Shown here: piece by piece, positions 1 through 64,000 of the stretch
Layout of the letters: each line of letters opens with the position of its first letter
Numbering within the stretch: the first letter of the stretch is position 1
From: a virus
Lineage: Duplodnaviria > Caudoviricetes
Virus record (IMG/VR): IMGVR_UViG_3300028886_000028
Location: 224,001-288,000 of that record
Reading direction: 5' to 3' (one strand)
DNA: 64,000 bases
Program-made: the position numbers and the translations under genes
Notes under the pieces: model-generated
Database searches by the model: none
What the model saw: the letters and a program-made list of their open reading frames with translations, nothing else
What the model was told of the DNA's origin: nothing

Positions 1-1
1 A

Positions 2-553
2 CCTGATGAAGAATTTAAAGAAACGTTTGATGATACAATGTCTTTTTTAATAACAAAAATTGAGAATTTTAATCCGGAATCTGGTTATAAGGCATATTCT
101 TATTGCGGCACTATAATTAAAAATTATTTGATTTATAAAATTAATCAATTTGCTAAAAATCAAAAACGTAACACTTCTTATGATGCATACAATACAGAAG
201 AATTAACAAATATAACAGATACTTTAAAATATTCTTATGATGGCAATTCAAACAACATAACCTTTTTAGGCGAATTAATGAAAAAAACTGCTTTTGATAT
301 AAAAGAAATGGTGGATGACCCGGTAAAAAATAAACTTAATGAAAATCAAATTAAAGTTGGAAAAGCATTAATAGAAATATTAACAAACTGGGAAGAGTTA
401 TTTGCTAGAATGGGAAGTGATAAGTTTAACAAAAGTTCAATATTACTTTTCCTAAAAGAAACCACTCTTTTATCAACAAAAGAGATAAGGGATTCAATGA
501 AAAATTACAAATCGTTGTATTATCTTTTAAAGAAGACAATGCTAGAAGAATAA
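2..553 (+). CDS. 5'-truncated sigma-factor-like protein (possible phage late sigma)
   Basis: Frame is open to the window start; KIENFNPESGYKAYSYCGTIIKNYL resembles sigma region 2 (FDPxxGxKFxxY). Confidence 0.5.
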   Translation, partial: PDEEFKETFDDTMSFLITKIENFNPESGYKAYSYCGTIIKNYLIYKINQFAKNQKRNTSYDAYNTEELTNITDTLKYSYDGNSNNITFLGELMKKTAFDIKEMVDDPVKNKLNENQIKVGKALIEILTNWEELFARMGSDKFNKSSILLFLKETTLLSTKEIRDSMKNYKSLYYLLKKTMLEE

Positions 554-582
554 AATTTAAAACAAAATATTTATTATAAATT

Positions 583-1137
583 ATGGATGTTATAAAAACT
601 GATATAGATGGTGTTGTTATTATAGAACCAAAAATATTTAAAGATTCTAGGGGATATTTTTTTGAATCATTTAATGAATTGGAATTCATAAACAAAGTAG
701 GTATCGTTGAATTTGTTCAAGACAATGAAAGCAAATCATCTTATGGAGTAATGAGAGGCCTTCATTTCCAATTACCACCTTATACACAAGCAAAACTTGT
801 AAGATGCGTAAAAGGCTCTGTATTAGATGTAGCCGTAGATATAAGAAAGGGAAGTCCTACATATGGAAAACATGTTGCTGTTGAACTGACAGAAGATAAT
901 CATAGGCAGCTTTTCATCCCAAAAGGATTTGCTCATGGCTTCGCAGTATTAAGTGATGTTGCAGTATTCCAATACAAATGCGATAATTTTTACCATCCCG
1001 AATCAGATGGAGGTATTAGCATATTAGATGAATCTTTAAAAATAGATTGGAAAATACCGTTAGAAAAAGCAGTATTATCTGAAAAAGATACAAATCATCC
1101 ATTGTTAAAAGATTTTAATTCACCTTTTAAAATATAA
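583..1137 (+). CDS. rfbC: dTDP-4-dehydrorhamnose 3,5-epimerase
   Basis: DSRGYFFESF, VQDNESKS, RGLHFQ, KLVRC, DVAVDIR, GFAHGF motifs. Confidence 0.95.
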   Translation: MDVIKTDIDGVVIIEPKIFKDSRGYFFESFNELEFINKVGIVEFVQDNESKSSYGVMRGLHFQLPPYTQAKLVRCVKGSVLDVAVDIRKGSPTYGKHVAVELTEDNHRQLFIPKGFAHGFAVLSDVAVFQYKCDNFYHPESDGGISILDESLKIDWKIPLEKAVLSEKDTNHPLLKDFNSPFKI

Positions 1138-1142
1138 AAAAC

Positions 1143-1544
1143 ATGGCTAAATTTAAAATTGAACTTAATGATTCTGGAAATGTTAGAGACGTACTTCAAC
1201 AAGCATACGACCTTTCTGATGCTCAAATAGTTCAAGCTCAAAATGAAATCAATAAGATGGCAACAGCTACAAGACTTCAAGATGAAGTAATGGAGTCAAA
1301 AAGCAAATATGGCAAAATTATTAACGATTATTTGAATATTATTGATAAATCTATTTCAAAAAAAGTTGAAATAGCAAAATTAATGACTGAAATATTGCAC
1401 CATAATGGTAACGTGTCAGGAATATCATCAGATTCTCAAATGCAAGGAAAGCAATCTTTTGACCTTTCAAAGATAAAAGAAATGGTTAAGAACATGCATG
1501 AAGAAAAAGAAAAAACTAAAACTATCGAATTGAACAAAAAGTAA
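1143..1544 (+). CDS. hypothetical coiled-coil protein
   Basis: 133 aa ORF in tightly coupled operon. Confidence 0.7.
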   Translation: MAKFKIELNDSGNVRDVLQQAYDLSDAQIVQAQNEINKMATATRLQDEVMESKSKYGKIINDYLNIIDKSISKKVEIAKLMTEILHHNGNVSGISSDSQMQGKQSFDLSKIKEMVKNMHEEKEKTKTIELNKK

Positions 1545-4036
1545 TGGCTAATTCTCTTATAGACGGTAAAGGTAGGCTAAATGTTGGAAATTACAATGAA
1601 AAGGTAAGGAAGCAACGTGAAACTTTTAGTAGAATTGATTCAACTATGGCGATTTTAGAAAAATTGCCAGATTTTACTGATTCTACTCTAGATTATTTAA
1701 ATGCCAATTCATTTACTTTTTCAACAAGTCCGCTTGGCTTTATTTTTAATATTTTAAAGTCTCTTGGAGTAGATGAAGAAACTCTTAAAGAATGGATTGT
1801 TGAAATTTTAGTTTATGTTTTGCCTACGGTCGAAACTGGCGTTAAAGCAACTTTATTAGCCAACATTAAATCTCTTATTTCTTGTAATTCTGACCCAAGG
1901 ATACCCCTTAGAATGAGGAAAAAAATTTCTAATAGCGTATACACTAATATACTGACTGATGTAGAGCAAACCGGGCCAATAAGGGGTATTGATATTAATA
2001 TAGATGCTATAGACCCACAAGGGTTACTTGATTTATCTCCATTTACTGACCCAGGCAAATTGTATTATTTTGGCTGCACTGATGACTCTGAACTTGATTC
2101 ATCAATTAAAAAGGTTGTATCAAAGTATGGCGATGAGTTGTATTTAGATACAAAAAGTGTTGTTGGTGACGCTAATGCAAGGACAGCAAGACTAGTAAGG
2201 GCTGATGATTTTAATGCTTTTCTTTGGTATGTTATACATAAAGGCAATAAACAAAATCCGGCTAGAGTAACTATAAATGGTAATACATTTAAAGTTGAAG
2301 ATGACGATTTAGAATATAGCATAAAAACTGGTAATTTAGGTTTACTTGGAACTCTTGAAATAGAAGCACCAAGTGATAAAGAATCAAATATAGTTGCTGG
2401 TAACACATTTTATGACTCTAACAACGCTAACTATATAGGAATATGCATAGAAAGTAAAGTAAATGATGAAGGAATAGTTACCGGCAATACTATAGTTCCA
2501 ATATCTTCTGATTGGTATAGTTGTAATTGGTATGTTGATAAAACAAATTATTATAGTTCTAATTTAGGTATAAAAAAAAGAAAGCCTAGAAATTATTCTG
2601 AAGAAAAGGCAATATGTAATTTAAGATATTGCAAGCAATTTGACTATAGAGGGCGTGATATACCTAATTCTCCTAACAATCTGAGATTTACAATCTTGCC
2701 TAAACCTTACGTGTTTTTGCCTTCTGTTGGCTCTGAAGGTGGCGGTATAAATAAATTGCATGTGCAGTGGAGGCCAATAAGATTAATGTTTGATTATGAT
2801 GGTACGCCTAATCAAAAAGGGAAGTTTTCATTAATATCAGAAACTTATGATTTGCAACCAACATTAAGGAATAAAACAGTTAGCGGAGAGTATTTTATTT
2901 ATGATGTATATGGAATTGAAGAAAATGGCGTTCATTCTAAAGGTGCTGAACTTAGAGTTAATACAAAAACAGGAGATTATTCATTACAAAATATAACAAA
3001 TTTAACATCTGTGTTGGTAGAATGTTATCCTGGTTTAAGTGTATATGAATTTAACTATGATTATATAATGGGTATGAAATTATTTGACCCAAAAGTAGTG
3101 TGCCAAAAGATTTTAGACAACGCGGCAAATCCTGATTATAATGTTTCATTCCATTACACATTAAACAAAGAAAAAATGCCTTTCATAGAAAAAAAGCAAA
3201 GAATTATAGAAATTGTAAAATCTATACTTGAAGAAGATGAAGATGAAATAACAGATTGCTTTTATGCGTTTTCTAATATTCAATATGATGAAATGCTCAG
3301 GAAAACTGAGGAAATAAAATATAAACAACTACCATATAATCAGGGGTATAATAATGGAGAAACAATTGATTTTACAGAGGTAAGCAAAATATTAGAAACA
3401 TATCCAGAAAATGGAAGCTTAGAGGACCAGAAAAAAGTTATAAACCACGCTTTAACAAAGGCTTGTGATTTATTAGATGAAAGAAATAATATTACAATAC
3501 CAACAGATAAAAGCACAACTAAAAATGAGTTTTTAACTAATATTTTACAGCAATTAGTTGCAGCAATAGTTGATGCAGTTCTAAGCCCAAAAGTTCTTAT
3601 GCTTCTTATAGTAAATAGGGCTTTAATGGACACAGATACAGAAGAGCCATTAGATACTGAGGCGTTAATGAGAATGTTGAAAAATGTAGTTAAATCATTA
3701 GTAAGAGAAGTAAGAGACTTAATTATAAAAAAATTACTCGATTACATAATAAAGTATTTAACTCCATTAGCTTTACAATTGCAAGCTAAAATATTAAGTG
3801 AACAATTTGCTGCATATATGGCTATAATTAGGCTTTTACTTTCTTGGTTTAATAAGGGAGTTGAAGTAACTTCTAGATTAAATTCAGTTTTGTCTTCTAT
3901 GCTTAGTAAATTCAAGAAAAAAGGGTATGGAGATTTAACAGAAATTGATTTACCATCAATTTTGGATGATTTCACTTATGCTGATATTTACCCAATTGAT
4001 ACTAAAGATAAAGAACCAGTAAATAATAATTGTTAA
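1544..4036 (+). CDS. large hypothetical protein, probably virion-associated
   Basis: 830 aa ORF coupled to neighbours, upstream of spike-like gene; function inferred from context. Confidence 0.6.
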   Translation: MANSLIDGKGRLNVGNYNEKVRKQRETFSRIDSTMAILEKLPDFTDSTLDYLNANSFTFSTSPLGFIFNILKSLGVDEETLKEWIVEILVYVLPTVETGVKATLLANIKSLISCNSDPRIPLRMRKKISNSVYTNILTDVEQTGPIRGIDINIDAIDPQGLLDLSPFTDPGKLYYFGCTDDSELDSSIKKVVSKYGDELYLDTKSVVGDANARTARLVRADDFNAFLWYVIHKGNKQNPARVTINGNTFKVEDDDLEYSIKTGNLGLLGTLEIEAPSDKESNIVAGNTFYDSNNANYIGICIESKVNDEGIVTGNTIVPISSDWYSCNWYVDKTNYYSSNLGIKKRKPRNYSEEKAICNLRYCKQFDYRGRDIPNSPNNLRFTILPKPYVFLPSVGSEGGGINKLHVQWRPIRLMFDYDGTPNQKGKFSLISETYDLQPTLRNKTVSGEYFIYDVYGIEENGVHSKGAELRVNTKTGDYSLQNITNLTSVLVECYPGLSVYEFNYDYIMGMKLFDPKVVCQKILDNAANPDYNVSFHYTLNKEKMPFIEKKQRIIEIVKSILEEDEDEITDCFYAFSNIQYDEMLRKTEEIKYKQLPYNQGYNNGETIDFTEVSKILETYPENGSLEDQKKVINHALTKACDLLDERNNITIPTDKSTTKNEFLTNILQQLVAAIVDAVLSPKVLMLLIVNRALMDTDTEEPLDTEALMRMLKNVVKSLVREVRDLIIKKLLDYIIKYLTPLALQLQAKILSEQFAAYMAIIRLLLSWFNKGVEVTSRLNSVLSSMLSKFKKKGYGDLTEIDLPSILDDFTYADIYPIDTKDKEPVNNNC

Positions 4037-4037
4037 T

Positions 4038-4430
4038 ATGAATATTTCAGATATATCAAATAGTATTAAATCTTTATTTAACATAACAAGACAGCCAGCC
4101 CCCGAAGTGCCTGGGATGCTAATGGCTATAGGCGGCACACAAAAGCCAGGTTTATCAACTGTTGTATCTGTTGGCAATATAGTTAAAGCACTAAGCAAAC
4201 ACAGTATACCAACAGAACCATTGCCAGATGGAACAGAAAATAAAACTGTGGCGTTGGTAATTGCTGTTGTTGAAGAAGTTTTTAGGGCAATAAGAGAAGA
4301 TGCAAATATACAAGTAGCGCACACACCTGGTGCCATTTCAGTATTAACTACAGGTGCTAATTCAGCAGGCCCTGTTGTTTCTCAAGGTATTAATATTAAT
4401 TTTAGTAAAGGTCAAGCAGTAGTACAATAA
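4038..4430 (+). CDS. hypothetical protein (putative baseplate-associated)
   Basis: 130 aa, coupled ORF. Confidence 0.55.
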   Translation: MNISDISNSIKSLFNITRQPAPEVPGMLMAIGGTQKPGLSTVVSVGNIVKALSKHSIPTEPLPDGTENKTVALVIAVVEEVFRAIREDANIQVAHTPGAISVLTTGANSAGPVVSQGININFSKGQAVVQ

Positions 4431-4639
4431 TGAGTAAAACAAATGTTGAAATAGTTGGTAAAACGGATTTTAAATCTATGTCAAATAATGACATAAAAAT
4501 AGAAATGAAAAATCTAGAAAATAAGTATGAAAGCGTGAAAAGCCAAATATTGAAATTAGTTAACAAAATGAAAGAACTTGACGCTTTATATATTGAAGGC
4601 AAAAAGGAACTAATAAACAGGAGTAAAGGAATATTCTAA
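4430..4639 (+). CDS. small coiled-coil hypothetical protein
   Basis: 69 aa, overlapping stop/start. Confidence 0.6.
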   Translation: MSKTNVEIVGKTDFKSMSNNDIKIEMKNLENKYESVKSQILKLVNKMKELDALYIEGKKELINRSKGIF

Positions 4640-4640
4640 A

Positions 4641-5561
4641 ATGGATAATGGAGAATCAATAATTAAGAAAGGGCAAGTTGAACTTATTGAAGATACTGCT
4701 GACGGCTTAAGAATTAAAGTTAGGATAGAACAAGATGGTACTACACCACTTGAAAACATTCCATATGCGTTTCCTTTATTACCTAAAACGTTTCAATCTG
4801 TTCCTAAACGTGGAGAAGGTGCTTTCATTATTACTACAATGTCAGATAGCAAAGAAAGCCAACGATATTATATAGGGCCAATTATATCGCAACCACAATT
4901 TCAAGAAAAATGCGATTATTCTTATGGTAGAGGAAATGCTTTATCTTTAATTAAAGGTGGAACAATAGAGCCGCTTGAAAAAATATCAAACTATAGAGAA
5001 ACTTTCGGAGCATTCCCTAATGTTGAAGATGTAGCTATGGTAGGTAGAGGAAGTCAAGACATTATAATGAAAAATATAAACGAAAGCAGTAATGAAATAG
5101 ATATTAGATGTGGCATAAGAAATGATTCAACTTTAGGAGATAAAAAAAATGGAGAAACTATGGTTGGAAAGGTTGTTTTCAATAAATTAGACCCTGCTTA
5201 TATACAATTGAAATATAAAAGAGGAATAACAAAAGAAACAGACCAAGAAGCCAATAGCGTTTTAAATATGGTTGCTGATAAAATAAACATAATTAGCAAT
5301 AAAGATGTTAATGGTTTTAATTTAACAGATTATGACCAACTCATTAAAGAAGAAGAACTTGATGATATAATGTCTAAATTGCATCAGATTCCTCATGGTG
5401 ATACGTTAATTAAACTGTTAAGAGTTATGATTTACGCTATTATAACACATATACATCCATATGCTGGCATACCGCCATCTATAGTAAGTTATACAAAAGA
5501 ATCAGCAGAATGGCTTGGAAATTTGGAAACAATTTTATCTAAACATGTCCGCATTTCATGA
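4641..5561 (+). CDS. putative baseplate central spike (gp5/gpV-like)
   Basis: N-terminal RIKVRI...AFPLLP...VPKRGE OB-fold-like segment; C-terminal HxH (THIHPY) typical of spike tips. Confidence 0.6.
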   Translation: MDNGESIIKKGQVELIEDTADGLRIKVRIEQDGTTPLENIPYAFPLLPKTFQSVPKRGEGAFIITTMSDSKESQRYYIGPIISQPQFQEKCDYSYGRGNALSLIKGGTIEPLEKISNYRETFGAFPNVEDVAMVGRGSQDIIMKNINESSNEIDIRCGIRNDSTLGDKKNGETMVGKVVFNKLDPAYIQLKYKRGITKETDQEANSVLNMVADKINIISNKDVNGFNLTDYDQLIKEEELDDIMSKLHQIPHGDTLIKLLRVMIYAIITHIHPYAGIPPSIVSYTKESAEWLGNLETILSKHVRIS

Positions 5562-5602
5562 TATTTATAGTAAATTATAAATTTAGAATTTAAATAAAAA
5601 CC

Positions 5603-7108
5603 ATGTATTATAGAACATATGTTAGCAAAATGTGTAGTATAATTAAAGATTCAGATTTAAACACATCTTTAAATCCTGTATCTGAACTTTTATACGGAAA
5701 AAATACGTCAAGAGTACTTTTATATTTTGACCACTATAAAATAAAGCAAATGATGGAAGATGGCACAATGCCGGATAAATCAAAAATAAAACATATTCTT
5801 AAAATAACCAATGCAGGCTCTTTAGATTTTACTCTGTTAAATCATAAAGATACAAGTTCAGTTAATGGGTGCATTAGAAAAAGAGCATCATCATTTGATT
5901 TAATCTTTTTTTTAATACCAAAAACTTGGGATGCCGGTAAAGGATTTGATTATTCAAGAAGCATATTTCAAGAAGACTTTTATGATACAAAATCAGAAGG
6001 TTGGGGAAATAGACTTATATCAACAGATGGGTGTAATTGGTTTCAAAGAAGAAATGGGTTAAAATGGGATGAACCTGGGATTTATTCTAACAATAAATTA
6101 TCTGAAGAATATGATAATTTTTCATCAAAAAATGGAAGCGAAATTGTTTTTGCTAGGCAAAGATTTGAAGTTGGTGGGGAAAATATAAATCTTGATATAA
6201 CAGATATAGTTAACAAATTTGTTTCAGGGGAAATTCAAAACAATGGCATAGGCATAGCATTTACGCCTGCATTAGAACGCATAGGAGAAGATAAAAGAAG
6301 CCTATTAAGCAGCATAGAAAATTATCTTGGCTTATTTTCCAATAAAACAAATACGTTTTTTGAACCTTTTGTTGAAACCCATTATCAAGACTATATAAAT
6401 GATGATAGGGCAAATTTTGTTTTAAATAAAGACAATAAATTGTATTTGTACTGTAATTTAGGCGGTCAATTAACAGATTTAGACGAACTTCCTCTAGTCA
6501 CAGTAACAGATACAAATGAAGAAGTTGTAACTGATGCTAATGGAATGCTACTTGAAAATATTGAAGCAAAACATTTTTCTAAAGGCGTTTATTATTTAGA
6601 TTTAAAAATAACAGGAAGAGAAGCAGATACAATGTTATTTGATACATGGAGCAACATTAAGTATCAAGGAAGTGATTTAGATAATGTTGAACTAGATTTT
6701 ACTCTAAAAAATGTTAACATGTTCTTCAATATAGGAAATAAACTTGAATCTAATGAAAGATTTACTCCAAATACAAGTGGAATAAATGACAGTGAAGATA
6801 TTAAACGTGGAGATATTAGGAAACTTAAAATTACTGCTCGTGTACAGTATTCTACGCAAGATTATGAACTTATAAATGGCATAGAAACAAGATTGTATGT
6901 CAGAGACGGAACAAGAGAATTAGATGTTTTTCCTTGGGAACCTGTTAATAAAACTTTTTTGGAAAATTATGTGTTAATTGATACAAGCATTTTAATACCT
7001 CAAAGATATTATGTTGATATTAAAATAAAATACGGAATGGAAGAAATAATACATCATGATGTATTACATTTTAATATTGTGGATGATATTAATAATAAAT
7101 ACGCATAA
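5603..7108 (+). CDS. hypothetical protein, putative structural
   Basis: 501 aa, preceded by GATATTTATA late-type motif. Confidence 0.6.
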   Translation: MYYRTYVSKMCSIIKDSDLNTSLNPVSELLYGKNTSRVLLYFDHYKIKQMMEDGTMPDKSKIKHILKITNAGSLDFTLLNHKDTSSVNGCIRKRASSFDLIFFLIPKTWDAGKGFDYSRSIFQEDFYDTKSEGWGNRLISTDGCNWFQRRNGLKWDEPGIYSNNKLSEEYDNFSSKNGSEIVFARQRFEVGGENINLDITDIVNKFVSGEIQNNGIGIAFTPALERIGEDKRSLLSSIENYLGLFSNKTNTFFEPFVETHYQDYINDDRANFVLNKDNKLYLYCNLGGQLTDLDELPLVTVTDTNEEVVTDANGMLLENIEAKHFSKGVYYLDLKITGREADTMLFDTWSNIKYQGSDLDNVELDFTLKNVNMFFNIGNKLESNERFTPNTSGINDSEDIKRGDIRKLKITARVQYSTQDYELINGIETRLYVRDGTRELDVFPWEPVNKTFLENYVLIDTSILIPQRYYVDIKIKYGMEEIIHHDVLHFNIVDDINNKYA

Positions 7109-7136
7109 AAAATGCAGCTAGAAATAGCTGCATTTT
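7109..7136. terminator. bidirectional intrinsic terminator
   Basis: aaaaatgcagcta-gaaa-tagctgcatttt between convergent genes. Confidence 0.8.
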
Positions 7137-7149
7137 CTATTTAAAATTG

Positions 7150-7689
7150 TTAATTGTAATAAAATATATTATTGTAATTGAAATCTTTTAGTTCAGAATG
7201 ATAATCTTGTACTTCTACCATCATATTAGGTATAAGGTCAAGAGAATAATGCCTCATACAATATTCCAAATCGCTAGCAAATTGCCTATTACAATCATAT
7301 ATGTTTTCTCCTATAACATCAATACCTAACATATCTGCTTCGCTTTTTTCGCTAACTATCATTCCAGAAAACAATCCTTTTAGGTTATACTTTTCTGCAA
7401 ATTCATTAGCGTTGCACCATATGCCTATACATGTATGTTCTTTTAATAGATAAACAAGTCTATCGTCTACAATAGTTCTAGCAAACTGATTATCTCCATA
7501 TGGAGCAAATAAGCCTCCATTATAACCGTGCCCAAGCATCATTACTATTTCTTCTTTAGGGGCACTTCCAATAGCCTCTCTAATACTTCTATTATTCCAC
7601 GTTTCGTCTATTAAAGTAACGTCCTTCTTCCCGGCGTATATCTTCGTCAAAAAAGAAGTCGTTTTGTCTTTTGGATGAATCACTATCAT
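7150..7689 (-). CDS. hypothetical protein
   Basis: 179 aa ORF. Confidence 0.7.
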   Translation of the reverse strand: MIVIHPKDKTTSFLTKIYAGKKDVTLIDETWNNRSIREAIGSAPKEEIVMMLGHGYNGGLFAPYGDNQFARTIVDDRLVYLLKEHTCIGIWCNANEFAEKYNLKGLFSGMIVSEKSEADMLGIDVIGENIYDCNRQFASDLEYCMRHYSLDLIPNMMVEVQDYHSELKDFNYNNIFYYN

Positions 7690-7957
7690 TTTTAAAATAT
7701 TTTTTATTGTATTTTGAAATATATCCTAATGATAAGCCTATAAATATTAATAACATTATGCCGGTAGCATAATATCTTACAATTTCTTCTTCTTTTAACA
7801 ATTTTGCCGCAAAGTATGCTATTATACATAATAATGCAGCGATAAACAAATTGCAAATAACATATACTAACGTTTCTAAAGATACATATAGTACTTTTTT
7901 AACCTTCTCATATGTTAGCATTGCTTTTACCATAGTTTTTGTAAATATTTTTTTCAT
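7592..7957 (-). CDS. membrane protein (2 TM)
   Basis: Two hydrophobic segments; TAnnTTTG promoter on minus strand near 7975. Confidence 0.6.
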   Translation of the reverse strand: MKKIFTKTMVKAMLTYEKVKKVLYVSLETLVYVICNLFIAALLCIIAYFAAKLLKEEEIVRYYATGIMLLIFIGLSLGYISKYNKKYFKNDSDSSKRQNDFFFDEDIRREEGRYFNRRNVE

Positions 7958-8156
7958 ACCTCTTTTATTATGTTACAAAGATACAAAAATATAATTAAAT
8001 GACAAAAAAATGTTTTATTTTTTAACTTAGTTTAACATAAAAGAGATATTTATAATAAAAGTTAACACAAAATGAATTTTGATATAACTAATAATAATGA
8101 AGGCGAAAATATTCCAGTCTAAGGGATAATTTCGCCTTTTTTTAATTAAATTTAAC

Positions 8157-8957
8157 ATGGGTAAAAAAAAGAATTTAAAAGGATTAGATGAATTTGACCT
8201 AGATTTTATTAATGAAAAACTTGGCAAAAGTGTTACTGATTACATAAGTCCTGAAGATGTTGTGAGTGCTTCAGCATTAAAAACATTGAATTTTAAATTG
8301 GAAATAAAATGTAAAAACGAAAAGCAAAAAGAGTTTTTAAAAAGCCTTAAAGAAAAAAAGCATCAAATTTGTTTTGCAAGCGGAGCAGCCGGGGCAGGAA
8401 AGTCTTATATTAGTTTAGCTTATGCGTTAAGCGCTTTAAAAGATGGAGGAAATCAATTTGATAAGATAATAATAATAATTCCAACATGCCCGGCTGGAAA
8501 TATGGACATAGGCTTATTAAAAGGCACTTACGAAGATAAGATTAGACCTTATTTGGAAGCAGATACTTATACAATGGAAAAGATATTGAAAAACAGTGGA
8601 AATAATATACCAAGTGAAACAGTAAAAACATTAATTTCTCAAGGATATATAGACTACCAATTGGTCAATTTTGCGAGGGGAAAAACATTTGATAATTGCA
8701 TTGTGCTTATAAATGAAGCAGAAAACTATTCAAGAGAAGAAATGCTGTTACTTTTAACACGTATGGGAGAAAATTCAAAATTTATAATATCCGGAGACCC
8801 TATACAAAAAGATAGAAAAGATTTGAAAAAAAATGGCGATGGATTAACATATGCAATAGAACATTTAAAAAATTTGGAAGAAACAAGTATTACTACATTT
8901 ACAAATGATGACATTGTAAGAAACCCATTAATTTCTAAAATTCTAGAAAACTGGTAA
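8157..8957 (+). CDS. phoH: PhoH-like ATPase
   Basis: GAAGAGKS Walker A, RGKTFDN, NEAEN, LLTRMG, GDPIQKD, DIVRNPL. Confidence 0.9.
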   Translation: MGKKKNLKGLDEFDLDFINEKLGKSVTDYISPEDVVSASALKTLNFKLEIKCKNEKQKEFLKSLKEKKHQICFASGAAGAGKSYISLAYALSALKDGGNQFDKIIIIIPTCPAGNMDIGLLKGTYEDKIRPYLEADTYTMEKILKNSGNNIPSETVKTLISQGYIDYQLVNFARGKTFDNCIVLINEAENYSREEMLLLLTRMGENSKFIISGDPIQKDRKDLKKNGDGLTYAIEHLKNLEETSITTFTNDDIVRNPLISKILENW

Positions 8958-8994
8958 ATATTTATATTATAAATAATAATATATATATTATATC

Positions 8995-9414
8995 ATGAAT
9001 AATAAAAGATTTAATGAAATTATAAAAGAATCAATAGATTATGTAGTTAATTCAGCAATCCCAACATTTGTAAAGCCTAATACTACTTATGATTATTCTA
9101 CTGCTAATGATGAAGAAGAACTAAATGATTCTAATTCTTTAGTATTATCTTATAATGATGGTACTGTTAAAAAATGTAATATAAAATATATTCATGCTTT
9201 TAATAGCGGACATGACCATATGATAATTAATATGTTAGATGGGGCTATATTTTACCATTACATGGGAAAAAATATCGAAGTTAGCGAAAAAGAACACAAT
9301 CGTATAGTAAAAAAAATGAGATGGTGGGTTGAAGAATATAAAGGCGAAGAGTATAAAGGGTACGTTGAAGAGGTTGCAAAAATATTAAAATATGCAGAAA
9401 AATACAATAGATAA
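8995..9414 (+). CDS. hypothetical protein with IIxES leader
   Basis: 139 aa; ATATTTATA upstream. Confidence 0.65.
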   Translation: MNNKRFNEIIKESIDYVVNSAIPTFVKPNTTYDYSTANDEEELNDSNSLVLSYNDGTVKKCNIKYIHAFNSGHDHMIINMLDGAIFYHYMGKNIEVSEKEHNRIVKKMRWWVEEYKGEEYKGYVEEVAKILKYAEKYNR

Positions 9415-9447
9415 ATGAAGGGAACTATCAATTTGTGATAGTTCCTT

Positions 9448-9828
9448 TTATCTTTTTCTTCCACATTCGTCACCGCATAATCCGTTAATCTTACATTTTT
9501 TACAAGGATTTTCAACCGGATGAACTTCTCCTCCTATCTTTTCATATCCATTATTACCAGAATAATATCCTTTTACATGTGGTGGATTATAATCGTTTAT
9601 CGCTAGTTTATATCCATCATGCACTAATCTTGAAAACCACCTATACAATGAATCTTCAGGAAGCCTTGAAACATGGTAAACATTACTTAGTATTTTTTCA
9701 CTTGGCCCATTTGTTGGATACAAATAGCCATTTATTAATTGCATATAAATTGTTTTATCTGTTGATTCATTTATGGACTCAATTGCTTTTAAAAGTTTTG
9801 ATTCCGTTAATATTATAGTTTTTTTCAT
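9448..9828 (-). CDS. hypothetical protein with LTES leader, C-terminal Cys cluster
   Basis: 126 aa; ATATTTAT upstream on minus strand. Confidence 0.65.
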   Translation of the reverse strand: MKKTIILTESKLLKAIESINESTDKTIYMQLINGYLYPTNGPSEKILSNVYHVSRLPEDSLYRWFSRLVHDGYKLAINDYNPPHVKGYYSGNNGYEKIGGEVHPVENPCKKCKINGLCGDECGRKR

Positions 9829-9901
9829 TATGACGTTTTTATTTAATAAATATTTTGTTTTTTAATATTTTTTTTGTATATTTGTAATAAAACATATAGA
9901 A

Positions 9902-10756
9902 ATGGATGAAAAAACTAACATAATTGTTGTACCTAATGAGCCGAAAGAAGTAACTGAAATAAGAAATAAAATATTAGATGAGTTTAAAGATTTAGTATTT
10001 GATGAAGAGCCTCATAAATATTACATAGGAGATAAAGAATTACCAAGTGTTTCTCATGTAACTCATAAATATCTTGTTCCGTTTGATAGTGATAATGTTG
10101 CTGAAAAATATGCAGAAAAAAATGGAATGACTAAAGAATATTGGCTTGACCAATGGAAATTCAATAATTTAAAGGCTACAACATCAGGAACATTGGTACA
10201 TGCATATGGAGAATCTTTGGGATGGTTAAAGAACGGGCATCCAGAAAAAATAACAGAAGAAAACATATGCAAATACATAAAAGAAAAGAATTGGTTAATT
10301 CCAACTAGGAAAAAAGAAGAAGCAATATTAAAATTTTATAACGAATTAAATGATAATCTTCATTTCGTTCTTGCTGAAACTAAAGTATATACAGGAAAAA
10401 ATAAAGAACTAACAAATCTCAAACAGGATTACGCAGGTACTTTTGATATTTTGTTTTATTATAAAGACCCAAAAGATGATTCAAAAAGTGGGCTTGTAAT
10501 AATGGATTTCAAAACAAATAAAGAGTTATATAAAGAATTCAATAGGTCAAATGGAATTATGATGTACGCTCCATTCACAGATATGTATTCAGAACCTTTT
10601 GGCGCGTATGTTTTACAGCTTTCAGCGTATCAACTACCATTAGAAGATATTGGGTTAAAAGTCATAGCAAGAAGAATTATACACCTTAAAGATGATGGAA
10701 CATATGAATTAATACCTGTAAAAGATGTTACAAAACAATTAAGAGAAGTGCTATAA
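9902..10756 (+). CDS. PD-(D/E)XK exonuclease (Cas4/RecB-like)
   Basis: PSVS, GTLVH, E..AGTFD..DFKT, QLSAY motifs. Confidence 0.8.
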   Translation: MDEKTNIIVVPNEPKEVTEIRNKILDEFKDLVFDEEPHKYYIGDKELPSVSHVTHKYLVPFDSDNVAEKYAEKNGMTKEYWLDQWKFNNLKATTSGTLVHAYGESLGWLKNGHPEKITEENICKYIKEKNWLIPTRKKEEAILKFYNELNDNLHFVLAETKVYTGKNKELTNLKQDYAGTFDILFYYKDPKDDSKSGLVIMDFKTNKELYKEFNRSNGIMMYAPFTDMYSEPFGAYVLQLSAYQLPLEDIGLKVIARRIIHLKDDGTYELIPVKDVTKQLREVL

Positions 10757-11475
10757 TGAAAGTCGGAGATATTGTATATTATAAAGGAAAAGAATACTAT
10801 CTCTATAGTTTATATAAAGGAGATTTGTGTAGAATAGTTAGACTCAGGGATGGCAAATATACTCATACTAAAAATGGCGAAGAATGTTTGAATGCTAATA
10901 TAGTTAATTTAAATATAAATGAATTAAAGTATATGCTTGATTGTAAAAAAGTTGAATCATTAGTTGAAGAAAAAATGAACAATAAAAAAACAATAACAGT
11001 ATTACCTCAACTGAAATTTGATGAGTATTGCATTAAAACTGGATTGGATGATTCTAATGTAGAGAATGCAAATGATAAGGCGTTTATCTCCATAATTGGA
11101 ACTCCTGAATGTTTAATCTATTATCTTGATGAGGGCGATACAAAGCATCATTTTAAGGGTAATCATTCAAATGTGTTGAACCTTGATTTTGATGATATAG
11201 GATATGATGAATTCGAATGGGAAGGCCATATTTTTAAGGGTATGTCAATGGAACAGGCGCAAGAGCTGTTTGAATTCATAGAGAAAAACATAGATAAATC
11301 ATTTATAATCCATTGTAGAGCAGGCTTTAGTAGAAGTCAGGCTGTAGGTAATTTTATAAATGATTTCTATAAGGGAGAATTTTATTCAGATACTCTTTTA
11401 TCGCATCCTAATAAGGATGTTTATAGGAAGCTAAGTAGGTGCTATTATAAAAAATATAGGCCTGACTATGAGTGA
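10756..11475 (+). CDS. Cys-based protein tyrosine/dual-specificity phosphatase
   Basis: HCRAGFSRS CX5R loop; FDD acid loop. Confidence 0.8.
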   Translation: MKVGDIVYYKGKEYYLYSLYKGDLCRIVRLRDGKYTHTKNGEECLNANIVNLNINELKYMLDCKKVESLVEEKMNNKKTITVLPQLKFDEYCIKTGLDDSNVENANDKAFISIIGTPECLIYYLDEGDTKHHFKGNHSNVLNLDFDDIGYDEFEWEGHIFKGMSMEQAQELFEFIEKNIDKSFIIHCRAGFSRSQAVGNFINDFYKGEFYSDTLLSHPNKDVYRKLSRCYYKKYRPDYE

Positions 11476-11515
11476 TTTATTGATTTTATAGGAAAATAAT
11501 TTAATTTTTAAAAAG

Positions 11516-12067
11516 ATGAACGTTGACAAAATTTGCGAAGAAATAATATGGTATTCAAAAAAAGATGAAAAAACAGGAATGTGGATAATTCCTATTGTTA
11601 TTGATTTCGATTTTACTATTACAAAAGATTCTTCGTGGTTAAAAGGAACATTTACAGAAAATGACCATTGTATAGAAACAATGAAAAAATGGGAAAAAGA
11701 ATTTGGAGTCAAATTTATTCTTGAGACAATGCGTGGGGAAAAACATATTCAGCCAGCAATTGATTTTTGCAATTCAAAAGGGATAGGATTTTTTGGAATA
11801 GGAAGAAACCCTTTGCAAGACGCAGATGGGGACACCACATGTAAATGTTGGGGTATATGGGACATTGATGATAGGAATGCCGGAGTTTTTCTTGAAACTC
11901 CCAAAAATGGAAGACCTTATATTAATTGGATTTTGTTAGATATGTACCTTACTCCAATTTTGAAAAATGTAGTTAAGAGAATTTCAGAAGTTGAAGAAAG
12001 AGTTCTTGAGGCTAAAAGACTGGCAACAGAAGAAAATAAATATGTAGAAATAGATTATAGTTATTAA
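11516..12067 (+). CDS. HAD-superfamily protein
   Basis: IDFDFTI motif I, IDDRN motif IV. Confidence 0.7.
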   Translation: MNVDKICEEIIWYSKKDEKTGMWIIPIVIDFDFTITKDSSWLKGTFTENDHCIETMKKWEKEFGVKFILETMRGEKHIQPAIDFCNSKGIGFFGIGRNPLQDADGDTTCKCWGIWDIDDRNAGVFLETPKNGRPYINWILLDMYLTPILKNVVKRISEVEERVLEAKRLATEENKYVEIDYSY

Positions 12068-12070
12068 ATC

Positions 12071-12289
12071 ATGGATGAAACAAACGTATACATTTTTAAA
12101 AAGAAATATGAGTGCCAATTAGGCAAAATAGATGAAGGCAGAGCAATAACCACATTCAGGGGAATGATGTTTATTGATGGAGGTATGATTCCTGAACCTT
12201 ATGCCTCGGATATAAAAAAACTTTTTACAGATGACAAGTTTGTAAAAGAATATATCAGGGTTGAAAAAGCAATTAAAAATAAAGTATAA
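12071..12289 (+). CDS. hypothetical protein
   Basis: 72 aa operonic ORF. Confidence 0.6.
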   Translation: MDETNVYIFKKKYECQLGKIDEGRAITTFRGMMFIDGGMIPEPYASDIKKLFTDDKFVKEYIRVEKAIKNKV

Positions 12290-12302
12290 AATATAAAACA
12301 TT

Positions 12303-12716
12303 ATGAAAACAAAATTTTTTAGTTTGTGGGCAGAGGCCATAGATACAAACGGCGAGAAGCACTATGTTACAGTTGTTGGCAAGTTTACTCAAAATTATTT
12401 GCCGAAAGAAGTCACGCAGGAAGTTCCTGTGGAAATTAAGCCAGGAAGTGTTGTTAAAGGAAAATTATCATTCAATAAAAGAACTTTACACAGGGCTTTG
12501 ACGGTTGGAGTTTCAATTTGCCATCCTCTTGATGAATTTGACGAAGAGTTTGGAGTTGAACTAGCAAAAGCCCGTATTGAAAAAGGAGAAGATGCTGGAA
12601 CAATCGAAACAAATGATGTTACTATGTTAACTGAAGATTTGATTATGGCTGAACTGATTGGAAAACTTAGCTATATATGCAATAACATCGACAATTATTT
12701 AGGCAATAACATATAA
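12303..12716 (+). CDS. hypothetical protein
   Basis: 137 aa, followed by terminator at about 12737-12770. Confidence 0.65.
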   Translation: MKTKFFSLWAEAIDTNGEKHYVTVVGKFTQNYLPKEVTQEVPVEIKPGSVVKGKLSFNKRTLHRALTVGVSICHPLDEFDEEFGVELAKARIEKGEDAGTIETNDVTMLTEDLIMAELIGKLSYICNNIDNYLGNNI

Positions 12717-12808
12717 GTTGGCCCACAATAATTATAAAATGCAGTCAGAAATGGCTGTATTTTTTTTTTTGTTTACTGATATTTATTAGAAAAAAATACG
12801 TATAGAAT

Positions 12809-13321
12809 ATGAATAAAAAACTTATAAGATTAACAGAGAATGACCTTCATAGTATCGTTAGAAAAGCTGTAAACAAAATCATTAGAGAATCACAAGGATA
12901 TGTTCCTAATGATGGAAATGGAATGGTTGGAGGTTCTTGGGGTAGTAGAACATTATCTGCCACATATTATTTATACAATTATATAGATGATGCTTTATAT
13001 GATGCTGGTGCATTTGAAAATGAAGAAGATGGCAACAAAATTGATGAATTTATTAAACGTTGTGATTCAGAAGGCATTTTCAATGTAAAAGTAAATGTTG
13101 TAGAATCGTATGACAATTCAGTTGGAATTGATTATGATGCAGAAATAGAAAATATTGATTATGATGCAATTGATAGGGTTGAAAAGGTACTAAAAAATTT
13201 ACCAACAAAAAATCTAAAATTCAAGAAGGCAGCTTTGAATGGTCTTAAAACAGGGGTTGATAGACTTGAATCAGATAAATCAGTTATCGAAGATTTAGAT
13301 ATTGATTATGGCGAATACTAG
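12809..13321 (+). CDS. hypothetical protein with LTE leader (putative virion-internal)
   Basis: MNKKLIRLTENDLHSIVRKAVNKIIRE; GATATTTATT upstream. Confidence 0.65.
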   Translation: MNKKLIRLTENDLHSIVRKAVNKIIRESQGYVPNDGNGMVGGSWGSRTLSATYYLYNYIDDALYDAGAFENEEDGNKIDEFIKRCDSEGIFNVKVNVVESYDNSVGIDYDAEIENIDYDAIDRVEKVLKNLPTKNLKFKKAALNGLKTGVDRLESDKSVIEDLDIDYGEY

Positions 13322-13531
13322 TATTAGTAAAACATTTTGGGTCAACTTCTATGTTATTGCCATTATTTATAAAAAAGTTGATTTTTTCTTTCTGTAGCGA
13401 TATTTACTACGTCAAAAAGAGGATAGATATAGTAAAAATACATCCTTTAACATTATTTAACGCGGAATATTTGTTTATTCCGTGTTTTTTTTGTATCTTT
13501 GCTATAAATGTGTACATATGCTATGTTATTA

Positions 13532-13627
13532 TGACAAAATGGCAGAACAAGTTTGTCACATATGTTAAAAAAATGTTAAAAATTAACTGACAAAATGGCA
13601 TAAAACATTGTTTGGCACGTTATTTGT
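13532..13627 (+). promoter_or_regulatory. sigma-54-like promoter with duplicated upstream TGACAAAATGGCA boxes
   Basis: TGGCACG-TTAT-TTGT at 13613-13627; exact 13-bp repeats at 13532 and 13588. Confidence 0.55.
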
Positions 13628-13630
13628 GAT

Positions 13631-13870
13631 ATGAAAGTATATAAATTTGATAAAGAAAGCAATATTTGTTACAATATTATAATAGAAGAAGATAGTGGAG
13701 AAATAAGAGTTGCTTTTGTTGGCAGCAAACACATCACTGAATATATAGCACACGTTGTTAAACCTGAATATGGTTTTTCAAGGTTAATATATGGAAGTGG
13801 GTCATCAATGCCGTATAAAGATAGTAATGGTAAGTTATGCGAAAAATATTTTTTGATATATGAAGATTGA
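13631..13870 (+). CDS. hypothetical protein
   Basis: 79 aa ORF. Confidence 0.5.
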   Translation: MKVYKFDKESNICYNIIIEEDSGEIRVAFVGSKHITEYIAHVVKPEYGFSRLIYGSGSSMPYKDSNGKLCEKYFLIYED

Positions 13871-14162
13871 TAAAAAATATATTTTCAGACGCTTCTTTAA
13901 ACGCTTCTTTAAAGAAGAATTTCTTGAAATAGAGAATAAAAAACGGGCTATAAAGATTGCCAATGAAAATCTTCAATCTGTTAAAATAGAATTAAAAAAT
14001 TCTATTGAACGGGTAAATAAACTTATTGAAGAAAATACCATATTACGGCGTGAGAATGGTCAATTAAGAAACGAGGTAGATAAAACTAAAAAAGATATTA
14101 TTAATAGCAATGAATATAGAACGTTGCTTGAAAAATATAATGAATTATTATATAAAAAATAA
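13860..14162 (+). CDS. coiled-coil hypothetical protein
   Basis: 100 aa ORF. Confidence 0.6.
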   Translation: MKIDKKYIFRRFFKRFFKEEFLEIENKKRAIKIANENLQSVKIELKNSIERVNKLIEENTILRRENGQLRNEVDKTKKDIINSNEYRTLLEKYNELLYKK

Positions 14163-14183
14163 ATTTTTAAAATAAAAACAATT

Positions 14184-16070
14184 ATGTCTAAAATTATTGG
14201 AATTGATTTAGGAACTGGTAACAGTTGTATTTCTGTTTTTGAAGGTGGAGCACCTGTTGTTGTAGTTAATTCTGAAGGAAAACGTACAACTCCTTCTGTA
14301 ATTGGTTTTGACAAGGGAGAAATTAAAGTTGGTGAAAGTGCAAAACGTCAGGCTGTAACTAATCCTAAGAACACCGTTCACTCAATTAAGCGTTTTATGG
14401 GTAACACCTATAAAGAATGTGAAGAAGAAGCTACAAGAGTTCAGTACGAAGTTGTTAATGACGGTGGCTTTCCTCGTGTAAATATTGACGGTAAAAAATA
14501 TACACCGCAGGAGTTATCTGCTATGATTCTTCAAAAAATGAAGAAAACAGCAGAAGACTATCTGGGAGAAGAAGTAAAAGAAGCAGTGATTACTGTTCCT
14601 GCATATTTTTCTGATTCTCAACGTCAAGCAACTAAAGAAGCAGGCGAAATTGCTGGGCTAAATGTGAAACGTATTATTAACGAGCCAACAGCAGCAGCAC
14701 TTGCATACGGTATTGATAAAGCAAATGAAGACCGCGTTGTTGCTGTAATTGACGCAGGTTGCGGAACATATGATGTTTCTATACTTTCTTTTGGCGGTGG
14801 TGTGTTTGAAGTTCTTTCTACCAATGGCAACACTCACCTTGGAGGTGATGATTTTGACCAGGTAATAATTGATTGGCTGGTTGATGAATTTATGCATAAA
14901 GAAGGGGTAGATATTTCAAAAGACCCAATGGCTATGCAGCGTTTGAAAGAAGCCGCTGAAAAGGCTAAGATTGAACTTTCAACCTCAAAAAGCACAGACA
15001 TTAGTCTTCCTTATATTGTGGCTGTTAGTGGAGAGCCAAAGCATCTTAATGAAACTCTAACTCGTGCTAAGTTTGAGCAACTTGCAAGTAAGTTAATTTC
15101 TCTGCATAGAGGCCCTATTATTGAAGCATTAAAGGCAGCATCATTGGACGCTAAAGATGTTAACGATGTAATACTTGTAGGAGGTACTACACGTATACCG
15201 GCTATTCAAAATCTTGTTAAAGATATATTTGGAAAAGAGCCATCACACGCAGTTAACCCTGATGAAGCAGTGGCTTTAGGGGCATCAATACAAGGCGCAG
15301 TTCTTAATAAAGAGTCTGGAGTGGGAGATATTGTTCTTCTTGATGTTACTCCACTTACGTTAGGAATTGAAACTATGGGTGGAGTAATGACAAAGTTGAT
15401 TGAAGCAAATACTACTATCCCATTTAAGAAAAGCGAAACATTCTCAACAGCAGCTGATAATCAAACTGAGGTAACAGTACATGTTTTGCAAGGTGAGCGT
15501 CCTATGGCGGCAGATAATAAGTCTATTGGAAAGTTCAATCTAACAGGAATCATACCAGCAAGGAGGGGAGTACCTCAGATTGAAGTAACATTCGACATTG
15601 ATGCAAATGGCATTCTCACTGTGTCTGCAAAGGATAAGGCTACTGGCCGTGAGCAGAAGATTCGTATTGAGGCTTCAAGTAATTTGTCGAAAGATGAAGT
15701 TGAGCGTATGAAAGCTGAAGCCGCTGCAAATGCTGATGCGGATAAAAAAGTACGTGAAACTGCTGACGCGATAAACAAGGGCGAATCTATTGCTTTCTCT
15801 AATGAAAAAATGCTAGAAGAACAAAAAGATAATGTCAACGAGGAAGAAAAATCTAAGATTGAAGGCCTTATAAAAGACATGAGAGAAGCAGTAGCAAATA
15901 AAGATGTAAAACGTATTGGAGAAATAGAAGAGGCATTTAAAACAGCTTGGAATTCTGTTTCAGAACGTGTATATAGCACTCAGTCAGCGCAGCCAAATGA
16001 TAGCACTGTTAATACAGAGCAGACTAACGCTGAAAATGTACAAGATGCTGAATATACAGAAGTTTCGTAA
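14184..16070 (+). CDS. dnaK: chaperone DnaK (Hsp70)
   Basis: [47 protein letters not shown]. Confidence 0.98.
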
Positions 16071-16175
16071 ATTCAGTTACTAGCATAAACGCCCCAAAAT
16101 GGTAAACTCTGTTTTGGGGCATTATTTTTAATGGAAAATTTCTTTTTTTCCAAAAAAAAGTGTATATTTGTATAT

Positions 16176-16619
16176 ATGACATTAAAACAGTTATTGTTAA
16201 GGTATTTAAAAGAAAAAGGATTTTATAGCATTTTAAGCGAGAAAGCATATTCTAGCTTAGTTAGAAACAACATAAGAAATGGTAAAGAGTCTTTTTTTCT
16301 TGCTAATTTTATAATTGTGTTAAGTGATTCCATGAAACGTTATGAATGGCAGAAATATCAAAGTAATGTATTAAAATTTTTTAACGAATGGGCTAGAAAT
16401 GAATACAGCGTAAAATCAGGTGACACAATAACTGTTAATACAATTGATGGGAAGTATTCATATGATTTTATAGTTACATGCGTTAATGAATATACTTTAT
16501 CTGTTTTATTAGAAAATGGAAATTCAATAGATTTAGATAGAATTATTGCGGTTAATGGAAAGCCTACTGATTTTTTACATGGCTGGCATTTTAAAAAAAA
16601 TATTGATTACATATATTAG
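16176..16619 (+). CDS. hypothetical protein (RxLKE family)
   Basis: ATG directly after TGTATATTTG box; [11 protein letters not shown]. Confidence 0.6.
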
Positions 16620-16621
16620 GA

Positions 16622-17704
16622 ATGAATAATATGAAAGATTATTACAATATATTAGGCATAACAGAAGAAGAAAAAAAATTGAGCAATGAAGAGTTTGCTA
16701 AAGTTTTAAAGAAAAAATATCGTTCAATCTGTTTGAAGTATCATCCTGACAAAAATCCTGGCAATAAGGAGGCAGAAGAAAAATTTAAAGAAGCAGCTGA
16801 AGCCTATTCTGTTCTTAGTGATGAAAAGAAAAGAAAAGAATATGACAATCCAGTAACAGGAGGAAACAATTTTAATTCAGGCTTCAATTTCAACGATTTC
16901 AATATTGATGAAATACTCAATAGCTTTGGGTTTGGTAGCATGGGTGGTTTCAGAAGCAGTGTGAAAACAGTGCAAATAGGAGGCAATATAAGACTTAGAA
17001 TGCGTTTATCGTTGAAAGAAATGTATGATGGCATAAAAAAGAAAATAAAATACCATAGAAATAATAAATGCACTGATTGTGATGGTAAAGGCACTACTAA
17101 AGATAGTAAAACAGAAAGATGCAAACATTGTGGAGGGACAGGCAGGCTTTATACCAATAATGGATTCTTCCAACAAATAACTACGTGTCATTATTGTGGC
17201 GGTAGTGGAAGTGTTACAACTAACCCTTGCCCTAGTTGTGGGGGAAATGGTATTGTTGATACCGTTCAAGAAATAGAAATTGATGTTCCAAAGGGGGCTT
17301 TCCAAGGTATGCAATTAACAGTACATGGTTATGGTCATGCTCCTAAAAATATGAACGGGCAATTTGGTGATTTAATAATTGAGATACTAGATAAAGAAAA
17401 TGATGAAAAATACGAAAGGGAAGGCAATGATTTAAAAATGGACATAGAAGTTCCAGTAATAGATGCTATACTTGGGTGTGATATTACAGTTGAAACCATT
17501 AACGGCAAAAAATTGAAAGCTAAAGTGCCAAGTGGTATTGAAGACGGATATACAATGCGTTTTTCTAAATATGGTATGCCCATATATGGAAGAAATGACT
17601 TCGGCGATTTGTACGGCGTTATAAAAATTAAAATGCCAAAAAAGATAAATGACGAAGAAAGAAAAGTTTTAGAAGGTTTAAAAAAGAATAATAATTTCGC
17701 GTAA
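16622..17704 (+). CDS. dnaJ: chaperone DnaJ
   Basis: HPD J-domain, G/F region, four CxxCxGxG repeats. Confidence 0.97.
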
Positions 17705-17713
17705 AAATATATT

Positions 17714-18772
17714 ATGAGACAAGAAAAAAATAGTTCGTTTGAAAGATATTGTCAATATACTATAAAAGGCGATGGGTATTACCCCATGCACAGTACAGTA
17801 ACAATAATTCCTGCCGGCTTTTATAAACCTGCTCAGGATTCGTATAGTGGGGAATATTTTTTGCAGAAAAAAACGGTAATAACCCCCAAACTTTATCTTT
17901 TGCCAAATGAAGCAAAAGAGATTATTTTTAATGACATACAACGATTCTGGGAATCAGAAGAAAGGTATAGAAAATTTCAAAGTGTATACAAAAGGAATAT
18001 TTTGTTATACTCTATACCAGGTAACGGAAAAACTTGTCTTATTAATTTAATGTGTAAAGAACTTATTGAAAAATATGATGGCATAATTATTTGCATTGAT
18101 ACACATAAAGAGTTGGATTATTACACTAAAGTAATGAGTAAATTTAGACAAGTAGAGCCTAATAGGAAAATTATAACTATAATAGAGGATTTTGAAAGGC
18201 TTGCAAAGGACGATTATTATTCTGCTCTTCTTTTACAAATATTAGATGGTAATGAACAATTGGATAGTATTGTTACTATTGCTACTACAAATTACCCTGA
18301 GAATTTGGAAAAAAGATGGACATGTAGGCCAAGCAGATTCAATCTAATTCTTGAATATAAAAAGCCTGATGCTAAAGTAAGGGAATATTACATATATAAT
18401 AAACTTAAAGACGGGGGTATTAACGTTGAATCCGATGAAGTTAAAAACGACATACGACGTTATGTAGAAAAAACAGAAGGCTTTACTTTCGACTTTGTTA
18501 AAGAGGCTATACAAGGTATATATGTAGATAACATATCAGAAGAAGAAATATTCGAAAGAATCGAAAAATCAAGGAAAAATAATGGCTCTTATAAAATAAC
18601 AGAAGACGATGGGAGGCAAATTGGTTTCCATGATGAAGGAGAATGTTGTTGCAATGAAGGAGTGATAACTCATACAGAGCATGGGCCAATAATTTATCCT
18701 GAAGAATATGAGGAATATGATGATATGTATGAGAGAGACGATGTTATCATAAAACCATTGCATGAACATTGA
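17714..18772 (+). CDS. AAA+ ATPase
   Basis: IPGNGKT Walker A, IIEDFE Walker B, ATTNYPE, RPSRF. Confidence 0.85.
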   Translation: MRQEKNSSFERYCQYTIKGDGYYPMHSTVTIIPAGFYKPAQDSYSGEYFLQKKTVITPKLYLLPNEAKEIIFNDIQRFWESEERYRKFQSVYKRNILLYSIPGNGKTCLINLMCKELIEKYDGIIICIDTHKELDYYTKVMSKFRQVEPNRKIITIIEDFERLAKDDYYSALLLQILDGNEQLDSIVTIATTNYPENLEKRWTCRPSRFNLILEYKKPDAKVREYYIYNKLKDGGINVESDEVKNDIRRYVEKTEGFTFDFVKEAIQGIYVDNISEEEIFERIEKSRKNNGSYKITEDDGRQIGFHDEGECCCNEGVITHTEHGPIIYPEEYEEYDDMYERDDVIIKPLHEH

Positions 18773-18777
18773 AAAAT

Positions 18778-19383
18778 ATGATTAAAATTATAAGTGATAC
18801 TGATTTATATGAAGATATTGATAAATATGATGTAATTTTAATAGGGACAAATATATACTGTAGTATGTCTCAGGGGTTTCAGAGGAAAATAATGTTAAAT
18901 TTTCCATATGTTCAAGATAAAAATATGAGTACAAAGTATGGCGATGAAGCTAAACTAGGAACAATAATTGAATGTAAAAAAGAAGGAAACCCAACATTTG
19001 TATTACTATATATAAATAAAGGAAATTTTAGGCCGGATTTAAAAAAAGATTATTTATCATATGAATCACTTGAAAAAGTATTAAAAATAATTAATATTTT
19101 ATACAAAGGAAAAAAAGTGGCCAGCACCATAATAGGCGCAAGTAAATTTGACGGAAATGGAGACAAAGATAAAATATTAAATATAATTTCTAATAATACA
19201 TCAAATATTGATTTAACTTTATATGATTATGTTCAATTAAGCCGTTCGGAAGAATTAAAAAAAATAAGAACGAATGAGTTGAAAATTAAAGAAACAGATT
19301 TAGATGCTTATTATGATGCAGTCAAAAAAAGGAAAGAAGAGGCAAACAAAAGAATAAAAAATAATGGACACGCTAGATATTAA
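18778..19383 (+). CDS. macrodomain-like protein
   Basis: DLY..DVILIGTNIYCSMSQG and IIGASKFDGNG resemble macro-fold loops. Confidence 0.55.
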   Translation: MIKIISDTDLYEDIDKYDVILIGTNIYCSMSQGFQRKIMLNFPYVQDKNMSTKYGDEAKLGTIIECKKEGNPTFVLLYINKGNFRPDLKKDYLSYESLEKVLKIINILYKGKKVASTIIGASKFDGNGDKDKILNIISNNTSNIDLTLYDYVQLSRSEELKKIRTNELKIKETDLDAYYDAVKKRKEEANKRIKNNGHARY

Positions 19384-19388
19384 GAATT

Positions 19389-19766
19389 ATGATTAAAAGA
19401 ATTGAAATTACAGAAGATATTTTAAAAGTTATACCTATTATATTTTTACAAGAAAAAGTTGGACTTGATGGTAGTAAAGAAGTAAATATTGATTCGAATC
19501 ATTTATATAGTATAGGATTTGGATTAATTGAAGATTTGGCTATGGCTTTAGGAATATATGATAGGGCAATAAAAGGTACAGAAGATGACCCCGAAGGTAG
19601 AGCCTTTAGCGAAGAAGATACGAACTATATATTGTCGCTTCATAAGTATGTTTCTGATAACATATATTATATAGAATCTCTTATACATCAATTTGTGGTT
19701 AAAGGCGGCTTGGAGGTAGGAGTATATAAAACAAAGGATAATGAATTAATTTGGCTACGAGAGTAG
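19389..19766 (+). CDS. hypothetical protein
   Basis: 125 aa ORF. Confidence 0.65.
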   Translation: MIKRIEITEDILKVIPIIFLQEKVGLDGSKEVNIDSNHLYSIGFGLIEDLAMALGIYDRAIKGTEDDPEGRAFSEEDTNYILSLHKYVSDNIYYIESLIHQFVVKGGLEVGVYKTKDNELIWLRE

Positions 19767-19800
19767 ACTTTTAACATTTTTTAACTGAAAATATTTGTTT

Positions 19801-20094
19801 ATGTCAAAAAAAAGCAGTACCTTTGCAAACGATTATGAAGAACCAACAGTGTTAGCAACATATCCTAAAAAAGGAATACCTGTGCTTACTGGGGAAGCAG
19901 CAGAGAGATTTATAAAGATTGCTGAAGAAAATGAAAGAAAGGCTAAAGAAAGAGAAAATAGGCCCGTAACAAAAGAAGAGGCTAAAAAAATTATAGGCTT
20001 CAAAAAAGTAATGCTAGAGTATGAAAAAAACAATATTGAAAAATTAGAAAAGGAAATAAAAAAATTAGAAGAAATTATTAATTCACATAATTAA
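19801..20094 (+). CDS. hypothetical coiled-coil protein
   Basis: IPVLTGEAAERF; start uncertain. Confidence 0.5.
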   Translation: MSKKSSTFANDYEEPTVLATYPKKGIPVLTGEAAERFIKIAEENERKAKERENRPVTKEEAKKIIGFKKVMLEYEKNNIEKLEKEIKKLEEIINSHN

Positions 20095-20621
20095 TGGCAA
20101 AAAACAAAAACATTTTAAACACGCCAAAATTTCGTATCAATGACGAAATAACAGGCTACAATGATGTAAGAATCGTTGGAGAAGGAATTGAAAGTAAAGT
20201 TGTTGGACTATCTGAGGCTAAAAAAATAGCCGATGAAATGGAAATGGATTTAATTGAAATTAATTCATCGTCCAAGCCTCCAATTCTTAAAATTGCTTCT
20301 TATGAAAAAATGATTTATGAATTAAAAAAAGCCGCTAAAAAAAACAAGCAAGCATCAAAGCCATTAAAGGAAGTACAGTTATCAGTAAATATTACTGACC
20401 ATGACTTAGCGACAAAGGCTAATAATGCAAGGAAATTCATTGAAAGTGGTAGCAAGGTTAAAGTTACACTAACAATGAAGGGACGAGAATTGGCTAGAAG
20501 GGATGACAATAAACGTTCTATACTTGAATTTATTGTAATGCTTGAAGATGTTGCAGTACCAGAGTCACAACCACGCGATGATGGTAATAAAACAATTGTT
20601 ATACTTAAAAAGAAAGGTTAA
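20094..20621 (+). CDS. infC: translation initiation factor IF-3
   Basis: RINDEI..VRIVG, MDLIEI, PPILKI, KEVQLSVNITDHDL, KVKVTL..KGRE. Confidence 0.92.
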   Translation: MAKNKNILNTPKFRINDEITGYNDVRIVGEGIESKVVGLSEAKKIADEMEMDLIEINSSSKPPILKIASYEKMIYELKKAAKKNKQASKPLKEVQLSVNITDHDLATKANNARKFIESGSKVKVTLTMKGRELARRDDNKRSILEFIVMLEDVAVPESQPRDDGNKTIVILKKKG

Positions 20622-20629
20622 ATTAAAAT

Positions 20630-21589
20630 ATGGCAGTTACACCTAACATTAAAACAACAAACAACTATTTTGAGAGGACTGAAACTCTTGTAAAATACTA
20701 TCATGATGCTAACGAGTATGATGTGATGGATGCCGATAAAGAAAAAGAAGTTTTTATGCTTCTTGATGAAGGCAAGAAAAACATCAAAAAAGCGCATGAT
20801 ATTGGCGATAAAAAACTAGAGGCAGAATATAAAAAAGAAGTTGCGTCTCTTCGTGACTTTATCATAAATTCAAACCTTCGTTTTGTTATTTCCGTCGCAA
20901 GAGTGTATGCCACAAATAATAACATTCTTGATTTAATTGACGAAGGTAATATTGGCCTCATTGAGGCAGTTGACACTTTCGATGTGAGCCTTGGCAATCG
21001 TTTCCAAACTCATGCAATTTATCTAATTAGGCAGAAAATAAATTTGTTCCGCCAAAATGATGATTTGCTTATCCGGAAAAATAACGAGTCTAAAACTTAT
21101 CATATTATTTCTAATATGACTAACAAGTTCATACAAGAGTTCCACAGAGAGCCTAATAGTGATGAATTGAAGGACTATATTAATAAGCATTATCCTAACG
21201 CGAAAATTAAAGATTCGGCTGACGTTCTTAATGTAAGAGTTTCTTCAATTGATGAACCAGTTAGTTCTGATGATGATGATGCTAATATTGGTAACATAAC
21301 AGCATTTAATGCTTACAGCGCTTCAGCAAATGATTATGAGAATAGAGTGGAAATTGAACACCTTAGTTCTCTAGTCAATACTTTAATGAGAAATTTATCC
21401 GAAAGGGATAAAAAAATTATTAAGATGTATTTTGGAATAGAACAGAAATTTAACGCACCCTGTCCTGTTTCAGAAATTGCTGAAAAAACAGACCTTACAA
21501 AAGAACGTGTTCGTCAAATTGTGGCAGATGTGCAGAAGAAAATGAGAGACGAATATGAAAAGAATATTGAAAGGTTTTTAAATAATTAA
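20630..21589 (+). CDS. sigma-70 family RNA polymerase sigma factor (RpoD-like)
   Basis: NLRFVISVAR, DLIDEGNIGLIEAVDTFD, TKERVRQI. Confidence 0.92.
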   Translation: MAVTPNIKTTNNYFERTETLVKYYHDANEYDVMDADKEKEVFMLLDEGKKNIKKAHDIGDKKLEAEYKKEVASLRDFIINSNLRFVISVARVYATNNNILDLIDEGNIGLIEAVDTFDVSLGNRFQTHAIYLIRQKINLFRQNDDLLIRKNNESKTYHIISNMTNKFIQEFHREPNSDELKDYINKHYPNAKIKDSADVLNVRVSSIDEPVSSDDDDANIGNITAFNAYSASANDYENRVEIEHLSSLVNTLMRNLSERDKKIIKMYFGIEQKFNAPCPVSEIAEKTDLTKERVRQIVADVQKKMRDEYEKNIERFLNN

Positions 21590-21615
21590 AGGGCAACAAA
21601 AGTTGCCCTTTTTTT
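21588..21615. terminator. bidirectional terminator
   Basis: aaagggcaac-aaaa-gttgcccttttt. Confidence 0.8.
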
Positions 21616-22141
21616 ATATTTGTTCTTTCGCTAGTTCTCTACGTATTTTATATGCTTCTTTTTTCTTAAGCCTATATTTAGAACCATTATCATTTCTAAG
21701 ACCCTTAATCTTTTTTCTTAACTGTGATTGAGCACCTTGAGGCGTATGCCCAGGATAAACACGTTTAGCTAATGCAGCAACATCAATCAAATCGCTGTCA
21801 ATGATGTCAGCCAAATCTTCTGCGTCCTGGTTGTTAAGGTTTGGGTTAGTTTCTCTATCAAGTTTTGCATTGAAATCAGTCCTTAAACCATTTTTAAGTT
21901 TTTTACCATTCTTAATTATATCCTTTGCCTTTTTCACCTTTTCTTTTGCTGTTTTCTTTCCTTTTTTCGCAGCATCCCTAACATCTTTTTTAAGCCTTTT
22001 AACGTCTTTTTTCTCTTTTTTTTCTTTTTTACTTATTTCTGAAATGATGCATTCATCAATAATAGAATCCATTCTATTTTCATTAACTATATCATATATG
22101 TAATTGTTGATGCTTTCAGCTATAATTTTGTTTATATTCAT
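21614..22141 (-). CDS. basic hypothetical protein with IIAESIN leader
   Basis: Lys-rich, 175 aa; GATATTTATA upstream on minus strand. Confidence 0.7.
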   Translation of the reverse strand: MNINKIIAESINNYIYDIVNENRMDSIIDECIISEISKKEKKEKKDVKRLKKDVRDAAKKGKKTAKEKVKKAKDIIKNGKKLKNGLRTDFNAKLDRETNPNLNNQDAEDLADIIDSDLIDVAALAKRVYPGHTPQGAQSQLRKKIKGLRNDNGSKYRLKKKEAYKIRRELAKEQI

Positions 22142-22225
22142 AATGTTTTTATATTTTTATATAAATATCTTTTAACATCAATTTAACATTTTTTTACAAA
22201 TAAAATTTTTTTATTTGATTTTTTT

Positions 22226-22239
22226 CTTGTATATTTGCA
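22226..22239 (+). promoter_or_regulatory. representative host-type (Bacteroidota sigma-A) early promoter, about 25 copies
   Basis: T-run + GTATATTTGCA (TAnnTTTG); also near 9874, 16161, 23982, 27764, 32378, 33768, 37842, 40413, 41581, 45076, 48158, 52303, 56119, 57492, 61519, 63749. Confidence 0.85.
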
Positions 22240-22259
22240 TAAATCAAAAAGACAAAAAT

Positions 22260-23882
22260 ATGATGGAAAAGGAAAAGCATAGTTTCGTACCTAATTTTGC
22301 TAACATAGCATTTACTGAAAATGGCGCAATATCTAAGTTTACAACTGGCAAGGTTATTACCGACCAATTCGGTAAGGCCGCTAACTATCGTGGACGTGAA
22401 ATTAGTGACGTTTTTAAAGACCAGGAATTACTTTGGCTTGAAAATAAAGAACAAGCAGTTCGTTTCCCGTTCTATTTGAGAATGGTGACTCGTAAGGTAA
22501 AGGTTAACGATAAAAACACCACTGATAAAGTTCAGAAAGGACAAGGCGTTCGTGACGAATCCTTTAAGCGTTTGCTTTGGCTTGCTGCCAATCAGCCGGA
22601 TTCGTTTTATAAGAACATATGGGTGTTACCTATGGTTGGCTGCTGGAAGGATTTGTGGACTTTGATGTATTACGATGTAATTCTCAAAACAAATGCCATT
22701 GACCGTTCCATAATCTTCGACCTTATTAATCAAGGTTTGAAGTGTTCTTCCCATATGGAATTGATTAAGAAGTTTATGCCTCGTGTTAAGACTAACACTA
22801 AGTGCAAAACTGATTGGACCCAGATTACAAACTCTCTTGCTCGTGAATTCGCAAATTATAACGGAATGTCATACAAGGATTATAACCATTTGAAGACAAG
22901 TGGCACAGCCCATGACTTTCAGAAACTTATTTGCAGCGGTCGTTTCAACGACATCAATTGGAATTTAATTCCAGGACGCGCTCTTAGCAAGATAACTACT
23001 CAGAAGTTCTTGTCAAAGCATGACCTTGAAAAAGGTTACACAGAATGGGTAATTTCTCAGCCTACTGTGAAATATACTGGCTATGTGTATGAATTGGCAA
23101 AGGAAGTGATAACTTCAGTCGGTTGGAGCGCAAGGGCCAATAAAATGCCTATTTTCAAGAAAATAACTATTGATAAACAGTTCGATGAATTAGTTAAAAA
23201 GGCAGTAGAAGACGGCAATGTTCTTGGAAACGTATGGTGCGCACTTGACACCAGTGGCTCAATGGGCGCTAGAGTTGTGGGAGATATAAGTGCATACGAT
23301 ATTTGTGTATCGTTGGGAGTATTCTTTTCTACAATTAACACAGGCGCATTCCATAAAAATGTAATAATGTTTGACAACACTTCGCAGGTTAAACAACTCA
23401 AAGGTGGTTTCTGCGATATGATTAATGACATTATTCATTCTAAAACTGCTTGGGGAGGTACTAACTTCCAAAGTGTCATAGACGAAATTGTAAGGGTTCG
23501 TAAAGAAAACCCTAGCATTCCTCTTGAAGATTATCCTCAGACATTGCTTATAGTTAGTGATATGCAATTCAATCCGGTTGGAGGCAACGAAGATACTAAT
23601 TATCAAGCAATGAAAAAGAAACTCTATACTGTTTTCCCAGAGGAATTTGTTAACAGTATGAAGTTTATTTGGTGGCAGGTAACTGGCCGTACAAATGATG
23701 CCCCTGCTACACTCGATGATAATGGATGCTATTTCTTTAGCGGATTCGATGGAAGCATAGTTTCTCTTCTTCTTGGTGGAGAAATGGCAGAAACTGAGGC
23801 TGAAACGAAAGTAAAGCCAACAATGGAGGAAATGATTAACGCCGCACTAGGACAAGAAATATTATCTTATGTAATAGCATAA
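22260..23882 (+). CDS. DUF2828-type helical + vWA protein (Ro60/TROVE-like architecture)
   Basis: N-terminal TENGA; GQGVR and GCWKDL segments; C-terminal MIDAS DTSGSM, WGGTNFQ, IVSDMQF. Confidence 0.75.
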   Translation: MMEKEKHSFVPNFANIAFTENGAISKFTTGKVITDQFGKAANYRGREISDVFKDQELLWLENKEQAVRFPFYLRMVTRKVKVNDKNTTDKVQKGQGVRDESFKRLLWLAANQPDSFYKNIWVLPMVGCWKDLWTLMYYDVILKTNAIDRSIIFDLINQGLKCSSHMELIKKFMPRVKTNTKCKTDWTQITNSLAREFANYNGMSYKDYNHLKTSGTAHDFQKLICSGRFNDINWNLIPGRALSKITTQKFLSKHDLEKGYTEWVISQPTVKYTGYVYELAKEVITSVGWSARANKMPIFKKITIDKQFDELVKKAVEDGNVLGNVWCALDTSGSMGARVVGDISAYDICVSLGVFFSTINTGAFHKNVIMFDNTSQVKQLKGGFCDMINDIIHSKTAWGGTNFQSVIDEIVRVRKENPSIPLEDYPQTLLIVSDMQFNPVGGNEDTNYQAMKKKLYTVFPEEFVNSMKFIWWQVTGRTNDAPATLDDNGCYFFSGFDGSIVSLLLGGEMAETEAETKVKPTMEEMINAALGQEILSYVIA

Positions 23883-24212
23883 GACAAATAACACTAAACG
23901 GAAATGGGTGGTGCTACATTGTAGTGCTACCCATTTTTAAGTTTAATTAACTAAACTTTTTTTCCATTGACACTTTTTTTTTGTATATTTGCAATATAAA
24001 TGTTTTAAAAGAAATTACATATTATGATGTTTTTTTACAAAAAGAAGAAACATAAGAAGCATAAGAACAAAGGGAATTGCTATAATACAAGTGGTAGCAT
24101 GAAAGAAAAAAAACGCTTTGGGCTTACTAATGCTGAAATGGATGGGCTTATTTTGCAAATGATATGTAAGCCTAAAATACCTATTGAATCTGTAAATTAA
24201 ACTTATATAAAA

Positions 24213-25490
24213 ATGACATTATTAGAAGAACTAAATTTTAGAGGGCTAATTGCCAGTACGTCAGGTAATCTTACAGAATTACTTAGTAAACCAACTGTTT
24301 TTTATGTAGGAACAGACCCTACTGCCGATAGCCTTCATCTAGGGCATTTGCTTGCGTTTACAACTGCTAAACTGTTGCAAAGTTATGGGCACAAACCAAT
24401 TGTTCTTTTAGGCGGAGCAACAGCATTTATTGGCGACCCATCATTCAAATCAGAAGAGCGTAAACTGCTTAGTGCTGATGTTGTTTCCCACAATATTGAT
24501 GGTATTCGTGCTCAGGTTTCAAAATTGCTTGATTTTAATTCAACTGCTGATAATGCCGCAATAATGGTAAACAATTACGATTGGATGAAAGATATGTCTT
24601 TCATAGATTTTGCCCGTGAAGTAGGAAAATGTATTACCGTTAATTATATGATGGCAAAAGATTCTGTTAAGAAACGTTTGGAGCGTGAAGGTAGCGGAAT
24701 GTCATTTACTGAATTCACATATCAACTTATTCAAGGCAATGACTTTGTTGAGCTTTACAAAAAGTATGGCTGTAAGTTGCAAATAGGTGGCAGCGACCAG
24801 TACGGAAATGGAACAACAGGTATTGAACTTATACATAAGATGTTGAAAAAAGATGACGCTTGTGTTCTCACTTGGCCGCTTGTTACAAAGGCTGATGGCA
24901 CAAAGTTTGGTAAATCTGAAAAAGGTAATATTTGGTTAGATGCAAGTAAGACTTCTCCTTATGAATTTTATCAGTTCTGGCTCAACCAATCTGATGATGA
25001 TTCAGAACGTTTCATTAAGTTGTTTACTCTTATCCCTCTTGATAACATAAAGTCAATTATTGAGCAGCATCGTGAAGACCCTGGTAAAAGATATTTACAA
25101 ACTGTGTTAGCAGAGTATATGACAGAAATGATTCATGGCAGAGAAGCTTTGCAAGGAGTTAAGCAAGCCACTTCATTTTTGTTCGGCGGTGGTGACATTA
25201 ATAAAATGGATGAAAACGGGTGGAAGTACGTAGAATCTGAGGTAACTACTGTTGAAGTAAGTAAAGATGTTTTTGAAAATACAAATATGCCTGTTATTGA
25301 ATTGGCTATAATGCACGATAAAGTGCCTTCAAAATCAGAAGCACGTAAGCTCATTAAAAGTAATGGCTTTTCAGTAAATAAAACTAAAGTTAGTGAAAAA
25401 GATACTGTTGATGCATCTAGTCTTATAAACGGCAAATATCTTCTTTTACAAAAAGGTAAAAAAGACTATACGTTGGTTATCTGTAAATGA
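24213..25490 (+). CDS. tyrS: tyrosyl-tRNA synthetase
   Basis: DPTADSLHLGH, QIGGSDQYGN, KFGKS, C-terminal S4 domain. Confidence 0.97.
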   Translation: MTLLEELNFRGLIASTSGNLTELLSKPTVFYVGTDPTADSLHLGHLLAFTTAKLLQSYGHKPIVLLGGATAFIGDPSFKSEERKLLSADVVSHNIDGIRAQVSKLLDFNSTADNAAIMVNNYDWMKDMSFIDFAREVGKCITVNYMMAKDSVKKRLEREGSGMSFTEFTYQLIQGNDFVELYKKYGCKLQIGGSDQYGNGTTGIELIHKMLKKDDACVLTWPLVTKADGTKFGKSEKGNIWLDASKTSPYEFYQFWLNQSDDDSERFIKLFTLIPLDNIKSIIEQHREDPGKRYLQTVLAEYMTEMIHGREALQGVKQATSFLFGGGDINKMDENGWKYVESEVTTVEVSKDVFENTNMPVIELAIMHDKVPSKSEARKLIKSNGFSVNKTKVSEKDTVDASSLINGKYLLLQKGKKDYTLVICK

Positions 25491-25640
25491 TATAGTGGGA
25501 TGGGAAAACCATCCCACATTTTCGTTTAATATACCAATAGTAAAAATAAACAATCAATTAATATTTTTTAACTCAATTTTTTTGCATACGTCAAAAAAAA
25601 ATATTACCTTTGCAGCGAAATAATTTAAGCATAAAATATT

Positions 25641-26531
25641 ATGGAAAAAAAAGTTTTTAAAGATTGTGAAGTAGGAGATAAATTATATCTAATAGAGTTT
25701 AATAATAATTTAAACATTAAAGAAACTACGTTTAAAAGTAAAACACATTATTGGCATGAAGCAAGTTATACCATTTATTTAGAAAATGAAACGCCTTCTA
25801 CGGGCTGTATAGATGCCAGAAGTAGAAATAAAAATCTATTCACCACTAAAGAAGAAGCTGAAGAATTTAGGAATGAAATTATTAACGGCAAAAAAGTTTT
25901 TCTTACCGCCAAAAAAGGCGATACTGTTTATATAGTTGTACGTGGGGAATCAGACATTTTAAAGTCTAAGCTAGATTATGATTATGATAGAAGTACTCCT
26001 ACTGAGCGAGTAAGATTTTATTTTTGTAAATATAAAAAATATATAACTGATTTTCCAAGCGAACTAGAAGATAAAGCAGAAATTTCTTTTTATAATGATG
26101 CTTATAAACGTGTAATTGTAAAATATTTTTTAAACGAAAAAGATGCTATAAATTACATCAAATATTCAGAAAGAAGGAAGAAGAAAAACGCAACAGATAA
26201 ATACATAAAGTCAATTGAAAATCATGATGGAAAGCCTATTTCATTAAAAGATAACGCAGGAAATGATTTACACTATGGCGACACTGTTGTTTATATAAGG
26301 AGAATTGGGTACAACGCCCATCCAGAATTAAGGAAAGGTGTTATAATTGGTGAGTCAAAAACCACGATAAGAGTGCTTGACGAATGTGAAAAGAAAAATG
26401 GTATACCGATGGGATTTCGAGGAGAAAGAACTAAGGAATCTGATGGAACGCATTCTGTGCAGTCTCAAAGCGTTATGCTGTTTAAAACAGCCGAGGTTAA
26501 TACCAAAAGTGGATTTGTTTTTACAAAATAA
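25641..26531 (+). CDS. hypothetical protein
   Basis: 296 aa with repeated GDxVY modules; early promoter upstream. Confidence 0.65.
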   Translation: MEKKVFKDCEVGDKLYLIEFNNNLNIKETTFKSKTHYWHEASYTIYLENETPSTGCIDARSRNKNLFTTKEEAEEFRNEIINGKKVFLTAKKGDTVYIVVRGESDILKSKLDYDYDRSTPTERVRFYFCKYKKYITDFPSELEDKAEISFYNDAYKRVIVKYFLNEKDAINYIKYSERRKKKNATDKYIKSIENHDGKPISLKDNAGNDLHYGDTVVYIRRIGYNAHPELRKGVIIGESKTTIRVLDECEKKNGIPMGFRGERTKESDGTHSVQSQSVMLFKTAEVNTKSGFVFTK

Positions 26532-26534
26532 TAT

Positions 26535-26792
26535 ATGGAAGAATTACTAGAAAATACATGGTATTTAATTTTGTTTCTCATAGAAATAGCAGTAGTACTT
26601 GTTATAATTGATGCTATTATGAGCATTATAGGGAGTATGCTAGGTTTTTCTTGGAAAAAAGTATTAATGTGGGCAGCAACCGTGTTTGGAATTTTATGGT
26701 TAAGAGACTTCATTAAAAAACGCAAGCAAAAAGCACAGAAAGAGATAGTGCAAGAGTTAACAGAAGATGATTTTGAAACAATTAATAATTAA
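26535..26792 (+). CDS. membrane protein
   Basis: Hydrophobic N-terminal two thirds. Confidence 0.6.
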   Translation: MEELLENTWYLILFLIEIAVVLVIIDAIMSIIGSMLGFSWKKVLMWAATVFGILWLRDFIKKRKQKAQKEIVQELTEDDFETINN

Positions 26793-26800
26793 ATAAAAAA

Positions 26801-27712
26801 ATGATTATAGGAAGAAATGAGCCTCTTGATTACAAGAGTGTATTTGAAACAATTGTAAATACGACTGCTGAATATATTAAGTCGTGTAAGTTAGAAACAA
26901 TGGTACTAGGCTTAAGCGGTGGGCTGGATTCTACAGTTTGCGCTGCCATTTGCAGCAAGGTCGCTGAAAAAACTGGCGCTGTGCTATATGGCGTAAATTT
27001 ACCGTGCTCTACAAATAAAGAAGATGAAAACAATTCTGCTGATTTGGCAGGACAAGAATTTTGTAATGCATATGTTAAAGCGGGGATTCAAGAAACGTTT
27101 GAGTGCGTTGAAAAGTTATGCGATACTGTATCTACTTTACCAAGTACTAAAATATCACAAGGTAATATAAAAGCTCGTCTGAGGATGATTACTCTATATG
27201 ACATTGCAAGTAAAATGCATGGTATTGTAATAGACACAGATAATTTAACAGAACATTTCCTTTCTTTCTTCACCATAAATGGCGATGTTGGAGATTTAAA
27301 CCCAATAGGTAATCTTTGGAAAACTGAAGTATATGGGTTGGCTGAGTATATGTGTAAAGAAGTGTTCAATGATTCTGCCGCATTGAGAGCCGCTATTGAA
27401 ATAACTCCTACTGATGGCAATGGCGTGTCTAATTCAGATTTAGACCAAATCATGCCGGGTTATACATATGATGATGTTGACTCAATTCTTATGCCTTGGG
27501 TTACTCTTGATAATCGTATTAAAGAGTCTTTTTTAAAGAATGGCTTTAATCAAAAAGGTACTGTATTTGCTAAATTGGTTGAAAAATATGGAGAAGATAA
27601 CGTGAAACGTGTTATTATGCGTTCTGTTACATCTGAATTTAAAAGATTTCCACACCCAACACCAATTGATGTGTTTAGAGGGCAAATAGTTAAGAAATAT
27701 ACTATCGAATAA
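26801..27712 (+). CDS. nadE: NH3-dependent NAD+ synthetase
   Basis: LGLSGGLDS, GNIKARLRM, GDVGDLNPIGNLWKTEVY. Confidence 0.9.
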   Translation: MIIGRNEPLDYKSVFETIVNTTAEYIKSCKLETMVLGLSGGLDSTVCAAICSKVAEKTGAVLYGVNLPCSTNKEDENNSADLAGQEFCNAYVKAGIQETFECVEKLCDTVSTLPSTKISQGNIKARLRMITLYDIASKMHGIVIDTDNLTEHFLSFFTINGDVGDLNPIGNLWKTEVYGLAEYMCKEVFNDSAALRAAIEITPTDGNGVSNSDLDQIMPGYTYDDVDSILMPWVTLDNRIKESFLKNGFNQKGTVFAKLVEKYGEDNVKRVIMRSVTSEFKRFPHPTPIDVFRGQIVKKYTIE

Positions 27713-27794
27713 AAATATTTTTTTAAAAAAATTGGAGAATAATTTTGTTCTTCAATTTTTTTTTGTATATTTGCGATAGTTAAAATATTTGAAA

Positions 27795-28043
27795 ATGAAT
27801 ATACATGAAATTAAAACGTTGATAAGAGGCAGCACAAAAAAAAATGATACGTTACCTCTTTCTGATTTAGCAGAACTTAAATCTATTGCAAATGTTACAT
27901 TAGAAATAGACAGGGAAACAAATGATTATTATTACAAAGTTGATATTAACGATTTAATTGATAAAGAATTTAACACTACTATAATAACAGATAATGGATG
28001 GGAATTATCACTAGATGAACAATATATATATTTATTTATTTAA
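27795..28043 (+). CDS. hypothetical protein
   Basis: ORF after early promoter. Confidence 0.55.
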   Translation: MNIHEIKTLIRGSTKKNDTLPLSDLAELKSIANVTLEIDRETNDYYYKVDINDLIDKEFNTTIITDNGWELSLDEQYIYLFI

Positions 28044-28055
28044 TTTTTATAAAAT

Positions 28056-28490
28056 ATGATAAACATAAACGTATACGGTAGATTAGGCGCAGATGCCGAA
28101 CTTATAAATGGAAAAAATGGTCAATTTGCATCTTTTCGTTTAGCAGTTGATGACAGAAAAAACAGTGAAAAAACGACAACATGGTTCAGGGTGACTCTTA
28201 ATGGAGATAGAGCCGGAAAAATTGTAGAGTATTTAACCAAAGGAAAACTTGTATATGTTACAGGAACAGAAACGGTAGGGACATATCAAGCAAAAGACGG
28301 CTCAATACAGGTATCAAGAGATATTAGCGCCACAAATATAGAATTTATATCTGTTGGCAGTGGAGCAACAGCATCAGAAACAACAGTGGAAAAATCTGAG
28401 CCTGCTGTTTCAACTGGCACATTGAAAAAACCTTCTGAAGTAAAAGTACCAGTTACAGCAGCAGAGCCTGAAGATGATTTACCATTTTAA
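28056..28490 (+). CDS. ssb: single-stranded DNA-binding protein
   Basis: GRLGADAE, YLTKGKLVYVTG, C-terminal DDLPF. Confidence 0.92.
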   Translation: MININVYGRLGADAELINGKNGQFASFRLAVDDRKNSEKTTTWFRVTLNGDRAGKIVEYLTKGKLVYVTGTETVGTYQAKDGSIQVSRDISATNIEFISVGSGATASETTVEKSEPAVSTGTLKKPSEVKVPVTAAEPEDDLPF

Positions 28491-28697
28491 ATGGTACTAT
28501 TTTAGTAAAAGCAGTCAGTAATGGCTGCTTTTTATATTTTTTTAACACAAAATATTTGCCTATATGCAATTTTTTTATTACCTTTGCAGTATGAAAAATC
28601 AAATAATACATTAACTTTATTTAACATAAATAATTTTGTTTTATTAGATTAATTTTGTATATTTGTAACAAGTGTTCATTACTAAATAAAAAAGAAT

Positions 28698-30041
28698 ATG
28701 GCAAATAATAAGAAAAATGAATCTCCTATTGTAGAGGTTTCAGTATGTACTACTCAGGTGGCAGAAAAGCCAAAAAGGTCAAGAAAGAAGTCAGCAACAT
28801 CTACTAGGGGGGTTGAGGCTGTAATCAGTGAAATTACTGAAAGGAAAGGCACTGTTGGAGAAACAACCACTGCCATTGCTAACATTTTAAAAGATAAGGA
28901 GCAGAAAGAAGTCAGTACGTTCAGAAGAATTAACGATGATGGAATGGTTAATATGTCTGAATTTACTCAAAAAGAACTTGATGAATACCATGCCATTGGT
29001 AAGAAATTGAACGTCCATGATAAGATGTCAATATCTAATTATGGTTCTGAATTAAGTGAGCAACTTAACCGCAGCACGAAGGAACTGATGGCTCGTGGCT
29101 CTACCACAAAACTGGGTGACGAAACTAAATCCATAATGAAAGAAATAAGTTCAAAACTTACCAATATAGATTTGGATGAAATTAAACGCCCCAATTGGTT
29201 TGTTAGAACTATTCGTGAGATTCCTCTTCTTAATAAAATGTTTTTCTCAATTAAAGCATTCATCAATAAATGCGAAAGCCTTGAGAAAGATGTTGAATTG
29301 ATGCAAGAAAAACTACACGCCGCACAGGCAATTGCCCTTCGTGATAACACAGAATTAGAGCAAAGATTTCAAGAAACTATATCATATATAGAAGTATTGG
29401 AGAAGTTAATTATTGCAGCAAAGCTTAAGTCAGAAGAGTATGGCAAGGCGCTTGAGGTGATGGAATCACAGCCAGAAAAATACTCAGCTATTGATATACA
29501 TGATACAAGAAACTTTAAGCACGAACTTGACAAGAGAGTGGAGGCTATGCTTACTTGGCACTTATCATTTAATCAGTCTTTGTTCCGCATCCGTGATATC
29601 CAGGATGCTAACATTGCTCATAGCAATTCAATTTCACAAGACATTGATAACATGATGCCAATGCTTCGTGACCAGTTACAGCAAGCAGTGTATTTGTATA
29701 ATCTTGAACAAGGTCTAAAGGCGCATGAAGTTATGATAAATGGCTTCAATGAAATACTGGCACACAATGCGGATGCAACGCACGACCTTAAAGTTCGTGT
29801 TACTAAGATGACTGAAAGCCCATCAATTAAGCTTGAAACTCTTAAGCATAACCAAGAAAAAATCAAAGAAACTACCCGTGATTGCTTGCGCATTATTGAC
29901 GAAGCAGCTAAAGAACGCTTGAATAACGAGCGAGAAATGGCTAAAATGAGGGCTGAACTTGATTCTATGATGTCAGGCATTTCTGTTGATAGTAATACTA
30001 AAAGTGCTGCTGCAATAGAGGCTAAATATTCTACAGACTAA
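28698..30041 (+). CDS. TelA/KlaA toxic anion resistance family protein
   Basis: SISNYGSE, helical coiled-coil, DN..LE..F pattern. Confidence 0.65.
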   Translation: MANNKKNESPIVEVSVCTTQVAEKPKRSRKKSATSTRGVEAVISEITERKGTVGETTTAIANILKDKEQKEVSTFRRINDDGMVNMSEFTQKELDEYHAIGKKLNVHDKMSISNYGSELSEQLNRSTKELMARGSTTKLGDETKSIMKEISSKLTNIDLDEIKRPNWFVRTIREIPLLNKMFFSIKAFINKCESLEKDVELMQEKLHAAQAIALRDNTELEQRFQETISYIEVLEKLIIAAKLKSEEYGKALEVMESQPEKYSAIDIHDTRNFKHELDKRVEAMLTWHLSFNQSLFRIRDIQDANIAHSNSISQDIDNMMPMLRDQLQQAVYLYNLEQGLKAHEVMINGFNEILAHNADATHDLKVRVTKMTESPSIKLETLKHNQEKIKETTRDCLRIIDEAAKERLNNEREMAKMRAELDSMMSGISVDSNTKSAAAIEAKYSTD

Positions 30042-30122
30042 AAAATTAAATATGCTAAACCATTCTAAAATGTTTGGTTTAGCATATGATTATAAACAAA
30101 CAAATTATGATAAAAATTTCGT

Positions 30123-31220
30123 ATGCGAATAAAATTTGAAAATGAAACAAATTCCATAGGCTTGCAACTGGGACTTCCTATTGATTCAATTATAAGAGAT
30201 TTAAATGAATTTTCGCCGTTAACTAAAGTTGCTCCAAAATGGGTGTCTCTTTCGAACGATAACATTTCTTTGATGCAACTGTTAGACGTTGACGTAGAAA
30301 TGCTTAAAGGAGGGAAAACCAATGGTAATAGTGATGGAGAAAATTTTATTCCTGGAGAAATATATTCTATTAGCAAAGAATCAGTAGAAGGAGTCGAATT
30401 TGGGCGTTTATATTTTAGATTGTATGGGCTAATCAAAGAATATAAAGGGGTAAATCTAGATTCTTTAATTGTAAAAGAAGTAAGTATAAATGATAAAGGA
30501 GAAATAATAGAGGGTGTAAACGTGTCTGGTAGGCGAACATTCTCCATGTCTCCGTCGATGTGCAAAATGATGGGCATTAAATACAGCCCTGGATTTGAAC
30601 TTTGGCCAATAAACAGTGGATTTGAAAAGGTAGAACTTAAGCCAAGCAATTATCATGACGTTAGTAGAATTAATTATGGTAATATGTTAACGTATCCTAC
30701 TTCTGAAATAGATGGAACAATAAGGAAAATTATAGTAGAGTTGCATGGCTTTTCACCATTCAATAATTCTCATATTATTACTCCAACCGGGGCACTGATA
30801 CCTACTAATGAGTTTGTTTCCTCTCTAACAATATTTGCTAGGCAAAACATATCAACAGATAACGGCTGTGCCGGATTTAAAAAAGGGGAAACATTGCCAT
30901 TTAAAATTGTTTCTAGACAGGATGACGATAGGCCAATTTCTATTTGTGACGAAAAGCATAATATTTATGCAGAAGTGTCGCTAACAAAGCAGTCGTTTAA
31001 TGTAACAACACCGGATGGTATAATAGGAGTGTCCCCTACAGCATTAGATGGCAAAGATATTGATGATGTGATTGGCGTTAAATGGGACGAATCTAGTGAC
31101 GAAAGTAATAAAAACCCAAGCGAACATTTAACAGCAAATTTATCTGCTGAAAATATAGAAAACGTATTCAAAGCGTTAGATAGACATTTTTGCAAAACAC
31201 GATTTAATAGACTTTTTTAA
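30123..31220 (+). CDS. hypothetical protein
   Basis: 365 aa ORF. Confidence 0.7.
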   Translation: MRIKFENETNSIGLQLGLPIDSIIRDLNEFSPLTKVAPKWVSLSNDNISLMQLLDVDVEMLKGGKTNGNSDGENFIPGEIYSISKESVEGVEFGRLYFRLYGLIKEYKGVNLDSLIVKEVSINDKGEIIEGVNVSGRRTFSMSPSMCKMMGIKYSPGFELWPINSGFEKVELKPSNYHDVSRINYGNMLTYPTSEIDGTIRKIIVELHGFSPFNNSHIITPTGALIPTNEFVSSLTIFARQNISTDNGCAGFKKGETLPFKIVSRQDDDRPISICDEKHNIYAEVSLTKQSFNVTTPDGIIGVSPTALDGKDIDDVIGVKWDESSDESNKNPSEHLTANLSAENIENVFKALDRHFCKTRFNRLF

Positions 31221-31222
31221 AA

Positions 31223-31663
31223 ATGAAAAAAGAAATTGTTAATGAACCAAAAGAAATTAATTCTTATAGAGTTGTTCAAGACGGAAAAGAAATAATGGAC
31301 GCTCTTAAAAGTGGAGAAACAGTAATGCATTGGGAAAGCGGTTATTCTATGCACCCAATCATTAGCCATATGGAATATTGTAAAATAACTCCTTTGGAAA
31401 AAGTATTTGAAAGAATTAATGCTAAAGGTTGGGATTATTTTGTTGGCAAACCAGTGTTTTGCCATTTTGTTTATCCTCTTAAAGAAGGTGGGCATGGAGA
31501 TTTCTATATGGTTCATCGTTGCACAGAGGTATATGAACGTGATGGCGAAATATATTATAGAATTGATAGTACCGATGGAACATGTTTTGGATGGACAAAA
31601 GATGTATATGGCATAGCAGAAAGTACAGGTATATTTCAAAACGAAGAAATACTATGGAGTTAA
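31223..31663 (+). CDS. S24/S26 peptidase-like protein
   Basis: GYSMHP ... VHR pattern. Confidence 0.5.
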   Translation: MKKEIVNEPKEINSYRVVQDGKEIMDALKSGETVMHWESGYSMHPIISHMEYCKITPLEKVFERINAKGWDYFVGKPVFCHFVYPLKEGGHGDFYMVHRCTEVYERDGEIYYRIDSTDGTCFGWTKDVYGIAESTGIFQNEEILWS

Positions 31664-32118
31664 CAAAAGTTTTAGACGTTATTAACTACACAGGTAGAAT
31701 ATATTATATAAGGCCATATATTTGGGATGGCAAAATTGTAAGAAACACTGTTGGCACTGCTATCAAAGAAACAACTAAGTATAATAATTTTGGTAGGACG
31801 TATTCACTTGGAAGATTAGGTAGTTTACATTGGGACGATACAATTTTTCACCATATCAATGAAGGCGAAACTGTAGACGAAAATACAGTTATAAACAACG
31901 GTGGCGCATTAAGATTTTTTACAGATAGAGAAAGTGCAAAAAAAGCACTTGAAGATTATAGGGCACAACATGTTTATAAACTAAATGAGTCAATAGAAAA
32001 GGAATTGAGGCGTCTAGAAGCAGAAAAGAAAAAAATTGAAGATAATATAAATAAGTTAAAAGAAAGAAGAAAAGAGTGCTTTAAATCATTGTCAACTAAT
32101 TTTATAAAAAAATCTTAA
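31654..32118 (+). CDS. hypothetical protein
   Basis: ORF overlapping upstream stop. Confidence 0.6.
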   Translation: MELTKVLDVINYTGRIYYIRPYIWDGKIVRNTVGTAIKETTKYNNFGRTYSLGRLGSLHWDDTIFHHINEGETVDENTVINNGGALRFFTDRESAKKALEDYRAQHVYKLNESIEKELRRLEAEKKKIEDNINKLKERRKECFKSLSTNFIKKS

Positions 32119-32165
32119 ACTTTTTGAAAAATTAATATATTTATATAAAAACAAAAAATTAAAAA

Positions 32166-32258
32166 ATGAAAAACGTAACAATTTACATACCAGAATATAT
32201 TTATGGCGGCTACGAAGAGAATTATCTTTTCGGAGGTGAACCTATTGCGTTTGGTTAA
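32166..32258 (+). CDS. 30-aa small ORF (MKNVTIYIPEYIYGGYEENYLFGGEPIAFG)
   Basis: A-rich leader, ATATTTATA upstream, terminator at about 32301-32336. Confidence 0.45.
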   Translation: MKNVTIYIPEYIYGGYEENYLFGGEPIAFG

Positions 32259-32404
32259 GTAGATTGTCTTGATATGCGTTTTATTATAAATAAGGCTTAT
32301 TAGGTGGATAATCTACGCGGTTATCCACCTTTTTTGCATTTTTTAACTCATAAAATTTTTGTTTTATAAATATTTTATGTATATTTGCAAAGATTTAACA
32401 AACA

Positions 32405-32463
32405 AGGAAACATACAGCAAGTTTAATTTATGGATTGCAACTCTTTAAAAACAAATGTTTCCT
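32405..32463 (+). ncRNA. ACAGCAA cassette 1 (Cys GCA anticodon-loop cargo)
   Basis: aggaaacat/atgtttcct 9 bp; acagcaa; gga-ttgcaac-tct. Confidence 0.75.
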
Positions 32464-32469
32464 AAACAT

Positions 32470-32541
32470 GGCCGGTTAGTGTAGCGGTCAGCACACGAGA
32501 TTTTCATTCTCGGGACGGGGTTTCGACTACCCCACCGGCTA
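32470..32541 (+). tRNA. tRNA-Glu(TTC)
   Basis: Cloverleaf; cgaga-ttttcat-tctcg. Confidence 0.9.
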
Positions 32542-32566
32542 CTTAATAGAATTTTAAAATGATGTT

Positions 32567-32818
32567 ATGGCTAAACTTGTAGCAATTAACTGGGAAAGTT
32601 TGAAAAGTGGAGCGATGCTTCGAATGAAAGATTTTCCATCAATAAAACTTTTGAAACTTAGTAACTCTAAAGCCTGTTATTTTCCATATGGCGACGATTC
32701 AATTATAGTTGATATAAAAGAATATGAATCTGAAATTAATGGCTTTTATTATTATTTTCAGACAAAAAAAGACGACTGGCATCCATTAACAATAAGACTT
32801 TGGGAAGAATATGATTGA
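32567..32818 (+). CDS. hypothetical protein
   Basis: 83 aa ORF. Confidence 0.55.
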   Translation: MAKLVAINWESLKSGAMLRMKDFPSIKLLKLSNSKACYFPYGDDSIIVDIKEYESEINGFYYYFQTKKDDWHPLTIRLWEEYD

Positions 32819-33275
32819 AAATAGTATTAGCCTTGCGTATAAAAGGATGAAAGAAAAAAAGTGGGATAAAATATATGTGCTGATTGATATACATAACACT
32901 ATATTTAGACCTTCTTATCGTAACGGAGAAACTTATCAATGGTTTAATGGTGCTAAAGAAGCACTACAGTTTTTAACCAAAAATAGTAAGATTTGTTTGA
33001 TATTGTGGACTTCATCACATAAATCAAATATTGATGAATACATAAAAGTGTTTGAAGAAAATGGAATTCATTTTGATTATGTTAATGAAAATCCGGAAGT
33101 AACAAATGACGATATTGGAAATTTCGATAAAAAATTATATTTCAATATAGGAATTGACGATAAATTTGGCTTTGATGCAGAAAATGGAGACTGGATGTCA
33201 TTGTTGAAAAAAGTGACAACATTATTTCCATTAAAAAATGATGAGAAATGGGCAGAAGATGAACTGAAAATATAA
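32811..33275 (+). CDS. HAD-like protein
   Basis: LIDIHNTI, ILWTS, VNENPE, IDDK. Confidence 0.65.
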   Translation: MIENSISLAYKRMKEKKWDKIYVLIDIHNTIFRPSYRNGETYQWFNGAKEALQFLTKNSKICLILWTSSHKSNIDEYIKVFEENGIHFDYVNENPEVTNDDIGNFDKKLYFNIGIDDKFGFDAENGDWMSLLKKVTTLFPLKNDEKWAEDELKI

Positions 33276-33283
33276 AATAACAC

Positions 33284-33351
33284 GGGAATTTACAGCAATT
33301 TTTGTTAAAACATATGAATATCTTACATAGAACGTTGAACACTTAGTTCCC
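33284..33351 (+). ncRNA. ACAGCAA cassette 2
   Basis: gggaatt/agttccc; tacagcaa; inner gttaaaaca...aacgttgaac shared with cassette 8. Confidence 0.75.
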
Positions 33352-33373
33352 TAATTTTAAAAGTACAGTAAAT

Positions 33374-33628
33374 ATGTTAAGAGGAAGTGATATTGAAATA
33401 ATATGCAAAAACAAAATGGAATACTTATTTATGGCTTCATTAATAAGTTCCGATAATATAAGAACTATAAAAGACGCAGAGGAATCATTGAAATTTATAA
33501 GTGAAGTAGAAGAAGCATTAAAAACGGCTCAAATTTCAGAAGATAAGAAAAAAGAATTTGAAAAATATATAGAAAAAGGAAAAAATATATTACAAACAGA
33601 TGTAGAAAGATTTAAAAACGAAAAATAA
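33374..33628 (+). CDS. hypothetical protein
   Basis: 84 aa ORF. Confidence 0.55.
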   Translation: MLRGSDIEIICKNKMEYLFMASLISSDNIRTIKDAEESLKFISEVEEALKTAQISEDKKKEFEKYIEKGKNILQTDVERFKNEK

Positions 33629-33630
33629 AT

Positions 33631-33711
33631 TGTGTGGTTCCAGAGTGGTCAAATGGGCTTGACTGTAAATCAAGTGCTTCGGCTTCGGAGGTCCGAATCC
33701 TCCCCACACAA
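33631..33711 (+). tRNA. tRNA-Tyr(GTA)
   Basis: cttga-ctgtaaa-tcaag; long variable arm. Confidence 0.9.
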
Positions 33712-33837
33712 CAAATAATAAATTAACATTTTTTTACAAGTTTTATTTTGCTTTTAAAATGTTTTTTTGTATATTTGCATAAATAACTCTAAATTTGAAA
33801 TTTCTCAACCTTGGCAAAGGCTAAAAACAATAAAGCA

Positions 33838-33973
33838 AGGAATCTAACAGCAAAAACTATATTTAGCAATTGGGGCCGTTGACGGTAGTTCGATTCTGCC
33901 TGCCCTGACGAACAATATGCGCTAAACATCAGGGTATAGTTCAGTGGTAGAATAACGTATTTAAATGATTCCT
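33838..33973 (+). ncRNA. ACAGCAA cassette 3 with circularly permuted tRNA-Pro-like domain
   Basis: aggaatc/gattcct; 3' half (T-arm, tgccctga) precedes 5' half (tcagggta, D-arm). Confidence 0.85.
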
Positions 33974-33981
33974 AACATTAA

Positions 33982-34055
33982 CGGGGTGTAGCTCAGTAGG
34001 TTAGAGTGCTAGTTTTGGGAACTAGTTGTCGCAGGTTCGAGTCCTGTCACCCCGA
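33982..34055 (+). tRNA. tRNA-Pro(TGG)
   Basis: ctagt-tttggga-actag. Confidence 0.92.
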
Positions 34056-34345
34056 CAATAACCGCTGAGGCGCAAGAGCAATCGCAAGTGAGACGATAGT
34101 AAATAATGGACGGCGTGTAAACAACACATAAAAAGCCTCACCCATTTGAGGGTAGAATCAATCCGATAATCACTCTACGCAGTCAGGTTATAAAAATAAT
34201 ATCAAATAATCGTTCCACGTAAGTCCAATAAACTGTGGGTTCGTGAAAATCGAAAGAATGTACCAGGTTATCTTCCTGGAGAGGTATGGGTGGAGGTAAG
34301 GTCTCTAGCAAAAGCCCAAACGTGATAGTTGATATTATATCGTCA

Positions 34346-34458
34346 AGGAGTCTAACAGCATATGTATAATTACGACGGTTAGCTTAGTGGTTAAAGCCTT
34401 GGATTTTACTAAGAGACGTTGGTTCGAATCCAGCACCACCGGGTTTAAAATGACTCCT
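34346..34458 (+). ncRNA. ACAGCA cassette 4 with degenerate tRNA-Lys(TTT)-like body
   Basis: aggagtc/gactcct; D- and T-arms intact, acceptor mismatched, 6-nt anticodon loop. Confidence 0.8.
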
Positions 34459-34495
34459 ATTTTTTGAAAAACATTAATTTAAAAAAATAAAGATT

Positions 34496-34831
34496 ATGCT
34501 ACATGTTTATGAAAAAGTAACAAAGGATAAAATAGACTTTCCTGCGTATACATTATGCTTTCTTGGCATAATAATGAATAAACTTGAGTTTTATGGTTTA
34601 ATAGACGGTAAAAAAGGTAAGATTGATACAGAATCTCCTACTACACTCGTTATACCTGTTGTAAGCAGAAAGTTTGAATATTGCTATGATGGCATAGAAC
34701 TTATTAAAAAAACATTGAAACGTAGAGGCTTTGTGTGTGATATGGCTCATTACAAAACCATCGAAATTGACGAAAAAGATGGAACAAAAAGTAAAGGCTA
34801 TTCATACGAATATAAAATCTCAAAAGCCTAG
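34496..34831 (+). CDS. hypothetical protein
   Basis: 111 aa ORF. Confidence 0.6.
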   Translation: MLHVYEKVTKDKIDFPAYTLCFLGIIMNKLEFYGLIDGKKGKIDTESPTTLVIPVVSRKFEYCYDGIELIKKTLKRRGFVCDMAHYKTIEIDEKDGTKSKGYSYEYKISKA

Positions 34832-34843
34832 TATATAATACAC

Positions 34844-34907
34844 GGGAGCGTACAGCAAAGTTTATGCATATTCACAGTAATTTTTGGGTAGTTAAACAGG
34901 CGTTCCC
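34844..34907 (+). ncRNA. ACAGCAA cassette 5 (minimal)
   Basis: gggagcg/cgttccc; tacagcaa. Confidence 0.7.
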
Positions 34908-34959
34908 TTTTTTTGAATTTATTGTTTTAAATTATAATAATTGTAATTAAAAAAAAAGA

Positions 34960-35982
34960 ATGAAGAAGTTTTTGTTTATGTTTGCCCTAATGTTGGGCGT
35001 AGTAAGTGCAAATGCGCAGATTGCTACACAGAATAGTGCTGCGCTTGATAATGTTAGTGTTGGAGTTACAGCTGGCGTATCTACTCCGCTTGATTTTAAC
35101 AGTGTTTTCCCTCTAAATACAAACTTGGGAATTAAGTTGCAGAAGGATTTTACAACTGCATTTGGCGTACAAATAGAGGGATTGGCGTTTCTTAATGATA
35201 ACCATTTTTCTGATATTAGTACCGCAGTAAAAGCAACAAATGTTGGCGCAAATGGCGTATTTAACCTTTCTAACATTTTTGGCGGATATAATGGAACGCC
35301 TAGGGTTTTTGAGGTTAGCACTGTAACTGGTATTGGGTGGTTGCATAGTTGGGACACAAAAAGTAATTTCCTAACTTCAAAGACAGGTATTGATTTTGCA
35401 TTCAATCTTGGTAATGAAAAGGCGCATTCAATTGTTATTACTCCAGCCGTCTATTGGAATCTTAATAAATTCGGTCATGTTCATTTTGACAAGCGTGGTT
35501 CACAGTTAGCAATTAATGTGTCATATGTTTATCACTTCAAGACTACTAATGGTACTCGTCATTTTAAGACGTATGATGTTGGAGCCATGATAGGTGAGAT
35601 TTCACGCTTGAATGCATCACTTGCTGAATGTGAAAAACGTGAGCCAAAGGTTATTGAAAGAGTAGTAGAAGTACCAGCAATCAATGGAGCAGCAGTTAAA
35701 ACCGGCAATGAAATGTGGGTAGTACCATTTGCTGTAGGAGAATCTACTCTTAGCAGTATCGCACAGGAAGTACTTAATCAGATTGGTAATGATGCAATCG
35801 TAGATGTTACTGCAACAGCATCACCGGATGGCCCAACTTATTTCAATAAGAGGCTTTCAGAGAGACGTGCAGCAGCAGTTGCTGATTATCTTACCAAACG
35901 TGGCGTTCGTGTGAATAGTTGGGCAGGAGAAGGCGTAAATCCTGAGACTGGACGTTCAGCAATCGTTAAGACTATTCAGTAG
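34960..35982 (+). CDS. OmpA-family outer membrane protein
   Basis: Signal peptide, beta-barrel-like N-terminus, C-terminal ASPDG..NKRLSERRAAAVADYL. Confidence 0.85.
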   Translation: MKKFLFMFALMLGVVSANAQIATQNSAALDNVSVGVTAGVSTPLDFNSVFPLNTNLGIKLQKDFTTAFGVQIEGLAFLNDNHFSDISTAVKATNVGANGVFNLSNIFGGYNGTPRVFEVSTVTGIGWLHSWDTKSNFLTSKTGIDFAFNLGNEKAHSIVITPAVYWNLNKFGHVHFDKRGSQLAINVSYVYHFKTTNGTRHFKTYDVGAMIGEISRLNASLAECEKREPKVIERVVEVPAINGAAVKTGNEMWVVPFAVGESTLSSIAQEVLNQIGNDAIVDVTATASPDGPTYFNKRLSERRAAAVADYLTKRGVRVNSWAGEGVNPETGRSAIVKTIQ

Positions 35983-36253
35983 TTATATATAGATATATTT
36001 GGCAGTGTTGATGAAGTACACTGCAAGCCTTATGAATCACGTTTTGGGTAGTAGTTTTTTGTGTTCTTTCATTATCAGAGGTTTTACTTTACCAAGCGTG
36101 GTAAAGGAGTGATTCAAATAAGGCGGTTGCCGATAAACGTAAACGGCTCGTGGCGTGTACCAAACGAGAGAATTGCAAAATTTTCAAGAAGCACGTTTAT
36201 CCTGTTTGCTGCTGCAAATAAAAGGTACTGGGCAAACCTAAATTGCCCAATTC

Positions 36254-36328
36254 GCAGGCGTCGCCTAGTTGATTATGGCACTTGGCTTCCAACCAGGAAT
36301 AACGTGGGTTTGAATCCCATCGCCTGCT
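36254..36328 (+). tRNA. tRNA-Gly(TCC)
   Basis: cttgg-cttccaa-ccagg; U73. Confidence 0.88.
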
Positions 36329-36397
36329 CATAATAAATGTCAGTTCTATTTACATTTTTCGCTCTTTTACTAATATTTATATACAAATAGATGTATT

Positions 36398-37168
36398 ATG
36401 GATATTAGTAAATTAAATGAAATTTTAGAGAAAAGTAAAAGTATGAGTGATGTTGCCAGATGTATTTTTGGCAAAGAAAATTATACTAATCGTGAAAAAT
36501 GCAAAAAAATCATTGAAGACTATGGTATAGACTGGAAAAAATGGTTAGCAGAAAAAAATATTAAGCCAAAAAGATATTGTCTTTATTGTGGTAAAGAAAT
36601 AACAGAAGGTGATAGTAGAAAAAAATTTTGTAACTCTTCTTGTGCAGCCAGCTATAACAATAAAGGTAAAAAACATTCTGATAATACAAAAAAGAAAATT
36701 TCAGAAGTATTACAAAAAAAAAGTGCTTCTTTTGATGGGACTATAAAACCAATAAAGGCAAGGTATAGAAGAAGTAAAGAAAATACCAATTGTTTGTATT
36801 GCGGAAAAGAGCTGAATGGCTATAGATTTTGTGATAATATATGTCGTTCAAAGTATAAAGCAAAACAATACATAGAACGTTGGAAAAAAGGAGAGGAAAC
36901 AGGATTAAGTGGTAAATATGGAATGGCAAGGGCAGTAAGAAATTATATTTTTGAAAGCAAAGAAAATAAATGTGAGTGCTGTGGCAATAACTATATAAAT
37001 CCATATACAGGTTTATCAGTTCTTCAAATACATCACAAGGACGGAGATTGCACGAACAACAAGGAAGAAAATCTTCAATTGCTTTGTCCAACTTGTCATG
37101 CAATGACAGAAAATTTCGGAAGCAGAAATAAAAATGCTACTAGAATAGATAATAGGAAAAGATATTAA
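36398..37168 (+). CDS. free-standing HNH endonuclease with Zn-ribbon repeats
   Basis: CLYCGK..FC repeats; LQIHHKDGD..NN..NLQLLCPTCH. Confidence 0.9.
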   Translation: MDISKLNEILEKSKSMSDVARCIFGKENYTNREKCKKIIEDYGIDWKKWLAEKNIKPKRYCLYCGKEITEGDSRKKFCNSSCAASYNNKGKKHSDNTKKKISEVLQKKSASFDGTIKPIKARYRRSKENTNCLYCGKELNGYRFCDNICRSKYKAKQYIERWKKGEETGLSGKYGMARAVRNYIFESKENKCECCGNNYINPYTGLSVLQIHHKDGDCTNNKEENLQLLCPTCHAMTENFGSRNKNATRIDNRKRY

Positions 37169-37209
37169 ATATCGGGTAGACTCCCTGTTAGTCACAGGAC
37201 CGGCTCTAT

Positions 37210-37282
37210 GCGGATATAGCTCAATTGGTAGAGCGTCTGCTTGCCATGCAGAAGGTTGGGGAATCGTGCTCCCTTATCCGCT
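37210..37282 (+). tRNA. tRNA-Gly(GCC)
   Basis: tctgc-ttgccat-gcaga; atypical T-loop atcgtgc. Confidence 0.85.
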
Positions 37283-37316
37283 CAATGAATTTAATAACTA
37301 ACTAAAAAAATCAAGA

Positions 37317-37640
37317 ATGGTAACAACAGCATTATTTACAGAAGCATTTTGGTACTATGCACCGATTTTGGCTTCTTTAACAGTAACAATTGCAGGAGCA
37401 ATTAATGGAAAATTTAACATCACAAATGGTATGTGGCCTCAGATTGTAGCATGGATTGTAGGCGTGGTGCTAACAGTAGGTGGATGGTTTATCGGTCTTG
37501 TACCACTAGGCGAACCTACTTGGCTTGCTATCGTTTGTTTGTGTGGTGTTGTAGGCCTTAGCAGTAATGGTATTTATGATATTCCATTTATCAAGAATTT
37601 GATAGATAAGATGCTGCCAGACGAAAAGTCTAAGGCTTAA
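37317..37640 (+). CDS. holin-like membrane protein
   Basis: Three TM segments, GLSSNGIYD motif, charged C-terminus. Confidence 0.55.
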   Translation: MVTTALFTEAFWYYAPILASLTVTIAGAINGKFNITNGMWPQIVAWIVGVVLTVGGWFIGLVPLGEPTWLAIVCLCGVVGLSSNGIYDIPFIKNLIDKMLPDEKSKA

Positions 37641-37855
37641 ATTTATACGCCGAACAAAGGGCTACAGTAGGCAAACGTCAAACCAAAGCCCTTGAACCTC
37701 GTAAACGTCTCAACCGCATTATGCAAAGAGAGAGGTAACAGACCATTGGGCAATTCCATAGGAGTGTTGTTAGGACGTTTATTGCACCATCAATATGGTG
37801 CAATTTTTTTGTTTGTATATTTCTTTTTTTTAACTTTTTTTTGTATATTTGTATT

Positions 37856-38074
37856 ATGAAAAAATATGCAGAAAAATGTTGGCGATGTGGAAAGCCATTA
37901 ATATGTCACGGAAGCTTTATGATTAGTGACTGGGAAGGTATAGAAATGGATGAAAATGATGACGCTGTTATAACAGATTATTATTGTCCATATTGTGGTA
38001 TGGAATATTCTATTACAGATACGCCTAAAAATCAAATGAACAATTATCAATATTTTAAAAAAGAGCAAACATGA
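37856..38074 (+). CDS. small Zn-ribbon protein
   Basis: CWRC...CPYC. Confidence 0.6.
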   Translation: MKKYAEKCWRCGKPLICHGSFMISDWEGIEMDENDDAVITDYYCPYCGMEYSITDTPKNQMNNYQYFKKEQT

Positions 38075-38457
38075 AATTTGGAGAAAGTTATGAGATTTTA
38101 ACAAAGGGAGGTTTTGTTGCCAGAAAGATTTGGGAAGGAGTTTTTATTTGGCTTAAACCTTCAGCAATAGTTAAATCAGAATGGTGCAGAGACCCAATTT
38201 TGAAAATGATTGCTGATGCAAATGGTGGAGAAGTGAAAGCTGAAGCTGTTTTGTGCAAGCATAACATTTATAAAAATGAAGTTATGACTGGTTGGATTCC
38301 GCAACAAGATGATTTGGCAGCAGATGATTGGCATGAATGTAAACCAGAAATAGTAAATGGCATATCTGGTAAACTTATTGTTATTGATAGCGCTAATAAA
38401 AATGATGGCTATGTTGGTGATTTGTTTGATGGGGCAGATGTAATTAAAAAACCATAA
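38071..38457 (+). CDS. DUF2829 / Tad2-like anti-defence protein
   Basis: MKFGE..L..G..VARKIW ... GWIPQQDDLAADDW. Confidence 0.7.
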   Translation: MKFGESYEILTKGGFVARKIWEGVFIWLKPSAIVKSEWCRDPILKMIADANGGEVKAEAVLCKHNIYKNEVMTGWIPQQDDLAADDWHECKPEIVNGISGKLIVIDSANKNDGYVGDLFDGADVIKKP

Positions 38458-38614
38458 ATTGTATTTTCATGTATAAAGTGCTATTCATTTATGACATTTA
38501 TGATGTAGATGAAGAACCAGATATTGAACCATATTTTGGAATAATGCCTCAAAAAAGGTCAATATAATTGCGTTTTTATTTACTCCACAAATTAATTTAT
38601 TATATTATATAAAA

Positions 38615-38700
38615 GCACCCGTACCCGAACTGGTATAGGGGCTACACTAAGGATGTAGTGTTCCGAAAGGGCATTGTGGGTTCGAGTCCCACCGGGTGTA
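38615..38700 (+). tRNA. tRNA-Leu(AAG)
   Basis: ctaca-ctaagga-tgtag; long variable arm; A73. Confidence 0.85.
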
Positions 38701-38728
38701 CTAAAAATAATATAGTAATTTTTTTTAT

Positions 38729-39280
38729 ATGTCTGAATTTAAAACAATTGATGAAGATGGGGTTTTATTGAGAAGGTGTTGGGCAATGCCTAATAAAAAC
38801 ACTTTCTCAATAAAGCCGTTTAAAGAACTTATTGAAAAATACAAAGCTGAATTACCTGAAGGGGCTATCATATTAGACCCATTTGCTAATTCAAATAAGC
38901 ATGGCACGATAACAAATGATATAGACCCACAATATGATACAGATTATCATTTAGACGCAAAAGATTTTCTTAAGTTGTTTAGCGACAGCTCAATAGATAT
39001 GATATTGTATGACCCACCATTTTCGCCTACACAAGTTGTTACTTGTTATAAAAAACTAGAAAAAACCGTTGATTGGGAAAGTACATCTGCTTCTTTTTGG
39101 TCTAAACAAAAAGAGGAAATAGGAAGAATTTTAAAACCTGGAGGTATTTGCATAACGTTTGGATGGAATTCTGGTGGAGTAGGTAAAAAATATGGATGCG
39201 AAATAAAGGAAATATTACTTGTAGCACACGGAGGTCAGCATAACGATACTATTGCAGTTGTTGATGAAAAAATAAAATAG
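38729..39280 (+). CDS. small adenine DNA methyltransferase-like protein
   Basis: ILDPFA, YDPPF, RILKPGG. Confidence 0.75.
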   Translation: MSEFKTIDEDGVLLRRCWAMPNKNTFSIKPFKELIEKYKAELPEGAIILDPFANSNKHGTITNDIDPQYDTDYHLDAKDFLKLFSDSSIDMILYDPPFSPTQVVTCYKKLEKTVDWESTSASFWSKQKEEIGRILKPGGICITFGWNSGGVGKKYGCEIKEILLVAHGGQHNDTIAVVDEKIK

Positions 39281-39283
39281 AAT

Positions 39284-40060
39284 ATGGCAATAGAAGTAAA
39301 CAAAATATATAATGAAGATTGTTTTGATACTATGAAACGTATGGAGGACAGGTCTATCAATGTAATATTGACAAGTCCTCCATATAACATGACGAAACGA
39401 AAAGGAGGCTATGCTGACAGTGGAAGGTATGATGTCTATAAAGATTGGAAAACTGAAAAAGAATATTTAGATTTTACTAAAAACTTGTTTAATGAATTTA
39501 ATAGAATCATATCTGATAATGGAGTAGTATTATATAATTTCGGCTACAGTATTGAAAATCCTGCATTACCTTATAAATTAGTAACTGAAATAGTTGAAAA
39601 TACTAACTGGCGTTTAGTTGACACTATATGTTGGAAAAAAAGTAGTGGTTTGCCTTTTCCTGCTAATAAATGTAGATTAAGCAGAACTTGGGAATATGTA
39701 TTTGTTTTTGCGAAAAATGGTATGATAAATGATTTTTTCATTGATAAAGGAATAGCATCAATTAGTGAAAAAACAAATCAAATATATTATAATGTATTTT
39801 ATAACTATATTGAAGCTAGAAACAATGATGAAAAAACAAATAAATTGAATCAAGCAACGTTTAGTAGTGAATTAGTTGTTAAACTTCTTGACTTATATTC
39901 AAGTGATGGCTTTATAATATACGACCCATTTATGGGGACAGGGACAACAGCAATAGGTTGTTTGAAGTCAAAAAAACAATTATATTATATTGGTAGTGAA
40001 ATATCAGAAGAACAGGTAAAATATTCTATAGAAAGGATAAACAAAACTCATTTTGTCTAA
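39284..40060 (+). CDS. N4-C/N6-A DNA methyltransferase (beta class)
   Basis: TSPPY before DPFMGTGTT. Confidence 0.9.
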   Translation: MAIEVNKIYNEDCFDTMKRMEDRSINVILTSPPYNMTKRKGGYADSGRYDVYKDWKTEKEYLDFTKNLFNEFNRIISDNGVVLYNFGYSIENPALPYKLVTEIVENTNWRLVDTICWKKSSGLPFPANKCRLSRTWEYVFVFAKNGMINDFFIDKGIASISEKTNQIYYNVFYNYIEARNNDEKTNKLNQATFSSELVVKLLDLYSSDGFIIYDPFMGTGTTAIGCLKSKKQLYYIGSEISEEQVKYSIERINKTHFV

Positions 40061-40081
40061 TATTTATTAAGAAAAAACATT

Positions 40082-40387
40082 ATGAATATAGACAAAATAA
40101 TAACAGAATCTATTAATAAAGTATTAAAAGAAGTTTGCGAAATAGACAATGCTCCTAATGGTTGGCATAGTTGGGCTGAAACAGATGCTGAAAATGGTAT
40201 GACGCCGGAAGAAGGTAAAGCAATTAGAATGCAGCCTGGTAATGCTGCTCGCGCTAAAGAACCAACACCAGTAACAACTGATTTCAGTAAAAGACCAACT
40301 GTTGAAGAATGGGAAGAAGTATATAAACCTATGGGTATGAAATATGGTGATTATTGTGAAAAAATTTATGGTGTTAAATTACGTTAA
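40082..40387 (+). CDS. hypothetical protein with IITESIN leader
   Basis: 101 aa; AATATTTATT upstream. Confidence 0.65.
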   Translation: MNIDKIITESINKVLKEVCEIDNAPNGWHSWAETDAENGMTPEEGKAIRMQPGNAARAKEPTPVTTDFSKRPTVEEWEEVYKPMGMKYGDYCEKIYGVKLR

Positions 40388-40586
40388 TTGCTTGTTTATT
40401 TGATTTTTTTTTTGTATATTTGCATTGTTAATTGAAAAAATAATAAATATGGTATACGTTTTAACATTTTTTGGCTTTATGACAGTGTTGGGCGCAATTA
40501 TAGCAGTAATTGAGGCAAGAAAAGCCCCATTGGTAAGTGATAAAGAGCCTTTTTTACATGATGATTATGTAGGAAATTAATATAAT

Positions 40587-40661
40587 GCACCTGTAGCTCA
40601 GCCGCATCAGAGCATGGCACTTCTAATGCCAGGGTCCCGGGTTGGAATCCCGGCAGGTGTA
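40587..40661 (+). tRNA. tRNA-Arg(TCT)
   Basis: tggca-cttctaa-tgcca. Confidence 0.88.
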
Positions 40662-40675
40662 CAAATTAAAATACA

Positions 40676-40848
40676 AAGGAACGTACAGCAAGTTTGTTTT
40701 AAATGTAATTTATTTATTTATTCAGACTGAAGCGAGAATAGAGAAGCACAAAATAATAATTGCGAGGCACTATTCTTATTTTTTACCGCAAATAATGAAG
40801 AATTTCATAATTTGCAAAGTCATTCCCGGACTTAAAAGGGCGTTCCTT
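40676..40848 (+). ncRNA. ACAGCAA cassette 6 (long, cargo unclear)
   Basis: aaggaacg/cgttcctt 8 bp; tacagcaa. Confidence 0.7.
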
Positions 40849-40852
40849 AAAT

Positions 40853-40926
40853 GCACCAGTAACTCAGTGGATTAGAGTGTTTGATTACGAATCAAATGGG
40901 CGGGGGTTCGAGTCCCTCCTGGTGTA
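40853..40926 (+). tRNA. tRNA-Arg(ACG)
   Basis: tttga-ttacgaa-tcaaa. Confidence 0.9.
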
Positions 40927-41242
40927 CTAAAAAAAATTAAAAAAAGTTTTGTAAAAAACTATACTTTTCAAAATTAATTAATAATTATAGAAAAATAACT
41001 TCTAAAACTATGGCAAAAAACAGTAAACATAATGTATCATTTATCAATGCTGCGTTTATTTCTAATAAATGCATTGATAATAGTATGTCTACATCAGTCG
41101 TAGATTTTAGTCGAAAAGTTCATAAACAGCATAATTGTATGAGTACTTAGATTGCACTTACACTTCACTATAAATGCCAAGCTGTTGATGAACTCCTAAA
41201 AAAAGTTTTCAACAGCTTTTTTTTGATGTTAAAACAATTGTT

Positions 41243-41539
41243 ATGAAAAATAATTGCAATAGAACTAAGTTGTTTAGGTTTTTAAAAGAACGAAATATAT
41301 TTAAGCCTTTTATTAAGGCATTTTATGACGAATATCAAATTAATACAAGAGTTGAATGGTGTGACACAAGCCATAAATTTAACGGCCATGTACCCGCATC
41401 AATTTATGATTATTGCTATGAAATAAATTGTATTGAAGAAATTATCAATTACGCTTTTGAATGGGAAAAAACAGCACAGGGGTATGATTTTTGGTCAAGG
41501 GTAAATAGAGAGTGGAGGTATTATTGCGATAGCAATTAA
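41243..41539 (+). CDS. hypothetical protein (RFLKE family)
   Basis: LFRFLKERNIF ... FEWEKTAQGYDFW. Confidence 0.6.
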   Translation: MKNNCNRTKLFRFLKERNIFKPFIKAFYDEYQINTRVEWCDTSHKFNGHVPASIYDYCYEINCIEEIINYAFEWEKTAQGYDFWSRVNREWRYYCDSN

Positions 41540-41599
41540 TAAAATTTAACATAAAATATTTTGTTATCAAAATTTTTTTATGTATATTTGCGCAAAAAT

Positions 41600-41673
41600 T
41601 GGGAGTTAGCACAGTTGGTTAGTGCAGCTGACTGTTAATCAGCAGGTCGTGGGTTCGAGTCCCACACTCCCAG
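41600..41673 (+). tRNA. tRNA-Asn(GTT)
   Basis: gctga-ctgttaa-tcagc. Confidence 0.92.
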
Positions 41674-41680
41674 CACAAAT

Positions 41681-42519
41681 GGTGAGGTGGCAGAGTGGTC
41701 GATTGCACCGGTCTTGCGCCTAATTCGAGTGCTATGGCGAAAAATCCCATAGTAGAATCTCCCTAAAACGGTGGAAGTCCTTTGAGACTCCTATGAGAAT
41801 CCTTGTTGATTCAATAATGAGGTGACAATAATAACAAACACTAACCAATAATGTGTAAGGATAATACCGTGCTAAATTGAGAATAATACTAAAATTTATC
41901 ATATATGAGATAACAAATAGAGGAAACTAAATATGGTACTTGCGCAAAATTTTAGTTAGTATTAAAAATGAGTTGTATTCTTATATGGTAGACAGCCATT
42001 AAGTTGAGACGCTTAGTATAAATATGAGCATCAGGCGAGAGTGGGTTCAAACACCACCAACTCATTTATAAATTGAAAAGCATACAGAATATCCAAAAGT
42101 ATGTAAAAAGACGATGGTGCAACATAGTCAATTTTTAATTTATTTCTCATAAATGTGTAGAGAGTATATAGGAGATACCTAAGTTGAAATTAATTTGAGG
42201 GAAAGTACTCAGCGTAGTAATACGTAATACATGAAAATTGTATTTTAAAGGAGGTTTGCCAATTGGGATAGCCCTATCAAATTACTTGCAAGAATTTCAA
42301 TATGGTAAATATGTATTCCAGACTACAACGAACATAGGAGAAATAGCGAGGAGATAGTTCAAGACTAGAGCAGCAGTTCTTGTAAACTGAAGACAGTGGG
42401 TGTAATTCCCACACTTTTCGCCACGACTTTCTTCTAAATTTGGTTATGGCAACATAAAGTAGCAAGGAAAACCGGCGGACGTGACGAGCGTTCCGGGGGT
42501 TCGAATCCCTCCCTCACCG
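41681..42519 (+). tRNA. tRNA-Ser(TGA) split by an intron (exons 41681-41715, 42467-42519)
   Basis: Joining exons gives ccggt-cttgaaa-accgg, ggtgagg/cctcacc acceptor, long variable arm, G73. Confidence 0.9.
41716..42466 (+). mobile_element. group I intron (751 nt, no endonuclease ORF)
   Basis: Exon ends in U with P1 cttg/cgag; P3 atctcc/ggagat; Q-like aataccgtgctaa; R-like gtagagagtata and S-like aatatgtattcc with compensatory P7; ends in G. Confidence 0.85.
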
Positions 42520-42522
42520 CAT

Positions 42523-42873
42523 ATGATAAAACTTGAACATTTTAAAAAAGGCAATTATTATTATATAAATGCTTATAGTGGTGATACTAGAGTTGGAAAA
42601 CTTGGTATTGAATACAGAGGAAGCCAAAATATACATATTAATTATGTTATCACTAGCGTAAGTTACACCGGAAAAGGTATTGCTACTATGATGATTAACA
42701 AGGCTATTGAATTATTTAAAGGATATGATATAAGTCTTTATGTAGTACCAATGCCTAGGAGTGAAGAAAAAATTAAATATAAAACAATAAAAGGCCTTTC
42801 TGAATTTTACAATAAGTTTGGGTTTGTTCGTACTGATGACCCTTGTTTAGTTGAAATGATATTAAAAAGATGA
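42523..42873 (+). CDS. GNAT acetyltransferase
   Basis: YTGKGIAT acetyl-CoA motif, FYNKFGF; ORF-track start lies inside the tRNA, so start moved to 42523. Confidence 0.8.
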   Translation: MIKLEHFKKGNYYYINAYSGDTRVGKLGIEYRGSQNIHINYVITSVSYTGKGIATMMINKAIELFKGYDISLYVVPMPRSEEKIKYKTIKGLSEFYNKFGFVRTDDPCLVEMILKR

Positions 42874-42945
42874 AAATAAAACAGAAAACATATAAACAGA
42901 TGTAAGTCTGCGTCAGTTAAGAGTTATGACGCAGTTATGTAAAAT

Positions 42946-43019
42946 GCGCTCGTAGCTCAGCTGGTAGATGCACAACACTTTTAATGTTGGGGTCCTGGGT
43001 CCGAGTCCCAGCGGGCGCA
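42946..43019 (+). tRNA. tRNA-Lys(TTT)
   Basis: caaca-cttttaa-tgttg. Confidence 0.88.
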
Positions 43020-43218
43020 CTAAAATGTTACTATTATACGACATTTTATAGAAACTTTTAAGGATGTTTAATTTAAAGTATTTGAAAATTATGTTGACAT
43101 TTATTTTCGGTGCAGCAGTAGGCGCAGTCGCTTATAGCTGGTGGACTAAGCGATAAGTCCAAAAACATGGAGAGTAAGGTGGCGCACTCCGCCAATTAAA
43201 ACGTCACAATTATAAAAT

Positions 43219-43293
43219 TCCGTGATGGTGTAGGTGGTTGTTGCTCGTTGGACTGAAAATCCAAAGGCCCTTGTTCAACTCAAGGTCGCGGAA
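43219..43293 (+). tRNA. tRNA-Phe(GAA)
   Basis: ttgga-ctgaaaa-tccaa. Confidence 0.85.
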
Positions 43294-43549
43294 CAAATAA
43301 AAAGTTGAAATTTATCTGTGGAATACAAACACGTTCAATCCAAGCAAGAAGGGGAACGATTTATAGGTATCAATCATAGACAGATAAAAATCTTGCAAGT
43401 ATTTCAGCTTTACTTTTAATGGTATGAGATAAACTAAGGGCTTATGTGAGGTTGTCACGAGCGTAGCATAGGAGGTGCAAGCCCACGTTTCACGAAGCTC
43501 AATGATTGACATCTATTTGTGACGTGGTTGTTTATCAATTGCCATATAT

Positions 43550-43632
43550 GGATGCGTGTAAGGACTCCTCTGGGGAGTGACCGTGTGATTGACATCAGGT
43601 AACAAACATAGGTTCGAATCCTATTGCATCCA
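43550..43632 (+). ncRNA. tRNA-like element (acceptor + T-arm, aberrant D/anticodon arms)
   Basis: ggatgcg/tgcatcc; atagg-ttcgaat-cctat. Confidence 0.55.
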
Positions 43633-43818
43633 CAAATGCTTGATAATGAGTTTGGAGCAGTTAAAAAGGTGTGTGAAGCTCTAAATTAGTAGTTAGGCGG
43701 TATTATGTATGTGCTCTCGAAAGATTGAGCTGATTTAATATCGGTTAATGAACATGAAACAATTTCTCATTTCCGCAAGCATCAATAAAAATTGGGATGA
43801 AGATTAAGTAGTAGACAT

Positions 43819-43897
43819 GCATGGGTATTCAAGCGGCTGAAGCGCCTAGTATTACAAACTAGTACACCATACGTATGTTCGAATCCTATTGCATCCA
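43819..43897 (+). pseudogene. chimeric tRNA-Val(TAC)-like sequence
   Basis: ctagt-attacaa-actag; 3' end identical to 43612-43636; acceptor unpaired. Confidence 0.5.
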
Positions 43898-44047
43898 CAA
43901 AAGGTGTTCGAAAAAACGTAGTTCGAAATGCGTTGAAGTAGATTAAATGTGGAAAGTCGTACCCTTCCGAGCAGACGTGTTTTCCACGCCTCGTTTGGGC
44001 TAAAGTGGGCAGAGATTCACGCCTCCAACACAGCATCTTTTTTATAT

Positions 44048-44127
44048 AGGGTATTAGCTCAGTTGGTTTAGAGCGTCTGACTTACATTCAGAAGGTTTCG
44101 TGGGTTCGATTCCCTCATACCCTACCA
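44048..44127 (+). tRNA. tRNA-Val(TAC)
   Basis: tctga-cttacat-tcaga; encoded CCA. Confidence 0.9.
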
Positions 44128-44249
44128 AGGAAACTAACAGCAAGGTTAAAAATGGCTTGTAACCCGTGGGTCACAGGTTCGAATCCTGTCTTAGGCTTTA
44201 AAAGTCTGGGTAGCTCAGTTGGCAGAGCAACGTTAATAAAATGTTTCCT
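44128..44249 (+). ncRNA. ACAGCAA cassette 7 with circularly permuted tRNA-Thr(TGT)
   Basis: aggaaac/gtttcct; gg-cttgtaa-cccgt, T-arm, acceptor closed by ttaaa, D-arm, acg. Confidence 0.9.
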
Positions 44250-44255
44250 AAAAAT

Positions 44256-44329
44256 GTTGGTGTAGCTTAGTTGGTTAAAGCATTTGACTGATATTCAAAA
44301 GACCGGGGGTCCGAGTCCCTCCATCAACA
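44256..44329 (+). tRNA. tRNA-Ile(GAT)
   Basis: tttga-ctgatat-tcaaa. Confidence 0.88.
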
Positions 44330-44344
44330 CACAATACAATTTTT

Positions 44345-44416
44345 GGGCTGTATAGTGTAAAGGCTAACACGAGACTTTTGCAAAGTCTAATTGCGGTTCG
44401 AGTCCGATACGGTCCA
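44345..44416 (+). tRNA. tRNA-Ala(TGC), 8-bp acceptor variant
   Basis: agact-tttgcaa-agtct; G3:U; gggctgta/tacggtcc. Confidence 0.75.
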
Positions 44417-44423
44417 CTAGACA

Positions 44424-44500
44424 AGGGAACTAACAGCAAGTTATTATTTATGTTAAAACATCAGACTGCAAATTTGAAAACGTTGAACAAATAGTTCCCT
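44424..44500 (+). ncRNA. ACAGCAA cassette 8 with isolated Cys(GCA) anticodon arm
   Basis: agggaacta/tagttccct; tcaga-ctgcaaa-tttga. Confidence 0.82.
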
Positions 44501-44516
44501 AATATTCATATTAAAC

Positions 44517-44924
44517 GGGCCTAAATTGGTATAGATTGGCAGTAGTTTGGTAGAAATCAAGCAGTGGGCATACACTAGAAATAGCAAAAAAAATATAAAC
44601 GGCGAGAATGTAGATTCTCCTGCTTATGCTTACGCAATGGCTGCGTAAGGCATGAGTCGAGAGACTAGGCTCTTAGGAACAGAACATCCTAGTAATTTTT
44701 CTTAGCGTTGTACGTTAAGATGGTGGAACTGATGACTTCTAGTCATCCCCTAGTTTTCCTCGTTTTCACAAAATGAGGTGGCGGTGAGTTAACTTTCCAA
44801 TGTTTTCCTCGTTTTCTCAAAATGAGGTGGTCTCAAAGGCGGTGTCTTCGGACACTTTGGGTAAGCTTGTATAAATTTCTATGGAACACTGAACAAGACG
44901 AGGGTTCAACTCCCTCTAGGTCCA
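44517..44924 (+). ncRNA. ssrA: tmRNA
   Basis: gggccta/taggtcc with G3:U, T-arm; tag ORF 44601-44648 GENVDSPAYAYAMAA*. Confidence 0.92.
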
Positions 44925-45100
44925 CTAAATACTAAAAAAAAACTTATGAAACATTTTAGCGAAGGAAATCAAGAAGAAGAGTATGATTCTATGAAAGAAT
45001 ATGAAACTAACATACCTTCTCATTTTAAAGACGATTAAAAAAGTAACTTAAAATTTCTTTTTTACAATTTTTTTATGTATATTTGCAAAAAATATTGGTT

Positions 45101-45352
45101 ATGGGAAAAATTTTAGATGCAGAATTTAGAAAAGAACTTTATAAAAATCTTGTAGAGGCCGGGTATGAAAAGACAGAGGCTCAAAAGATTGTTGGTAAAA
45201 AGTATTATGGAGAGTTGCATGAAGAAGTAAAGAAGGAAGTTGATGTGTTTTTAAATGCATTAGTAAAAGAGGATTTTAGTGTTGTTTTTGATTGCGATTC
45301 AGTGACAAAGAAAGTAGAAGAACTTAAAAAGTTAAAAGAATTACTTAGTTAA
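45101..45352 (+). CDS. hypothetical protein
   Basis: ORF after early promoter. Confidence 0.6.
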   Translation: MGKILDAEFRKELYKNLVEAGYEKTEAQKIVGKKYYGELHEEVKKEVDVFLNALVKEDFSVVFDCDSVTKKVEELKKLKELLS

Positions 45353-45358
45353 TAATAT

Positions 45359-45431
45359 TGTGGGGTAGAGCAGTTGGTAGCTTGTCAGACTCATAATCTG
45401 GAGGTCGTGGGTTCGAGTCCCACCCCCGCTA
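45359..45431 (+). tRNA. tRNA-Met(CAT), initiator-like
   Basis: 1:72 mismatch, gagcagttggtagct D-arm; lacks the three G:C anticodon-stem pairs. Confidence 0.8.
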
Positions 45432-45444
45432 CTTTATAAATACA

Positions 45445-45573
45445 AGGAAGTTGACAGCAAACGATAAGAAATTTTCCCAAGCCGGAGGTCGTTGGTTCGA
45501 ATCCAACTAGGAATTGTGTTTATCCTATAGCTCAGATGGTTTAGAGCGCCAGCTATTTCATTTAATGCTTCCT
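45445..45573 (+). ncRNA. ACAGCAA cassette 9 with circularly permuted tRNA-like domain (CCC loop)
   Basis: aggaagt/gcttcct; ttcccaa-gccgg, T-arm, tagga/tccta, D-arm, ccagc. Confidence 0.85.
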
Positions 45574-45578
45574 AAAAT

Positions 45579-45655
45579 AGCCTCAGGGGATGCTAGGCGT
45601 GTCCGTCACTCTGTCACAGTGTTCAATCAGGTGGGTTCGAATCCCATTGGGGCTG
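45579..45655 (+). tRNA. tRNA-Asp(GTC), atypical D-arm
   Basis: cact-ctgtcac-agtg; G73. Confidence 0.75.
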
Positions 45656-45682
45656 CGTAGTATAAAACGTTTCCTAAAATAT

Positions 45683-45756
45683 GGTGTACGTGGTTGAGTG
45701 GTTTAGGCGCAAGATTGTGGTTCTTGTCTACGCAGGTTCGAATCCTGTCGTACACC
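45683..45756 (+). tRNA. tRNA-His(GTG)
   Basis: G-1:C73; caaga-ttgtggt-tcttg. Confidence 0.9.
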
Positions 45757-45944
45757 CTAGAATAATTTAATATTTTTAAATAAAATTAGTTATGAAAAGT
45801 TTTTGGTAGATTATCAATCAGTTTTGGTAGCTGAATCGTGTTCGTGGTACTCCTAGAGTTAATTTATTATCATCGAGTGAAAATAAGGGCGATAATAGTC
45901 CTTTTACAACATTAGAAAAATATAATAAATTAATATTAGGAATT

Positions 45945-46259
45945 ATGGAAAAATTACAATTTACAGACAAAGCAACCACAAAAGAACAGTATTTAAAGTT
46001 CAAGGAGTATATTAAGCAAAATTGTCACGGTCACGCTGCTTATGTAGCATACTACATTTTCAAGCATCGTATTGAAGGTGAAAAACGTGATGAATATCTT
46101 GAAGACGAGGTTAGACATCGTTGTTGGAAAGGCCTTTATCATGGTAGAATTCTACTCAGTGGTGGAGACATGACAGAAAACTATGCAATACCACTCTTTA
46201 AGAATAGGGTAATTAGAAAGTATAACGAATTTGCTGACCCAGATGGAAAAGAAAAATAA
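45945..46259 (+). CDS. hypothetical protein
   Basis: 104 aa ORF. Confidence 0.6.
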   Translation: MEKLQFTDKATTKEQYLKFKEYIKQNCHGHAAYVAYYIFKHRIEGEKRDEYLEDEVRHRCWKGLYHGRILLSGGDMTENYAIPLFKNRVIRKYNEFADPDGKEK

Positions 46260-46539
46260 GTTATACGTATTAATTGACAAATCCCTTGATGCTGTATACG
46301 GTTGTGTTCAAGGTGGTCACGCAGTGGCGCAATGGTTACTTGAACATGATTATGGTTGGGAAAACGAGTACTTGATTTATTTGAGTGCTGATGTCTATAA
46401 GTGGAAAAACAAGTTATCTGTTCTTGGTGTCGGTTATACTGAATTTAAAGAACCAGACCTTGACAATAAAACCACATCTTTAGCTGTATTAGGGCACGAT
46501 AAGTTATTTAAGAAATTAAAATTAATCAGTGCTAATTAA
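46243..46539 (+). CDS. peptidyl-tRNA hydrolase type 2-like protein
   Basis: KLYVLID..L...VQGGHA ... EPDLDNKTTSLAV. Confidence 0.65.
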   Translation: MEKKNKLYVLIDKSLDAVYGCVQGGHAVAQWLLEHDYGWENEYLIYLSADVYKWKNKLSVLGVGYTEFKEPDLDNKTTSLAVLGHDKLFKKLKLISAN

Positions 46540-46568
46540 GCGTTACGGCTGTAGAAATACAGCCTATT

Positions 46569-46645
46569 GGCCCTATGGCAGAGTGGTCGATTGCGGTCGC
46601 TTCTAAACCGATTTATCATCGTGGGTTCGAATCCTACTAGGGTCA
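46569..46645 (+). tRNA. amber suppressor tRNA (CTA)
   Basis: gtcgc-ttctaaa-ccgat; ggcccta/tagggtc; canonical T-arm. Confidence 0.75.
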
Positions 46646-46829
46646 CTACGGCTTGGTGTATCCATTGAGATACTGAAATAGGTTAGACAAGCACAAGTCA
46701 CGTAAGAAATGACAGGCAGGCAGTAATGCTGTGCGAGGATTAGTCCCTTGCTCTAATCTCTTGATGGTAATAGAGACCTTTTTAAGTTAGAGGTTAAACT
46801 TATATTTTTTTAAAAAAGTATTAATAATT

Positions 46830-47078
46830 ATGGTAGTACAAGATATTAAGCCTTTAGTGAAAGGCATCGCTCAATTACAATATGTATTAGCCGGAGGTAT
46901 AGCAGTATATAAAATAATTGCTGTAGATGGCACGGAATATCAACTGGAAATAGATGTGAGCAATAAAAATGATGTTGGAGCAAGTGCTTCTTTTAATACA
47001 ACTGAAAAGGCTTTACTTCTAATGAGGTGGATAAGGAAAGCTAATGAAAATGATACTCTTATCAAAATAAAGGGCTAG
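46830..47078 (+). CDS. hypothetical protein
   Basis: 82 aa ORF. Confidence 0.6.
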   Translation: MVVQDIKPLVKGIAQLQYVLAGGIAVYKIIAVDGTEYQLEIDVSNKNDVGASASFNTTEKALLLMRWIRKANENDTLIKIKG

Positions 47079-47152
47079 CAGTAAAAGGTTCATCCTAAAG
47101 CTCTATTCGTAGGAATGCTGAAGGACTGAGTGTTCGAATCACTCCTAGTCCA
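47072..47152 (+). ncRNA. tRNA-like mini-RNA with Ala-type acceptor (G3:U) and no D-arm
   Basis: gggctag/ctagtcc-a; gagtg-ttcgaat-cactc. Confidence 0.65.
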
Positions 47153-47170
47153 CAAATTTAAATAAAAGTT

Positions 47171-47359
47171 ATGGCTATAATAGTTACAAAACATGGAGAT
47201 AGAATGCTTCATGGAAAATGCACAAAATGTGGCTGCGAATTTTTGTATCAATTTACTGATATAGTATATGATTATGATAGAATTAATGCATATGATTCAG
47301 AATTAAGGTGCAAATATGTACGTTGCCCAGAATGTAATGCTGTTATAGGATTAGATTAA
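47171..47359 (+). CDS. small Zn-ribbon protein
   Basis: CTKCGCEF...CPEC. Confidence 0.6.
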   Translation: MAIIVTKHGDRMLHGKCTKCGCEFLYQFTDIVYDYDRINAYDSELRCKYVRCPECNAVIGLD

Positions 47360-47365
47360 ACAAAT

Positions 47366-47698
47366 ATGGGAGAAAAGTACACTTATAGTGGATTTGAAAA
47401 CAGAGAAACTTGCGAACATTTAAGAGCAGGAGAAACATGCAAAGTAACTGGTATAGGAAATAGTATGACACCAGTTCTTCAATCTCACCAACCTGTTATT
47501 TGCGAACCGGTTACTGTTGAAACTGAATTGAAGAAAAAAGACATTGTTCTTTGTAAAGTGAAAAGATATTATTATTTACATTTTATTCATGCAATAAAGA
47601 ATAATGGAGAACAGTTTCTAATAGGCAACAATCATGGTCGCATGAATGGTTGGATAAGCAGAAATCAGGTATATGGTAAAGTTATAGAGATACTTTAA
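47366..47698 (+). CDS. S24/S26 peptidase-like protein
   Basis: GNSMTP, DIVLCKV, LH, IGNNHG. Confidence 0.55.
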   Translation: MGEKYTYSGFENRETCEHLRAGETCKVTGIGNSMTPVLQSHQPVICEPVTVETELKKKDIVLCKVKRYYYLHFIHAIKNNGEQFLIGNNHGRMNGWISRNQVYGKVIEIL

Positions 47699-48430
47699 AA
47701 ATCTCTTTTATACACCCTAGTAGTTTAAATCGTGAAAACTAGATGTATTCTAATGGTGAGTCGAATCATCCTGGGGCACTTTAGTCCTATTATTCCCTGA
47801 GAGTTGCCTAGCGTCACTCAAAGTAGTAGGTTTTGTGAATGGGTAACTGTATGAAATGGCTGTTTGTATCTTATCGTGTAGATGCATGGCACGTCATACA
47901 AACACAATGGAGATAAATCATGCAACTTATCATCCTTGTTCACACAAAGTACCCATTCAATTTTTTTAAAAGTTTGTGATAATTATGGATGGGTTTGATT
48001 ACAAAAATGGAGAACTAGTCTGTAAAAGATGCGGAAGCAGAAATGTATCAGTAAGAGCTGGTATGATGACAGACAGAGCGATATGTAATAGTTGTGGTAA
48101 TGAAGATTACATTTAACAAAAATTAATATTTTTAATTTCTTTTTTATAATTATTTTTTGTATATTTGCGTTGTAATAAGAAAAACATATGGCTTCGCTAT
48201 CAAGAAGTCAAAGGCATAACAGCCTATCGCATTTGTCCATAGCGCTTGTAACTTTGCGAACGGCGGGCTTTTCTCTAGTACAGCCTAAAAACTTGAGGGT
48301 TAGTTGTTTATCCACAAAGCAAGCACGGGTTCGAGGAAATTGGTGGTGCGTCTATAAATCCTCCGAATAACCCACGATAAGGGTGTCGTTTTGTCTGTTG
48401 TACGGCACTAGTAAAACAATAGATAATTAT

Positions 48431-48503
48431 GCTCCGTTAGCTCAGTTGGAAGAGCACTAGATTTGTAATCCTGAGGTCGTGGGTTCAAGTCCCGCACGGA
48501 GCT
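48431..48503 (+). tRNA. tRNA-Thr(TGT), weak anticodon stem
   Basis: ctaga-tttgtaa-tcctg (two mismatches). Confidence 0.75.
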
Positions 48504-48575
48504 CAGAATAAGGGGGAGAGCCTGTAGTTACGGCAGAACAGCATTCGGCTTCTACGCCAACCTCCCCAAATTTTT

Positions 48576-48649
48576 GCTCCATTAGCTCAGCTGTATAGAG
48601 CGTCATCCTCCTAAGATGAATGTCACAGGTTAGAGTCCTGTATGGAGCA
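48576..48649 (+). tRNA. tRNA-Arg(CCT)
   Basis: tcatc-ctcctaa-gatga. Confidence 0.88.
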
Positions 48650-48703
48650 CGGAAATCCCTTCTCAGTTGGGGGATAATAATATCACTGAGTGGCGGCTAA
48701 TTT

Positions 48704-49000
48704 ATGACAAAGAAATATTGGAAAGATTGGCAAAATAGAATTGGAGAAACCAAAAACATATACAAGTTTTGGAATTATTCAGATGGCAAAAAAATGAAAA
48801 GGTTTGGAGGTATATTAAACAACCTTGCAGGCGATAAATTATCTAAAGCAACATTTAATCATACAACAGATACTGTTGATTTGGTTATTGAAAGGTGGCA
48901 TCAAACGTTTTCAAAATCAATTCACATTCAGAATGAATATATAACATTGAATCGTGAAGATATTGCTTGTATAGAATTTAATAAAGAATATAATACATAG
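48704..49000 (+). CDS. hypothetical protein
   Basis: 98 aa ORF. Confidence 0.6.
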   Translation: MTKKYWKDWQNRIGETKNIYKFWNYSDGKKMKRFGGILNNLAGDKLSKATFNHTTDTVDLVIERWHQTFSKSIHIQNEYITLNREDIACIEFNKEYNT

Positions 49001-49117
49001 AAGGACATACTGGGGTAAAATCTCAGAGAAGTTACCGTAGGCAACGAATAATTGCATCCTACATCAAGGCGTTGTTACAGTTGTACGGGATAGTGGAATG
49101 TAAGTATTATATATAAA

Positions 49118-49204
49118 GGAGGGATGGGTGAGTGGCTTAAACCAGCACATTGCTAACGTGCCGGCCCTTAATTGGGCCCGGGGGTTCGAATCCCTCTCCC
49201 TCCG
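49118..49204 (+). tRNA. tRNA-Ser(GCT)
   Basis: gcaca-ttgctaa-cgtgc; long variable arm. Confidence 0.9.
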
Positions 49205-49225
49205 CTTAACTAAATTTAGTTAAAT

Positions 49226-49430
49226 GCTGTGCATCAGTGGTCCAGAGTGGTGCGCGGCTGCTACGCAAGGAAATATTCGAATAATGGTAATGCGTAGAAA
49301 ATCCCGGGCCGATGGATAGGAACGGAGAGCACCTGGTAGAGTGCGAAAGTGCGCGAAGGCGTTTACGGGTAGCTTAATGGTGTCGGTTAAGGCTTACGAT
49401 AGCCTTGTTTCATATTAGGTGATGTACAGC
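49226..49430 (+). ncRNA. unknown GC-rich structured RNA
   Basis: 11-bp closing helix gctgtgcatca/tgatgtacagc; internal hairpins. Confidence 0.55.
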
Positions 49431-49523
49431 CCTTTTATGGAAAAGTTATGAGGGTATATTAACTTAATGTTACGTTATGCCCTCATTTTTTTTATTTTAG
49501 TCTAACTAAAAATTTTATATCAT

Positions 49524-49769
49524 ATGGCGCAAAAGAAATTTTCTGAAATGGATATGATTATGATGGAACTACAGAAAATCGGAAACGATGAATTTATGTT
49601 GGGGTTCCAATATCCAGGGAACACTTTGGAAGAAGTTTTAACTGAAGCAATAAAAAAATTGCAGGATTATCTGGAAAACAATAAAGAAAATAAAGACAAA
49701 GTTTCTCCTTATGGCTACAGAATAAATCTTGAGCTTTTTAAAAAGGGAGAGCCAAAAAATATTTTCTAG
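49524..49769 (+). CDS. hypothetical protein
   Basis: 81 aa ORF. Confidence 0.55.
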   Translation: MAQKKFSEMDMIMMELQKIGNDEFMLGFQYPGNTLEEVLTEAIKKLQDYLENNKENKDKVSPYGYRINLELFKKGEPKNIF

Positions 49770-49818
49770 GTGTATTTTCCTATCATAATTTGATATTTAT
49801 TAAAAATATTCAAATAAC

Positions 49819-50319
49819 ATGATAGGTTCATTACATACAATGAGTTATCTTAAACCTTGCAATGTTTTTTTAAAATTTTTTGCAAGGTTTAAAAGGACTC
49901 AAACAGTTAATATAAAAGAGCAGTATGAAAAATACAATATAAGGGTGTTTGACTTTCATATATACTTTGTTGGAATAAATGGCAAAGCCATTTTTAAATA
50001 CAGTGGTATAAAATACGAAATATCTTCTATGTACAAAATATTCAATTATTTAGAATACGTTGGCAATTCTTATGTTAGAATTGTATTAGAAGATAATGGT
50101 GAGAAAATCACAGAAAACGATAGGCTTTTACTTGAAAAACGTTTTATTGATTATTGTAAGATAATAGAGACTATATATCCCAGAATAAAATTTTTCGGAG
50201 GGTATAGAGAATATGATTCAAACATGTTATATAGATTTAAAAATGACGCTCCTAATGATTTAATCTTTTATAAAAGAGTTGATAAATTAAATAAATTCGC
50301 CGGTGGGGGAGTGGTTTAA
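49819..50319 (+). CDS. PI-PLC X-domain-like protein (degenerate)
   Basis: IGSLHTMSY..TQTVNIKEQYE..IRVFDF resembles the PLC-X N-terminus. Confidence 0.45.
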   Translation: MIGSLHTMSYLKPCNVFLKFFARFKRTQTVNIKEQYEKYNIRVFDFHIYFVGINGKAIFKYSGIKYEISSMYKIFNYLEYVGNSYVRIVLEDNGEKITENDRLLLEKRFIDYCKIIETIYPRIKFFGGYREYDSNMLYRFKNDAPNDLIFYKRVDKLNKFAGGGVV

Positions 50320-50384
50320 CCCAGCAGTCTCCAAAACTGCCGTAGCTTAGGCTACCGCATGTTCGAATCGTGCCCGGCGAGCCA
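50297..50384 (+). tRNA. tRNA with CCA (Trp) anticodon and long variable arm
   Basis: gcagt-ctccaaa-actgc; gtagc/gctac arm; GCCA end. Confidence 0.85.
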
Positions 50385-50389
50385 TTTAC

Positions 50390-50466
50390 GGCGTGATAGC
50401 TCAGTTGGTCAGAGCAACAGACTCATATTCTGTGGGCCGTAAGTTCGAATCTTACTCACGCTACCA
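50390..50466 (+). tRNA. tRNA-Met/Ile2(CAT)
   Basis: acaga-ctcatat-tctgt; ACCA end. Confidence 0.88.
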
Positions 50467-50578
50467 AGGGAACTTACAGCAAGTATTCATCGTGAAGGAA
50501 TGGTCTACTTGAAAGTCTTAAGAGCTTTTGTGCGTAAGCACTTGTGGGTTCGAATCCCACCGAAAATAAAAGTTCCCT
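50467..50578 (+). ncRNA. ACAGCAA cassette 10 with acceptor-less tRNA-Leu(TAA) body
   Basis: agggaactt/aagttccct; aaagt-cttaaga-gcttt, variable arm gtgc/gcac, T-arm. Confidence 0.85.
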
Positions 50579-50728
50579 AATTTCTCCATTTTAATAATTT
50601 TAATATTGCAGTGCGTTTTTTTTTAAAAATGCACCGCAATTTTAGTTTAACTATTATTAACTATTATAATTTTGTTTTTCAATGTTTTTTTTGTATATTA
50701 CATATAATAAAACGAATTTAGTTTAAGT

Positions 50729-51118
50729 ATGACAATAGAAAAATTATTAAAAAGGTTTATGAAAGAAAATGGCATTTATGGAACAGAGTTATCAAAGGAT
50801 GCACTTATTTTTTTATTAAACCACGGCGAAGCAATGATGCCTTTTAATTCTTTTATATGGAGAAATACATTACAAGGCCATAATTACTGGTATGAAAAAG
50901 CCCTAAAGTGGGTTATTTGTTTATACGAAAATTATGAAAATATAAATTTAGCAGAAAAAGAAAAAAAATCTTTGTCTCTTGATGCGTTAATGATAAGTTG
51001 TTATAATTTACTTAAATATTATTGCTTAGAAGAAGAAAAAAAGGAAAATTTAATGAAAATTGATGCATATAATAAAGTTACTGAACTATATCATAAACTT
51101 CACAGCGAATCCCATTAA
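50729..51118 (+). CDS. hypothetical protein (RFxKE family)
   Basis: LLKRFMKENGIY ... FIWRNTLQGHNYW. Confidence 0.6.
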   Translation: MTIEKLLKRFMKENGIYGTELSKDALIFLLNHGEAMMPFNSFIWRNTLQGHNYWYEKALKWVICLYENYENINLAEKEKKSLSLDALMISCYNLLKYYCLEEEKKENLMKIDAYNKVTELYHKLHSESH

Positions 51119-51215
51119 CAATTGATTTTTGTCAAGTATTGGCATAAAAAAACGCATAACACATCGTTTTTTTTCTTTATTATATTATTTTTATGTATAT
51201 TTGCAGCGTGAAAAG

Positions 51216-51650
51216 ATGGAGAAACATATAAAAATTATTACAAGGTTATTTAAAGAAGCAGGTGTATTTCCTAGTAAACAATATCGTCATATCATCAATT
51301 ATATAGAAGAAAAAAAATGTTGCGTTTTTTACGGAAGAGACGACATTAGTTATGGAAAATTAGGTGTTGAATATGAAATTAAATTTTTAAAATTACAATT
51401 TGACATTGTAAAAAAATTAATTGAATATGATTTATTAACAATACCTGAATATAATATTATACTATTTGACACAATAGGTAGATATGACATTAGATTTGCA
51501 AGCGAAGATTATAATAAATGGTACAGAGTTGCAAAAGAAACAAATAAAAAAGAGTTCGTTGATTATTTTTTTAACGTATATGAGGATAAAATTGGTAGCA
51601 TTAAAGAAAGCAAAAAAGTATCTGTAAGGATGGGCTTGCCAAGGGATTAA
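51216..51650 (+). CDS. hypothetical protein
   Basis: ATG after early promoter; ITRLFKEAGVF. Confidence 0.55.
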   Translation: MEKHIKIITRLFKEAGVFPSKQYRHIINYIEEKKCCVFYGRDDISYGKLGVEYEIKFLKLQFDIVKKLIEYDLLTIPEYNIILFDTIGRYDIRFASEDYNKWYRVAKETNKKEFVDYFFNVYEDKIGSIKESKKVSVRMGLPRD

Positions 51651-51819
51651 CCTTGGCTTTTTAAAAGAAAAAACTTGTGTGCGCACACATTTATTTGATG
51701 TAAGTCAAAAAAACAGCCTTTACACATAAAAATACCTGTGAAAATGGTTGCATAATAAAAAATAGTGATATATATTAATTGAAGTGTAATAATAATTAGT
51801 GATTTAAAAGTGCAAAAAG

Positions 51820-52188
51820 ATGAAAAAGATTATTTTAGCAGTAGCGATGTTACTGGCTACTAATATCACTGCTATAGCAGAGGATAAAAACAGTAACGAA
51901 ATTAATATGGTTGAGGCATATGATATTAAAGTTAATATCAACAGCTTGGCAAAGTGTTTAGGTCTTTCTCGTGACCAAATTGGGTCTGTAGAAGACGTAC
52001 AGAAAATATTCTCTGAATGCTTAAAAGGCGCAGCCTTTTGTGATAGTGAAGAACTTCGTAAGAAAATGGTAAACAATGTTATAAACTATGATTTAAAGCA
52101 TATGAAATACATTCTTACGGAAGAACAGTATAGGAAATATTTATCGTTATTAAACGCAACACTTAACAATCGTGGAATAGAAAGATAA
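51820..52188 (+). CDS. secreted hypothetical protein
   Basis: Signal peptide MKKIILAVAMLLATNITAIA. Confidence 0.65.
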   Translation: MKKIILAVAMLLATNITAIAEDKNSNEINMVEAYDIKVNINSLAKCLGLSRDQIGSVEDVQKIFSECLKGAAFCDSEELRKKMVNNVINYDLKHMKYILTEEQYRKYLSLLNATLNNRGIER

Positions 52189-52339
52189 GAAAAATAAAAT
52201 TAGTGAAATGTAGTGCAAATACATTTATCCGGTAAGCATTCATTGAATATATTAAAAAGCTCACATTTATTGTGGGCTTTTTTTTGTTTTTTCATATTTT
52301 TTTTGTATATTTGTGAAAAAGTTAAAAAACCATAAAGAT

Positions 52340-52792
52340 ATGATTGACATTAATAAAGAAATTGCAGTGGCAATGAAGAATAGAGACAAGGAGAGATTGG
52401 ATACCTTGAAATTAATTAAAACAGAGTTGGTTAAAGTAGAAAAATCAGGAGTAATAATTGATGAAGCGAAAGAAGTTAACACTCTTCTTAAAATGATTGA
52501 CCAACGGAAAGAATCTATTGTCCAATATTTAAAAGGTGGAAGAAATGATTTGGCAGAATGTGAGCAGAAAGAAATAGACATTATTAAGCAATACATACCT
52601 GAGCAGCCAACTGATGAGGAAATAGAGAAATATACAGAAGACTCTATTAATGCTTATATAGAGCAAAATGATGCGGATTATAAAATTTCAATGAAAGATA
52701 TGAAATCTATTTTGTCTATGGTTCAAGAGAAATATCCAACCGCAAATGGAAAAATTGTTTCTAAAGTATTAAAGGAAAAAATAAATAACTAA
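52340..52792 (+). CDS. GatB/YqeY domain protein
   Basis: AMKNRDKERLDTLKLIK, QRKESI..Y..GGRNDLA..E..EI. Confidence 0.88.
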   Translation: MIDINKEIAVAMKNRDKERLDTLKLIKTELVKVEKSGVIIDEAKEVNTLLKMIDQRKESIVQYLKGGRNDLAECEQKEIDIIKQYIPEQPTDEEIEKYTEDSINAYIEQNDADYKISMKDMKSILSMVQEKYPTANGKIVSKVLKEKINN

Positions 52793-52796
52793 TATC

Positions 52797-53591
52797 ATGG
52801 CAGATTCAACAAAGGTAATTAAAAGTGTAAACTATAATCAACATGCAATCATTCGTGATATTATTGAGTTGCATAATAACGGCAAGCCTTTTGATTGCGA
52901 TATTACTTATAGCATAGGTAATTTTTATGGGAATTTTAAACGTACAATACAAGAAAAACAAAATGATGGAAGCATAATAGAGAAACAAGAAGAATTTGAA
53001 ATACCGCAGCCTAAATATAAGTTTGATGTTGACCCGCAAGTAGAAGGAGTTGAAAAAATTGACCCTTGGGGACCGATTCCGTTGCCTGACAATAGTATTG
53101 ATAGTATGATGGTAGATTTACCATTTGTCATCGGACCAAGGGATTGTGCTTCAATGATAAACAAAAAAGAGGGTAGTAATGTTATTGGAAAGCGGTTTTC
53201 AAGTTATTATCCTCGTCATGAAATGTTCGAATCGTATGAACATTGGCTAAAAGAATCATATAGAGTGTTAAAGCCAGGAGGTGTTCTTGTTTGGAAGAGT
53301 CAGCCTGTTATATCAGGAGGTATAAATCTTATGACAAGTTATTATTCTTGTAGAGTAGCAGAAGATTTGGGATTTTATATTAAAGATGAATTTGTGTTGG
53401 TTGCAAAACAAAGATTAATATCAGGAAAAGTTAAAAACCAAATGCACTCAAGAAGATACCATTCTTTTTTCCATGTATTTGTTAAGGATGACCCTAAGAG
53501 AGATAAAACAAATTACTGGAAAAGGGAATTTATGGAAAAAAATAAGGAGATTGCTATAAAAACTCCAATTACAGATGCAGACATGAAGTGA
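52797..53591 (+). CDS. DNA methyltransferase-like protein
   Basis: DITYSIGNFY, VDLPF, RVLKPGGVLVWK. Confidence 0.7.
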   Translation: MADSTKVIKSVNYNQHAIIRDIIELHNNGKPFDCDITYSIGNFYGNFKRTIQEKQNDGSIIEKQEEFEIPQPKYKFDVDPQVEGVEKIDPWGPIPLPDNSIDSMMVDLPFVIGPRDCASMINKKEGSNVIGKRFSSYYPRHEMFESYEHWLKESYRVLKPGGVLVWKSQPVISGGINLMTSYYSCRVAEDLGFYIKDEFVLVAKQRLISGKVKNQMHSRRYHSFFHVFVKDDPKRDKTNYWKREFMEKNKEIAIKTPITDADMK

Positions 53592-54367
53592 AATTTTTAA
53601 CAGAAGAAGAAATAAAATGGAAAGGCGTAGATTATTATGTTTCGTTAAAAAAGAAGTGGAATAAAGATGAATATGGCAAATATTGGCAAAGAATTTATTC
53701 TGGTAAGCCTTCAGTAGGGGCTATGGTATATCTTTGTGATAAATGGAAACCTGAATCTTATGAAGATTTTTTTAATATGTATATTACAAATTATTCAGGA
53801 AATGATAAAATACATAGAGGAAGAAGTTTAGAAGAACTAGAAAATATTGCAGTTAATTGGCAAAAAGATACCGGAGATTATAATACTCCTTTATCTGAAT
53901 ATTTTGATGCTATAATATTGCATACTATAGTTGAAACATATGCCGGCAATGATTTTGAGAAAAAAGCCATACAAGCAATGTTAGACACAAAAAAATTTAT
54001 TATAGAAAAAAGTTCTGATGAAGAAGATTCTGCCATGAGCATTGATTTTAAAGTGTTTAATCTTGAACATAAATTATTGTATTTTATACAGGTGAAGCCA
54101 ATATCTTTTATTACTAGTGATAAATTACATACATTTAAAGACAGAGTTAATGCTTTTGAAAAGCATAAAAAGGGTAATGAAATATATCCGGGAATACCAT
54201 ATTATTATCTTGTATATGATGCTTATACTAATAAATGGGTAGTAAATCCAAATAAAAATAGATGCTTATTTAAATACGATGAATTAGTAAAATCAAATGG
54301 AGAGCCACAAAGAAGCAAATATATAATGCAAAAATACGAAAGCGAAACATTATTTAACAATAATTAA
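53588..54367 (+). CDS. restriction endonuclease-like protein (MjaI-like PD-(D/E)XK)
   Basis: ETYAG..E, SIDF..FIQVKPISF. Confidence 0.55.
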   Translation: MKFLTEEEIKWKGVDYYVSLKKKWNKDEYGKYWQRIYSGKPSVGAMVYLCDKWKPESYEDFFNMYITNYSGNDKIHRGRSLEELENIAVNWQKDTGDYNTPLSEYFDAIILHTIVETYAGNDFEKKAIQAMLDTKKFIIEKSSDEEDSAMSIDFKVFNLEHKLLYFIQVKPISFITSDKLHTFKDRVNAFEKHKKGNEIYPGIPYYYLVYDAYTNKWVVNPNKNRCLFKYDELVKSNGEPQRSKYIMQKYESETLFNNN

Positions 54368-54427
54368 CACGAAATATTTGTTTGTTTCGTGTTTTTTTTG
54401 TACTTTTGCATTCGTTATTAATATAAT

Positions 54428-54709
54428 ATGGTAATGTTAGCAATTGATGAAAGTAGAAAAGAGGTTTTTAAACGATTTACTCGTTTTTTAAAAGAAAATA
54501 AAGTATATTACAGATATTTTTCAATTTTAAAAGAATGCCCAAACGGAGATTTTCAACATTTTTATAACGGAAGTATAGAATATTTTTTTAATAACTGTGG
54601 CTATTATGATTGGTTAAATTCTTGTTTTATTTGGACTATGTATTCAAAATACGCTGATTGGTCAGATTTATGCTGTAAATGGAGAAAAGACTATTCTTTT
54701 TTAGCATGA
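54428..54709 (+). CDS. hypothetical protein (RFLKE family)
   Basis: FTRFLKENKVY ... CFIW. Confidence 0.6.
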   Translation: MVMLAIDESRKEVFKRFTRFLKENKVYYRYFSILKECPNGDFQHFYNGSIEYFFNNCGYYDWLNSCFIWTMYSKYADWSDLCCKWRKDYSFLA

Positions 54710-55491
54710 GATATAGTGGTAGTAAGGCTAAAATAGCAAAATACATAATTCCTTTTATAATGAAGGAATTAAAACCAGGTTTTAAATATGTAGAACCATT
54801 TGTAGGTGGCTGTAATGTAATTGATAAGGTTGATTGGAAGTGTAAGTACGGCTACGACACCAATAATTACGTTATTTCCTTATGGAATGCGATGAAAATG
54901 GGTTTATTTGGCAACATTCCGAAGGAAGTTACAGAGGAAGAATATAGCAAAATGAAAGAATTAGCTAGGAATAATAGTTGCTCTGTTAAATATCCACGCT
55001 ATATTATAGGATATGTTGGTAACGCATGTTCATATGGTTCTGCTTGGTTCAATGGCTATGCAAAATTTAACGAAAAACGTGGAGAAGACCATATAAAAGA
55101 GGCATATAATGGTTTTAGAAAACAGGTATTTTGGTTTGAACATTTACATGACACGTATTTTATCACCGCTGATTATAAAACAGCAATTGCACTTGAAACT
55201 GGCTTAGGAAGCAATAAAAACGTTGTAATATATTGTGACCCCCCATATAGAGGTACTAAAGGCTATAAAGATGGAAATTTTAACAGTGATGAATTTTGGG
55301 ACTTTATAAGAGAATATTCAAAACTCGGCATTAAAATATTTGTATCTGAATATGAAGCACCTGACGATTTTAAATGTATATGGAGTGCTGAAAGAAAAGA
55401 TGGTATGGCTACAACAAAATGCGGTTGCAAGCAAAAAACAAAAATAGAAAAATTATTTGTGTATAACGGTATAAATTTAAATGAAATATAA
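54706..55491 (+). CDS. Dam-like (D12 class) N6-adenine methyltransferase
   Basis: RYSGSK, YVEPFVGG, YCDPPY, VSEY. Confidence 0.9.
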   Translation: MRYSGSKAKIAKYIIPFIMKELKPGFKYVEPFVGGCNVIDKVDWKCKYGYDTNNYVISLWNAMKMGLFGNIPKEVTEEEYSKMKELARNNSCSVKYPRYIIGYVGNACSYGSAWFNGYAKFNEKRGEDHIKEAYNGFRKQVFWFEHLHDTYFITADYKTAIALETGLGSNKNVVIYCDPPYRGTKGYKDGNFNSDEFWDFIREYSKLGIKIFVSEYEAPDDFKCIWSAERKDGMATTKCGCKQKTKIEKLFVYNGINLNEI

Positions 55492-55493
55492 TT

Positions 55494-56057
55494 ATGTTAG
55501 AGAAGTTAAAAAGTTTTTTCACGAAAAAGAACTATAATACTAATTTTTCCACTGTTAACCAACCATGTTTCAACAAAGACGGAAAATTTTTAGGTTGGTT
55601 TAGTCGTTCAATGGCAACTGCAATGTTCTTTTTCTGTAGGGATAAAGAAAACAATTTGTATGTTCTAGCGTCAGAAAGAGGTAAAGGAGCAGCTGATTTC
55701 CAAGGTTATTGGAATTGTCCATGCGGCTATCTTGATTTCAATGAAACAACAAAGCAATGCGCAATACGTGAGCTTGAAGAGGAAACAGGTATTGGAGTTT
55801 CAGAGGATATTGTGAGGTTCATTGCTTACGAGGATGACCCTATTACTGCAAATCATCAAAACGTTACGTTTAGGTTTGGGGCATATGACCCAGATAACAC
55901 TATTGAAAATTTGTCAAGTTTTTCCAAAAAGCATAATGAAAAAGATGAAGTAGGGCAGATTGCTTGGATTCCTGTTAATAACATTGATAAATACCAATGG
56001 GCATTTAATCATAAAACAAGAATAGTTGAGATTGCTCGTGAAATGCAGTTGATTTAA
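55494..56057 (+). CDS. Nudix hydrolase
   Basis: GYLDFNETTKQCAIRELEEETGI Nudix box. Confidence 0.9.
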   Translation: MLEKLKSFFTKKNYNTNFSTVNQPCFNKDGKFLGWFSRSMATAMFFFCRDKENNLYVLASERGKGAADFQGYWNCPCGYLDFNETTKQCAIRELEEETGIGVSEDIVRFIAYEDDPITANHQNVTFRFGAYDPDNTIENLSSFSKKHNEKDEVGQIAWIPVNNIDKYQWAFNHKTRIVEIAREMQLI

Positions 56058-56188
56058 ATCAAAATGATGTTGAAAAACGAAAAAATAATTATATTTATTT
56101 TTGTTTTATAATATTTATTTGTATATTTGCATAGATTTAAAACAATAAATAATAATAACAAATTGTTTAATTAAAAAAAAAGAAAGAA

Positions 56189-56356
56189 ATGAAAAAGTTA
56201 GTTTTTATGGCATGCTTTATGGCTATTGCTTCATTTATGGCATGCGGCAACAAAACAGAAGCAAGCGTTTCTAATGCCGACAGTGACACTGTAGTGGTAG
56301 ATTCTCTGGATACACTTGTTGTAGATTCACTTGATTCAATTGCTGTAAGTGAATAA
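56189..56356 (+). CDS. 55-aa lipoprotein (missed by ORF track)
   Basis: MKKLVFMACFMAIASFMA|CGNK lipobox; DT/DS repeats. Confidence 0.8.
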   Translation: MKKLVFMACFMAIASFMACGNKTEASVSNADSDTVVVDSLDTLVVDSLDSIAVSE

Positions 56357-56511
56357 AAAAATCAGCACACAACAATGTTAATTGTGTGCTGTTTACTTTG
56401 GCCAATTTAATGGTAAAAACAATAATTTAACATTATTTAACGTGAGATATTTGCGTATCTCACGTTTTTTTTGTATCTTTGCATAGAATAATGTATAATT
56501 TATAAATAACA

Positions 56512-56856
56512 ATGAATGAAAGTATTACATTAAGCAAAACAGAAATACTATCTCGTGCAAAAAGCAAATGGGATGGCGAAAGCAATGCTAATAGAGTAAG
56601 GGCAGGTTCAAAATATCAACATTTTATTGATAAGTTTAAACTTAACGTTAATGATTGGGAAAATGACTTTGAACGCCTTTCCAAGCATCAGCAAAACTTG
56701 ATAGTAAAGGGAGAATTAATAAGGACTTATGATTCTTTACCCAATTCTGTTAAGACTAAAATTATGCTTGATTTTGGCTTATCATCATTTTCAAGTAAGT
56801 GGTATAGAATGTCTAGTAAAGATAAAAAAATTTTACTTAATTACGTTATAAAATGA
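56512..56856 (+). CDS. hypothetical protein
   Basis: 114 aa, internal repeat ending in LS/MSxxxK/Q. Confidence 0.6.
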   Translation: MNESITLSKTEILSRAKSKWDGESNANRVRAGSKYQHFIDKFKLNVNDWENDFERLSKHQQNLIVKGELIRTYDSLPNSVKTKIMLDFGLSSFSSKWYRMSSKDKKILLNYVIK

Positions 56857-57092
56857 AAAAAGACTATACCCGTGATTTCAACGACATAGCATATTTTATC
56901 GACCACGTTAATGATATAGACGCAAGGGTTGATGTGTTACAGAAACTAGGGTATAAAATAGGAGTTGATATTGTAACAAAAGAAACCAATGTGGTTAAAA
57001 GGGTTATTAAAGGAAAACGCGGAGAACTAAGAGTTCAAATAGCCCCAGCCCCTAAAGGACTACCATTAGCAAAATGTGTAATATTAGAATGA
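56853..57092 (+). CDS. hypothetical protein
   Basis: 79 aa coupled ORF. Confidence 0.6.
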   Translation: MKKDYTRDFNDIAYFIDHVNDIDARVDVLQKLGYKIGVDIVTKETNVVKRVIKGKRGELRVQIAPAPKGLPLAKCVILE

Positions 57093-57445
57093 ATAAAAAA
57101 CTTACTGAAATTCTCACTGCTTGGAAAGAAAAGTATGGAGAAAATATGAGCGTTTATCCGGACGAACGCATTGCTGAAATAGCAACAAATTGTATGTCGT
57201 TAGCACAAGTCTGGCTTGAAAGCATAAAAAACGTGAAAAACATATCTTTGGAACTCAGTTTATATAATAAAGATAATGTTTTATGTGATATACTTCATGG
57301 CATAAATGATGATAATTTGGTTGAAACAATGTTAGATATTTTGGTTAATAAACACGAAAAATATTCTAAAATATCTCTCAATTATTATTCTTATGTTAAT
57401 GGAAGTAAAAGAGAAGGTTTGGTGGGAGAAATGGATATTAGTTAA
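57089..57445 (+). CDS. hypothetical protein
   Basis: ATGA overlap with upstream stop. Confidence 0.55.
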   Translation: MNKKLTEILTAWKEKYGENMSVYPDERIAEIATNCMSLAQVWLESIKNVKNISLELSLYNKDNVLCDILHGINDDNLVETMLDILVNKHEKYSKISLNYYSYVNGSKREGLVGEMDIS

Positions 57446-57532
57446 AAAAGATTAAAAAAAACAATTAGATTTTTCTATTAAGAATATTTTTTGTACATTT
57501 GCAGCAAAACATAAAATTTAACATAGTATAAA

Positions 57533-58927
57533 ATGAATAACTCAAACGATGTAAAGGCCAATGGCCAAGAGAAAGAAACTGCCGTTGTAAACGGCGAAAA
57601 AGTCAACACTACAACTGGTGAGGTTCTTGGTAAGGCTGCTGAGAATAAAGCAGAAAAAAATGGCGCGACAGAAAAACGTCCTATGACTGAAAAAGAGGCC
57701 CGTGAGTATATTGCAAGCCTTCCTTTTAAGCACATTGATGTTAAAGAACTTTATGAGGTTATGCAAGTGCCATCTTGTAGTAAATACGAGTTCCGTATGG
57801 CAGCTTACATTATTTTATGGGCACGTAGAAATGGCGTAGACTACAAGTTTGATAAAAAAGGAAATGTGTATCTTACAAAAGGTACTCTTTCGGAAGGAGA
57901 ATTTTATCCCTGTGTCACTTCACATATGGACACGGTACAAGACAAATCTAAGCCTTTTGCATTGGCTGGTGCGGAATTACCTCTTCGTACAAGAAGAGTA
58001 AAATCTACCACTACTGATGAATGCCGCCACGAAATTTATATTGATGGCCAAGGAATAGGTGCAGACGATAAACTGGGAGTTTACATATCTTTGCAAATTG
58101 TAAAGAATGTTGAAAAATGTAAAGCGGCATTTTTTGTTGAAGAGGAAATTGGAATGCAAGGCAGTAAAGAACTTGACAAAGAATTCTTCAATGATGTTGC
58201 GTATGTAATTGGTTGGGACTCTCCAGACCTTTTACGAGCCGCTTGGAAATGCAGTGGCACTCAGTTGTTTACCAGCGATTTTTATAAAAGCCACCTTAAA
58301 CCTGTCGTCTCAAAATGGGGATTCACAGACAAATGCTTCCATTCAGAGCCGTTCACTGACGTAGTTAATATTCGTGAAAAAACAGGCGTTATATGTATGA
58401 ACTTTGGTAATGGCGGTTATCAAGCGCATTCTTCCACTGAATATCTGGTAATAGAGCATGTTGACCACGCTCTTGGAATGGGTTTGGACATTATCAAAAC
58501 GATTGGTAATAAGGAGCAGTTTAAGTTTACTAAAACATATAACAGAACTGGTGTAGGTGTTACGTCCTCATACGAAGATGAAAGAGAATGCGAAAAAATG
58601 TTCAGCACATATATCGGTAGTACTTATGGAACTAGTACCACACGCACCTCTACAGCATCAAGCACAGCTAGTTCAACTAACCGTTCAGATGGTTATGTGA
58701 ACAAAGCGCCTAATGAAGACGCTATTAATGAAGAAACCGTTAAATACATTGTAGACACATATGATGAATATGTTAACGGAATTAAGGCTGAGATTGAAAA
58801 GAAATGCAATGTTATTGAAGACTTGATTAAAGACAAGTTCCGTGAGGTTGGCATTGATTATAGCACTTTTGATGTCAATATCAAAAAAGAGTTGTCAGAA
58901 GTTTTCAGCAATGAAATAAAATTCTAA
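57533..58927 (+). CDS. M20/M28-family zinc peptidase-like protein
   Basis: SHMDTV, GADDKLG, EEEIGMQGS, AH. Confidence 0.8.
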   Translation: MNNSNDVKANGQEKETAVVNGEKVNTTTGEVLGKAAENKAEKNGATEKRPMTEKEAREYIASLPFKHIDVKELYEVMQVPSCSKYEFRMAAYIILWARRNGVDYKFDKKGNVYLTKGTLSEGEFYPCVTSHMDTVQDKSKPFALAGAELPLRTRRVKSTTTDECRHEIYIDGQGIGADDKLGVYISLQIVKNVEKCKAAFFVEEEIGMQGSKELDKEFFNDVAYVIGWDSPDLLRAAWKCSGTQLFTSDFYKSHLKPVVSKWGFTDKCFHSEPFTDVVNIREKTGVICMNFGNGGYQAHSSTEYLVIEHVDHALGMGLDIIKTIGNKEQFKFTKTYNRTGVGVTSSYEDERECEKMFSTYIGSTYGTSTTRTSTASSTASSTNRSDGYVNKAPNEDAINEETVKYIVDTYDEYVNGIKAEIEKKCNVIEDLIKDKFREVGIDYSTFDVNIKKELSEVFSNEIKF

Positions 58928-58940
58928 AATTTTTAAAAAA

Positions 58941-61418
58941 ATGATAGGGACAAAAGTAAAGGGTTTTCGCCATTTGATTAGAATGGCGAAAACCTTATCA
59001 GAAGTAGAATTTTTCTTTAAGCATGACATATTCCATATTGGGTGTGGAATTGCTTTGTACGTTAGTGCGGACAAAAGCAAAAATCCATATATGCCTAAAA
59101 ATGGGGATTATGTCATGATTTTTAATGAATCAGTATCTAATGTTAGGTATAATAGTTCATACCATTCAGATGATAGCATTGGAAAAAGAATCAAAGAAAT
59201 AGCAGAAAAATATCCTTATTTGTGGATAATAACAGTTGATAGAAAAAACTTCAATGATGATTACCACATGTTTTCTCAAATGCTCGCAGTTCCTAGCGAT
59301 TTCGAAGAAAAATATAGTGCGTTTTGCGAAGCTAATAAAAAGCAAATGCCTAATGCCACAAAATATGCTGACATCAATAGTGCGGCTCTGAGGTATTTTT
59401 TTGCTATAACAAACGGCTCTAAAAACTTTTTCTTTTGGGCTGTTAATGCATACTTCAAGCAAAATGTGTCTATTTTCTTGTTGGAAAAACTTATGATTTG
59501 GAATGATAACTATAATCAGTTATCAAACAAACTTAAAAAAGGTACTATTACTGGTTATACTAATGGGCGTGATATTTTCAATCTTGTGATTGAAATGTCT
59601 AAACTGAGGCGTAACAAAAGAGCAAATGACGTTATAAATATGTTCAACACCGCTCAGAAAAAGGCATTGAAGGGGTATAAACTTAATGATAGAGACTATG
59701 ACACTTTATCTAAATTTGGTAAAATGTCATGTAAGAAAAAAAATAATTTTATAAGAAAAATGTCAACTATAGAAGATGCTGCTGAAATTTTAAAACAGAT
59801 GTCTTTTTTAGCTGATATTCATTTCGAATGGAAAAAAGAGTCTCTACTTGAATTTATTAAAAATTCTGAAGGATTTAATTGCGATGTTGCTATTGATAAG
59901 GATGACATCATTTTGCTTAAAGTAAAAGATTACGAGACTGTCAAACGACTAGCAAAAACCACAAACTGGTGTATTTCAAAAGATAAGAAATACTGGAACG
60001 AATATGTGGAGAATAAGCGTAACGCCACTCAATATGTCTTGATGGATTTTTCCAAAAAAGAAGATGATAATTTATCTATTGTAGGATTCACATCAGTACA
60101 TGATAGAGGTATTACAAACGCACACGATTTCCAAAATAAAGACCTGATGAAAGGCAGAATGTCTAGCGCAGCTTCTGAAATAAAATCTTTTGTTTCAAAA
60201 TATATTGATTGCAGCAGTATATATGGTGTGCTAGATAAATATGGAATCAAATTGTCTGATGTGGTAACATATGAGCCGAATCAATATAAATGGAATAGAG
60301 AAAGTATGTTTGATTATCTTAATCAATGTATAGATGAAGATGATTATTACATAATTTATGATGATGGCGATAAAGTGGCATTTATTGCTGAAAATAGAAA
60401 TATTAGATATTTCCTTGGCGATGCTTATATTGATAACAGAAGGGGCGATGAATCTGATTATCAGCACATTATTTTTGCTGATTTTACAAAGAAAGCAACA
60501 GACCCTAATAAGTTAGTTTTTGGAATAATCACCCATGATTTTGATGAACACGAAAGCGCATGTGCTAGGCTATATAATGAGAGATATGAGCCAATACCTC
60601 AATCTTTCGATTCTAAATTAGAGGAATATGGTTTACCTTATGACATCATTTGTAGGCAAGAAGATGTGGTTGAAAGGTTTTATAATGCCATTTCTTCACT
60701 GGAACTTGCTACTGCAAAAGACCTCTTAAAGGACGAAAAAGTGAAAAAAGAGCTTCTTTCTTGTGATAGGGCTAATTTTGTCAGAGACTATATAGTTAAT
60801 GTAACTTTCGGGTATAATTCAGCAGATTACATTAATATGTTTTATGACTGCGGATATAGTCTTGTAGATATTATTGGTATAAGGAGTGCTTCTGATATAG
60901 CAAGGCGTATGTTGAACAATATAACAGCTACTGCTGTTAATTTTCCTAACTCTACAGCATTTGTGCCAACTTCTGAAGACATTAAGGAGTTCAATAATGG
61001 AAAGATAAACGATTATAACAAAGCTTTTTATATTGGCTATTTCTTAATGCTAATGAAGATGCTAGACAAAGAAAATAATAATGATTTTTTGTGTAGAGTA
61101 GTTCAAAATGTTTTCGAAAGGTCTGAAACGTCAGATGTCTTTGACTTAATAATGTCTAGGGTGTTTAACAAAATTGACGCTGAAACAAATTACGATGTTG
61201 GAAAATATGTTGTAACTTATGCTTTTGTCTATAATAGGCCTAGGGTTATTAATGTTATAAACTCTAAGAAAAAACTAGATGAAAGATTGGTACAAATAAT
61301 ATCTTCTAAAAAAGTAGATGTTAAGACCACAGAAATGTGGGTTAAAAATGGCGACGGCGTATATGTTATTGATGGAATAAATGAAGAAGCAGCAATTCAT
61401 TCGCCCAGACGTAGGTAA
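58941..61418 (+). CDS. large hypothetical protein (WCI-motif domain)
   Basis: 825 aa; TNWCIS..W..Y..QY..DFSK domain shared with next gene. Confidence 0.7.
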   Translation: MIGTKVKGFRHLIRMAKTLSEVEFFFKHDIFHIGCGIALYVSADKSKNPYMPKNGDYVMIFNESVSNVRYNSSYHSDDSIGKRIKEIAEKYPYLWIITVDRKNFNDDYHMFSQMLAVPSDFEEKYSAFCEANKKQMPNATKYADINSAALRYFFAITNGSKNFFFWAVNAYFKQNVSIFLLEKLMIWNDNYNQLSNKLKKGTITGYTNGRDIFNLVIEMSKLRRNKRANDVINMFNTAQKKALKGYKLNDRDYDTLSKFGKMSCKKKNNFIRKMSTIEDAAEILKQMSFLADIHFEWKKESLLEFIKNSEGFNCDVAIDKDDIILLKVKDYETVKRLAKTTNWCISKDKKYWNEYVENKRNATQYVLMDFSKKEDDNLSIVGFTSVHDRGITNAHDFQNKDLMKGRMSSAASEIKSFVSKYIDCSSIYGVLDKYGIKLSDVVTYEPNQYKWNRESMFDYLNQCIDEDDYYIIYDDGDKVAFIAENRNIRYFLGDAYIDNRRGDESDYQHIIFADFTKKATDPNKLVFGIITHDFDEHESACARLYNERYEPIPQSFDSKLEEYGLPYDIICRQEDVVERFYNAISSLELATAKDLLKDEKVKKELLSCDRANFVRDYIVNVTFGYNSADYINMFYDCGYSLVDIIGIRSASDIARRMLNNITATAVNFPNSTAFVPTSEDIKEFNNGKINDYNKAFYIGYFLMLMKMLDKENNNDFLCRVVQNVFERSETSDVFDLIMSRVFNKIDAETNYDVGKYVVTYAFVYNRPRVINVINSKKKLDERLVQIISSKKVDVKTTEMWVKNGDGVYVIDGINEEAAIHSPRRR

Positions 61419-61574
61419 AATCCGTGTTGCAAGGTAAAATGCTTTACCTTGCAATATTTTAAAGAAAATTTGTTTAACGTTAATTAACTTAAATAATTTA
61501 TTTTTGTTGATTTTTTATTGTATATTTGCAGAGTTAAAAGTATTTTGAATCGTGAATAATAAAAAAATAAAAAA

Positions 61575-63656
61575 ATGTCAGAATTAAATTACTCTAAAAA
61601 GCAAATTCAGCCTTTGATTGAAAAGTATGCAATCAATCCTGAAACTAACACAACTTTTGCTAAAATCATCAAAATGTTTGATGGCCAGCCTAACTACCAA
61701 TTGTGGGGCGTTAAAGTTGTTTTTAGCAAAGCAGTAAGAATTGAGGAGCTAGAGGCAATCAAAAGCTGGGCTGATGAGAATCCTAGCCTCATTAAACTTC
61801 TTAGTAAGAATGGTAACATAATTTGTTACTCTAGTGCTACTGATATTATAACGCTACGTATAGAAACTGATGGCTTGAGCAAAATATCGTTTGTTAAGAA
61901 TATCATTAGTCGCTTCAACACAGACCAACGTAAGATTCTTACAGAAGTTATAGAGCCTGATAAATTAAACGGCCTTACTTGCCAAAAAAACGCCAAGTTT
62001 AATGAATGGTTTGATTTATTTACCAAATTCAATCGCCTTTCAGCCAGCACAAAAGCTAATGTGATTGGCCGTATGTCAGCAGTAAGGGACGCTAATGAAA
62101 TTAAAAATTTGCTTAAGCAGTCACTAAAAGAAAAATATGCGTGGAATAAAGAGGACTTACTTTCTTTCGTTTCCAACAACACTCCAAAGTGTAATGTGAT
62201 TTTTAATGATAAGGATGTGGTCATTCTTGATGTTACTAGTTACAACGATTCTAACACTCTTTGCTATGGACGTACATCTTGGTGTATCACATCTTCAGAA
62301 AGTCAGTGGAAGAACTACGTATCAAGTAAGGGTAATAAGCAGTACTTCTTATTTGACTTCTCTAAGCCAGAAAGCGATGAACTTGCTCATATTGGGTTTA
62401 CTGTAAACGACTCTATTGGATTCCATGCTGCTCATTCAAAGAGTGACGGTAATTTGATGAATTCGGGTATAAGTTACCACGGAAAGCATGTTAATATTCA
62501 GCAAGCACTGATTAAGGCTGGCGTTAAACTTGGAACGTTCCTAAAATTAAAGAGAAACAACAATTTTAAATGGGATGAAAAATCTCTTATTAAATTTGTT
62601 GAGGAACATAATAGTGATTTGGCTATAGCATACTCAAAAGGAGGCCGCATTATTGTCAATGCACTTACAAGTCAGGGATTTAACTATCTTTGTTCTCATA
62701 GCTTTATTAAAGTCTCAACAATGCCAATAACGGCAGAAACTAAGTGTTATGTGCTGTTCGATTTTAATTTGGATTCTAACGATGACAAATGCATAGTTGT
62801 AGTATATTACAAAAAGGATAACTACAAAATTGACACTCTCAACCAGTCTTGGGATGCCTATGGCACAAACCTTAAAGATGAGAAGTATTTATCAAAACTT
62901 GGTATCAAGACTGACGAGTATCTTAACAGAGAAGAAGTCAATCCTAGCATATTGCTTCACAAACTAATTGATGAAGGCGATGAGGAAGGGGCAATTGAAC
63001 TTATTGATAACAACAAAGAAGTTGATGTCAACTATGTGTTTAACGAAAGACGCCCTATTTTCAGTGCTATTGATGCTAAAATGCATAGGGTTGTTGGTAA
63101 AATCATCATAAACGACAAGTTTGACAGTAATGTTGATGATGGCTTTGGAGAGTCATTGATTCAGAACTTGCTTTACACTTATTATCTTGATGAAACCAAT
63201 AAGCTCAAGCCAGGTAACGAAGCAAATGTAAAAGAAATGATAAATGCCATTGTTGATAGCGGTAAATTTGATTTGAACTTCATTGATGATAACGATGATA
63301 CAGCAATCAACATTGCTTGCACTGATTCTAAAATGAATTGGTTGGTCGAAAAGCTTTCAGCACGTAAAGACATTCTTGTCAATTGCGTTAATGATATTGG
63401 ATGGACAGCACTTGGTAATGCTATTCGCCACAAAAATGTTGAGGCTATTAGAATACTTGGAAAACGTCCAGACCTTGAAATCCGTGAACGAGACATGGAA
63501 TTGGCAAGTAAACTTGGTATAGACCTTAATAAGCTTATCAAGCCAGAACCCTTCAATGAGGTTACTGAAACAAAAGTTGGAGATACAGTTGTTACCGCAG
63601 AAGTGGCTGATGCTGATAAATACAACGAGATTTTCAAAAAGGTGTTTTCAGTATAA
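61575..63656 (+). CDS. WCI-motif protein with C-terminal ankyrin-like repeats
   Basis: TSWCIT..W..Y..QY..DFSK; DDNDDTAINIAC, NDIGWTALGNAI. Confidence 0.7.
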   Translation: MSELNYSKKQIQPLIEKYAINPETNTTFAKIIKMFDGQPNYQLWGVKVVFSKAVRIEELEAIKSWADENPSLIKLLSKNGNIICYSSATDIITLRIETDGLSKISFVKNIISRFNTDQRKILTEVIEPDKLNGLTCQKNAKFNEWFDLFTKFNRLSASTKANVIGRMSAVRDANEIKNLLKQSLKEKYAWNKEDLLSFVSNNTPKCNVIFNDKDVVILDVTSYNDSNTLCYGRTSWCITSSESQWKNYVSSKGNKQYFLFDFSKPESDELAHIGFTVNDSIGFHAAHSKSDGNLMNSGISYHGKHVNIQQALIKAGVKLGTFLKLKRNNNFKWDEKSLIKFVEEHNSDLAIAYSKGGRIIVNALTSQGFNYLCSHSFIKVSTMPITAETKCYVLFDFNLDSNDDKCIVVVYYKKDNYKIDTLNQSWDAYGTNLKDEKYLSKLGIKTDEYLNREEVNPSILLHKLIDEGDEEGAIELIDNNKEVDVNYVFNERRPIFSAIDAKMHRVVGKIIINDKFDSNVDDGFGESLIQNLLYTYYLDETNKLKPGNEANVKEMINAIVDSGKFDLNFIDDNDDTAINIACTDSKMNWLVEKLSARKDILVNCVNDIGWTALGNAIRHKNVEAIRILGKRPDLEIRERDMELASKLGIDLNKLIKPEPFNEVTETKVGDTVVTAEVADADKYNEIFKKVFSV

Positions 63657-63678
63657 TATAGATACAATTTCATAAAAA

Positions 63679-63720
63679 ATAAGCACTGTTAATAATAGTT
63701 AACGGTGCTTATTTTTTTTA
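63679..63720 (+). terminator. intrinsic terminator
   Basis: ataagcactgttaa...ttaacggtgcttat followed by T-run. Confidence 0.75.
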
Positions 63721-63805
63721 TTTTTCATTATTTTTTTTTAATTATTTTTTGTATATTTGTAGAAAATAGTTAAAAAATGTATTAACCAAAATTATTGAAT
63801 GAATT

Positions 63806-64000
63806 ATGAATACTTATTCTTTAGAAAACGTTAGCAATATTTTTGTTCTTGGAAGCTGCAATGGAGATTTAAAAAGATGTTTCGATAATATTAAAAATGG
63901 GTTATCAATTAAAGATGGCGATGAAGATAAGCCACACCCAAAAGAAATTGAAAGGTTGGCAAGAAAGGCTGCTAAAGAGCAACAGATGCTTGATGAAATA
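63806..64000 (+). CDS. 3'-truncated ORF, possibly metallophosphoesterase-like
   Basis: MNTYSLENVSNIFVLGSCNGDL resembles a degenerate GDxHG start. Confidence 0.4.
   Translation, partial: MNTYSLENVSNIFVLGSCNGDLKRCFDNIKNGLSIKDGDEDKPHPKEIERLARKAAKEQQMLDEI

What the first reader, a model, noticed from the sequence alone, without database searches (positions are those of the whole stretch)
22260..50578. Candidate new phage system: Ro60/TROVE-like vWA protein plus a family of Y-RNA-like tRNA-mimic RNAs
Seen: ten dispersed RNAs share a terminal helix plus ACAGCA(A), and seven carry recognisable tRNA parts. Three have the order handle > T-arm > loop-closed acceptor stem > D-arm > handle. A 540-aa helical + vWA (MIDAS DTSGSM...SDMQF) protein is encoded at 22260-23882 from the same early promoter class. 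Established: that permuted topology is how bacterial YrlA Y RNAs mimic tRNA, and Y RNAs bind Ro60/Rsr (TROVE + vWA) through a terminal stem. The handle here does not match the canonical Y RNA stem as I recall it. Inference: a distinct class of protein-tethered tRNA mimics. Possible roles are decoys for host anticodon nucleases, adaptors for RNA repair/decay, or sponges for tRNA-binding defence factors. The protein-RNA link rests on co-location and analogy only.
Basis: partly seen in the sequence, partly recalled or inferred. Interest (0 to 1): 0.95.

Follow-up and report, generated by a model that had tools for sequence, protein, structure and literature searches.

The report
Phage Ro60-like protein, tRNA-mimic RNAs
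A giant rumen phage encodes a ring-shaped protein that folds like the RNA-binding autoantigen Ro60 and, scattered through its tRNA gene array, ten small RNAs that share one "handle" (a short clamp helix plus ACAGCAA) and often display tRNA parts; the same protein-RNA pairing recurs in very different phages, I found no paper describing it, and it probably forms a Y-RNA-like particle.

Summary
The window, part of a 401-kb bovine-gut phage, carries ten + strand elements. Each has a 6-9 bp terminal helix (AGGRAnnn/nnnTYCCU) with ACAGCAA (once ACAGCAT) next to the 5' strand, then a variable insert of about 35-150 nt. Three inserts are permuted tRNA look-alikes with sub-threshold Rfam YrlA matches. 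Two are tRNA-like bodies with defective acceptor stems.

The 540-aa DUF7788/DUF2828 protein has no sequence match to TROVE. Its AlphaFold model matches Ro60 structures over the whole length (Z 19.6, 428 residues).

Stem+ACAGCAA RNAs also lie within a few hundred bases of DUF2828 genes in Felix O1, a Listeria P100-like phage, a cyanophage and many metagenomic phages. A strict finder gave 94 elements on the gene strand against 4-13 in controls. The handle equals the signature of Dictyostelium Class I RNAs (RF01414).

Most likely this is a second Ro/Y-RNA-type particle whose RNAs are released by tRNA processing. Binding, expression and biological role are untested.

This scan has already noted the same system on more than 100 other genomes. 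I found no published description.

The parts
22230..22237 (+). TATATTTG box (Bacteroidota -7-like promoter element) 23 nt upstream of the protein gene
   Evidence: Read directly. The same GTATATTTGCA box precedes element 1 and other units of the array. Promoter activity was not tested.
22260..23882 (+). Gene for a 540-aa DUF7788/DUF2828 protein with a Ro60-like fold: helical-repeat ring plus C-terminal vWA domain with MIDAS
   Evidence: Pfam DUF7788 at 1.4e-20; DUF2828 only 13.9 bits; no TROVE match. AlphaFold2 model pLDDT 83, pTM 0.82. Foldseek top 13 are all Ro60. VIA-align Z 19.6, 428 aa, rmsd 4.5 to 1yvr.
32380..32387 (+). TATATTTG box of a TTG-N18-TATATTTG promoter-like site 17 nt upstream of element 1
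   Evidence: sequence.
32405..32463 (+). E1: short handle RNA (59 nt), helix AGGAAACAT/ATGTTTCCT. It ends 6 nt before tRNA-Glu.
   Evidence: An orthologous copy lies before tRNA-Glu in L038.
33284..33351 (+). E2: short handle RNA (68 nt), helix GGGAATT/AGTTCCC. It ends 22 nt before an 84-aa ORF.
33838..33973 (+). E3: handle RNA with a permuted tRNA-like insert (T-arm, acceptor closed by a 20-nt loop, D-arm). It ends 8 nt before tRNA-Pro.
   Evidence: arms read directly from the sequence.
34346..34458 (+). E4: handle RNA with the variant motif ACAGCAT. It encloses a normal-order tRNA-like body with a 6-nt anticodon loop and an acceptor stem paired at 5 of 7 positions.
   Evidence: ARAGORN 'tRNA-???'; Rfam tRNA 38.7 bits; handle.
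34844..34907 (+). E5: short handle RNA (64 nt), helix GGGAGCGT/GCGTTCCC
40676..40848 (+). E6: long handle RNA (173 nt) with several hairpins and no tRNA arm. It lies between the two tRNA-Arg genes, 13 nt after one and 4 nt before the next.
44128..44249 (+). E7: handle RNA with a YrlA-like permuted tRNA mimic. It starts directly after tRNA-Val (ARAGORN end 44127) and ends 6 nt before tRNA-Ile.
   Evidence: Rfam YrlA 34.3 bits over the full model; handle. An orthologue lies in L038 between tRNA-Val and tRNA-Ile.
44424..44500 (+). E8: short handle RNA (77 nt) with a CUGCAAA heptamer. It ends 16 nt before the tmRNA gene.
45445..45573 (+). E9: handle RNA with a YrlA-like permuted tRNA mimic, between tRNA-Met and tRNA-Asp
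   Evidence: Rfam YrlA 27.6 bits over the full model; handle.
50467..50578 (+). E10: handle RNA enclosing a tRNA-Leu(UAA)-like body (D-arm, anticodon arm, long variable arm, T-arm). Its acceptor stem pairs at only 4 of 7 positions. It starts directly after tRNA-Met (ARAGORN end 50466).
   Evidence: ARAGORN tRNA-Leu; Rfam tRNA 37.1 bits; handle. Homologous handle-enclosed bodies occur in L067 and L076.

Best explanation
The ten elements are genes for small non-coding RNAs of one family. Each RNA pairs its 5' and 3' ends into a 6-9 bp helix, and the unpaired ACAGCAA sits next to the 5' strand. Together these form a constant 'handle'. The rest of the RNA is a variable module.

The RNAs are transcribed with the tRNA array from Bacteroidota-type promoters. 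They are probably set free when the flanking tRNAs are cut out by RNase P and the 3'-end processing enzymes. The handle is most likely the docking site for the phage's DUF2828 protein, a divergent structural homologue of Ro60. That would give a Y-RNA-like ribonucleoprotein.

The modules display tRNA parts in two ways:
- Permuted modules (E3, E7, E9) put the handle where the anticodon arm would be. They expose the elbow and a closed acceptor stem, as YrlA does.
- Normal-order modules (E4, E10) put the handle where the acceptor stem would be. They expose an anticodon arm.

The particle would tether the ring protein to enzymes that handle tRNA. Candidates are RtcB and the CCA-adding enzyme, both encoded by this phage, and host exonucleases or tRNA-directed nucleases. 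The purpose would be to watch over, repair or shield the tRNA pool during infection.

Shown here: the RNA family and its covarying helix, the Ro60 fold, and gene-RNA co-location across distant phages. Inferred: expression, release by tRNA processing, protein-RNA binding, and the biological role.
For: RNA family:
- Ten + strand copies plus one elsewhere in the genome, each with a compensatory helix.
- The lineage-specific pattern AAGGRRN{3,4}ACAGCAA gave 78 hits in 26 of 48 DUF2828-bearing viral records and 0 hits for the reversed control.
- A lineage-independent finder (helix of at least 7 bp next to ACAGCAA) gave 94 elements on the gene strand against 4, 11 and 13 in three controls. That is 86 distinct elements in 36 loci. 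All four Watson-Crick pairs occur at helix positions -7 to -4.

Protein:
- AlphaFold2 model with pLDDT 83.
- The 13 Foldseek PDB hits with E <= 0.001 are all Ro60.
- Z 19.6 over 428 residues to Xenopus Ro60, and Z 14-16.5 to Thermus phage Ro60 and Deinococcus Rsr. The next matches are vWA domains only, at Z about 11.

Linkage in other phages:
- Felix O1: four elements, one a permuted tRNA mimic, start 339 nt after the gene, inside the tRNA array.
- Listeria phage VAfA18: three tandem elements end 68 nt before the gene, and RtcB lies 1.2 kb downstream.
- Leptolyngbya phage: five tandem elements start 8 nt after the gene.
- By my reading of the coordinates, the nearest element lies within 400 nt of the gene in 14 of 18 divergent loci.
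- L124, a relative of this phage, has an element 60 nt upstream of the start codon.

Y-RNA analogy:
- Infernal aligns E7 and E9 to the whole YrlA model. In the E9 alignment ACAGCAA falls on the position of the Ro-binding motif (PMC4201824).
- Phage Ro60 proteins with Y-like RNAs are already known experimentally (PMC12135203).

The genome also encodes RtcB and a CCA-adding enzyme.
Against: - There are no binding, expression or end-mapping data.
- Metatranscriptome contigs hold at most half of the sampled words, and that could be carried-over DNA.
- In this genome the gene lies 8.5-26.6 kb from the RNAs, so the link here rests on other phages.
- All TyrRS-sharing relatives whose records I had screened also carry DUF2828 (two further records were not screened), so no natural 'protein-less' control was available.
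- The protein has no sequence-level match to TROVE.
- The YrlA matches are far below Rfam's threshold (34 against 69 bits).
- The handle differs from every characterised Ro-binding site.
- Serratia phage BF has the gene but no convincing element within 6 kb.
Confidence: 0.6

Rival explanations
1. The handle is a cis-acting punctuation or stability signal of the long tRNA-array transcripts. A host or phage RNase, or another RNA-binding protein, recognises it to guide cleavage or to protect spacer RNA. DUF2828 lies nearby only because both belong to the phage's tRNA and translation module.
For: By my reading of the coordinates, six of the ten elements end 4-16 nt before a tRNA or tmRNA 5' end, and five begin 0-13 nt after a tRNA 3' end. 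In Felix O1 they also sit between tRNAs. E1 lies at the very start of a transcription unit.
Against: In the Listeria phage, the cyanophage and many metagenomic loci the elements stand in tandem right beside the DUF2828 gene, with no tRNA between them. A cleavage signal would not need inserts that are elaborate tRNA mimics in 23 of 86 members. It would also not need a sequence motif kept invariant across phages of different bacterial phyla. Position between tRNAs is equally expected for small RNAs that borrow tRNA processing for their release.
Confidence: 0.15
2. The RNAs act on their own as decoys or sponges for host tRNA-directed defence nucleases or tRNA-binding factors. The handle serves only to stabilise them. 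The DUF2828 protein has a separate job, for example quality control of misfolded RNA through its central hole.
For: The modules show anticodon arms (E4, E10; the Cys-like and Phe-like bodies in L067 and L076) or tRNA elbows (E3, E7, E9). The array also carries an anti-defence gene, a Tad2-like protein at 38071-38457.
Against: Most family members (63 of 86) have no T-loop motif yet keep the handle. An invariant single-stranded heptamer beside a helix looks like a protein-binding site, not a stabilising clamp. The tight gene-RNA adjacency in distant phages is left unexplained.
Confidence: 0.12
3. The handle is an operator through which the DUF2828 protein regulates translation or stability of messages, including its own. 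The tRNA-like inserts are incidental.
For: In L124 a minimal element lies in the 5' leader, 60 nt before the DUF2828 start codon. In the window four elements end 22-150 nt before ORFs.
Against: Six of the ten elements precede tRNA or tmRNA genes, not ORFs. Many loci carry 3-5 tandem copies downstream of the gene. The window's own DUF2828 leader has no element.
Confidence: 0.06
4. The elements are DNA-level relics: decayed or rearranged tRNA genes and scars of a mobile sequence, without any RNA function.
For: tRNA arrays of large phages do contain pseudo-tRNAs. E4 and E10 score as weak tRNAs.
Against: The helix is kept by compensatory changes while the inserts differ completely. All copies are on the transcribed strand. 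The motif is invariant across phyla. Comparison with the phage's own tRNAs shows no parent gene.
Confidence: 0.03

Closest known systems
Ro60 (Rsr, TROVE) with Y RNAs, especially bacterial and phage YrlA/YrlB (Rfam RF02553; Chen et al. 2014, PMC4201824) and Thermus phage phiLo Ro60 with Yrl1/Yrl2 (PMC12135203; PDB 9kop, 9l5y)
   Same: - The protein is a helical-repeat ring closed by a vWA/MIDAS domain (Z 14-19.6 to Ro60 structures).
- The partner-candidate RNAs pair their two ends.
- They carry a conserved, mostly unpaired motif on the 5' strand.
- Some members contain a permuted tRNA mimic (T-arm, closed acceptor, D-arm), as YrlA does, and others are short like YrlB.
- RtcB-type RNA repair genes are linked in some phages.
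   Different: - No sequence match to TROVE; the protein belongs to DUF7788/DUF2828.
- The motif is ACAGCAA placed after the helix. It is not GNCGAAN0-1G or GGUCCGA within it.
- Rfam YrlA scores are 27-34 bits against a threshold of 69.
- There are up to 11 RNA genes per genome, scattered through tRNA arrays and not only beside the gene.
- Some modules show a normal-order tRNA body with the handle in place of the acceptor stem.
Class I RNAs of dictyostelid social amoebae (Rfam RF01414; Kjellin et al. 2021, PMC7919456)
   Same: [quoted passage not shown] The Rfam consensus reads CUUACAGCAA, and the remainder is variable.
- The RNAs come in multiple copies with compensatory changes in the stem.
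- The distance from the first stem base to ACAGCAA is 9 nt in both.
- RNAs beside the cyanophage DUF2828 gene score 39.3 bits against a threshold of 41.5.
   Different: - Class I RNAs are eukaryotic, 42-65 nt long, transcribed from DUSE promoters and reported as unique to Dictyostelia. Their only proven direct binder is the RRM protein Rnp1A.
- The window's elements do not reach the Rfam model (best 16 bits), are mostly longer, and carry tRNA-like inserts.
- Whether dictyostelids encode a DUF2828 protein was not tested here.
Stable RNAs 'species 1 and 2' (rnaC, rnaD) in the tRNA gene cluster of phage T4
   Same: They are small non-tRNA RNAs encoded among phage tRNA genes, co-transcribed and matured with them, and of unknown function.
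   Different: I know of no shared handle motif or Ro-like partner for them.
Permuted tRNA genes of the red alga Cyanidioschyzon merolae (recalled from my own knowledge)
   Same: The gene order places the 3' half (T-arm, acceptor 3' strand) before the 5' half (acceptor 5' strand, D-arm).
   Different: Those transcripts are circularised and cut to give complete, functional tRNAs. Here there is no anticodon arm, because the handle takes its place. The acceptor is closed by a loop without CCA, so no working tRNA can result.

Membership tests
Ro60 / TROVE (Pfam PF05731) | Sequence match to the TROVE domain profile | tested here: not met
   No TROVE hit for the protein even at E <= 10. None in the six-frame search of the whole 401-kb genome. 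A profile of 36 homologues finds no Ro60 chain among PDB sequences.
Ro60 / TROVE (Pfam PF05731) | Fold: ring of helical (HEAT-like) repeats closed by a C-terminal vWA domain with a MIDAS site | tested here: met
   Model pLDDT 83, pTM 0.82. The 13 Foldseek hits with E <= 0.001 are all Ro60. Z 19.6, 428 residues, rmsd 4.5 over model residues 13-513. DTSGSM and SDMQF are invariant in 36 homologues.
Ro60 / TROVE (Pfam PF05731) | Binds Y RNA through a conserved terminal helix or motif | not testable with these tools
   Only gene-RNA co-location is available.
DUF2828 / DUF7788 proteins | Pfam PF25043 (DUF7788, C-terminal vWA part) above its cut-off | tested here: met
   74 bits against a cut-off of 27.1, residues 330-521.
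DUF2828 / DUF7788 proteins | Pfam PF11443 (DUF2828, N-terminal helical part) above its cut-off | tested here: not met
   13.9 bits against a cut-off of 29 for this protein. Many homologues of 55-78% identity do carry PF11443, so the family assignment still stands.
YrlA Y RNA (Rfam RF02553) | Score at or above the gathering threshold (69 bits) | tested here: not met
   E7 34.3 bits and E9 27.6 bits, both over the full model length.
YrlA Y RNA (Rfam RF02553) | Terminal stem enclosing T-arm, loop-closed acceptor stem and D-arm, in that order | tested here: met
   E7 and E9 in the Infernal alignment. E3 by direct reading. Also true of the eleventh element outside the window.
YrlA Y RNA (Rfam RF02553) | Ro-binding motif GNCGAAN0-1G on the 5' strand (PMC4201824) | tested here: not met
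   All copies read ACAGCAA or ACAGCAT at that place.
YrlA Y RNA (Rfam RF02553) | Encoded next to a TROVE-domain Ro60 gene | tested here: not met
   No TROVE gene in the genome. The Ro-like DUF2828 gene ends 8.5 kb before the first element.
Dictyostelium Class I RNA (Rfam RF01414) | Score at or above the gathering threshold (41.5 bits) | tested here: not met
   Best match in the whole genome is 16.1 bits, and not at any element. RNAs beside the cyanophage gene reach 39.3, 30.7 and 26.2 bits.
Dictyostelium Class I RNA (Rfam RF01414) | Short stem joining the 5' and 3' ends, directly followed by the conserved unpaired motif (..UUACAGCAA), with the rest variable | tested here: met
   Architecture and the ACAGCAA core are shared. 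The CUU preceding it is not conserved in the window's copies.
Dictyostelium Class I RNA (Rfam RF01414) | Length 42-65 nt with no tRNA-like insert (PMC7919456) | tested here: not met
   Only E1 (59 nt) and E5 (64 nt) fall in this range. The others are 68-173 nt, and five carry tRNA arms.
tRNA (Rfam RF00005), for E4 and E10 | Cloverleaf with a 7-bp acceptor stem and a 7-nt anticodon loop, able to be processed and charged | tested here: not met
   They pass the Rfam score (38.7 and 37.1 bits). But E4 has a 6-nt anticodon loop (ARAGORN anticodon 'tt') and 5 of 7 acceptor pairs. E10 has 4 of 7 acceptor pairs and no CCA. Both were read from the sequence.

The most novel reading that the evidence does not exclude
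The stem+ACAGCAA handle and the DUF2828 ring protein form an old, cross-domain second class of Ro/Y-type particles. It would be present in phages of many bacterial phyla and in giant viruses, and the 'Class I' RNAs of social amoebae would be its eukaryotic members. In phages the variable modules would work as exchangeable baits (tRNA elbow or anticodon arm) with which the particle captures or diverts host enzymes that attack or process tRNA. That would make it an RNA-guided counter-defence device.
Probability: 0.12. Interest if true: 0.92.

Novelty: new variant of a known kind. Interest (0 to 1): 0.8.

Why it matters
Ro60 with its Y RNAs is a classic but still poorly understood RNA-protein particle. 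It is an autoantigen in lupus and Sjogren's syndrome.

If the reading is right, hundreds of phages carry a second, sequence-unrelated version with its own RNA signature. They include workhorses such as Felix O1 and Listeria P100-type phages, so the system could be studied in easy laboratory models.

It would also explain unannotated 'spacers' and mis-called tRNAs in phage tRNA arrays. It would assign a function to the large orphan family DUF2828.

Finally, it offers a concrete, testable candidate partner for the Dictyostelium Class I RNAs. According to Kjellin et al. (PMC7919456), these have been known since 2004, and how they work with their one proven protein partner is still unknown.

Tried and rejected
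- **Read laying.** There is therefore no expression or end data. The run search showed only that bovine-gut RNA runs hold up to 0.50 of the sampled words of 43900-46000. That is not proof of transcription.
- **Covariance model.** None was built. MAFFT aligned the 5' strand and motif well but left the 3' strands ragged because of the variable inserts. I used a scripted helix finder with three controls instead.
- **Collection-wide pattern scan.** The scan for CAAGGRAN{3,4}ACAGCAAG gave mostly single chance hits. L038, L067 and L076 had several elements or convincing paired 3' strands next to tRNA genes.
- **Nucleotide search.** Megablast of 8 kb against cultured phages found nothing.
- **Profile search of PDB sequences.** No Ro60 match. 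The relationship is visible only by structure.
- **Rfam.** RF01414 on the own genome matched nothing at the elements. Rfam found no YrlA match in the Felix O1, Listeria, Serratia or Leptolyngbya phage loci.
- **Natural negative control.** I looked for relatives of this phage without DUF2828. The 365-aa neighbour protein found no relatives. TyrRS found the same DUF2828-bearing records plus two records that I did not screen.
- **Parent tRNA.** Comparison of the tRNA-like inserts with the phage's own tRNAs showed only generic D-arm and T-arm similarity and no parent gene.
- **Papers.** Avesson 2011 and Aspegren 2004, which give the proteins pulled down with Class I RNA and the original motif, are not held. 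Full-text searches for DUF2828 gave five unrelated papers. Searches for ACAGCAA with phage and tRNA gave 255 papers; the ten listed were unrelated.
- **Readings rejected.** A self-cleaving ribozyme, because no Rfam ribozyme matched at E <= 10 in the array. Permuted functional tRNA genes, because there is no anticodon arm and no CCA.

Full report
**Setting**

The window is bases 224001-288000 of a 401,138-bp IMG/VR virus record that CheckV estimates as complete. GC content is about 32%. DNA runs that hold the sequence come mainly from bovine gut metagenomes.

The region 32470-50568 carries 25 tRNA genes and a tmRNA gene, all on the + strand. The tmRNA tag begins with GEN. The TAnnTTTG boxes are of the type I know from Bacteroidota promoters. 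I take both as hints of a Bacteroidota host.

Upstream lie translation-related genes:
- an IF3 homologue (20094-20621)
- a sigma factor (20630-21589)
- the protein of the finding (22260-23882)
- a tyrosyl-tRNA synthetase (24213-25490)
- NAD synthase, SSB and TelA

**The RNA observation**

ACAGCAA is over-represented: 23 copies against 10.7 expected, and none of 100 shuffles reached 23. Nine of the + strand copies, plus one ACAGCAT, lie within the tRNA array and share more than the heptamer.

Each is preceded by AGGRA plus 2-4 variable bases. The exact complement of that stretch, ending in TYCCU, lies 35-150 nt downstream. The variable inner pairs change together, for example:
- GGAAACAT/ATGTTTCC
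- GGAATC/GATTCC
- GGAGTC/GACTCC
- GGGAGCGT/GCGTTCCC
- GGAAGT/GCTTCC
- GGGAACTT/AAGTTCCC

The ten elements are:
- E1 32405-32463
- E2 33284-33351
- E3 33838-33973
- E4 34346-34458
- E5 34844-34907
- E6 40676-40848
- E7 44128-44249
- E8 44424-44500
- E9 45445-45573
- E10 50467-50578

An eleventh copy lies in a second small tRNA cluster, at genome 189040-189180, between tRNA-Leu(CAA) and tRNA-Leu(UAG). By my reading of the coordinates, six of the ten end 4-16 nt before a tRNA or tmRNA gene, and five start 0-13 nt after one. E1 follows a TTG-N18-TATATTTG promoter-like site.

**The inserts**

- **Permuted modules.** E3, E7 and E9 contain a T-arm, then an acceptor stem closed by a loop, then a D-arm. 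Infernal aligns E7 and E9 to the full Rfam YrlA model at 34.3 and 27.6 bits, well under the gathering score of 69. In the E9 alignment ACAGCAA falls on the stretch where YrlA carries its proposed Ro-binding motif GNCGAAN0-1G (PMC4201824). In these three the handle replaces the anticodon arm.
- **Normal-order modules.** E4 and E10 hold a tRNA-like body in normal order, and ARAGORN and Rfam call them tRNAs. E4 has a 6-nt anticodon loop and 5 of 7 acceptor pairs. E10 is a tRNA-Leu(UAA)-like body with 4 of 7 acceptor pairs and no CCA. Here the handle replaces the acceptor stem. Related phage fragments carry similar handle-enclosed bodies, with Cys-like and Phe-like anticodon arms (L067, L076).
- **Short and long members.** E1, E2, E5 and E8 are short (59-77 nt). 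E6 is long (173 nt) and has no tRNA arm. E1 and E8 contain only an anticodon-loop-like heptamer.

I therefore count five elements with clear tRNA arms, not seven.

**The protein**

Pfam finds DUF7788 (74 bits) in the C-terminal part, only a weak trace of DUF2828, and no TROVE match. A six-frame TROVE search of the whole genome is empty. More than 1,700 homologues exist, many on phage contigs of 100-430 kb.

An AlphaFold2 model built on 36 homologues has pLDDT 83 and pTM 0.82. Against the PDB, the 13 Foldseek matches with E <= 0.001 are all Ro60 proteins. The second-look aligner gives:
- Z 19.6, 428 aligned residues and rmsd 4.5 to Xenopus Ro60, spanning model residues 13-513
- Z 14-16.5 to Thermus phage phiLo Ro60 and Deinococcus Rsr
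- vWA domains only after that, at Z about 11

A sequence profile does not find Ro60. The protein is thus a structural homologue of Ro60 that sequence methods miss. Some phage records already label homologues 'RNA-binding protein', 'putative ribonucleoprotein' or 'Ro-like'.

**Is the RNA tied to the protein, or only to this phage lineage?**

Within the lineage, the pattern AAGGRRN{3,4}ACAGCAA gives 78 hits in 26 of 48 DUF2828-bearing viral records. In each record all hits lie on one strand. The reversed control pattern gives none. Relatives that the strict pattern missed still carry elements. One of them, L124, has a minimal element 60 nt before the DUF2828 start codon.

The decisive evidence comes from distant phages:
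- **Felix O1.** The gene is directly followed by the 22-tRNA array. Four elements (AGACCNN-NN-ACAGCAA...NNGGTCU) lie between its first tRNAs, and one holds a permuted tRNA mimic.
- **Listeria phage VAfA18.** Three tandem elements end 68 nt before the gene. An RtcB-type ligase lies 1.2 kb after it.
- **Leptolyngbya phage Lbo-JY46.** Five tandem elements begin 8 nt after the gene.
- **Metagenomic loci.** Where the proteins are 24-45% identical to the window's, elements cluster within a few hundred bases of the gene.

A lineage-independent finder (helix of at least 7 bp with at least 3 G-C pairs, at most 3 nt before ACAGCAA) finds 94 elements on the gene strand. Three control readings of the same DNA give 11, 13 and 4. 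This is 86 distinct elements in 36 loci, with all four Watson-Crick pairs at helix positions -7 to -4. About a quarter (23 of 86) carry a T-loop motif.

**An unexpected relative**

Four of the RNAs beside the cyanophage gene match Rfam RF01414, the Class I RNAs of Dictyostelium, at up to 39.3 bits against a threshold of 41.5. The consensus of that family is a 6-bp stem joining the ends, then CUUACAGCAA, then a variable loop. This is the same architecture and the same core heptamer as here, with the same 9-nt distance from the first stem base to ACAGCAA.

Class I RNAs are described as abundant and developmentally regulated. They are reported as restricted to dictyostelids and as bound directly by the RRM protein Rnp1A, with three other associated proteins not named in the text I could read (PMC7919456). 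The window's own elements do not reach the Rfam model. I could not test whether dictyostelids encode a DUF2828 protein.

**How it most likely works**

Shown:
- a conserved RNA family with a structure-constrained handle
- a Ro60-fold protein
- their repeated co-location in unrelated phages

Inferred: the RNAs are made as part of the tRNA-array transcripts and released by the enzymes that cut out the neighbouring tRNAs. The Ro-like ring binds the helix plus ACAGCAA, by analogy with Ro60 on Y RNA. The variable module presents either a tRNA elbow with a closed acceptor, or an anticodon arm.

By analogy with Rsr-Y RNA-PNPase, and with the phiLo Ro60-Yrl-PNPase complex (PMC12135203), the particle would bring the ring together with tRNA-handling enzymes. 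The phage itself encodes RtcB (genome 316545-317735) and a CCA-adding enzyme (291447-291860). I put 0.6 on the particle model. The precise role (repair, surveillance or decoy) is much less certain.

The main rival is a pure processing or stability signal of the tRNA transcripts (0.15). It explains the position between tRNAs. It does not explain the tandem arrays beside DUF2828 genes that have no tRNA next to them.

**Novelty and status**

Full-text searches found no paper on DUF2828 function, and nothing relevant among the listed results for the motif. Ro60 with Y RNAs in phages is known (PMC4201824, PMC12135203, PMC7824862). I therefore class this as a new variant of a known kind.

This scan has already recorded the same system on other DNA: 151 notes in at least 113 genomes. 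I reached the reading and ran the tests before looking those up, and they agree with it.

What this window adds:
- a large set, ten copies plus one elsewhere in the genome
- a location far from the gene and interleaved with a tRNA/tmRNA array
- both display modes side by side
- two 'tRNA genes' that are better read as handle-enclosed mimics

Noticed in passing
window 44517-44925: The phage encodes a tmRNA (tag GENVDSPAYAYAMAA; Rfam 54.8 bits). It is directly preceded by handle element E8. A related fragment, L038, has the same arrangement with tag GENVDSPAYAMAIAA.
   Followed up: partly
window 46569-46646: A suppressor-type tRNA with anticodon CUA, which ARAGORN calls 'Pyl'. It hints that the phage may read TAG as an amino acid in part of its genome. 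I did not test whether frames open up under such a code.
   Followed up: no
window 38071-38457: A 128-aa ORF inside the tRNA array matches the Tad2-like (Thoeris anti-defence 2) domain at 1.5e-10. An anti-defence gene thus sits among the tRNAs and handle RNAs.
   Followed up: no
window 20094-21589 and 24213-27712: Translation and metabolism genes flank the Ro-like gene: an IF3 homologue, a sigma-70-type factor, tyrosyl-tRNA synthetase and NAD synthase. TelA lies at 28698-30041.
   Followed up: partly
window 34057-34345, 35983-36253, 41675-42347, 43295-44047, 46647-46829, 47699-48187, 49206-49523: Long ORF-poor stretches (180-750 nt) inside the tRNA array with no Rfam match at E <= 10. They may hold further unknown structured RNAs. 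Weak tRNA-like matches lie at 42348-42420 (30 bits) and 43550-43632 (25.5 bits).
   Followed up: partly
L199 4421-4972 (Listeria phage vB_Liva_VAfA18, MN939540): A ROOL RNA match (89.8 bits, gathering score 99.1, E 6e-17) lies between the tRNA array and the three handle RNAs that precede the DUF2828 gene. Two enigmatic RNA classes are thus neighbours there.
   Followed up: no
genome 316545-317735 and 291447-291860 (outside the window, 28.5 kb and 3.4 kb past its end): The same phage encodes an RtcB RNA ligase (197 bits) and a CCA-adding enzyme (90.7 bits). No Rnl2-type RNA ligase (PF09414) was found.
   Followed up: partly
86 elements in 36 loci, e.g. L170, L171, L161: After the 3' strand of the handle many copies continue with GUU(U). 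Dictyostelium Class I RNAs end in CUGU. This may be a shared 3'-end or termination signal.
   Followed up: no

What the first reader, a model, noticed from the sequence alone, without database searches (positions are those of the whole stretch)
32405..50578. Ten ACAGCAA-handle cassettes with covarying terminal stems interleaved among tRNAs
Copies at 32405, 33284, 33838, 34346, 34844, 40676, 44128, 44424, 45445 and 50467. The 5' and 3' strands covary (aggaaacat/atgtttcct, aggaatc/gattcct, aggagtc/gactcct, gggagcg/cgttccc, aaggaacg/cgttcctt, agggaacta/tagttccct, aggaagt/gcttcct). ACAGCA stays invariant and unpaired, while cargo length varies from about 35 to 150 nt. Cassettes 7 and 10 begin at the base right after an encoded tRNA CCA, so tRNA processing could release them. 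A constant handle with variable cargo suggests a modular RNA toolkit.
Basis: seen in the sequence. Interest (0 to 1): 0.9.

Follow-up and report, generated by a model that had tools for sequence, protein, structure and literature searches.

The report
Phage Y-like RNAs with ACAGCAA handle
A 401-kb rumen phage carries eleven small RNA genes that share one handle (a 7-9 bp closing stem plus the letters ACAGCAA) around different, often tRNA-shaped, inserts; they are most likely partners of a Ro60-shaped protein encoded 8.5 kb upstream, and this kind of Y-RNA-like particle is in neither Rfam nor the papers I could search.

Summary
All ten cassettes are at the stated places and an eleventh lies outside the window. 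Each has a 7-9 bp covarying terminal stem followed by ACAGCA(A/T), all on the + strand. A shuffled genome gives 0.4 such hits.

Four cargos are circularly permuted tRNA look-alikes, as in bacterial YrlA Y RNAs. Two are normal-order tRNA look-alikes that ARAGORN miscalls as tRNA genes. The rest are hairpins.

The window also encodes a 540-aa DUF2828/DUF7788 protein at 22260-23882. Its model matches Ro60 over about 420 residues (Z 15-18). In 78 viral loci centred on homologues of this protein, handle RNAs lie within 500 nt on the gene's strand 42 times. The opposite strand has 4, and about 2 are expected by chance. Felix O1 has four unannotated copies.

My best reading (0.62) is Y-RNA-like sRNAs whose handle binds the phage Ro60-like protein, with the cargo as an adapter or decoy. 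They would be released from tRNA transcripts by RNase P and RNase Z. Binding, processing and function are inferred, not shown.

They fail the defining tests for YrlA, for dictyostelid Class I RNA and for permuted tRNA genes. This scan has noted the same family before on other DNA (at least 8 notes). I found no published description. I rate it a new variant of a known kind.

The parts
22260..23882 (+). Gene for a 540-aa Ro60-shaped protein (DUF2828/DUF7788 family, PHROG 850 'RNA-binding protein'), the proposed protein partner of the handle. It has a conserved DxSxS MIDAS motif (D330 T331 S332 S334).
   Evidence: PHROG 850 E 1e-50; DUF7788 E 1e-20. AF2 model pLDDT 82. The top 12 Foldseek hits in the PDB are all Ro60/TROVE. 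VIA Z is 14.6-18.3 over about 420 residues, against 11 or less for vWA-only hits.
32405..32463 (+). Cassette 1, 59 nt: 9-bp stem, ACAGCAAG, and a short hairpin cargo with a conserved YUGCAAM loop. It ends 6 nt before tRNA-Glu.
   Evidence: three orthologues with a compensatory change in stem pair 8.
33284..33351 (+). Cassette 2, 68 nt: 7-bp stem (GGGAATT/TAGTTCCC, one G.U), ACAGCAAT, hairpin cargo. It starts 8 nt after an ORF stop.
33838..33973 (+). Cassette 3, 136 nt: the cargo is a circularly permuted tRNA look-alike (T arm, closed acceptor hairpin, D arm). It ends 8 nt before tRNA-Pro.
   Evidence: (cloverleaf only after permutation).
34346..34458 (+). Cassette 4, 113 nt, core ACAGCAT: the cargo is a normal-order tRNA look-alike with a 6-nt 'anticodon' loop and a mismatched acceptor stem. 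ARAGORN calls it tRNA-??? (34373-34442).
   Evidence: four orthologues keep the 6-nt loop.
34844..34907 (+). Cassette 5, 64 nt: 8-bp stem with two G.U pairs, ACAGCAAA, hairpin cargo. It lies between two ORFs.
40676..40848 (+). Cassette 6, 173 nt, the longest: multi-hairpin cargo with no tRNA features. It lies 13 nt after tRNA-Arg(tct) and 4 nt before tRNA-Arg(acg).
   Evidence: three orthologues; the 3' 40 nt and a central hairpin are conserved.
44128..44249 (+). Cassette 7, 122 nt: permuted tRNA look-alike of YrlA architecture. It starts directly after tRNA-Val ...CCA and ends 6 nt before tRNA-Ile.
   Evidence: Rfam YrlA 34.3 bits, below the 69-bit threshold; T arm and acceptor hairpin covary in orthologues; T-arm match precedes D-arm match.
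44424..44500 (+). Cassette 8, 77 nt: 9-bp stem and two small hairpins, one with a 7-nt CUGCAAA loop. It lies 6 nt after tRNA-Ala and 16 nt before the tmRNA gene.
   Evidence: 95% identical orthologue; two of its four changes fall in that loop.
45445..45573 (+). Cassette 9, 129 nt: permuted tRNA look-alike. It lies 12 nt after tRNA-Met and 5 nt before tRNA-Asp.
   Evidence: YrlA 27.6 bits; the closed acceptor hairpin varies in length and sequence but stays paired; the T arm covaries.
50467..50578 (+). Cassette 10, 112 nt: normal-order, class-II-like tRNA look-alike with a poor acceptor stem. ARAGORN calls it tRNA-Leu(taa) (50486-50568). It starts directly after tRNA-Met ...CCA and is the last gene of the array.
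   Evidence: (tRNA model 37 bits).

Best explanation
The ten cassettes, plus an eleventh upstream of the window, are genes for small non-coding RNAs of a Y-RNA-like kind. In each RNA the two ends pair into a 7-9 bp helix. The helix, the single-stranded ACAGCAA(G) next to it and an A-rich opposite strand form a constant handle. I propose that the phage's own Ro60-shaped protein (window 22260-23882) binds this handle. The variable cargo would be the working end. It is a tRNA mimic in six copies, four of them in the permuted order of bacterial YrlA, and a hairpin in the others. It could serve as an adapter that brings tRNA-recognising enzymes or nucleases to the protein ring, or as a decoy for them. 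The RNAs would be transcribed with the tRNA array and cut out by the host enzymes that trim the neighbouring tRNAs (RNase P at the 3' side, RNase Z or exonucleases at the 5' side).

Shown here: the elements exist, their stems and tRNA-like arms covary, they are conserved in related phages, they travel with the DUF2828 protein family, and that protein has the Ro60 shape. Inferred: the binding, the processing and the biological role. The likely role is RNA quality control or repair, or counter-defence during infection.
For: (1) Structure at the RNA level. There are 7-9 contiguous pairs in 11 of 11 copies, compensatory changes at stem positions 4-7, and 5 G.U against 0 A.C pairs. All copies are on the transcribed strand.

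(2) Orthologues in three related rumen phage contigs keep the cassettes. Compensatory changes occur in the handle stem, the T arm and the closed acceptor hairpin.

(3) Four cargos have YrlA architecture: T arm, closed acceptor hairpin, D arm, enclosed by a short helix. Rfam YrlA gives weak full-length hits (34.3 and 27.6 bits). ARAGORN finds the cloverleaf only after permutation. T-arm matches precede D-arm matches.

(4) The partner candidate is in the window. The DUF2828/DUF7788 protein gives an AF2 model with pLDDT 82. All top PDB matches are Ro60, with Z 14.6-18.3 over about 420 residues, clearly above vWA-only hits. tblastn also reaches mycobacteriophage 'Ro-like RNA binding proteins'.

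(5) Co-occurrence found from the RNA side. Four of five viral records picked only by cassette presence encode a homologue, against 0 of 5 controls.

(6) Co-occurrence found from the protein side. In 78 loci centred on homologues with 24-79% identity, 42 handle hits lie within 500 nt on the gene's strand. The opposite strand has 4, and shuffles predict about 1.7. The 27 non-redundant copies have unrelated stem sequences and the same core.

(7) Felix O1 has four unannotated copies, one with permuted tRNA-like cargo, directly after its homologous 'RNA-binding protein' gene.

(8) Published context. A phage Ro60 binds Y-like RNAs encoded beside its gene and recruits host PNPase (PMC12135203). The Ro60-like gp130 of phage Bas63 counters the Ppl defence, and its authors guessed that some neighbouring 'tRNAs' are Y RNAs (PMC11482910).
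Against: No binding, expression or end-mapping data exist for these RNAs. My one attempt to lay metatranscriptome data failed on a filter. In this genome the protein gene is 8.5 kb from the nearest cassette rather than adjacent, and no cassette flanks it. The handle does not carry the motif that known Ro60 proteins contact: GNCGAA in bacteria and phages and GGUCCGA in animals. The protein does not reach the TROVE or DUF2828 Pfam thresholds. One of five cassette-bearing records showed no homologue, but it is a 26%-complete fragment. Co-occurrence could reflect shared residence in tRNA/RNA-metabolism islands rather than physical partnership.
Confidence: 0.62

Rival explanations
1. The handle is real RNA structure, but it is read by something other than the phage Ro60-like protein. 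Candidates are a host factor (for instance the host's own Rsr/Ro60, an RNase or a chaperone) or simply a processing and stability clamp that protects small RNAs excised from tRNA transcripts. The link with DUF2828 genes would then be indirect, because both live in RNA-metabolism islands.
For: In this genome the gene and the RNAs are 8.5-28 kb apart. The cassettes abut tRNAs, and all are flanked by CA and mostly by TAA, which looks like processing context. Bacteroides, a likely relative of the host, encodes a TROVE protein (control line). One cassette-bearing fragment lacks the protein.
Against: In many phages the handle sits within 30-250 nt of the DUF2828 gene on the same strand, including ones without a tRNA array nearby. 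This holds across protein identities down to 24%. A generic stability clamp would not need an invariant single-stranded heptamer.
Confidence: 0.17
2. The tRNA-shaped cassettes are precursors of working tRNAs. Cleavage at the handle followed by end-joining by the phage RtcB ligase would circularise the permuted ones. RNase P and RNase Z would then open the acceptor end, as in the permuted tRNA genes of the red alga Cyanidioschyzon (the red-alga case is from my own knowledge).
For: The 3' half precedes the 5' half in four copies. The phage encodes RtcB. The array lacks several tRNA species such as Cys and Gln.
Against: Joining the ends gives no credible anticodon stem-loop, and ARAGORN has to invoke odd 24-99 nt 'introns' and long extra arms. 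The helix that corresponds to the anticodon stem runs on into the handle. The acceptor end is a closed hairpin whose length varies from about 4 to 8 bp among orthologues. Five cargos are not tRNA-like at all. Normal-order copies have a 6-nt loop or a mismatched acceptor stem. Only 1 of 5 other cassette-bearing records has RtcB.
Confidence: 0.05
3. The inverted repeats act at the DNA level, as ends of miniature mobile elements or recombination sites that shuffle cassettes. They would not act as RNA helices.
For: The layout is inverted repeats flanking variable 'cargo', in many copies, and cassette number and content differ between related phages.
Against: There are five G.T wobbles and no A.C in the stems, so pairing works on one strand only. 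All 11 copies have the same orientation as transcription. The repeats differ between copies by compensatory changes, so they are not copies of one end sequence. There are no target-site duplications. tRNA-like arms inside also covary.
Confidence: 0.03

Closest known systems
Bacterial and phage Y RNAs of the YrlA type, bound by Ro60/Rsr (Chen et al. 2014, PMC4201824; Rfam RF02553)
   Same: Both are small RNAs whose 5' and 3' ends pair into a stem that carries a conserved 5'-strand motif. The distal module mimics tRNA in permuted order (T arm, closed acceptor hairpin, D arm). Both are encoded in genomes that also encode a ring-plus-vWA protein of Ro60 shape. Phage examples are known.
   Different: The motif is ACAGCAA(G), not GNCGAAN0-1G. 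The Rfam score is half the family threshold. The protein belongs to DUF2828/DUF7788, not to the TROVE Pfam family. There are 11 paralogues rather than one or two, and cargos also include normal-order tRNA mimics and plain hairpins. The genes sit inside a tRNA array rather than beside the protein gene.
phiRo60 with Yrl1/Yrl2 of Thermus phage phiLo (PMC12135203; PDB 9KOP, 9L5Y)
   Same: A phage-encoded Ro60 binds phage-encoded stem-bulge-stem RNAs. 9KOP is the best structural match of the protein here (Z 18.3). That paper proposes hijacking of host PNPase.
   Different: The phiLo RNAs were picked by a CGAA motif and lie just upstream of the gene. No ACAGCAA handle, tRNA-like cargo or multicopy family is reported there.
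Class I RNAs of dictyostelid social amoebae (Kjellin et al. 2021, PMC7919456; Rfam RF01414)
   Same: The plan is the same: a short stem joining the two ends, then 2-3 nt, then ACAGCAA, then a variable region. The curated sequences read stem + CCTTACAGCAA (supplement). The paper reports the motif as largely unpaired, as found here.
   Different: Those RNAs are eukaryotic, 42-65 nt long, use a DUSE promoter, bind the RRM protein Rnp1A and were reported as unique to Dictyostelia. The Rfam model gives no hit on the cassettes at E up to 1 (E up to 10 for the shortest one). Homology is therefore untested and the likeness may be convergent.
Ro60-like gp130 of Escherichia phage Bas63 (PhageMaP preprint, PMC11482910) and the homologous 'RNA-binding protein' of Felix O1
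   Same: A Ro60-shaped protein gene sits directly upstream of a phage tRNA array. The authors speculated that some 'tRNAs' are Y RNAs. Felix O1's homologue (26% identical to the protein here) is followed by four ACAGCAA cassettes.
   Different: The published work concerns the protein's phenotype (it counters the Ppl defence). The RNAs were neither identified nor defined there. I did not inspect Bas63 itself.
Circularly permuted tRNA genes of Cyanidioschyzon merolae and some archaea (from my own knowledge, not checked here)
   Same: The 3' half of a tRNA-like sequence lies upstream of the 5' half, and the two are joined through the acceptor end.
   Different: Here no anticodon arm is restored on joining, the acceptor end is a closed hairpin of variable length, and no splicing-endonuclease motif is evident.

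Membership tests
YrlA (Rfam RF02553) | Score at or above the Rfam gathering threshold (69 bits) | tested here: not met
   The best hits are 34.3 bits (44145-44255) and 27.6 bits (45454-45574). The other nine copies give none at E up to 1.
YrlA (Rfam RF02553) | tRNA-like module in permuted order: T arm, closed acceptor-like stem-loop, D arm, enclosed by the terminal stem | tested here: met
   Met for cassettes 33838, 44128 and 45445 and for the extra copy at genome 189040, with covariation in orthologues. Not met for the other seven.
YrlA (Rfam RF02553) | Conserved 5' motif GNCGAAN0-1G, the presumed Ro60 contact | tested here: not met
   The corresponding place holds ACAGCAAG in 6 of 11 copies and ACAGCA(A/T)N in the rest. 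The motif definition is from PMC4201824.
YrlA (Rfam RF02553) | Encoded next to a TROVE-domain Ro60/Rsr gene | tested here: not met
   No PF05731 match in the 401-kb genome or in five other cassette-bearing records. A Ro60-shaped DUF2828/DUF7788 gene lies 8.5 kb upstream instead.
Ro60/TROVE proteins (for the protein at 22260-23882) | Ring of HEAT-like repeats followed by a vWA domain with a MIDAS motif | tested here: met
   The AF2 model has pLDDT 82 and pTM 0.80. Ro60 chains fill the top of both fold searches, with Z 14.6-18.3 and about 420 aligned residues. DxSxS is invariant in 31 homologues.
Ro60/TROVE proteins (for the protein at 22260-23882) | Match to the Pfam TROVE model (PF05731) | tested here: not met
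   No match. DUF7788 gives 74 bits, and DUF2828 only 13.9 bits against a cut-off of 29. Close homologues carry both DUF families.
Dictyostelid Class I RNA (Rfam RF01414) | Short stem joining the 5' and 3' ends, with the conserved motif ending in ACAGCAA directly 3' of the 5' strand | tested here: met
   Compare with the curated Class I sequences and the motif CCTTACAGCAA in the supplement of PMC7919456. Only the last 7 of the 11 motif letters are shared.
Dictyostelid Class I RNA (Rfam RF01414) | Recognised by the family's covariance model | tested here: not met
   No RF01414 hit at E up to 1 over 30000-53000, nor at E up to 10 on the 59-nt cassette alone.
Dictyostelid Class I RNA (Rfam RF01414) | DUSE promoter about 60 nt upstream; dictyostelid genome; binds Rnp1A | not testable with these tools
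   This is a phage of a bacterial host. These features are defined in PMC7919456.
Circularly permuted tRNA genes | Joining the transcript's ends restores a regular anticodon stem-loop and gives a complete cloverleaf | tested here: not met
   ARAGORN on tandem duplicates gives acceptor, D and T arms. The anticodon arms are poor or arbitrary, with 24-99 nt 'introns' and long extra arms.
Bona fide tRNA genes (for the ARAGORN calls at 34373-34442 and 50486-50568) | 7-nt anticodon loop, well-paired acceptor stem and a free 3' end for CCA | tested here: not met
   The first has a 6-nt loop conserved in four orthologues and two acceptor mismatches. The second has three acceptor mismatches. Both are locked inside the handle stem.

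The most novel reading that the evidence does not exclude
ACAGCAA-handle RNAs may be the cognate RNA ligands of the whole DUF2828/DUF7788 branch of Ro60-like proteins. That would make an RNP system spread through tailed phages (Felix O1-like, Listeria, Campylobacter, Vibrio phages and rumen megaphages) and possibly beyond, with the 'orphan' Class I RNAs of social amoebae as its eukaryotic form. In this megaphage the system has expanded to 11 paralogues. Their tRNA-shaped and anticodon-arm-like cargos would act as programmable adapters or decoys that let one protein ring engage many tRNA-directed host enzymes or defence nucleases.
Probability: 0.3. Interest if true: 0.9.

Novelty: new variant of a known kind. 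Interest (0 to 1): 0.75.

Why it matters
Ro60 and its Y RNAs are a long-studied but poorly understood RNA-surveillance particle. In bacteria and phages only the CGAA-type YrlA/YrlB RNAs are known.

If these elements are what they appear to be, a second and much larger class of Y-like RNAs exists, with its own handle and its own protein branch. The class is unannotated even in textbook phages such as Felix O1. It would explain why a Ro60-shaped gene sits beside phage tRNA arrays. It would give the published anti-defence phenotype of Bas63 gp130 an RNA component that can be tested. It would also offer a natural example of one scaffold displaying many cargos.

There is a practical point for annotation. 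Two 'tRNA genes' in this window are cargo, not tRNAs, and similar miscalls are likely in many phage genomes.

Finally, the identical handle in dictyostelid Class I RNAs, which have no known relatives, makes their origin and mechanism testable.

Tried and rejected
(1) Expression and end mapping. Runs holding the stretch were found. They are bovine and sheep gut metagenomes and include six metatranscriptomes kept as contigs.

(2) TROVE. PF05731 gives no hit in this genome or in five other cassette-bearing records.

(3) DUF2828 by Pfam alone is sub-threshold. The family was assigned through DUF7788, PHROG 850, the homologues' domains and the fold.

(4) Rfam. No family reaches its threshold on the cassettes except the generic tRNA model on the two tRNA-like cargos. 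Class I RNA and all ribozyme families are absent at E up to 1.

(5) A second helix between the core and the cargo. This looked attractive from c44128 and its orthologues (CAAG:CTTG becomes CAAA:TTTG). Over 63 non-redundant cassettes, though, complementarity to the core is no commoner than in shuffled cargo (36% against 39%), so I rejected it.

(6) Cores with one mismatch give no further convincing copies.

(7) Origin of the tRNA-like cargos from particular phage tRNAs. Only the generic T- and D-arm blocks match.

(8) A raw pattern scan of IMG/VR is dominated by chance hits and needed the 3'-arm filter.

(10) Literature. A search for the motif string found nothing relevant. DUF2828 appears only in plant and tardigrade papers.

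(11) Loose 6-bp and 7-bp scanners are noisy: 252 (6-bp) and 63 (7-bp) hits in shuffles. Only position and strand enrichment near the gene was therefore used as evidence.

Full report
WHAT THE WINDOW IS. The window is bases 224001-288000 of a 401,138-bp virus record that CheckV rates complete. It has 29-37% G+C and nearly all genes lie on the + strand. Sequencing runs that hold the stretch are bovine and sheep gut metagenomes. The tmRNA tag begins GEN..., and a TAnnTTTG-type promoter word lies before the first cassette. Both features are typical of Bacteroidota by my own knowledge, so the host is probably a rumen member of that phylum. Between 32.4 and 50.6 kb lie 25 ARAGORN tRNA calls and a tmRNA.

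THE OBSERVATION. I fixed the paired ends and counted pairs outward-in. Every copy has 7-9 contiguous pairs, followed at once or after 1-2 nt by ACAGCAA. Copy 34346 has ACAGCAT. Stem positions 1-3 are nearly constant (A/G-G-G with C-C-T/C). Positions 4-7 change by compensation (A-T, G-C, T-A, C-G).

Five pairs are G.T and none is A.C, so the helix exists only in RNA read from the + strand. Every copy is preceded by CA (twice CAC), and most are followed by TAA or AA. The strand opposite the core is A-rich, often UUAAAAU.

A scanner asking for GGRR, 2-6 nt, ACAGCA and a 6-bp complementary arm ending in CC finds 11 true copies in the whole genome. All are on the + strand, and a shuffled genome gives 0.4. 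The eleventh copy is at genome 189040-189180. Allowing one mismatch in the core adds nothing convincing.

The CCA remark is literally true for copies 7 and 10. However, only 3 of 23 tRNAs here encode CCA, and all cassettes carry a CA flank, so the CCA may be partly the cassette's own flank. The underlying point survives: seven copies lie within 16 nt of a tRNA or tmRNA on one or both sides.

WHAT THE CARGOS ARE. On reading the sequences, copies 33838, 44128 and 45445 and the extra copy show a T arm and 3' acceptor strand upstream of a 5' acceptor strand and D arm. ARAGORN run on tandem duplicates finds a cloverleaf only across the junction, which confirms a circular permutation. Short BLAST against the phage's own tRNAs puts T-arm matches ahead of D-arm matches in 44128 and 45445. 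Rfam's only non-tRNA hits in the region are full-length but sub-threshold matches of 44145-44255 and 45454-45574 to YrlA, the bacterial Y-RNA-like family. That model has exactly this layout.

Copies 34346 and 50467 hold tRNA look-alikes in normal order. They are what ARAGORN lists as tRNA-??? and tRNA-Leu(taa). The first has a 6-nt loop and the second a mismatched acceptor stem, and both are locked inside the handle, so I do not regard them as tRNA genes. The remaining five copies are hairpins. Two of these have a 7-nt YUGCAAM loop on a 2-4 bp stem, and one is a 173-nt multi-hairpin.

CONSERVATION. A DNA search of three related IMG/VR records found the syntenic array. After fetching it I found about nine cassettes in each of the two larger relatives and grouped orthologues. 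Alignments show the following.

- Compensatory changes occur in the handle stem, for example pair 8 in the 32405 group and pairs 6-7 in the 45445 group.
- The T arm covaries (ACAGG/CCTGT against GCCGG/CCGGT; GTTGG/CCAAC, GTAGG/CCTAC, AGTGG/CCACT, GTGGG/CCCAC).
- The closed acceptor hairpin is wholly replaced in sequence and varies from about 4 to 8 bp.
- The 6-nt loop of the 34346 group is kept.

An apparent covariation between the core's CAAG and a cargo CTTG led me to test for a second helix. Across 63 non-redundant cassettes the core is no more complementary to its cargo than to shuffled cargo. The core is therefore best taken as single-stranded.

THE PROTEIN. The genome has no TROVE match but does have RtcB at 316.5 kb. 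That gene lies beside cytidylyltransferase-like, PARG and NADAR genes. Notes from earlier sessions of this scan pointed to DUF2828 proteins, and I tested that here.

A relaxed search gave one weak hit in a long open frame of the window. The ORF at 22260-23882 encodes 540 aa and matches PHROG 850 'RNA-binding protein' (E 1e-50) and DUF7788 (E 1e-20). Matches to DUF2828 and VWA_2 are weak. Its 1,727 database relatives carry DUF2828 plus DUF7788. A DxSxS metal site is invariant.

An AlphaFold model built from 31 homologues has pLDDT 82. Its twelve best Foldseek matches in the PDB are all Ro60 or TROVE structures. With VIA-align they score Z 14.6-18.3 over about 420 residues, while vWA-only proteins stop at Z 11. 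tblastn finds homologues in 680 named phages. These include Felix O1 and mycobacteriophage genes annotated 'Ro-like RNA binding protein'. The gene's neighbours are IF3, a sigma factor and tyrosyl-tRNA synthetase.

THE LINK BETWEEN HANDLE AND PROTEIN. I tested the link from both sides.

From the RNA side, an IMG/VR scan for the 5' half of the handle returned mostly chance hits. After demanding the 3' arm, several contigs with multiple cassettes remained. Four of five such records encode a homologue of the protein. The fifth is a 26%-complete fragment. None of five records with only a chance match does.

From the protein side, I fetched 78 viral loci centred on homologues of 24-79% identity. Hits of a 7-bp-stem scanner within 500 nt of the gene number 42 on the gene's strand and 4 on the other strand. 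Shuffles predict about 1.7 for that band. The 27 non-redundant copies have unrelated stem sequences, the same ACAGCA(A/G) core and an A-rich 3' strand.

In Felix O1 the homologous gene is followed by the tRNA array. Four unannotated cassettes lie between the annotated tRNAs, and one has a permuted tRNA-like cargo.

MECHANISM. The simplest reading joins these facts. The cassettes are Y-RNA-like small RNAs. The terminal helix plus single-stranded ACAGCAA is the protein-binding handle, occupying the same position as the Ro60-binding motif of YrlA. The cargo is the effector end. The RNAs are cut from tRNA transcripts by the enzymes that trim their neighbours.

What the particle does is inferred from relatives. 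Bacterial Ro60/YrlA particles tether exoribonucleases such as PNPase. A Thermus phage Ro60 binds its own Y-like RNAs and host PNPase. The Ro60-like gp130 of Bas63 counters the Ppl defence system. tRNA mimics would suit either an adapter role towards tRNA-recognising enzymes or a decoy role towards tRNA-cleaving defences. I cannot choose between the two.

The shown steps are existence, RNA-level structure, conservation, co-occurrence and protein fold. The inferred steps are binding, processing and role.

RIVALS. There are three.

- The handle might serve another factor or mere stability. The invariant heptamer and the tight adjacency to the gene in many phages argue against this.
- The permuted copies might be precursors of working tRNAs joined by RtcB. 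No anticodon arm is restored, the acceptor end is a variable closed hairpin, half the cargos are not tRNA-like, and most cassette-bearing records lack RtcB.
- The repeats might act at the DNA level. This is contradicted by one-strand-only wobble pairing, uniform orientation and compensatory changes.

COMPARISON WITH WHAT IS KNOWN. The cassettes work like YrlA but fail three of its four defining features: the threshold score, the GNCGAA motif and a TROVE neighbour.

They share the stem-plus-ACAGCAA plan with dictyostelid Class I RNAs. I confirmed that sequence signature, stem + CCTTACAGCAA, in the supplement of Kjellin et al.. The Rfam Class I model does not recognise the cassettes, and that family is defined by eukaryotic features. 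The likeness is therefore a lead, not a membership.

I found no paper that describes the handle. The nearest is the speculation in the Bas63 preprint. Earlier sessions of this scan noted the same family on other genomes. I re-derived the protein fold, both co-occurrence tests, the Felix O1 copies and the Class I signature independently here.

WHAT THIS WINDOW ADDS. This window shows the system at its most elaborate:

- eleven paralogues;
- four cargo types, including both orientations of tRNA mimic;
- separation of the RNA genes from the protein gene;
- two miscalled tRNAs.

VERDICT. It is most likely a new variant of the Ro60/Y-RNA kind, with confidence 0.62 in the stated mechanism and interest 0.75.

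Noticed in passing
window 46569-46646 (+): A tRNA with anticodon CTA, which ARAGORN labels tRNA-Pyl. It is an amber-suppressor-type tRNA and hints that TAG may be read as an amino acid in part of this phage's genes, as reported for other large gut phages.
   Followed up: no
window 44517-44925 (+): A phage-encoded tmRNA (Rfam 54.8 bits, above threshold) with tag peptide GENVDSPAYAYAMAA. It sits 16 nt after cassette 8.
   Followed up: no
window 20094-25490 (+): The Ro60-like gene is flanked by a translation and transcription set: IF3 (20094-20621), a sigma-70-like factor (20630-21589) and tyrosyl-tRNA synthetase (24213-25490). NAD synthase, SSB and a TelA-like protein follow.
   Followed up: partly
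window 38071-38457 (+): An ORF with a Tad2-like (Thoeris anti-defence 2) domain (E 1.5e-10) lies inside the tRNA array, followed by two DNA methylase-like ORFs (38729-40060).
   Followed up: no
window 42348-42420 and 43550-43632 (+): Two further weak tRNA-model hits (30 and 25.5 bits) that ARAGORN does not call. The first has an unusual T loop and an encoded CCA. The second has a good acceptor stem but an oversized D region. Neither has an ACAGCAA handle.
   Followed up: partly
genome G000 315180-319265 (locus L120 9180-15265): RtcB RNA ligase lies in a cluster with a cytidylyltransferase-like protein, a microbial PARG and a NADAR domain protein. This set suggests RNA repair and reversal of ADP-ribosylation.
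   Followed up: partly
window, all tRNA 3' ends: Only 3 of 23 tRNA genes encode CCA (Val, Trp and the second Met). Most are followed by CA or CT and an A/T-rich spacer.
   Followed up: yes
L205 (Felix O1 NC_005282.1) 6756-6820, 6924-6982, 7377-7446, 7464-7589: Four unannotated ACAGCAA-handle RNAs lie between annotated tRNAs of Felix O1, all flanked by the same AGACC/GGTCT stem. The last one carries a permuted tRNA-like cargo.
   Followed up: yes
window 44424-44500 and its orthologue in L236: The two cassettes are 95% identical. Two of the four differences fall inside the 7-nt loop (CUGCAAA against CUUGAAA), which changes the 'anticodon-like' triplet from GCA to UGA.
   Followed up: no

What the first reader, a model, noticed from the sequence alone, without database searches (positions are those of the whole stretch)
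33838..33973. Permuted tRNA-Pro-like domain directly upstream of the normal tRNA-Pro
The 3' half (33866-33908) precedes the 5' half (33929-33957), with an 8-bp acceptor tcagggta/tgccctga closed by a 20-nt linker. The break again follows acg in the 5' strand of the anticodon stem; acg+gc pairs with gccgt, the same register as the Thr cassette. Two different tRNA bodies broken at the same position argue for a mechanism rather than random decay. The anticodon register (TGG or TTG) is ambiguous.
Basis: seen in the sequence. Interest (0 to 1): 0.8.

Follow-up and report, generated by a model that had tools for sequence, protein, structure and literature searches.

The report
Phage tRNA-shaped Y-like RNA gene
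This 136-base stretch of a 401-kb rumen phage encodes a small RNA shaped like a tRNA written in rotated order and clamped by a conserved "handle"; it is most likely a partner RNA of the phage's Ro60-like ring protein (a new variant of the known tRNA-mimicking Y RNAs), not a decoding tRNA or a decayed gene.

Summary
Joining 33929-33957 to 33866-33909 gives a perfect cloverleaf, which ARAGORN calls tRNA-Gln(UUG). None of 3000 dinucleotide shuffles gives a tRNA call.

The body sits in a conserved frame. A 7-bp clamp (33838-33844 with 33967-33973) is followed by the motif UAACAGCAA. This frame occurs 11 times in the genome, always on the + strand and always in tRNA clusters.

A covariance model finds 24 such permuted cassettes in related phages. 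In them 96.7% of cells are paired (32-50% when partners are slid), and 23 of 27 pairs change on both sides.

The two distinct homologues of this cassette keep every arm but have unrelated "anticodon" loops and acceptor sequences. The loop here has A33. The phage also has ordinary tRNA-Gln genes. It is therefore not a decoding tRNA, and neither "Pro" nor "Gln" is a meaningful label.

Metatranscriptome contigs from three studies cover it colinearly, linker included.

The phage encodes a DUF2828 protein with a Ro60 fold (Z 14-17). The handle travels with this protein family in very different phages, including an E. coli Felix O1-type phage.

My best reading is a Y-RNA-like tRNA mimic, close to YrlA but not a formal member. 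The scan noted this handle family before, in this genome and in at least seven others.

The parts
33747..33777 (+). Likely Bacteroidota-type promoter: TTTG at 33747-33750, then 19 nt, then TATATTTG at 33770-33777
   Evidence: Read from the sequence and matched to the Bacteroides consensus TTTG / TAnnTTTG from my own knowledge. RNA contigs start at 33778, 33794 and 33815. Inferred, not tested.
33778..33837 (+). 5' leader, present in the RNA contigs; the mature 5' end is unknown
   Evidence: records 1, 5 and 13.
33838..33844 (+). Handle clamp, 5' strand (AGGAATC)
   Evidence: Pairs with 33967-33973. The helix covaries across 24 cassettes and is 99% paired.
33845..33853 (+). Conserved unpaired handle motif UAACAGCAA
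   Evidence: ACAGCA is invariant in 54 frames, although the selection required it. In the own genome the strict 18-nt pattern matches 8 times on the forward strand and 0 times on the reverse.
33854..33865 (+). Variable 5' side of the internal loop
   Evidence: Not conserved in alignments A2 and A4.
33866..33876 (+). Top of the anticodon arm: a 2-bp mini-hairpin (GC/GC) with the 7-nt loop AATTGGG
   Evidence: The stem is conserved in the three homologues; the loop sequence is not.
33877..33879 (+). Lower anticodon stem, 3' strand (CGT)
   Evidence: Pairs with ACG at 33955-33957.
33880..33883 (+). Variable loop TGAC. C48 can form the Levitt pair with G15.
   Evidence: and direct reading.
33884..33900 (+). 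T arm (GGTAG / TTCGATT / CTGCC)
33901..33908 (+). Acceptor stem, 3' strand, plus A at the discriminator position
   Evidence: This helix shows the strongest covariation, with 5-6 pair types per position.
33909..33928 (+). 20-nt linker that closes the acceptor stem. No CCA is encoded.
   Evidence: The linker is retained in RNA contigs of three studies.
33929..33936 (+). Acceptor stem, 5' strand
33937..33953 (+). U8, A9 and the D arm (GTTC / AGTGGTA / GAAT, with G18 and G19)
33954..33957 (+). A26 and the lower anticodon stem, 5' strand (ACG). The tRNA body ends here, after nucleotide 29.
33958..33966 (+). A/U-rich 3' side of the internal loop
   Evidence: The consensus is A-rich in 54 frames.
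33967..33973 (+). Handle clamp, 3' strand (GATTCCT)
33974..33981 (+). Short tail up to the 5' end of tRNA-Pro. RNase P cleavage of tRNA-Pro would set the 3' end of the RNA.
   Evidence: RNA contigs end at 33973, 33975 and 33983. This is only a weak hint; the processing step is inferred.
33982..34056 (+). Ordinary tRNA-Pro(UGG), co-transcribed neighbour
   Evidence: 68.8 bits.
22263..23882 (+). Gene for the Ro60-like (DUF2828/DUF7788) protein, the proposed partner, 10 kb upstream on the same strand
44128..44249 (+). Sister cassette with a Thr(UGU)-type permuted body in the same handle
45446..45572 (+). Sister cassette with a third permuted body type (loop with CCAAG)

Best explanation
The stretch is a gene for a roughly 136-190-nt non-coding RNA.

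Production. It is transcribed from its own promoter as the first unit of a small-RNA/tRNA operon. It is probably released at its 3' end when RNase P cuts the following tRNA-Pro.

Fold. The RNA has two modules.
1. A 'handle': a 7-bp clamp of the 5' and 3' flanks next to an internal loop. The 5' side of that loop carries UAACAGCAA and the 3' side is A-rich.
2. An L-shaped tRNA body written in rotated order: T arm, acceptor stem closed by a 20-nt loop, D arm. The nicked anticodon arm is the point where the handle leaves the body, between nucleotides 29 and 30.

Function. By analogy with Y RNAs, the handle is the docking site for the phage's Ro60-like DUF2828 ring protein. The tRNA-shaped head presents a tRNA-like surface to a tRNA-recognising factor. 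That factor could be a processing or modification enzyme, a nuclease, or a host anti-phage tRNA nuclease.

Shown: the fold elements, their conservation and covariation, the presence of the colinear RNA in RNA libraries, the Ro60 fold of the protein, and the genomic association of handle and protein.

Inferred: binding of the handle to the protein, the 3' processing, and what the head engages.
For: - Cloverleaf after rotation. None of 3000 shuffles gives a tRNA call.
- The frame recurs 11 times in the genome, only on the + strand and only in tRNA clusters.
- Covariance model R1 finds 24 true cassettes. Cells are 96.7% paired against 32-50% when partners are slid; 23 of 27 pairs change on both sides. 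The 15 rows not used for training are 95.4% paired.
- The homologues L147 and L167 keep all arms but have different loops and acceptor sequences.
- The genome has ordinary tRNA-Gln(UUG) and tRNA-Gln(CUG).
- Colinear RNA contigs that include the linker occur in three studies, with no cover over the promoter gap.
- The DUF2828 protein model (pLDDT 82, pTM 0.80) matches only Ro60 structures over its full length. Foldseek probability is 1.0. VIA gives Z 14.1-16.8 over about 410 residues, against at most 11.2 for vWA-only hits.
- All 5 handle-bearing phage records that are at least 90% complete encode this protein; 0 of 4 control phage contigs do.
- Handle RNAs lie beside the gene or within 4 kb of it, on the same strand, in six other contexts: G004, G005, G006, a Bacteroidaceae MAG, a Saprospiraceae MAG and Escherichia phage nataliec.
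- The sister Thr cassette gets a sub-threshold YrlA hit (RF02553, 34.3 bits, E 7e-6).
Against: - No binding data exist.
- The handle motif (CAGCAA) differs from the GNCGAA/CGAA motif of known Ro60-binding Y RNAs (PMC4201824, PMC12135203).
- In this genome the gene is 10 kb away, and no handle lies beside it.
- This cassette gives no RF02553 hit at all.
- The same handle also frames normal-order tRNA-like bodies and plain hairpins, so it could serve another purpose.
- The co-occurrence counts are small.
- RNA evidence comes from assembled contigs, which cannot show true ends, strand or rare spliced forms.
Confidence: 0.7

Rival explanations
1. It is a true circularly permuted tRNA gene. The precursor would be cut on both sides of the handle and joined between nucleotides 29 and 30 by the phage RtcB ligase. 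RNase P and 3' trimming with CCA addition would then open it in the acceptor loop, giving a working tRNA, as in the red alga Cyanidioschyzon merolae.
For: - The rotated sequence is a complete cloverleaf with all tertiary-pair nucleotides.
- It has a 7-bp acceptor stem, the main RNase P determinant (PMC4201824).
- The phage encodes RtcB.
- The Thr-type sister keeps a canonical YUUGUAA loop in six phages.
Against: - Position 33 of the loop is A.
- The 'anticodon' differs in each of the three homologues, and the acceptor (identity) sequences are unrelated.
- Ordinary tRNA-Gln genes exist in the genome.
- No CCA is encoded.
- There is no splicing-endonuclease homologue.
- RNA contigs of three studies are colinear and keep the acceptor linker. 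No joint is seen, although contigs can miss rare forms.
Confidence: 0.07
2. It is a structured spacer of the tRNA operon with no link to the Ro60-like protein. The handle would be a processing, stability or recombination module, or the site of another protein. The tRNA body would recruit RNase P or RNase Z, or protect the transcript.
For: - Frames sit directly between tRNAs. Their 5' ends abut the CCA of the upstream tRNA, and their 3' ends lie 6-10 nt before the next tRNA.
- The handle also frames ordinary-order tRNA-like bodies.
- At the syntenic Val-Ile position, one relative carries this body type where the window carries the Thr type.
Against: - The handle occurs beside DUF2828 genes outside tRNA arrays.
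- The handle co-occurs with that gene across phage lineages in which the protein is only 25-35% identical.
- The stem-plus-internal-loop-motif layout is that of Y RNAs.
Confidence: 0.18
3. It is a decayed remnant of a rearranged tRNA gene, for example a tandem pair that lost its outer halves, and has no function.
For: Tandem tRNAs do mimic the T-arm-then-D-arm order. Two such pairs scored with my model. Chen et al. give the same warning (PMC4201824).
Against: - The acceptor strands pair with each other: 7-8 bp here, and covarying in 24 cassettes.
- The flanks form a conserved covarying clamp.
- The element is conserved in distant phages and present in RNA libraries.
Confidence: 0.02

Closest known systems
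YrlA, the tRNA-like Y RNA of bacteria and phages bound by Rsr/Ro60 (Rfam RF02553; Chen et al. 2014, PMC4201824; Wang et al. 2018, bioRxiv 10.1101/312249)
   Same: - Module order: T arm, closed acceptor-like stem-loop, then D arm.
- The 5' and 3' ends pair into a stem next to an internal loop with a conserved 5'-strand motif.
- Encoded on the same strand as a Ro60-fold protein.
- Several copies per genome (YrlA and YrlB).
- An RtcB gene is in the same genome, as in the Salmonella rsr-yrlBA-rtcBA operon.
   Different: - The motif is UAACAGCAA, not GNCGAAN0-1G.
- The partner is DUF2828/DUF7788, which the Pfam TROVE model does not detect.
- The anticodon arm is kept: a 3-bp stem plus a 2-bp hairpin with a 7-nt loop. 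In YrlA the Y stem replaces it.
- There are 11 copies, scattered through the tRNA arrays and 10 kb or more from the protein gene.
- This cassette gives no RF02553 hit.
Yrl1 and Yrl2 of Thermus phage phiLo with phage Ro60 (PMC12135203; PDB 9L5Y)
   Same: Phage-encoded Ro60-fold protein with several phage-encoded stem, bulge and stem RNAs. 9L5Y is among the best structural matches of the window's protein (Z 16.1).
   Different: The phiLo RNAs carry the CGAA motif and lie directly upstream of the gene. No complete tRNA body is described for them.
Class I RNAs of dictyostelid social amoebae (Rfam RF01414; PMC7919456; search pattern in PMC5054030)
   Same: A short stem joins the 5' and 3' ends. It is followed on the 5' side by a conserved motif ending in ACAGCAA (pattern GTTGR-CCTTACAGCAA ... 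GTCAAC-TG), then a variable interior. In other phage lineages the 3' tail after the clamp is UGU, as in Class I RNAs.
   Different: - Class I RNAs are 42-65 nt, eukaryotic, and without a tRNA body.
- RF01414 gives no hit on any frame tested.
- Homology is unproven.
- The known Class I binder is an RRM protein.
Circularly permuted tRNA genes of Cyanidioschyzon merolae and other algae or archaea (own knowledge)
   Same: The 3' half is encoded upstream of the 5' half, and the acceptor ends are joined by a short linker.
   Different: Those genes are matured through a bulge-helix-bulge splicing endonuclease and a circular intermediate into decoding tRNAs. Here there is no endonuclease gene, no conserved anticodon, and colinear RNA in the libraries.
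Two-piece (permuted) tmRNA tRNA-like domain
   Same: A natural permuted tRNA-like domain in bacteria. There is a weak cmscan echo on the T arm and acceptor of this cassette (RF01850, 5.6 bits).
   Different: No mRNA-like part and no alanine identity. The score is meaningless.

Membership tests
YrlA (RF02553) | tRNA-like domain in the order T stem-loop, closed acceptor-like stem-loop, D stem-loop | tested here: met
   with covariation.
YrlA (RF02553) | 5' and 3' ends pair into a stem that flanks an internal loop | tested here: met
   7-bp clamp 33838-33844 with 33967-33973. The helix is 99% paired with compensatory changes.
YrlA (RF02553) | GNCGAAN0-1G motif near the 5' end (PMC4201824) | tested here: not met
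   The conserved motif is UAACAGCAA. There is no CGAA in the 5' loop.
YrlA (RF02553) | Covariance-model score at or above the Rfam gathering score (69 bits) | tested here: not met
   No hit at E<=10 in a 761-nt search or a 166-nt search. The sister Thr cassette scores 34.3 bits.
YrlA (RF02553) | Encoded within about 4 kb of the Ro60 orthologue, on the same strand | tested here: not met
   Here the strand is the same but the cassette lies 10 kb downstream of 22263-23882. No handle lies beside the gene. Other members of the handle family do meet this feature, in G004-G006, L157, L160 and phage nataliec.
YrlA (RF02553) | Bound by Ro60/Rsr; carries tRNA-type modifications; RNase P or CCA-enzyme substrate | not testable with these tools
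   Needs RIP, EMSA and modification mapping.
Ro60 / TROVE proteins (the proposed partner) | HEAT-repeat ring plus C-terminal vWA domain | tested here: met
   AF2 model with pLDDT 82. Full-length matches go to Ro60 only: Foldseek probability 1.0 and TM about 0.5; VIA Z 14.1-16.8 over about 410 residues. There is also weak sequence similarity to mycobacteriophage proteins annotated 'Ro-like RNA binding protein'.
Ro60 / TROVE proteins (the proposed partner) | Match to Pfam TROVE (PF05731) | tested here: not met
   No match in the whole genome. The protein matches DUF7788 (1.4e-20), weakly DUF2828, and phrog_850 'RNA-binding protein' at 1.4e-50.
Functional circularly permuted tRNA gene | 3' half upstream of 5' half, with a complete cloverleaf after rotation | tested here: met
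Functional circularly permuted tRNA gene | Conserved anticodon and identity elements; U33 | tested here: not met
   Position 33 is A. The three homologues have loops AAUUGGG, AUGUCCA and AUCAGAA and unrelated acceptors.
Functional circularly permuted tRNA gene | Splicing-type endonuclease available | tested here: not met
   PF01974 is absent from the complete 401-kb genome, while the control genomes ring. Host enzymes were not examined.
Functional circularly permuted tRNA gene | Joined (29-30) or circular form present in RNA | tested here: inconclusive
   No joint appears in contigs of four RNA runs, but contigs drop rare forms and mature tRNAs.
Dictyostelid Class I RNA (RF01414) | Short terminal stem followed by a conserved motif ending in ACAGCAA, then a variable interior | tested here: met
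   Handle read; Class I pattern quoted from PMC5054030.
Dictyostelid Class I RNA (RF01414) | Covariance-model hit; length 42-65 nt | tested here: not met
   No RF01414 hit at E<=10 on this cassette or on the short frames. This RNA is at least 136 nt.

The most novel reading that the evidence does not exclude
The clamp-plus-ACAGCAA handle may define a large, uncatalogued class of ribonucleoproteins built on DUF2828 Ro60-like rings. It would be found in phages of many hosts and perhaps giant viruses, and could be homologous to the unexplained Class I RNAs of social amoebae.

In giant phages the handle would be a portable adaptor. It would display a panel of specific tRNA look-alikes: Thr, Leu and Cys-anticodon types, and 'blank' types like this one. 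These could decoy or sense host anticodon nucleases, or steer quality control of the phage's own tRNA pool.
Probability: 0.25. Interest if true: 0.85.

Novelty: new variant of a known kind. Interest (0 to 1): 0.66.

Why it matters
Ro60 and Y RNAs are a conserved but poorly understood RNA-surveillance system, and the purpose of tRNA mimicry in YrlA is unknown.

This finding adds a second, sequence-distinct handle paired with a second Ro60-fold family, DUF2828. That family has had no assigned function, yet homologues occur in 680 phage records.

In this family the mimic is a complete tRNA, anticodon arm included, and comes in many varieties per genome. That makes the question "what do tRNA-shaped Y RNAs do?" testable in a cultured E. 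coli phage (Felixounavirus). It also suggests a function for DUF2828.

For annotation, it warns that such cassettes are neither tRNA genes nor pseudogenes.

Tried and rejected
- Self-cleaving ribozyme or intron flanks. I compared the handle from memory with hammerhead, hairpin, HDV-like/theta, twister, pistol and hatchet cores. Rfam E-value scans gave nothing. I dropped the idea.
- ECF-sigma or phage promoter reading of GGAAC...CGT. I rejected it because the spacing varies from 45 to 170 nt and the two ends covary as a helix with G-U pairs that work only on the + strand.
- 'Fills a missing tRNA-Gln'. I rejected it because the genome has Gln(UUG) and Gln(CUG) at 189.6 kb, and Cys(GCA).
- Plain thermodynamic folding was not informative (z -1.0 and -0.3).
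- MAFFT alone misaligns the acceptor arms, so I realigned with a covariance model. That leans towards the structure, and I controlled for it with slid partners and with rows not used for training.
- Two model hits (L064:225-342 and L068:10006-10126) are tandem tRNA pairs, not cassettes. I removed them.
- The pattern search for more homologues of this body type mostly returned tandem tRNAs. Only L147 (identical to L172 and L173) and L167 are real.
- My attempt to assign the body to a tRNA isotype by pairwise scoring failed technically, because the ARAGORN output was truncated. I abandoned it.
- Loci around the DUF2828 gene had no handle beside it in the window, L150, L151, L152, L156, L158, L159, L161 and L162.
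- G007, G008 and G011 are handle-bearing but incomplete contigs. They showed no DUF2828 gene, which is uninformative.
- The protein-atlas look-up only returned viral DUF2828 clusters.
- RNA contigs: parts without cover, and contig ends, are at best weak hints.

Full report
**Context.** The window is 224001-288000 of a 401,138-bp virus record rated complete. It carries 25 tRNA genes and a tmRNA, DnaK, TyrRS, a sigma factor and other huge-phage genes. The runs that hold the stretch are bovine and sheep gut metatranscriptomes.

**Observation.**
- Joining 33929-33957 to 33866-33909 gives a flawless cloverleaf, which ARAGORN calls tRNA-Gln(UUG). It has a 7-bp acceptor, a D arm with G18 and G19, the 5-bp anticodon stem ACGGC/GCCGT, a TGAC variable loop and a TTCGATT T loop.
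- One-base shifts of the join change the call to Gln|Pro or Pro.
- None of 3000 dinucleotide shuffles of the joined sequence is called a tRNA.
- A scan for T arms followed by a downstream acceptor partner found two more permuted bodies: 44128-44249 (Thr UGU, also broken after ACG) and 45446-45572.

All three bodies sit in the same frame. A clamp helix is formed by the flanks; here it is AGGAATC with GATTCCT. It is followed on the 5' side by UAACAGCAA and preceded on the 3' side by an A-rich stretch.
- Ten copies lie in the window and eleven in the genome. All are on the + strand and all are inside tRNA clusters.
- The clamp sequences differ between copies but always pair. Their G-U pairs work only for a + strand RNA.
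- Inserts vary. Four are permuted tRNA bodies, two are tRNA-like bodies in normal order, and the rest are shorter inserts. At least one of those (44422-44503) mimics a tRNA-Cys anticodon arm.

**Relatives and covariation.**
- Pattern scans of viral contigs recovered the frame in many phage contigs.
- A covariance model built from nine cassettes found 26 full-length matches at E<3e-6. Two are tandem tRNA pairs and were removed.
- On the remaining 24, 96.7% of cells are paired, against 32-50% when partners are slid by 1-3 columns. 23 of 27 pairs change on both sides.
- The 15 sequences not used for training are 95.4% paired.
- The acceptor helix has five or six pair types at each position.
- The alignment is fitted to the model, which favours pairing, but the margin is large.

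**This body type.** Only two further distinct homologues were found: L147 (identical in L172 and L173) and L167.
- They keep the ACG|GC / GCCGT anticodon stem, the D arm and the T arm.
- Their acceptors are GGTGGCG/CGTCACC and GCGGGAT/ATCCCGC. Here the acceptor is CAGGGTA/TGCCCTG.
- Their loops are AUGUCCA and AUCAGAA. Here the loop is AAUUGGG, with A at position 33.
- No anticodon or identity set is conserved, so 'Pro' and 'Gln' are both empty labels.
- The genome has ordinary tRNA-Gln(UUG), tRNA-Gln(CUG) and tRNA-Cys elsewhere.
- In L147 this body type sits between tRNA-Val and tRNA-Ile, where the window has the Thr type. Bodies are therefore exchanged within a constant handle.

**Expression.**
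- Metatranscriptome contigs from three studies cover the cassette colinearly and include the acceptor linker: 33815-33975 (161 nt, no mismatch), 33778-33983 and 33794-33973.
- Nothing covers 33693-33754, and no joints are reported.
- A Bacteroidota-type promoter (TTTG, 19 nt, TATATTTG at 33747-33777) fits the contig starts. That consensus is from my own knowledge.
- The contig ends just before tRNA-Pro fit release by RNase P.
- Contigs cannot prove ends, strand, or the absence of rare forms, so this is moderate evidence for a stable colinear RNA.

**The likely partner.**
- Gene 22263-23882 encodes a 539-residue protein. It matches DUF7788, matches DUF2828 weakly, and matches phrog_850 'RNA-binding protein'.
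- Its AlphaFold model has pLDDT 82 and pTM 0.80.
- Its only full-length structural matches are Ro60 proteins from frog, human, Deinococcus Rsr and Thermus phage phiLo. Foldseek probability is 1.0. VIA gives Z 14.1-16.8 over about 410 residues, against at most 11.2 for vWA-only hits.
- Pfam TROVE does not match anywhere in the genome.

**Handle and protein travel together.**
- All five handle-bearing records that are at least 90% complete encode the protein. In three of them it is only 32-35% identical.
- None of four control phage contigs encodes it.
- In those three distant phages, handle RNAs lie 2.1-3.7 kb downstream on the same strand. In two of them (G005, G006) one is a permuted tRNA mimic.
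- In a Bacteroidaceae MAG a handle RNA lies 60 nt upstream of the gene.
- In a Saprospiraceae MAG three lie directly downstream.
- In the cultured Escherichia phage nataliec (Felixounavirus) four lie 0.7-1.5 kb downstream. One of them has a permuted tRNA body.
- The numbers are small but come from independent lineages.

**Comparison with known systems.**
- YrlA has the same module order and the same terminal stem with a motif-bearing internal loop. It is known in phages (PMC4201824), and a phage Ro60 binding phage Y-like RNAs has been solved (PMC12135203).
- The present RNA fails three formal YrlA criteria. Its motif is CAGCAA rather than GNCGAA/CGAA. It gives no RF02553 hit, while its Thr sister scores 34.3 bits against a threshold of 69. 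It does not lie within 4 kb of the protein gene.
- It also differs in keeping the anticodon arm.
- It works like YrlA but is not a member.
- The terminal stem followed by ...ACAGCAA is also the published signature of dictyostelid Class I RNAs (PMC5054030; PMC7919456). RF01414 gives no hit.

**Rival: a working permuted tRNA.**
- The phage has RtcB, so ligation is conceivable.
- Against it: no splicing endonuclease, no Rnl1 or Rnl2, A33, no conserved anticodon, no encoded CCA, redundancy with ordinary tRNA-Gln, and colinear RNA that retains the linker.
- I give it 7%. I give 18% to a handle function unrelated to the Ro60-like protein and 2% to decay.

**Earlier notes.** The scan had already read the Thr and Leu cassettes of this genome, and handle RNAs in at least seven other genomes, in the same way. 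My tests of the fold, covariation, protein structure, association and expression were done independently here, and they agree.

Noticed in passing
window 34057-34346: An unannotated non-coding stretch between tRNA-Pro and the next handle RNA. In all four RNA runs it is covered by a single contig of about 355-405 nt (34027/34069/34078/34082 to 34432-34443), at the highest depth of the region. Parts are 85-90% identical in relatives L132 and L080. There is no Rfam match.
   Followed up: partly
window 34344-34460: A handle frame (GGAGTC/GACTCC) holds a normal-order tRNA-like body with a shortened anticodon loop. ARAGORN calls it 'tRNA-???' with anticodon 'tt'; Rfam tRNA scores 38.7 bits. The GGATTTTACC core recurs in L022, L064, L080, L126 and L128.
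   Followed up: partly
window 44422-44503; also L022, L064, L080, L126, L032, L142: Short handle RNAs whose insert is a 5-6-bp stem with loop CUGCAAA, a look-alike of the tRNA-Cys(GCA) anticodon arm. The window copy lies directly before the phage tmRNA gene.
   Followed up: partly
window 50465-50580: The ARAGORN 'tRNA-Leu(taa)' at 50486-50568 (Rfam 37.1 bits) lies wholly inside a handle frame (GGGAAC/GTTCCC). It is probably another tRNA-like handle RNA rather than a working tRNA.
   Followed up: no
window 43540-43640 and 43800-43905: Two copies of the same T arm plus acceptor 3' strand (...GTTCGAATCCTATTGCATCCACAAA). The first has a matching 5' acceptor strand (GGATGCG) about 90 nt upstream and an odd interior. 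No tool called either a tRNA.
   Followed up: no
window 46569-46646: A tRNA with anticodon CUA (amber suppressor; ARAGORN labels it 'Pyl'), which may point to TAG recoding in part of the phage. Most ORFs in the window are open under table 11.
   Followed up: no
window 45579-45656: ARAGORN-only 'tRNA-Asp(gtc)' of 78 nt with an aberrant D region. It is not found by the Rfam tRNA model.
   Followed up: no
G000:C1:316545-317735 (outside the window): A phage-encoded RtcB RNA ligase (197 bits). This recalls the Salmonella rsr-yrlBA-rtcBA RNA-repair operon.
   Followed up: partly
L147 2358-2602 (- strand) compared with window 44048-44330: At the same tRNA-Val ... tRNA-Ile position, the relative carries the body type of this finding and the window carries the Thr type. 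Cassette heads are swapped within a constant handle.
   Followed up: partly
L167 104-220 (- strand): In this homologue the acceptor 3' strand is followed by ACCA (discriminator plus CCA) inside the closing loop, as if it were copied from a CCA-encoding tRNA gene.
   Followed up: no
window 36398-37168: An HNH homing-endonuclease-like gene lies inside the tRNA region (phrog_1271, 2e-17).
   Followed up: no
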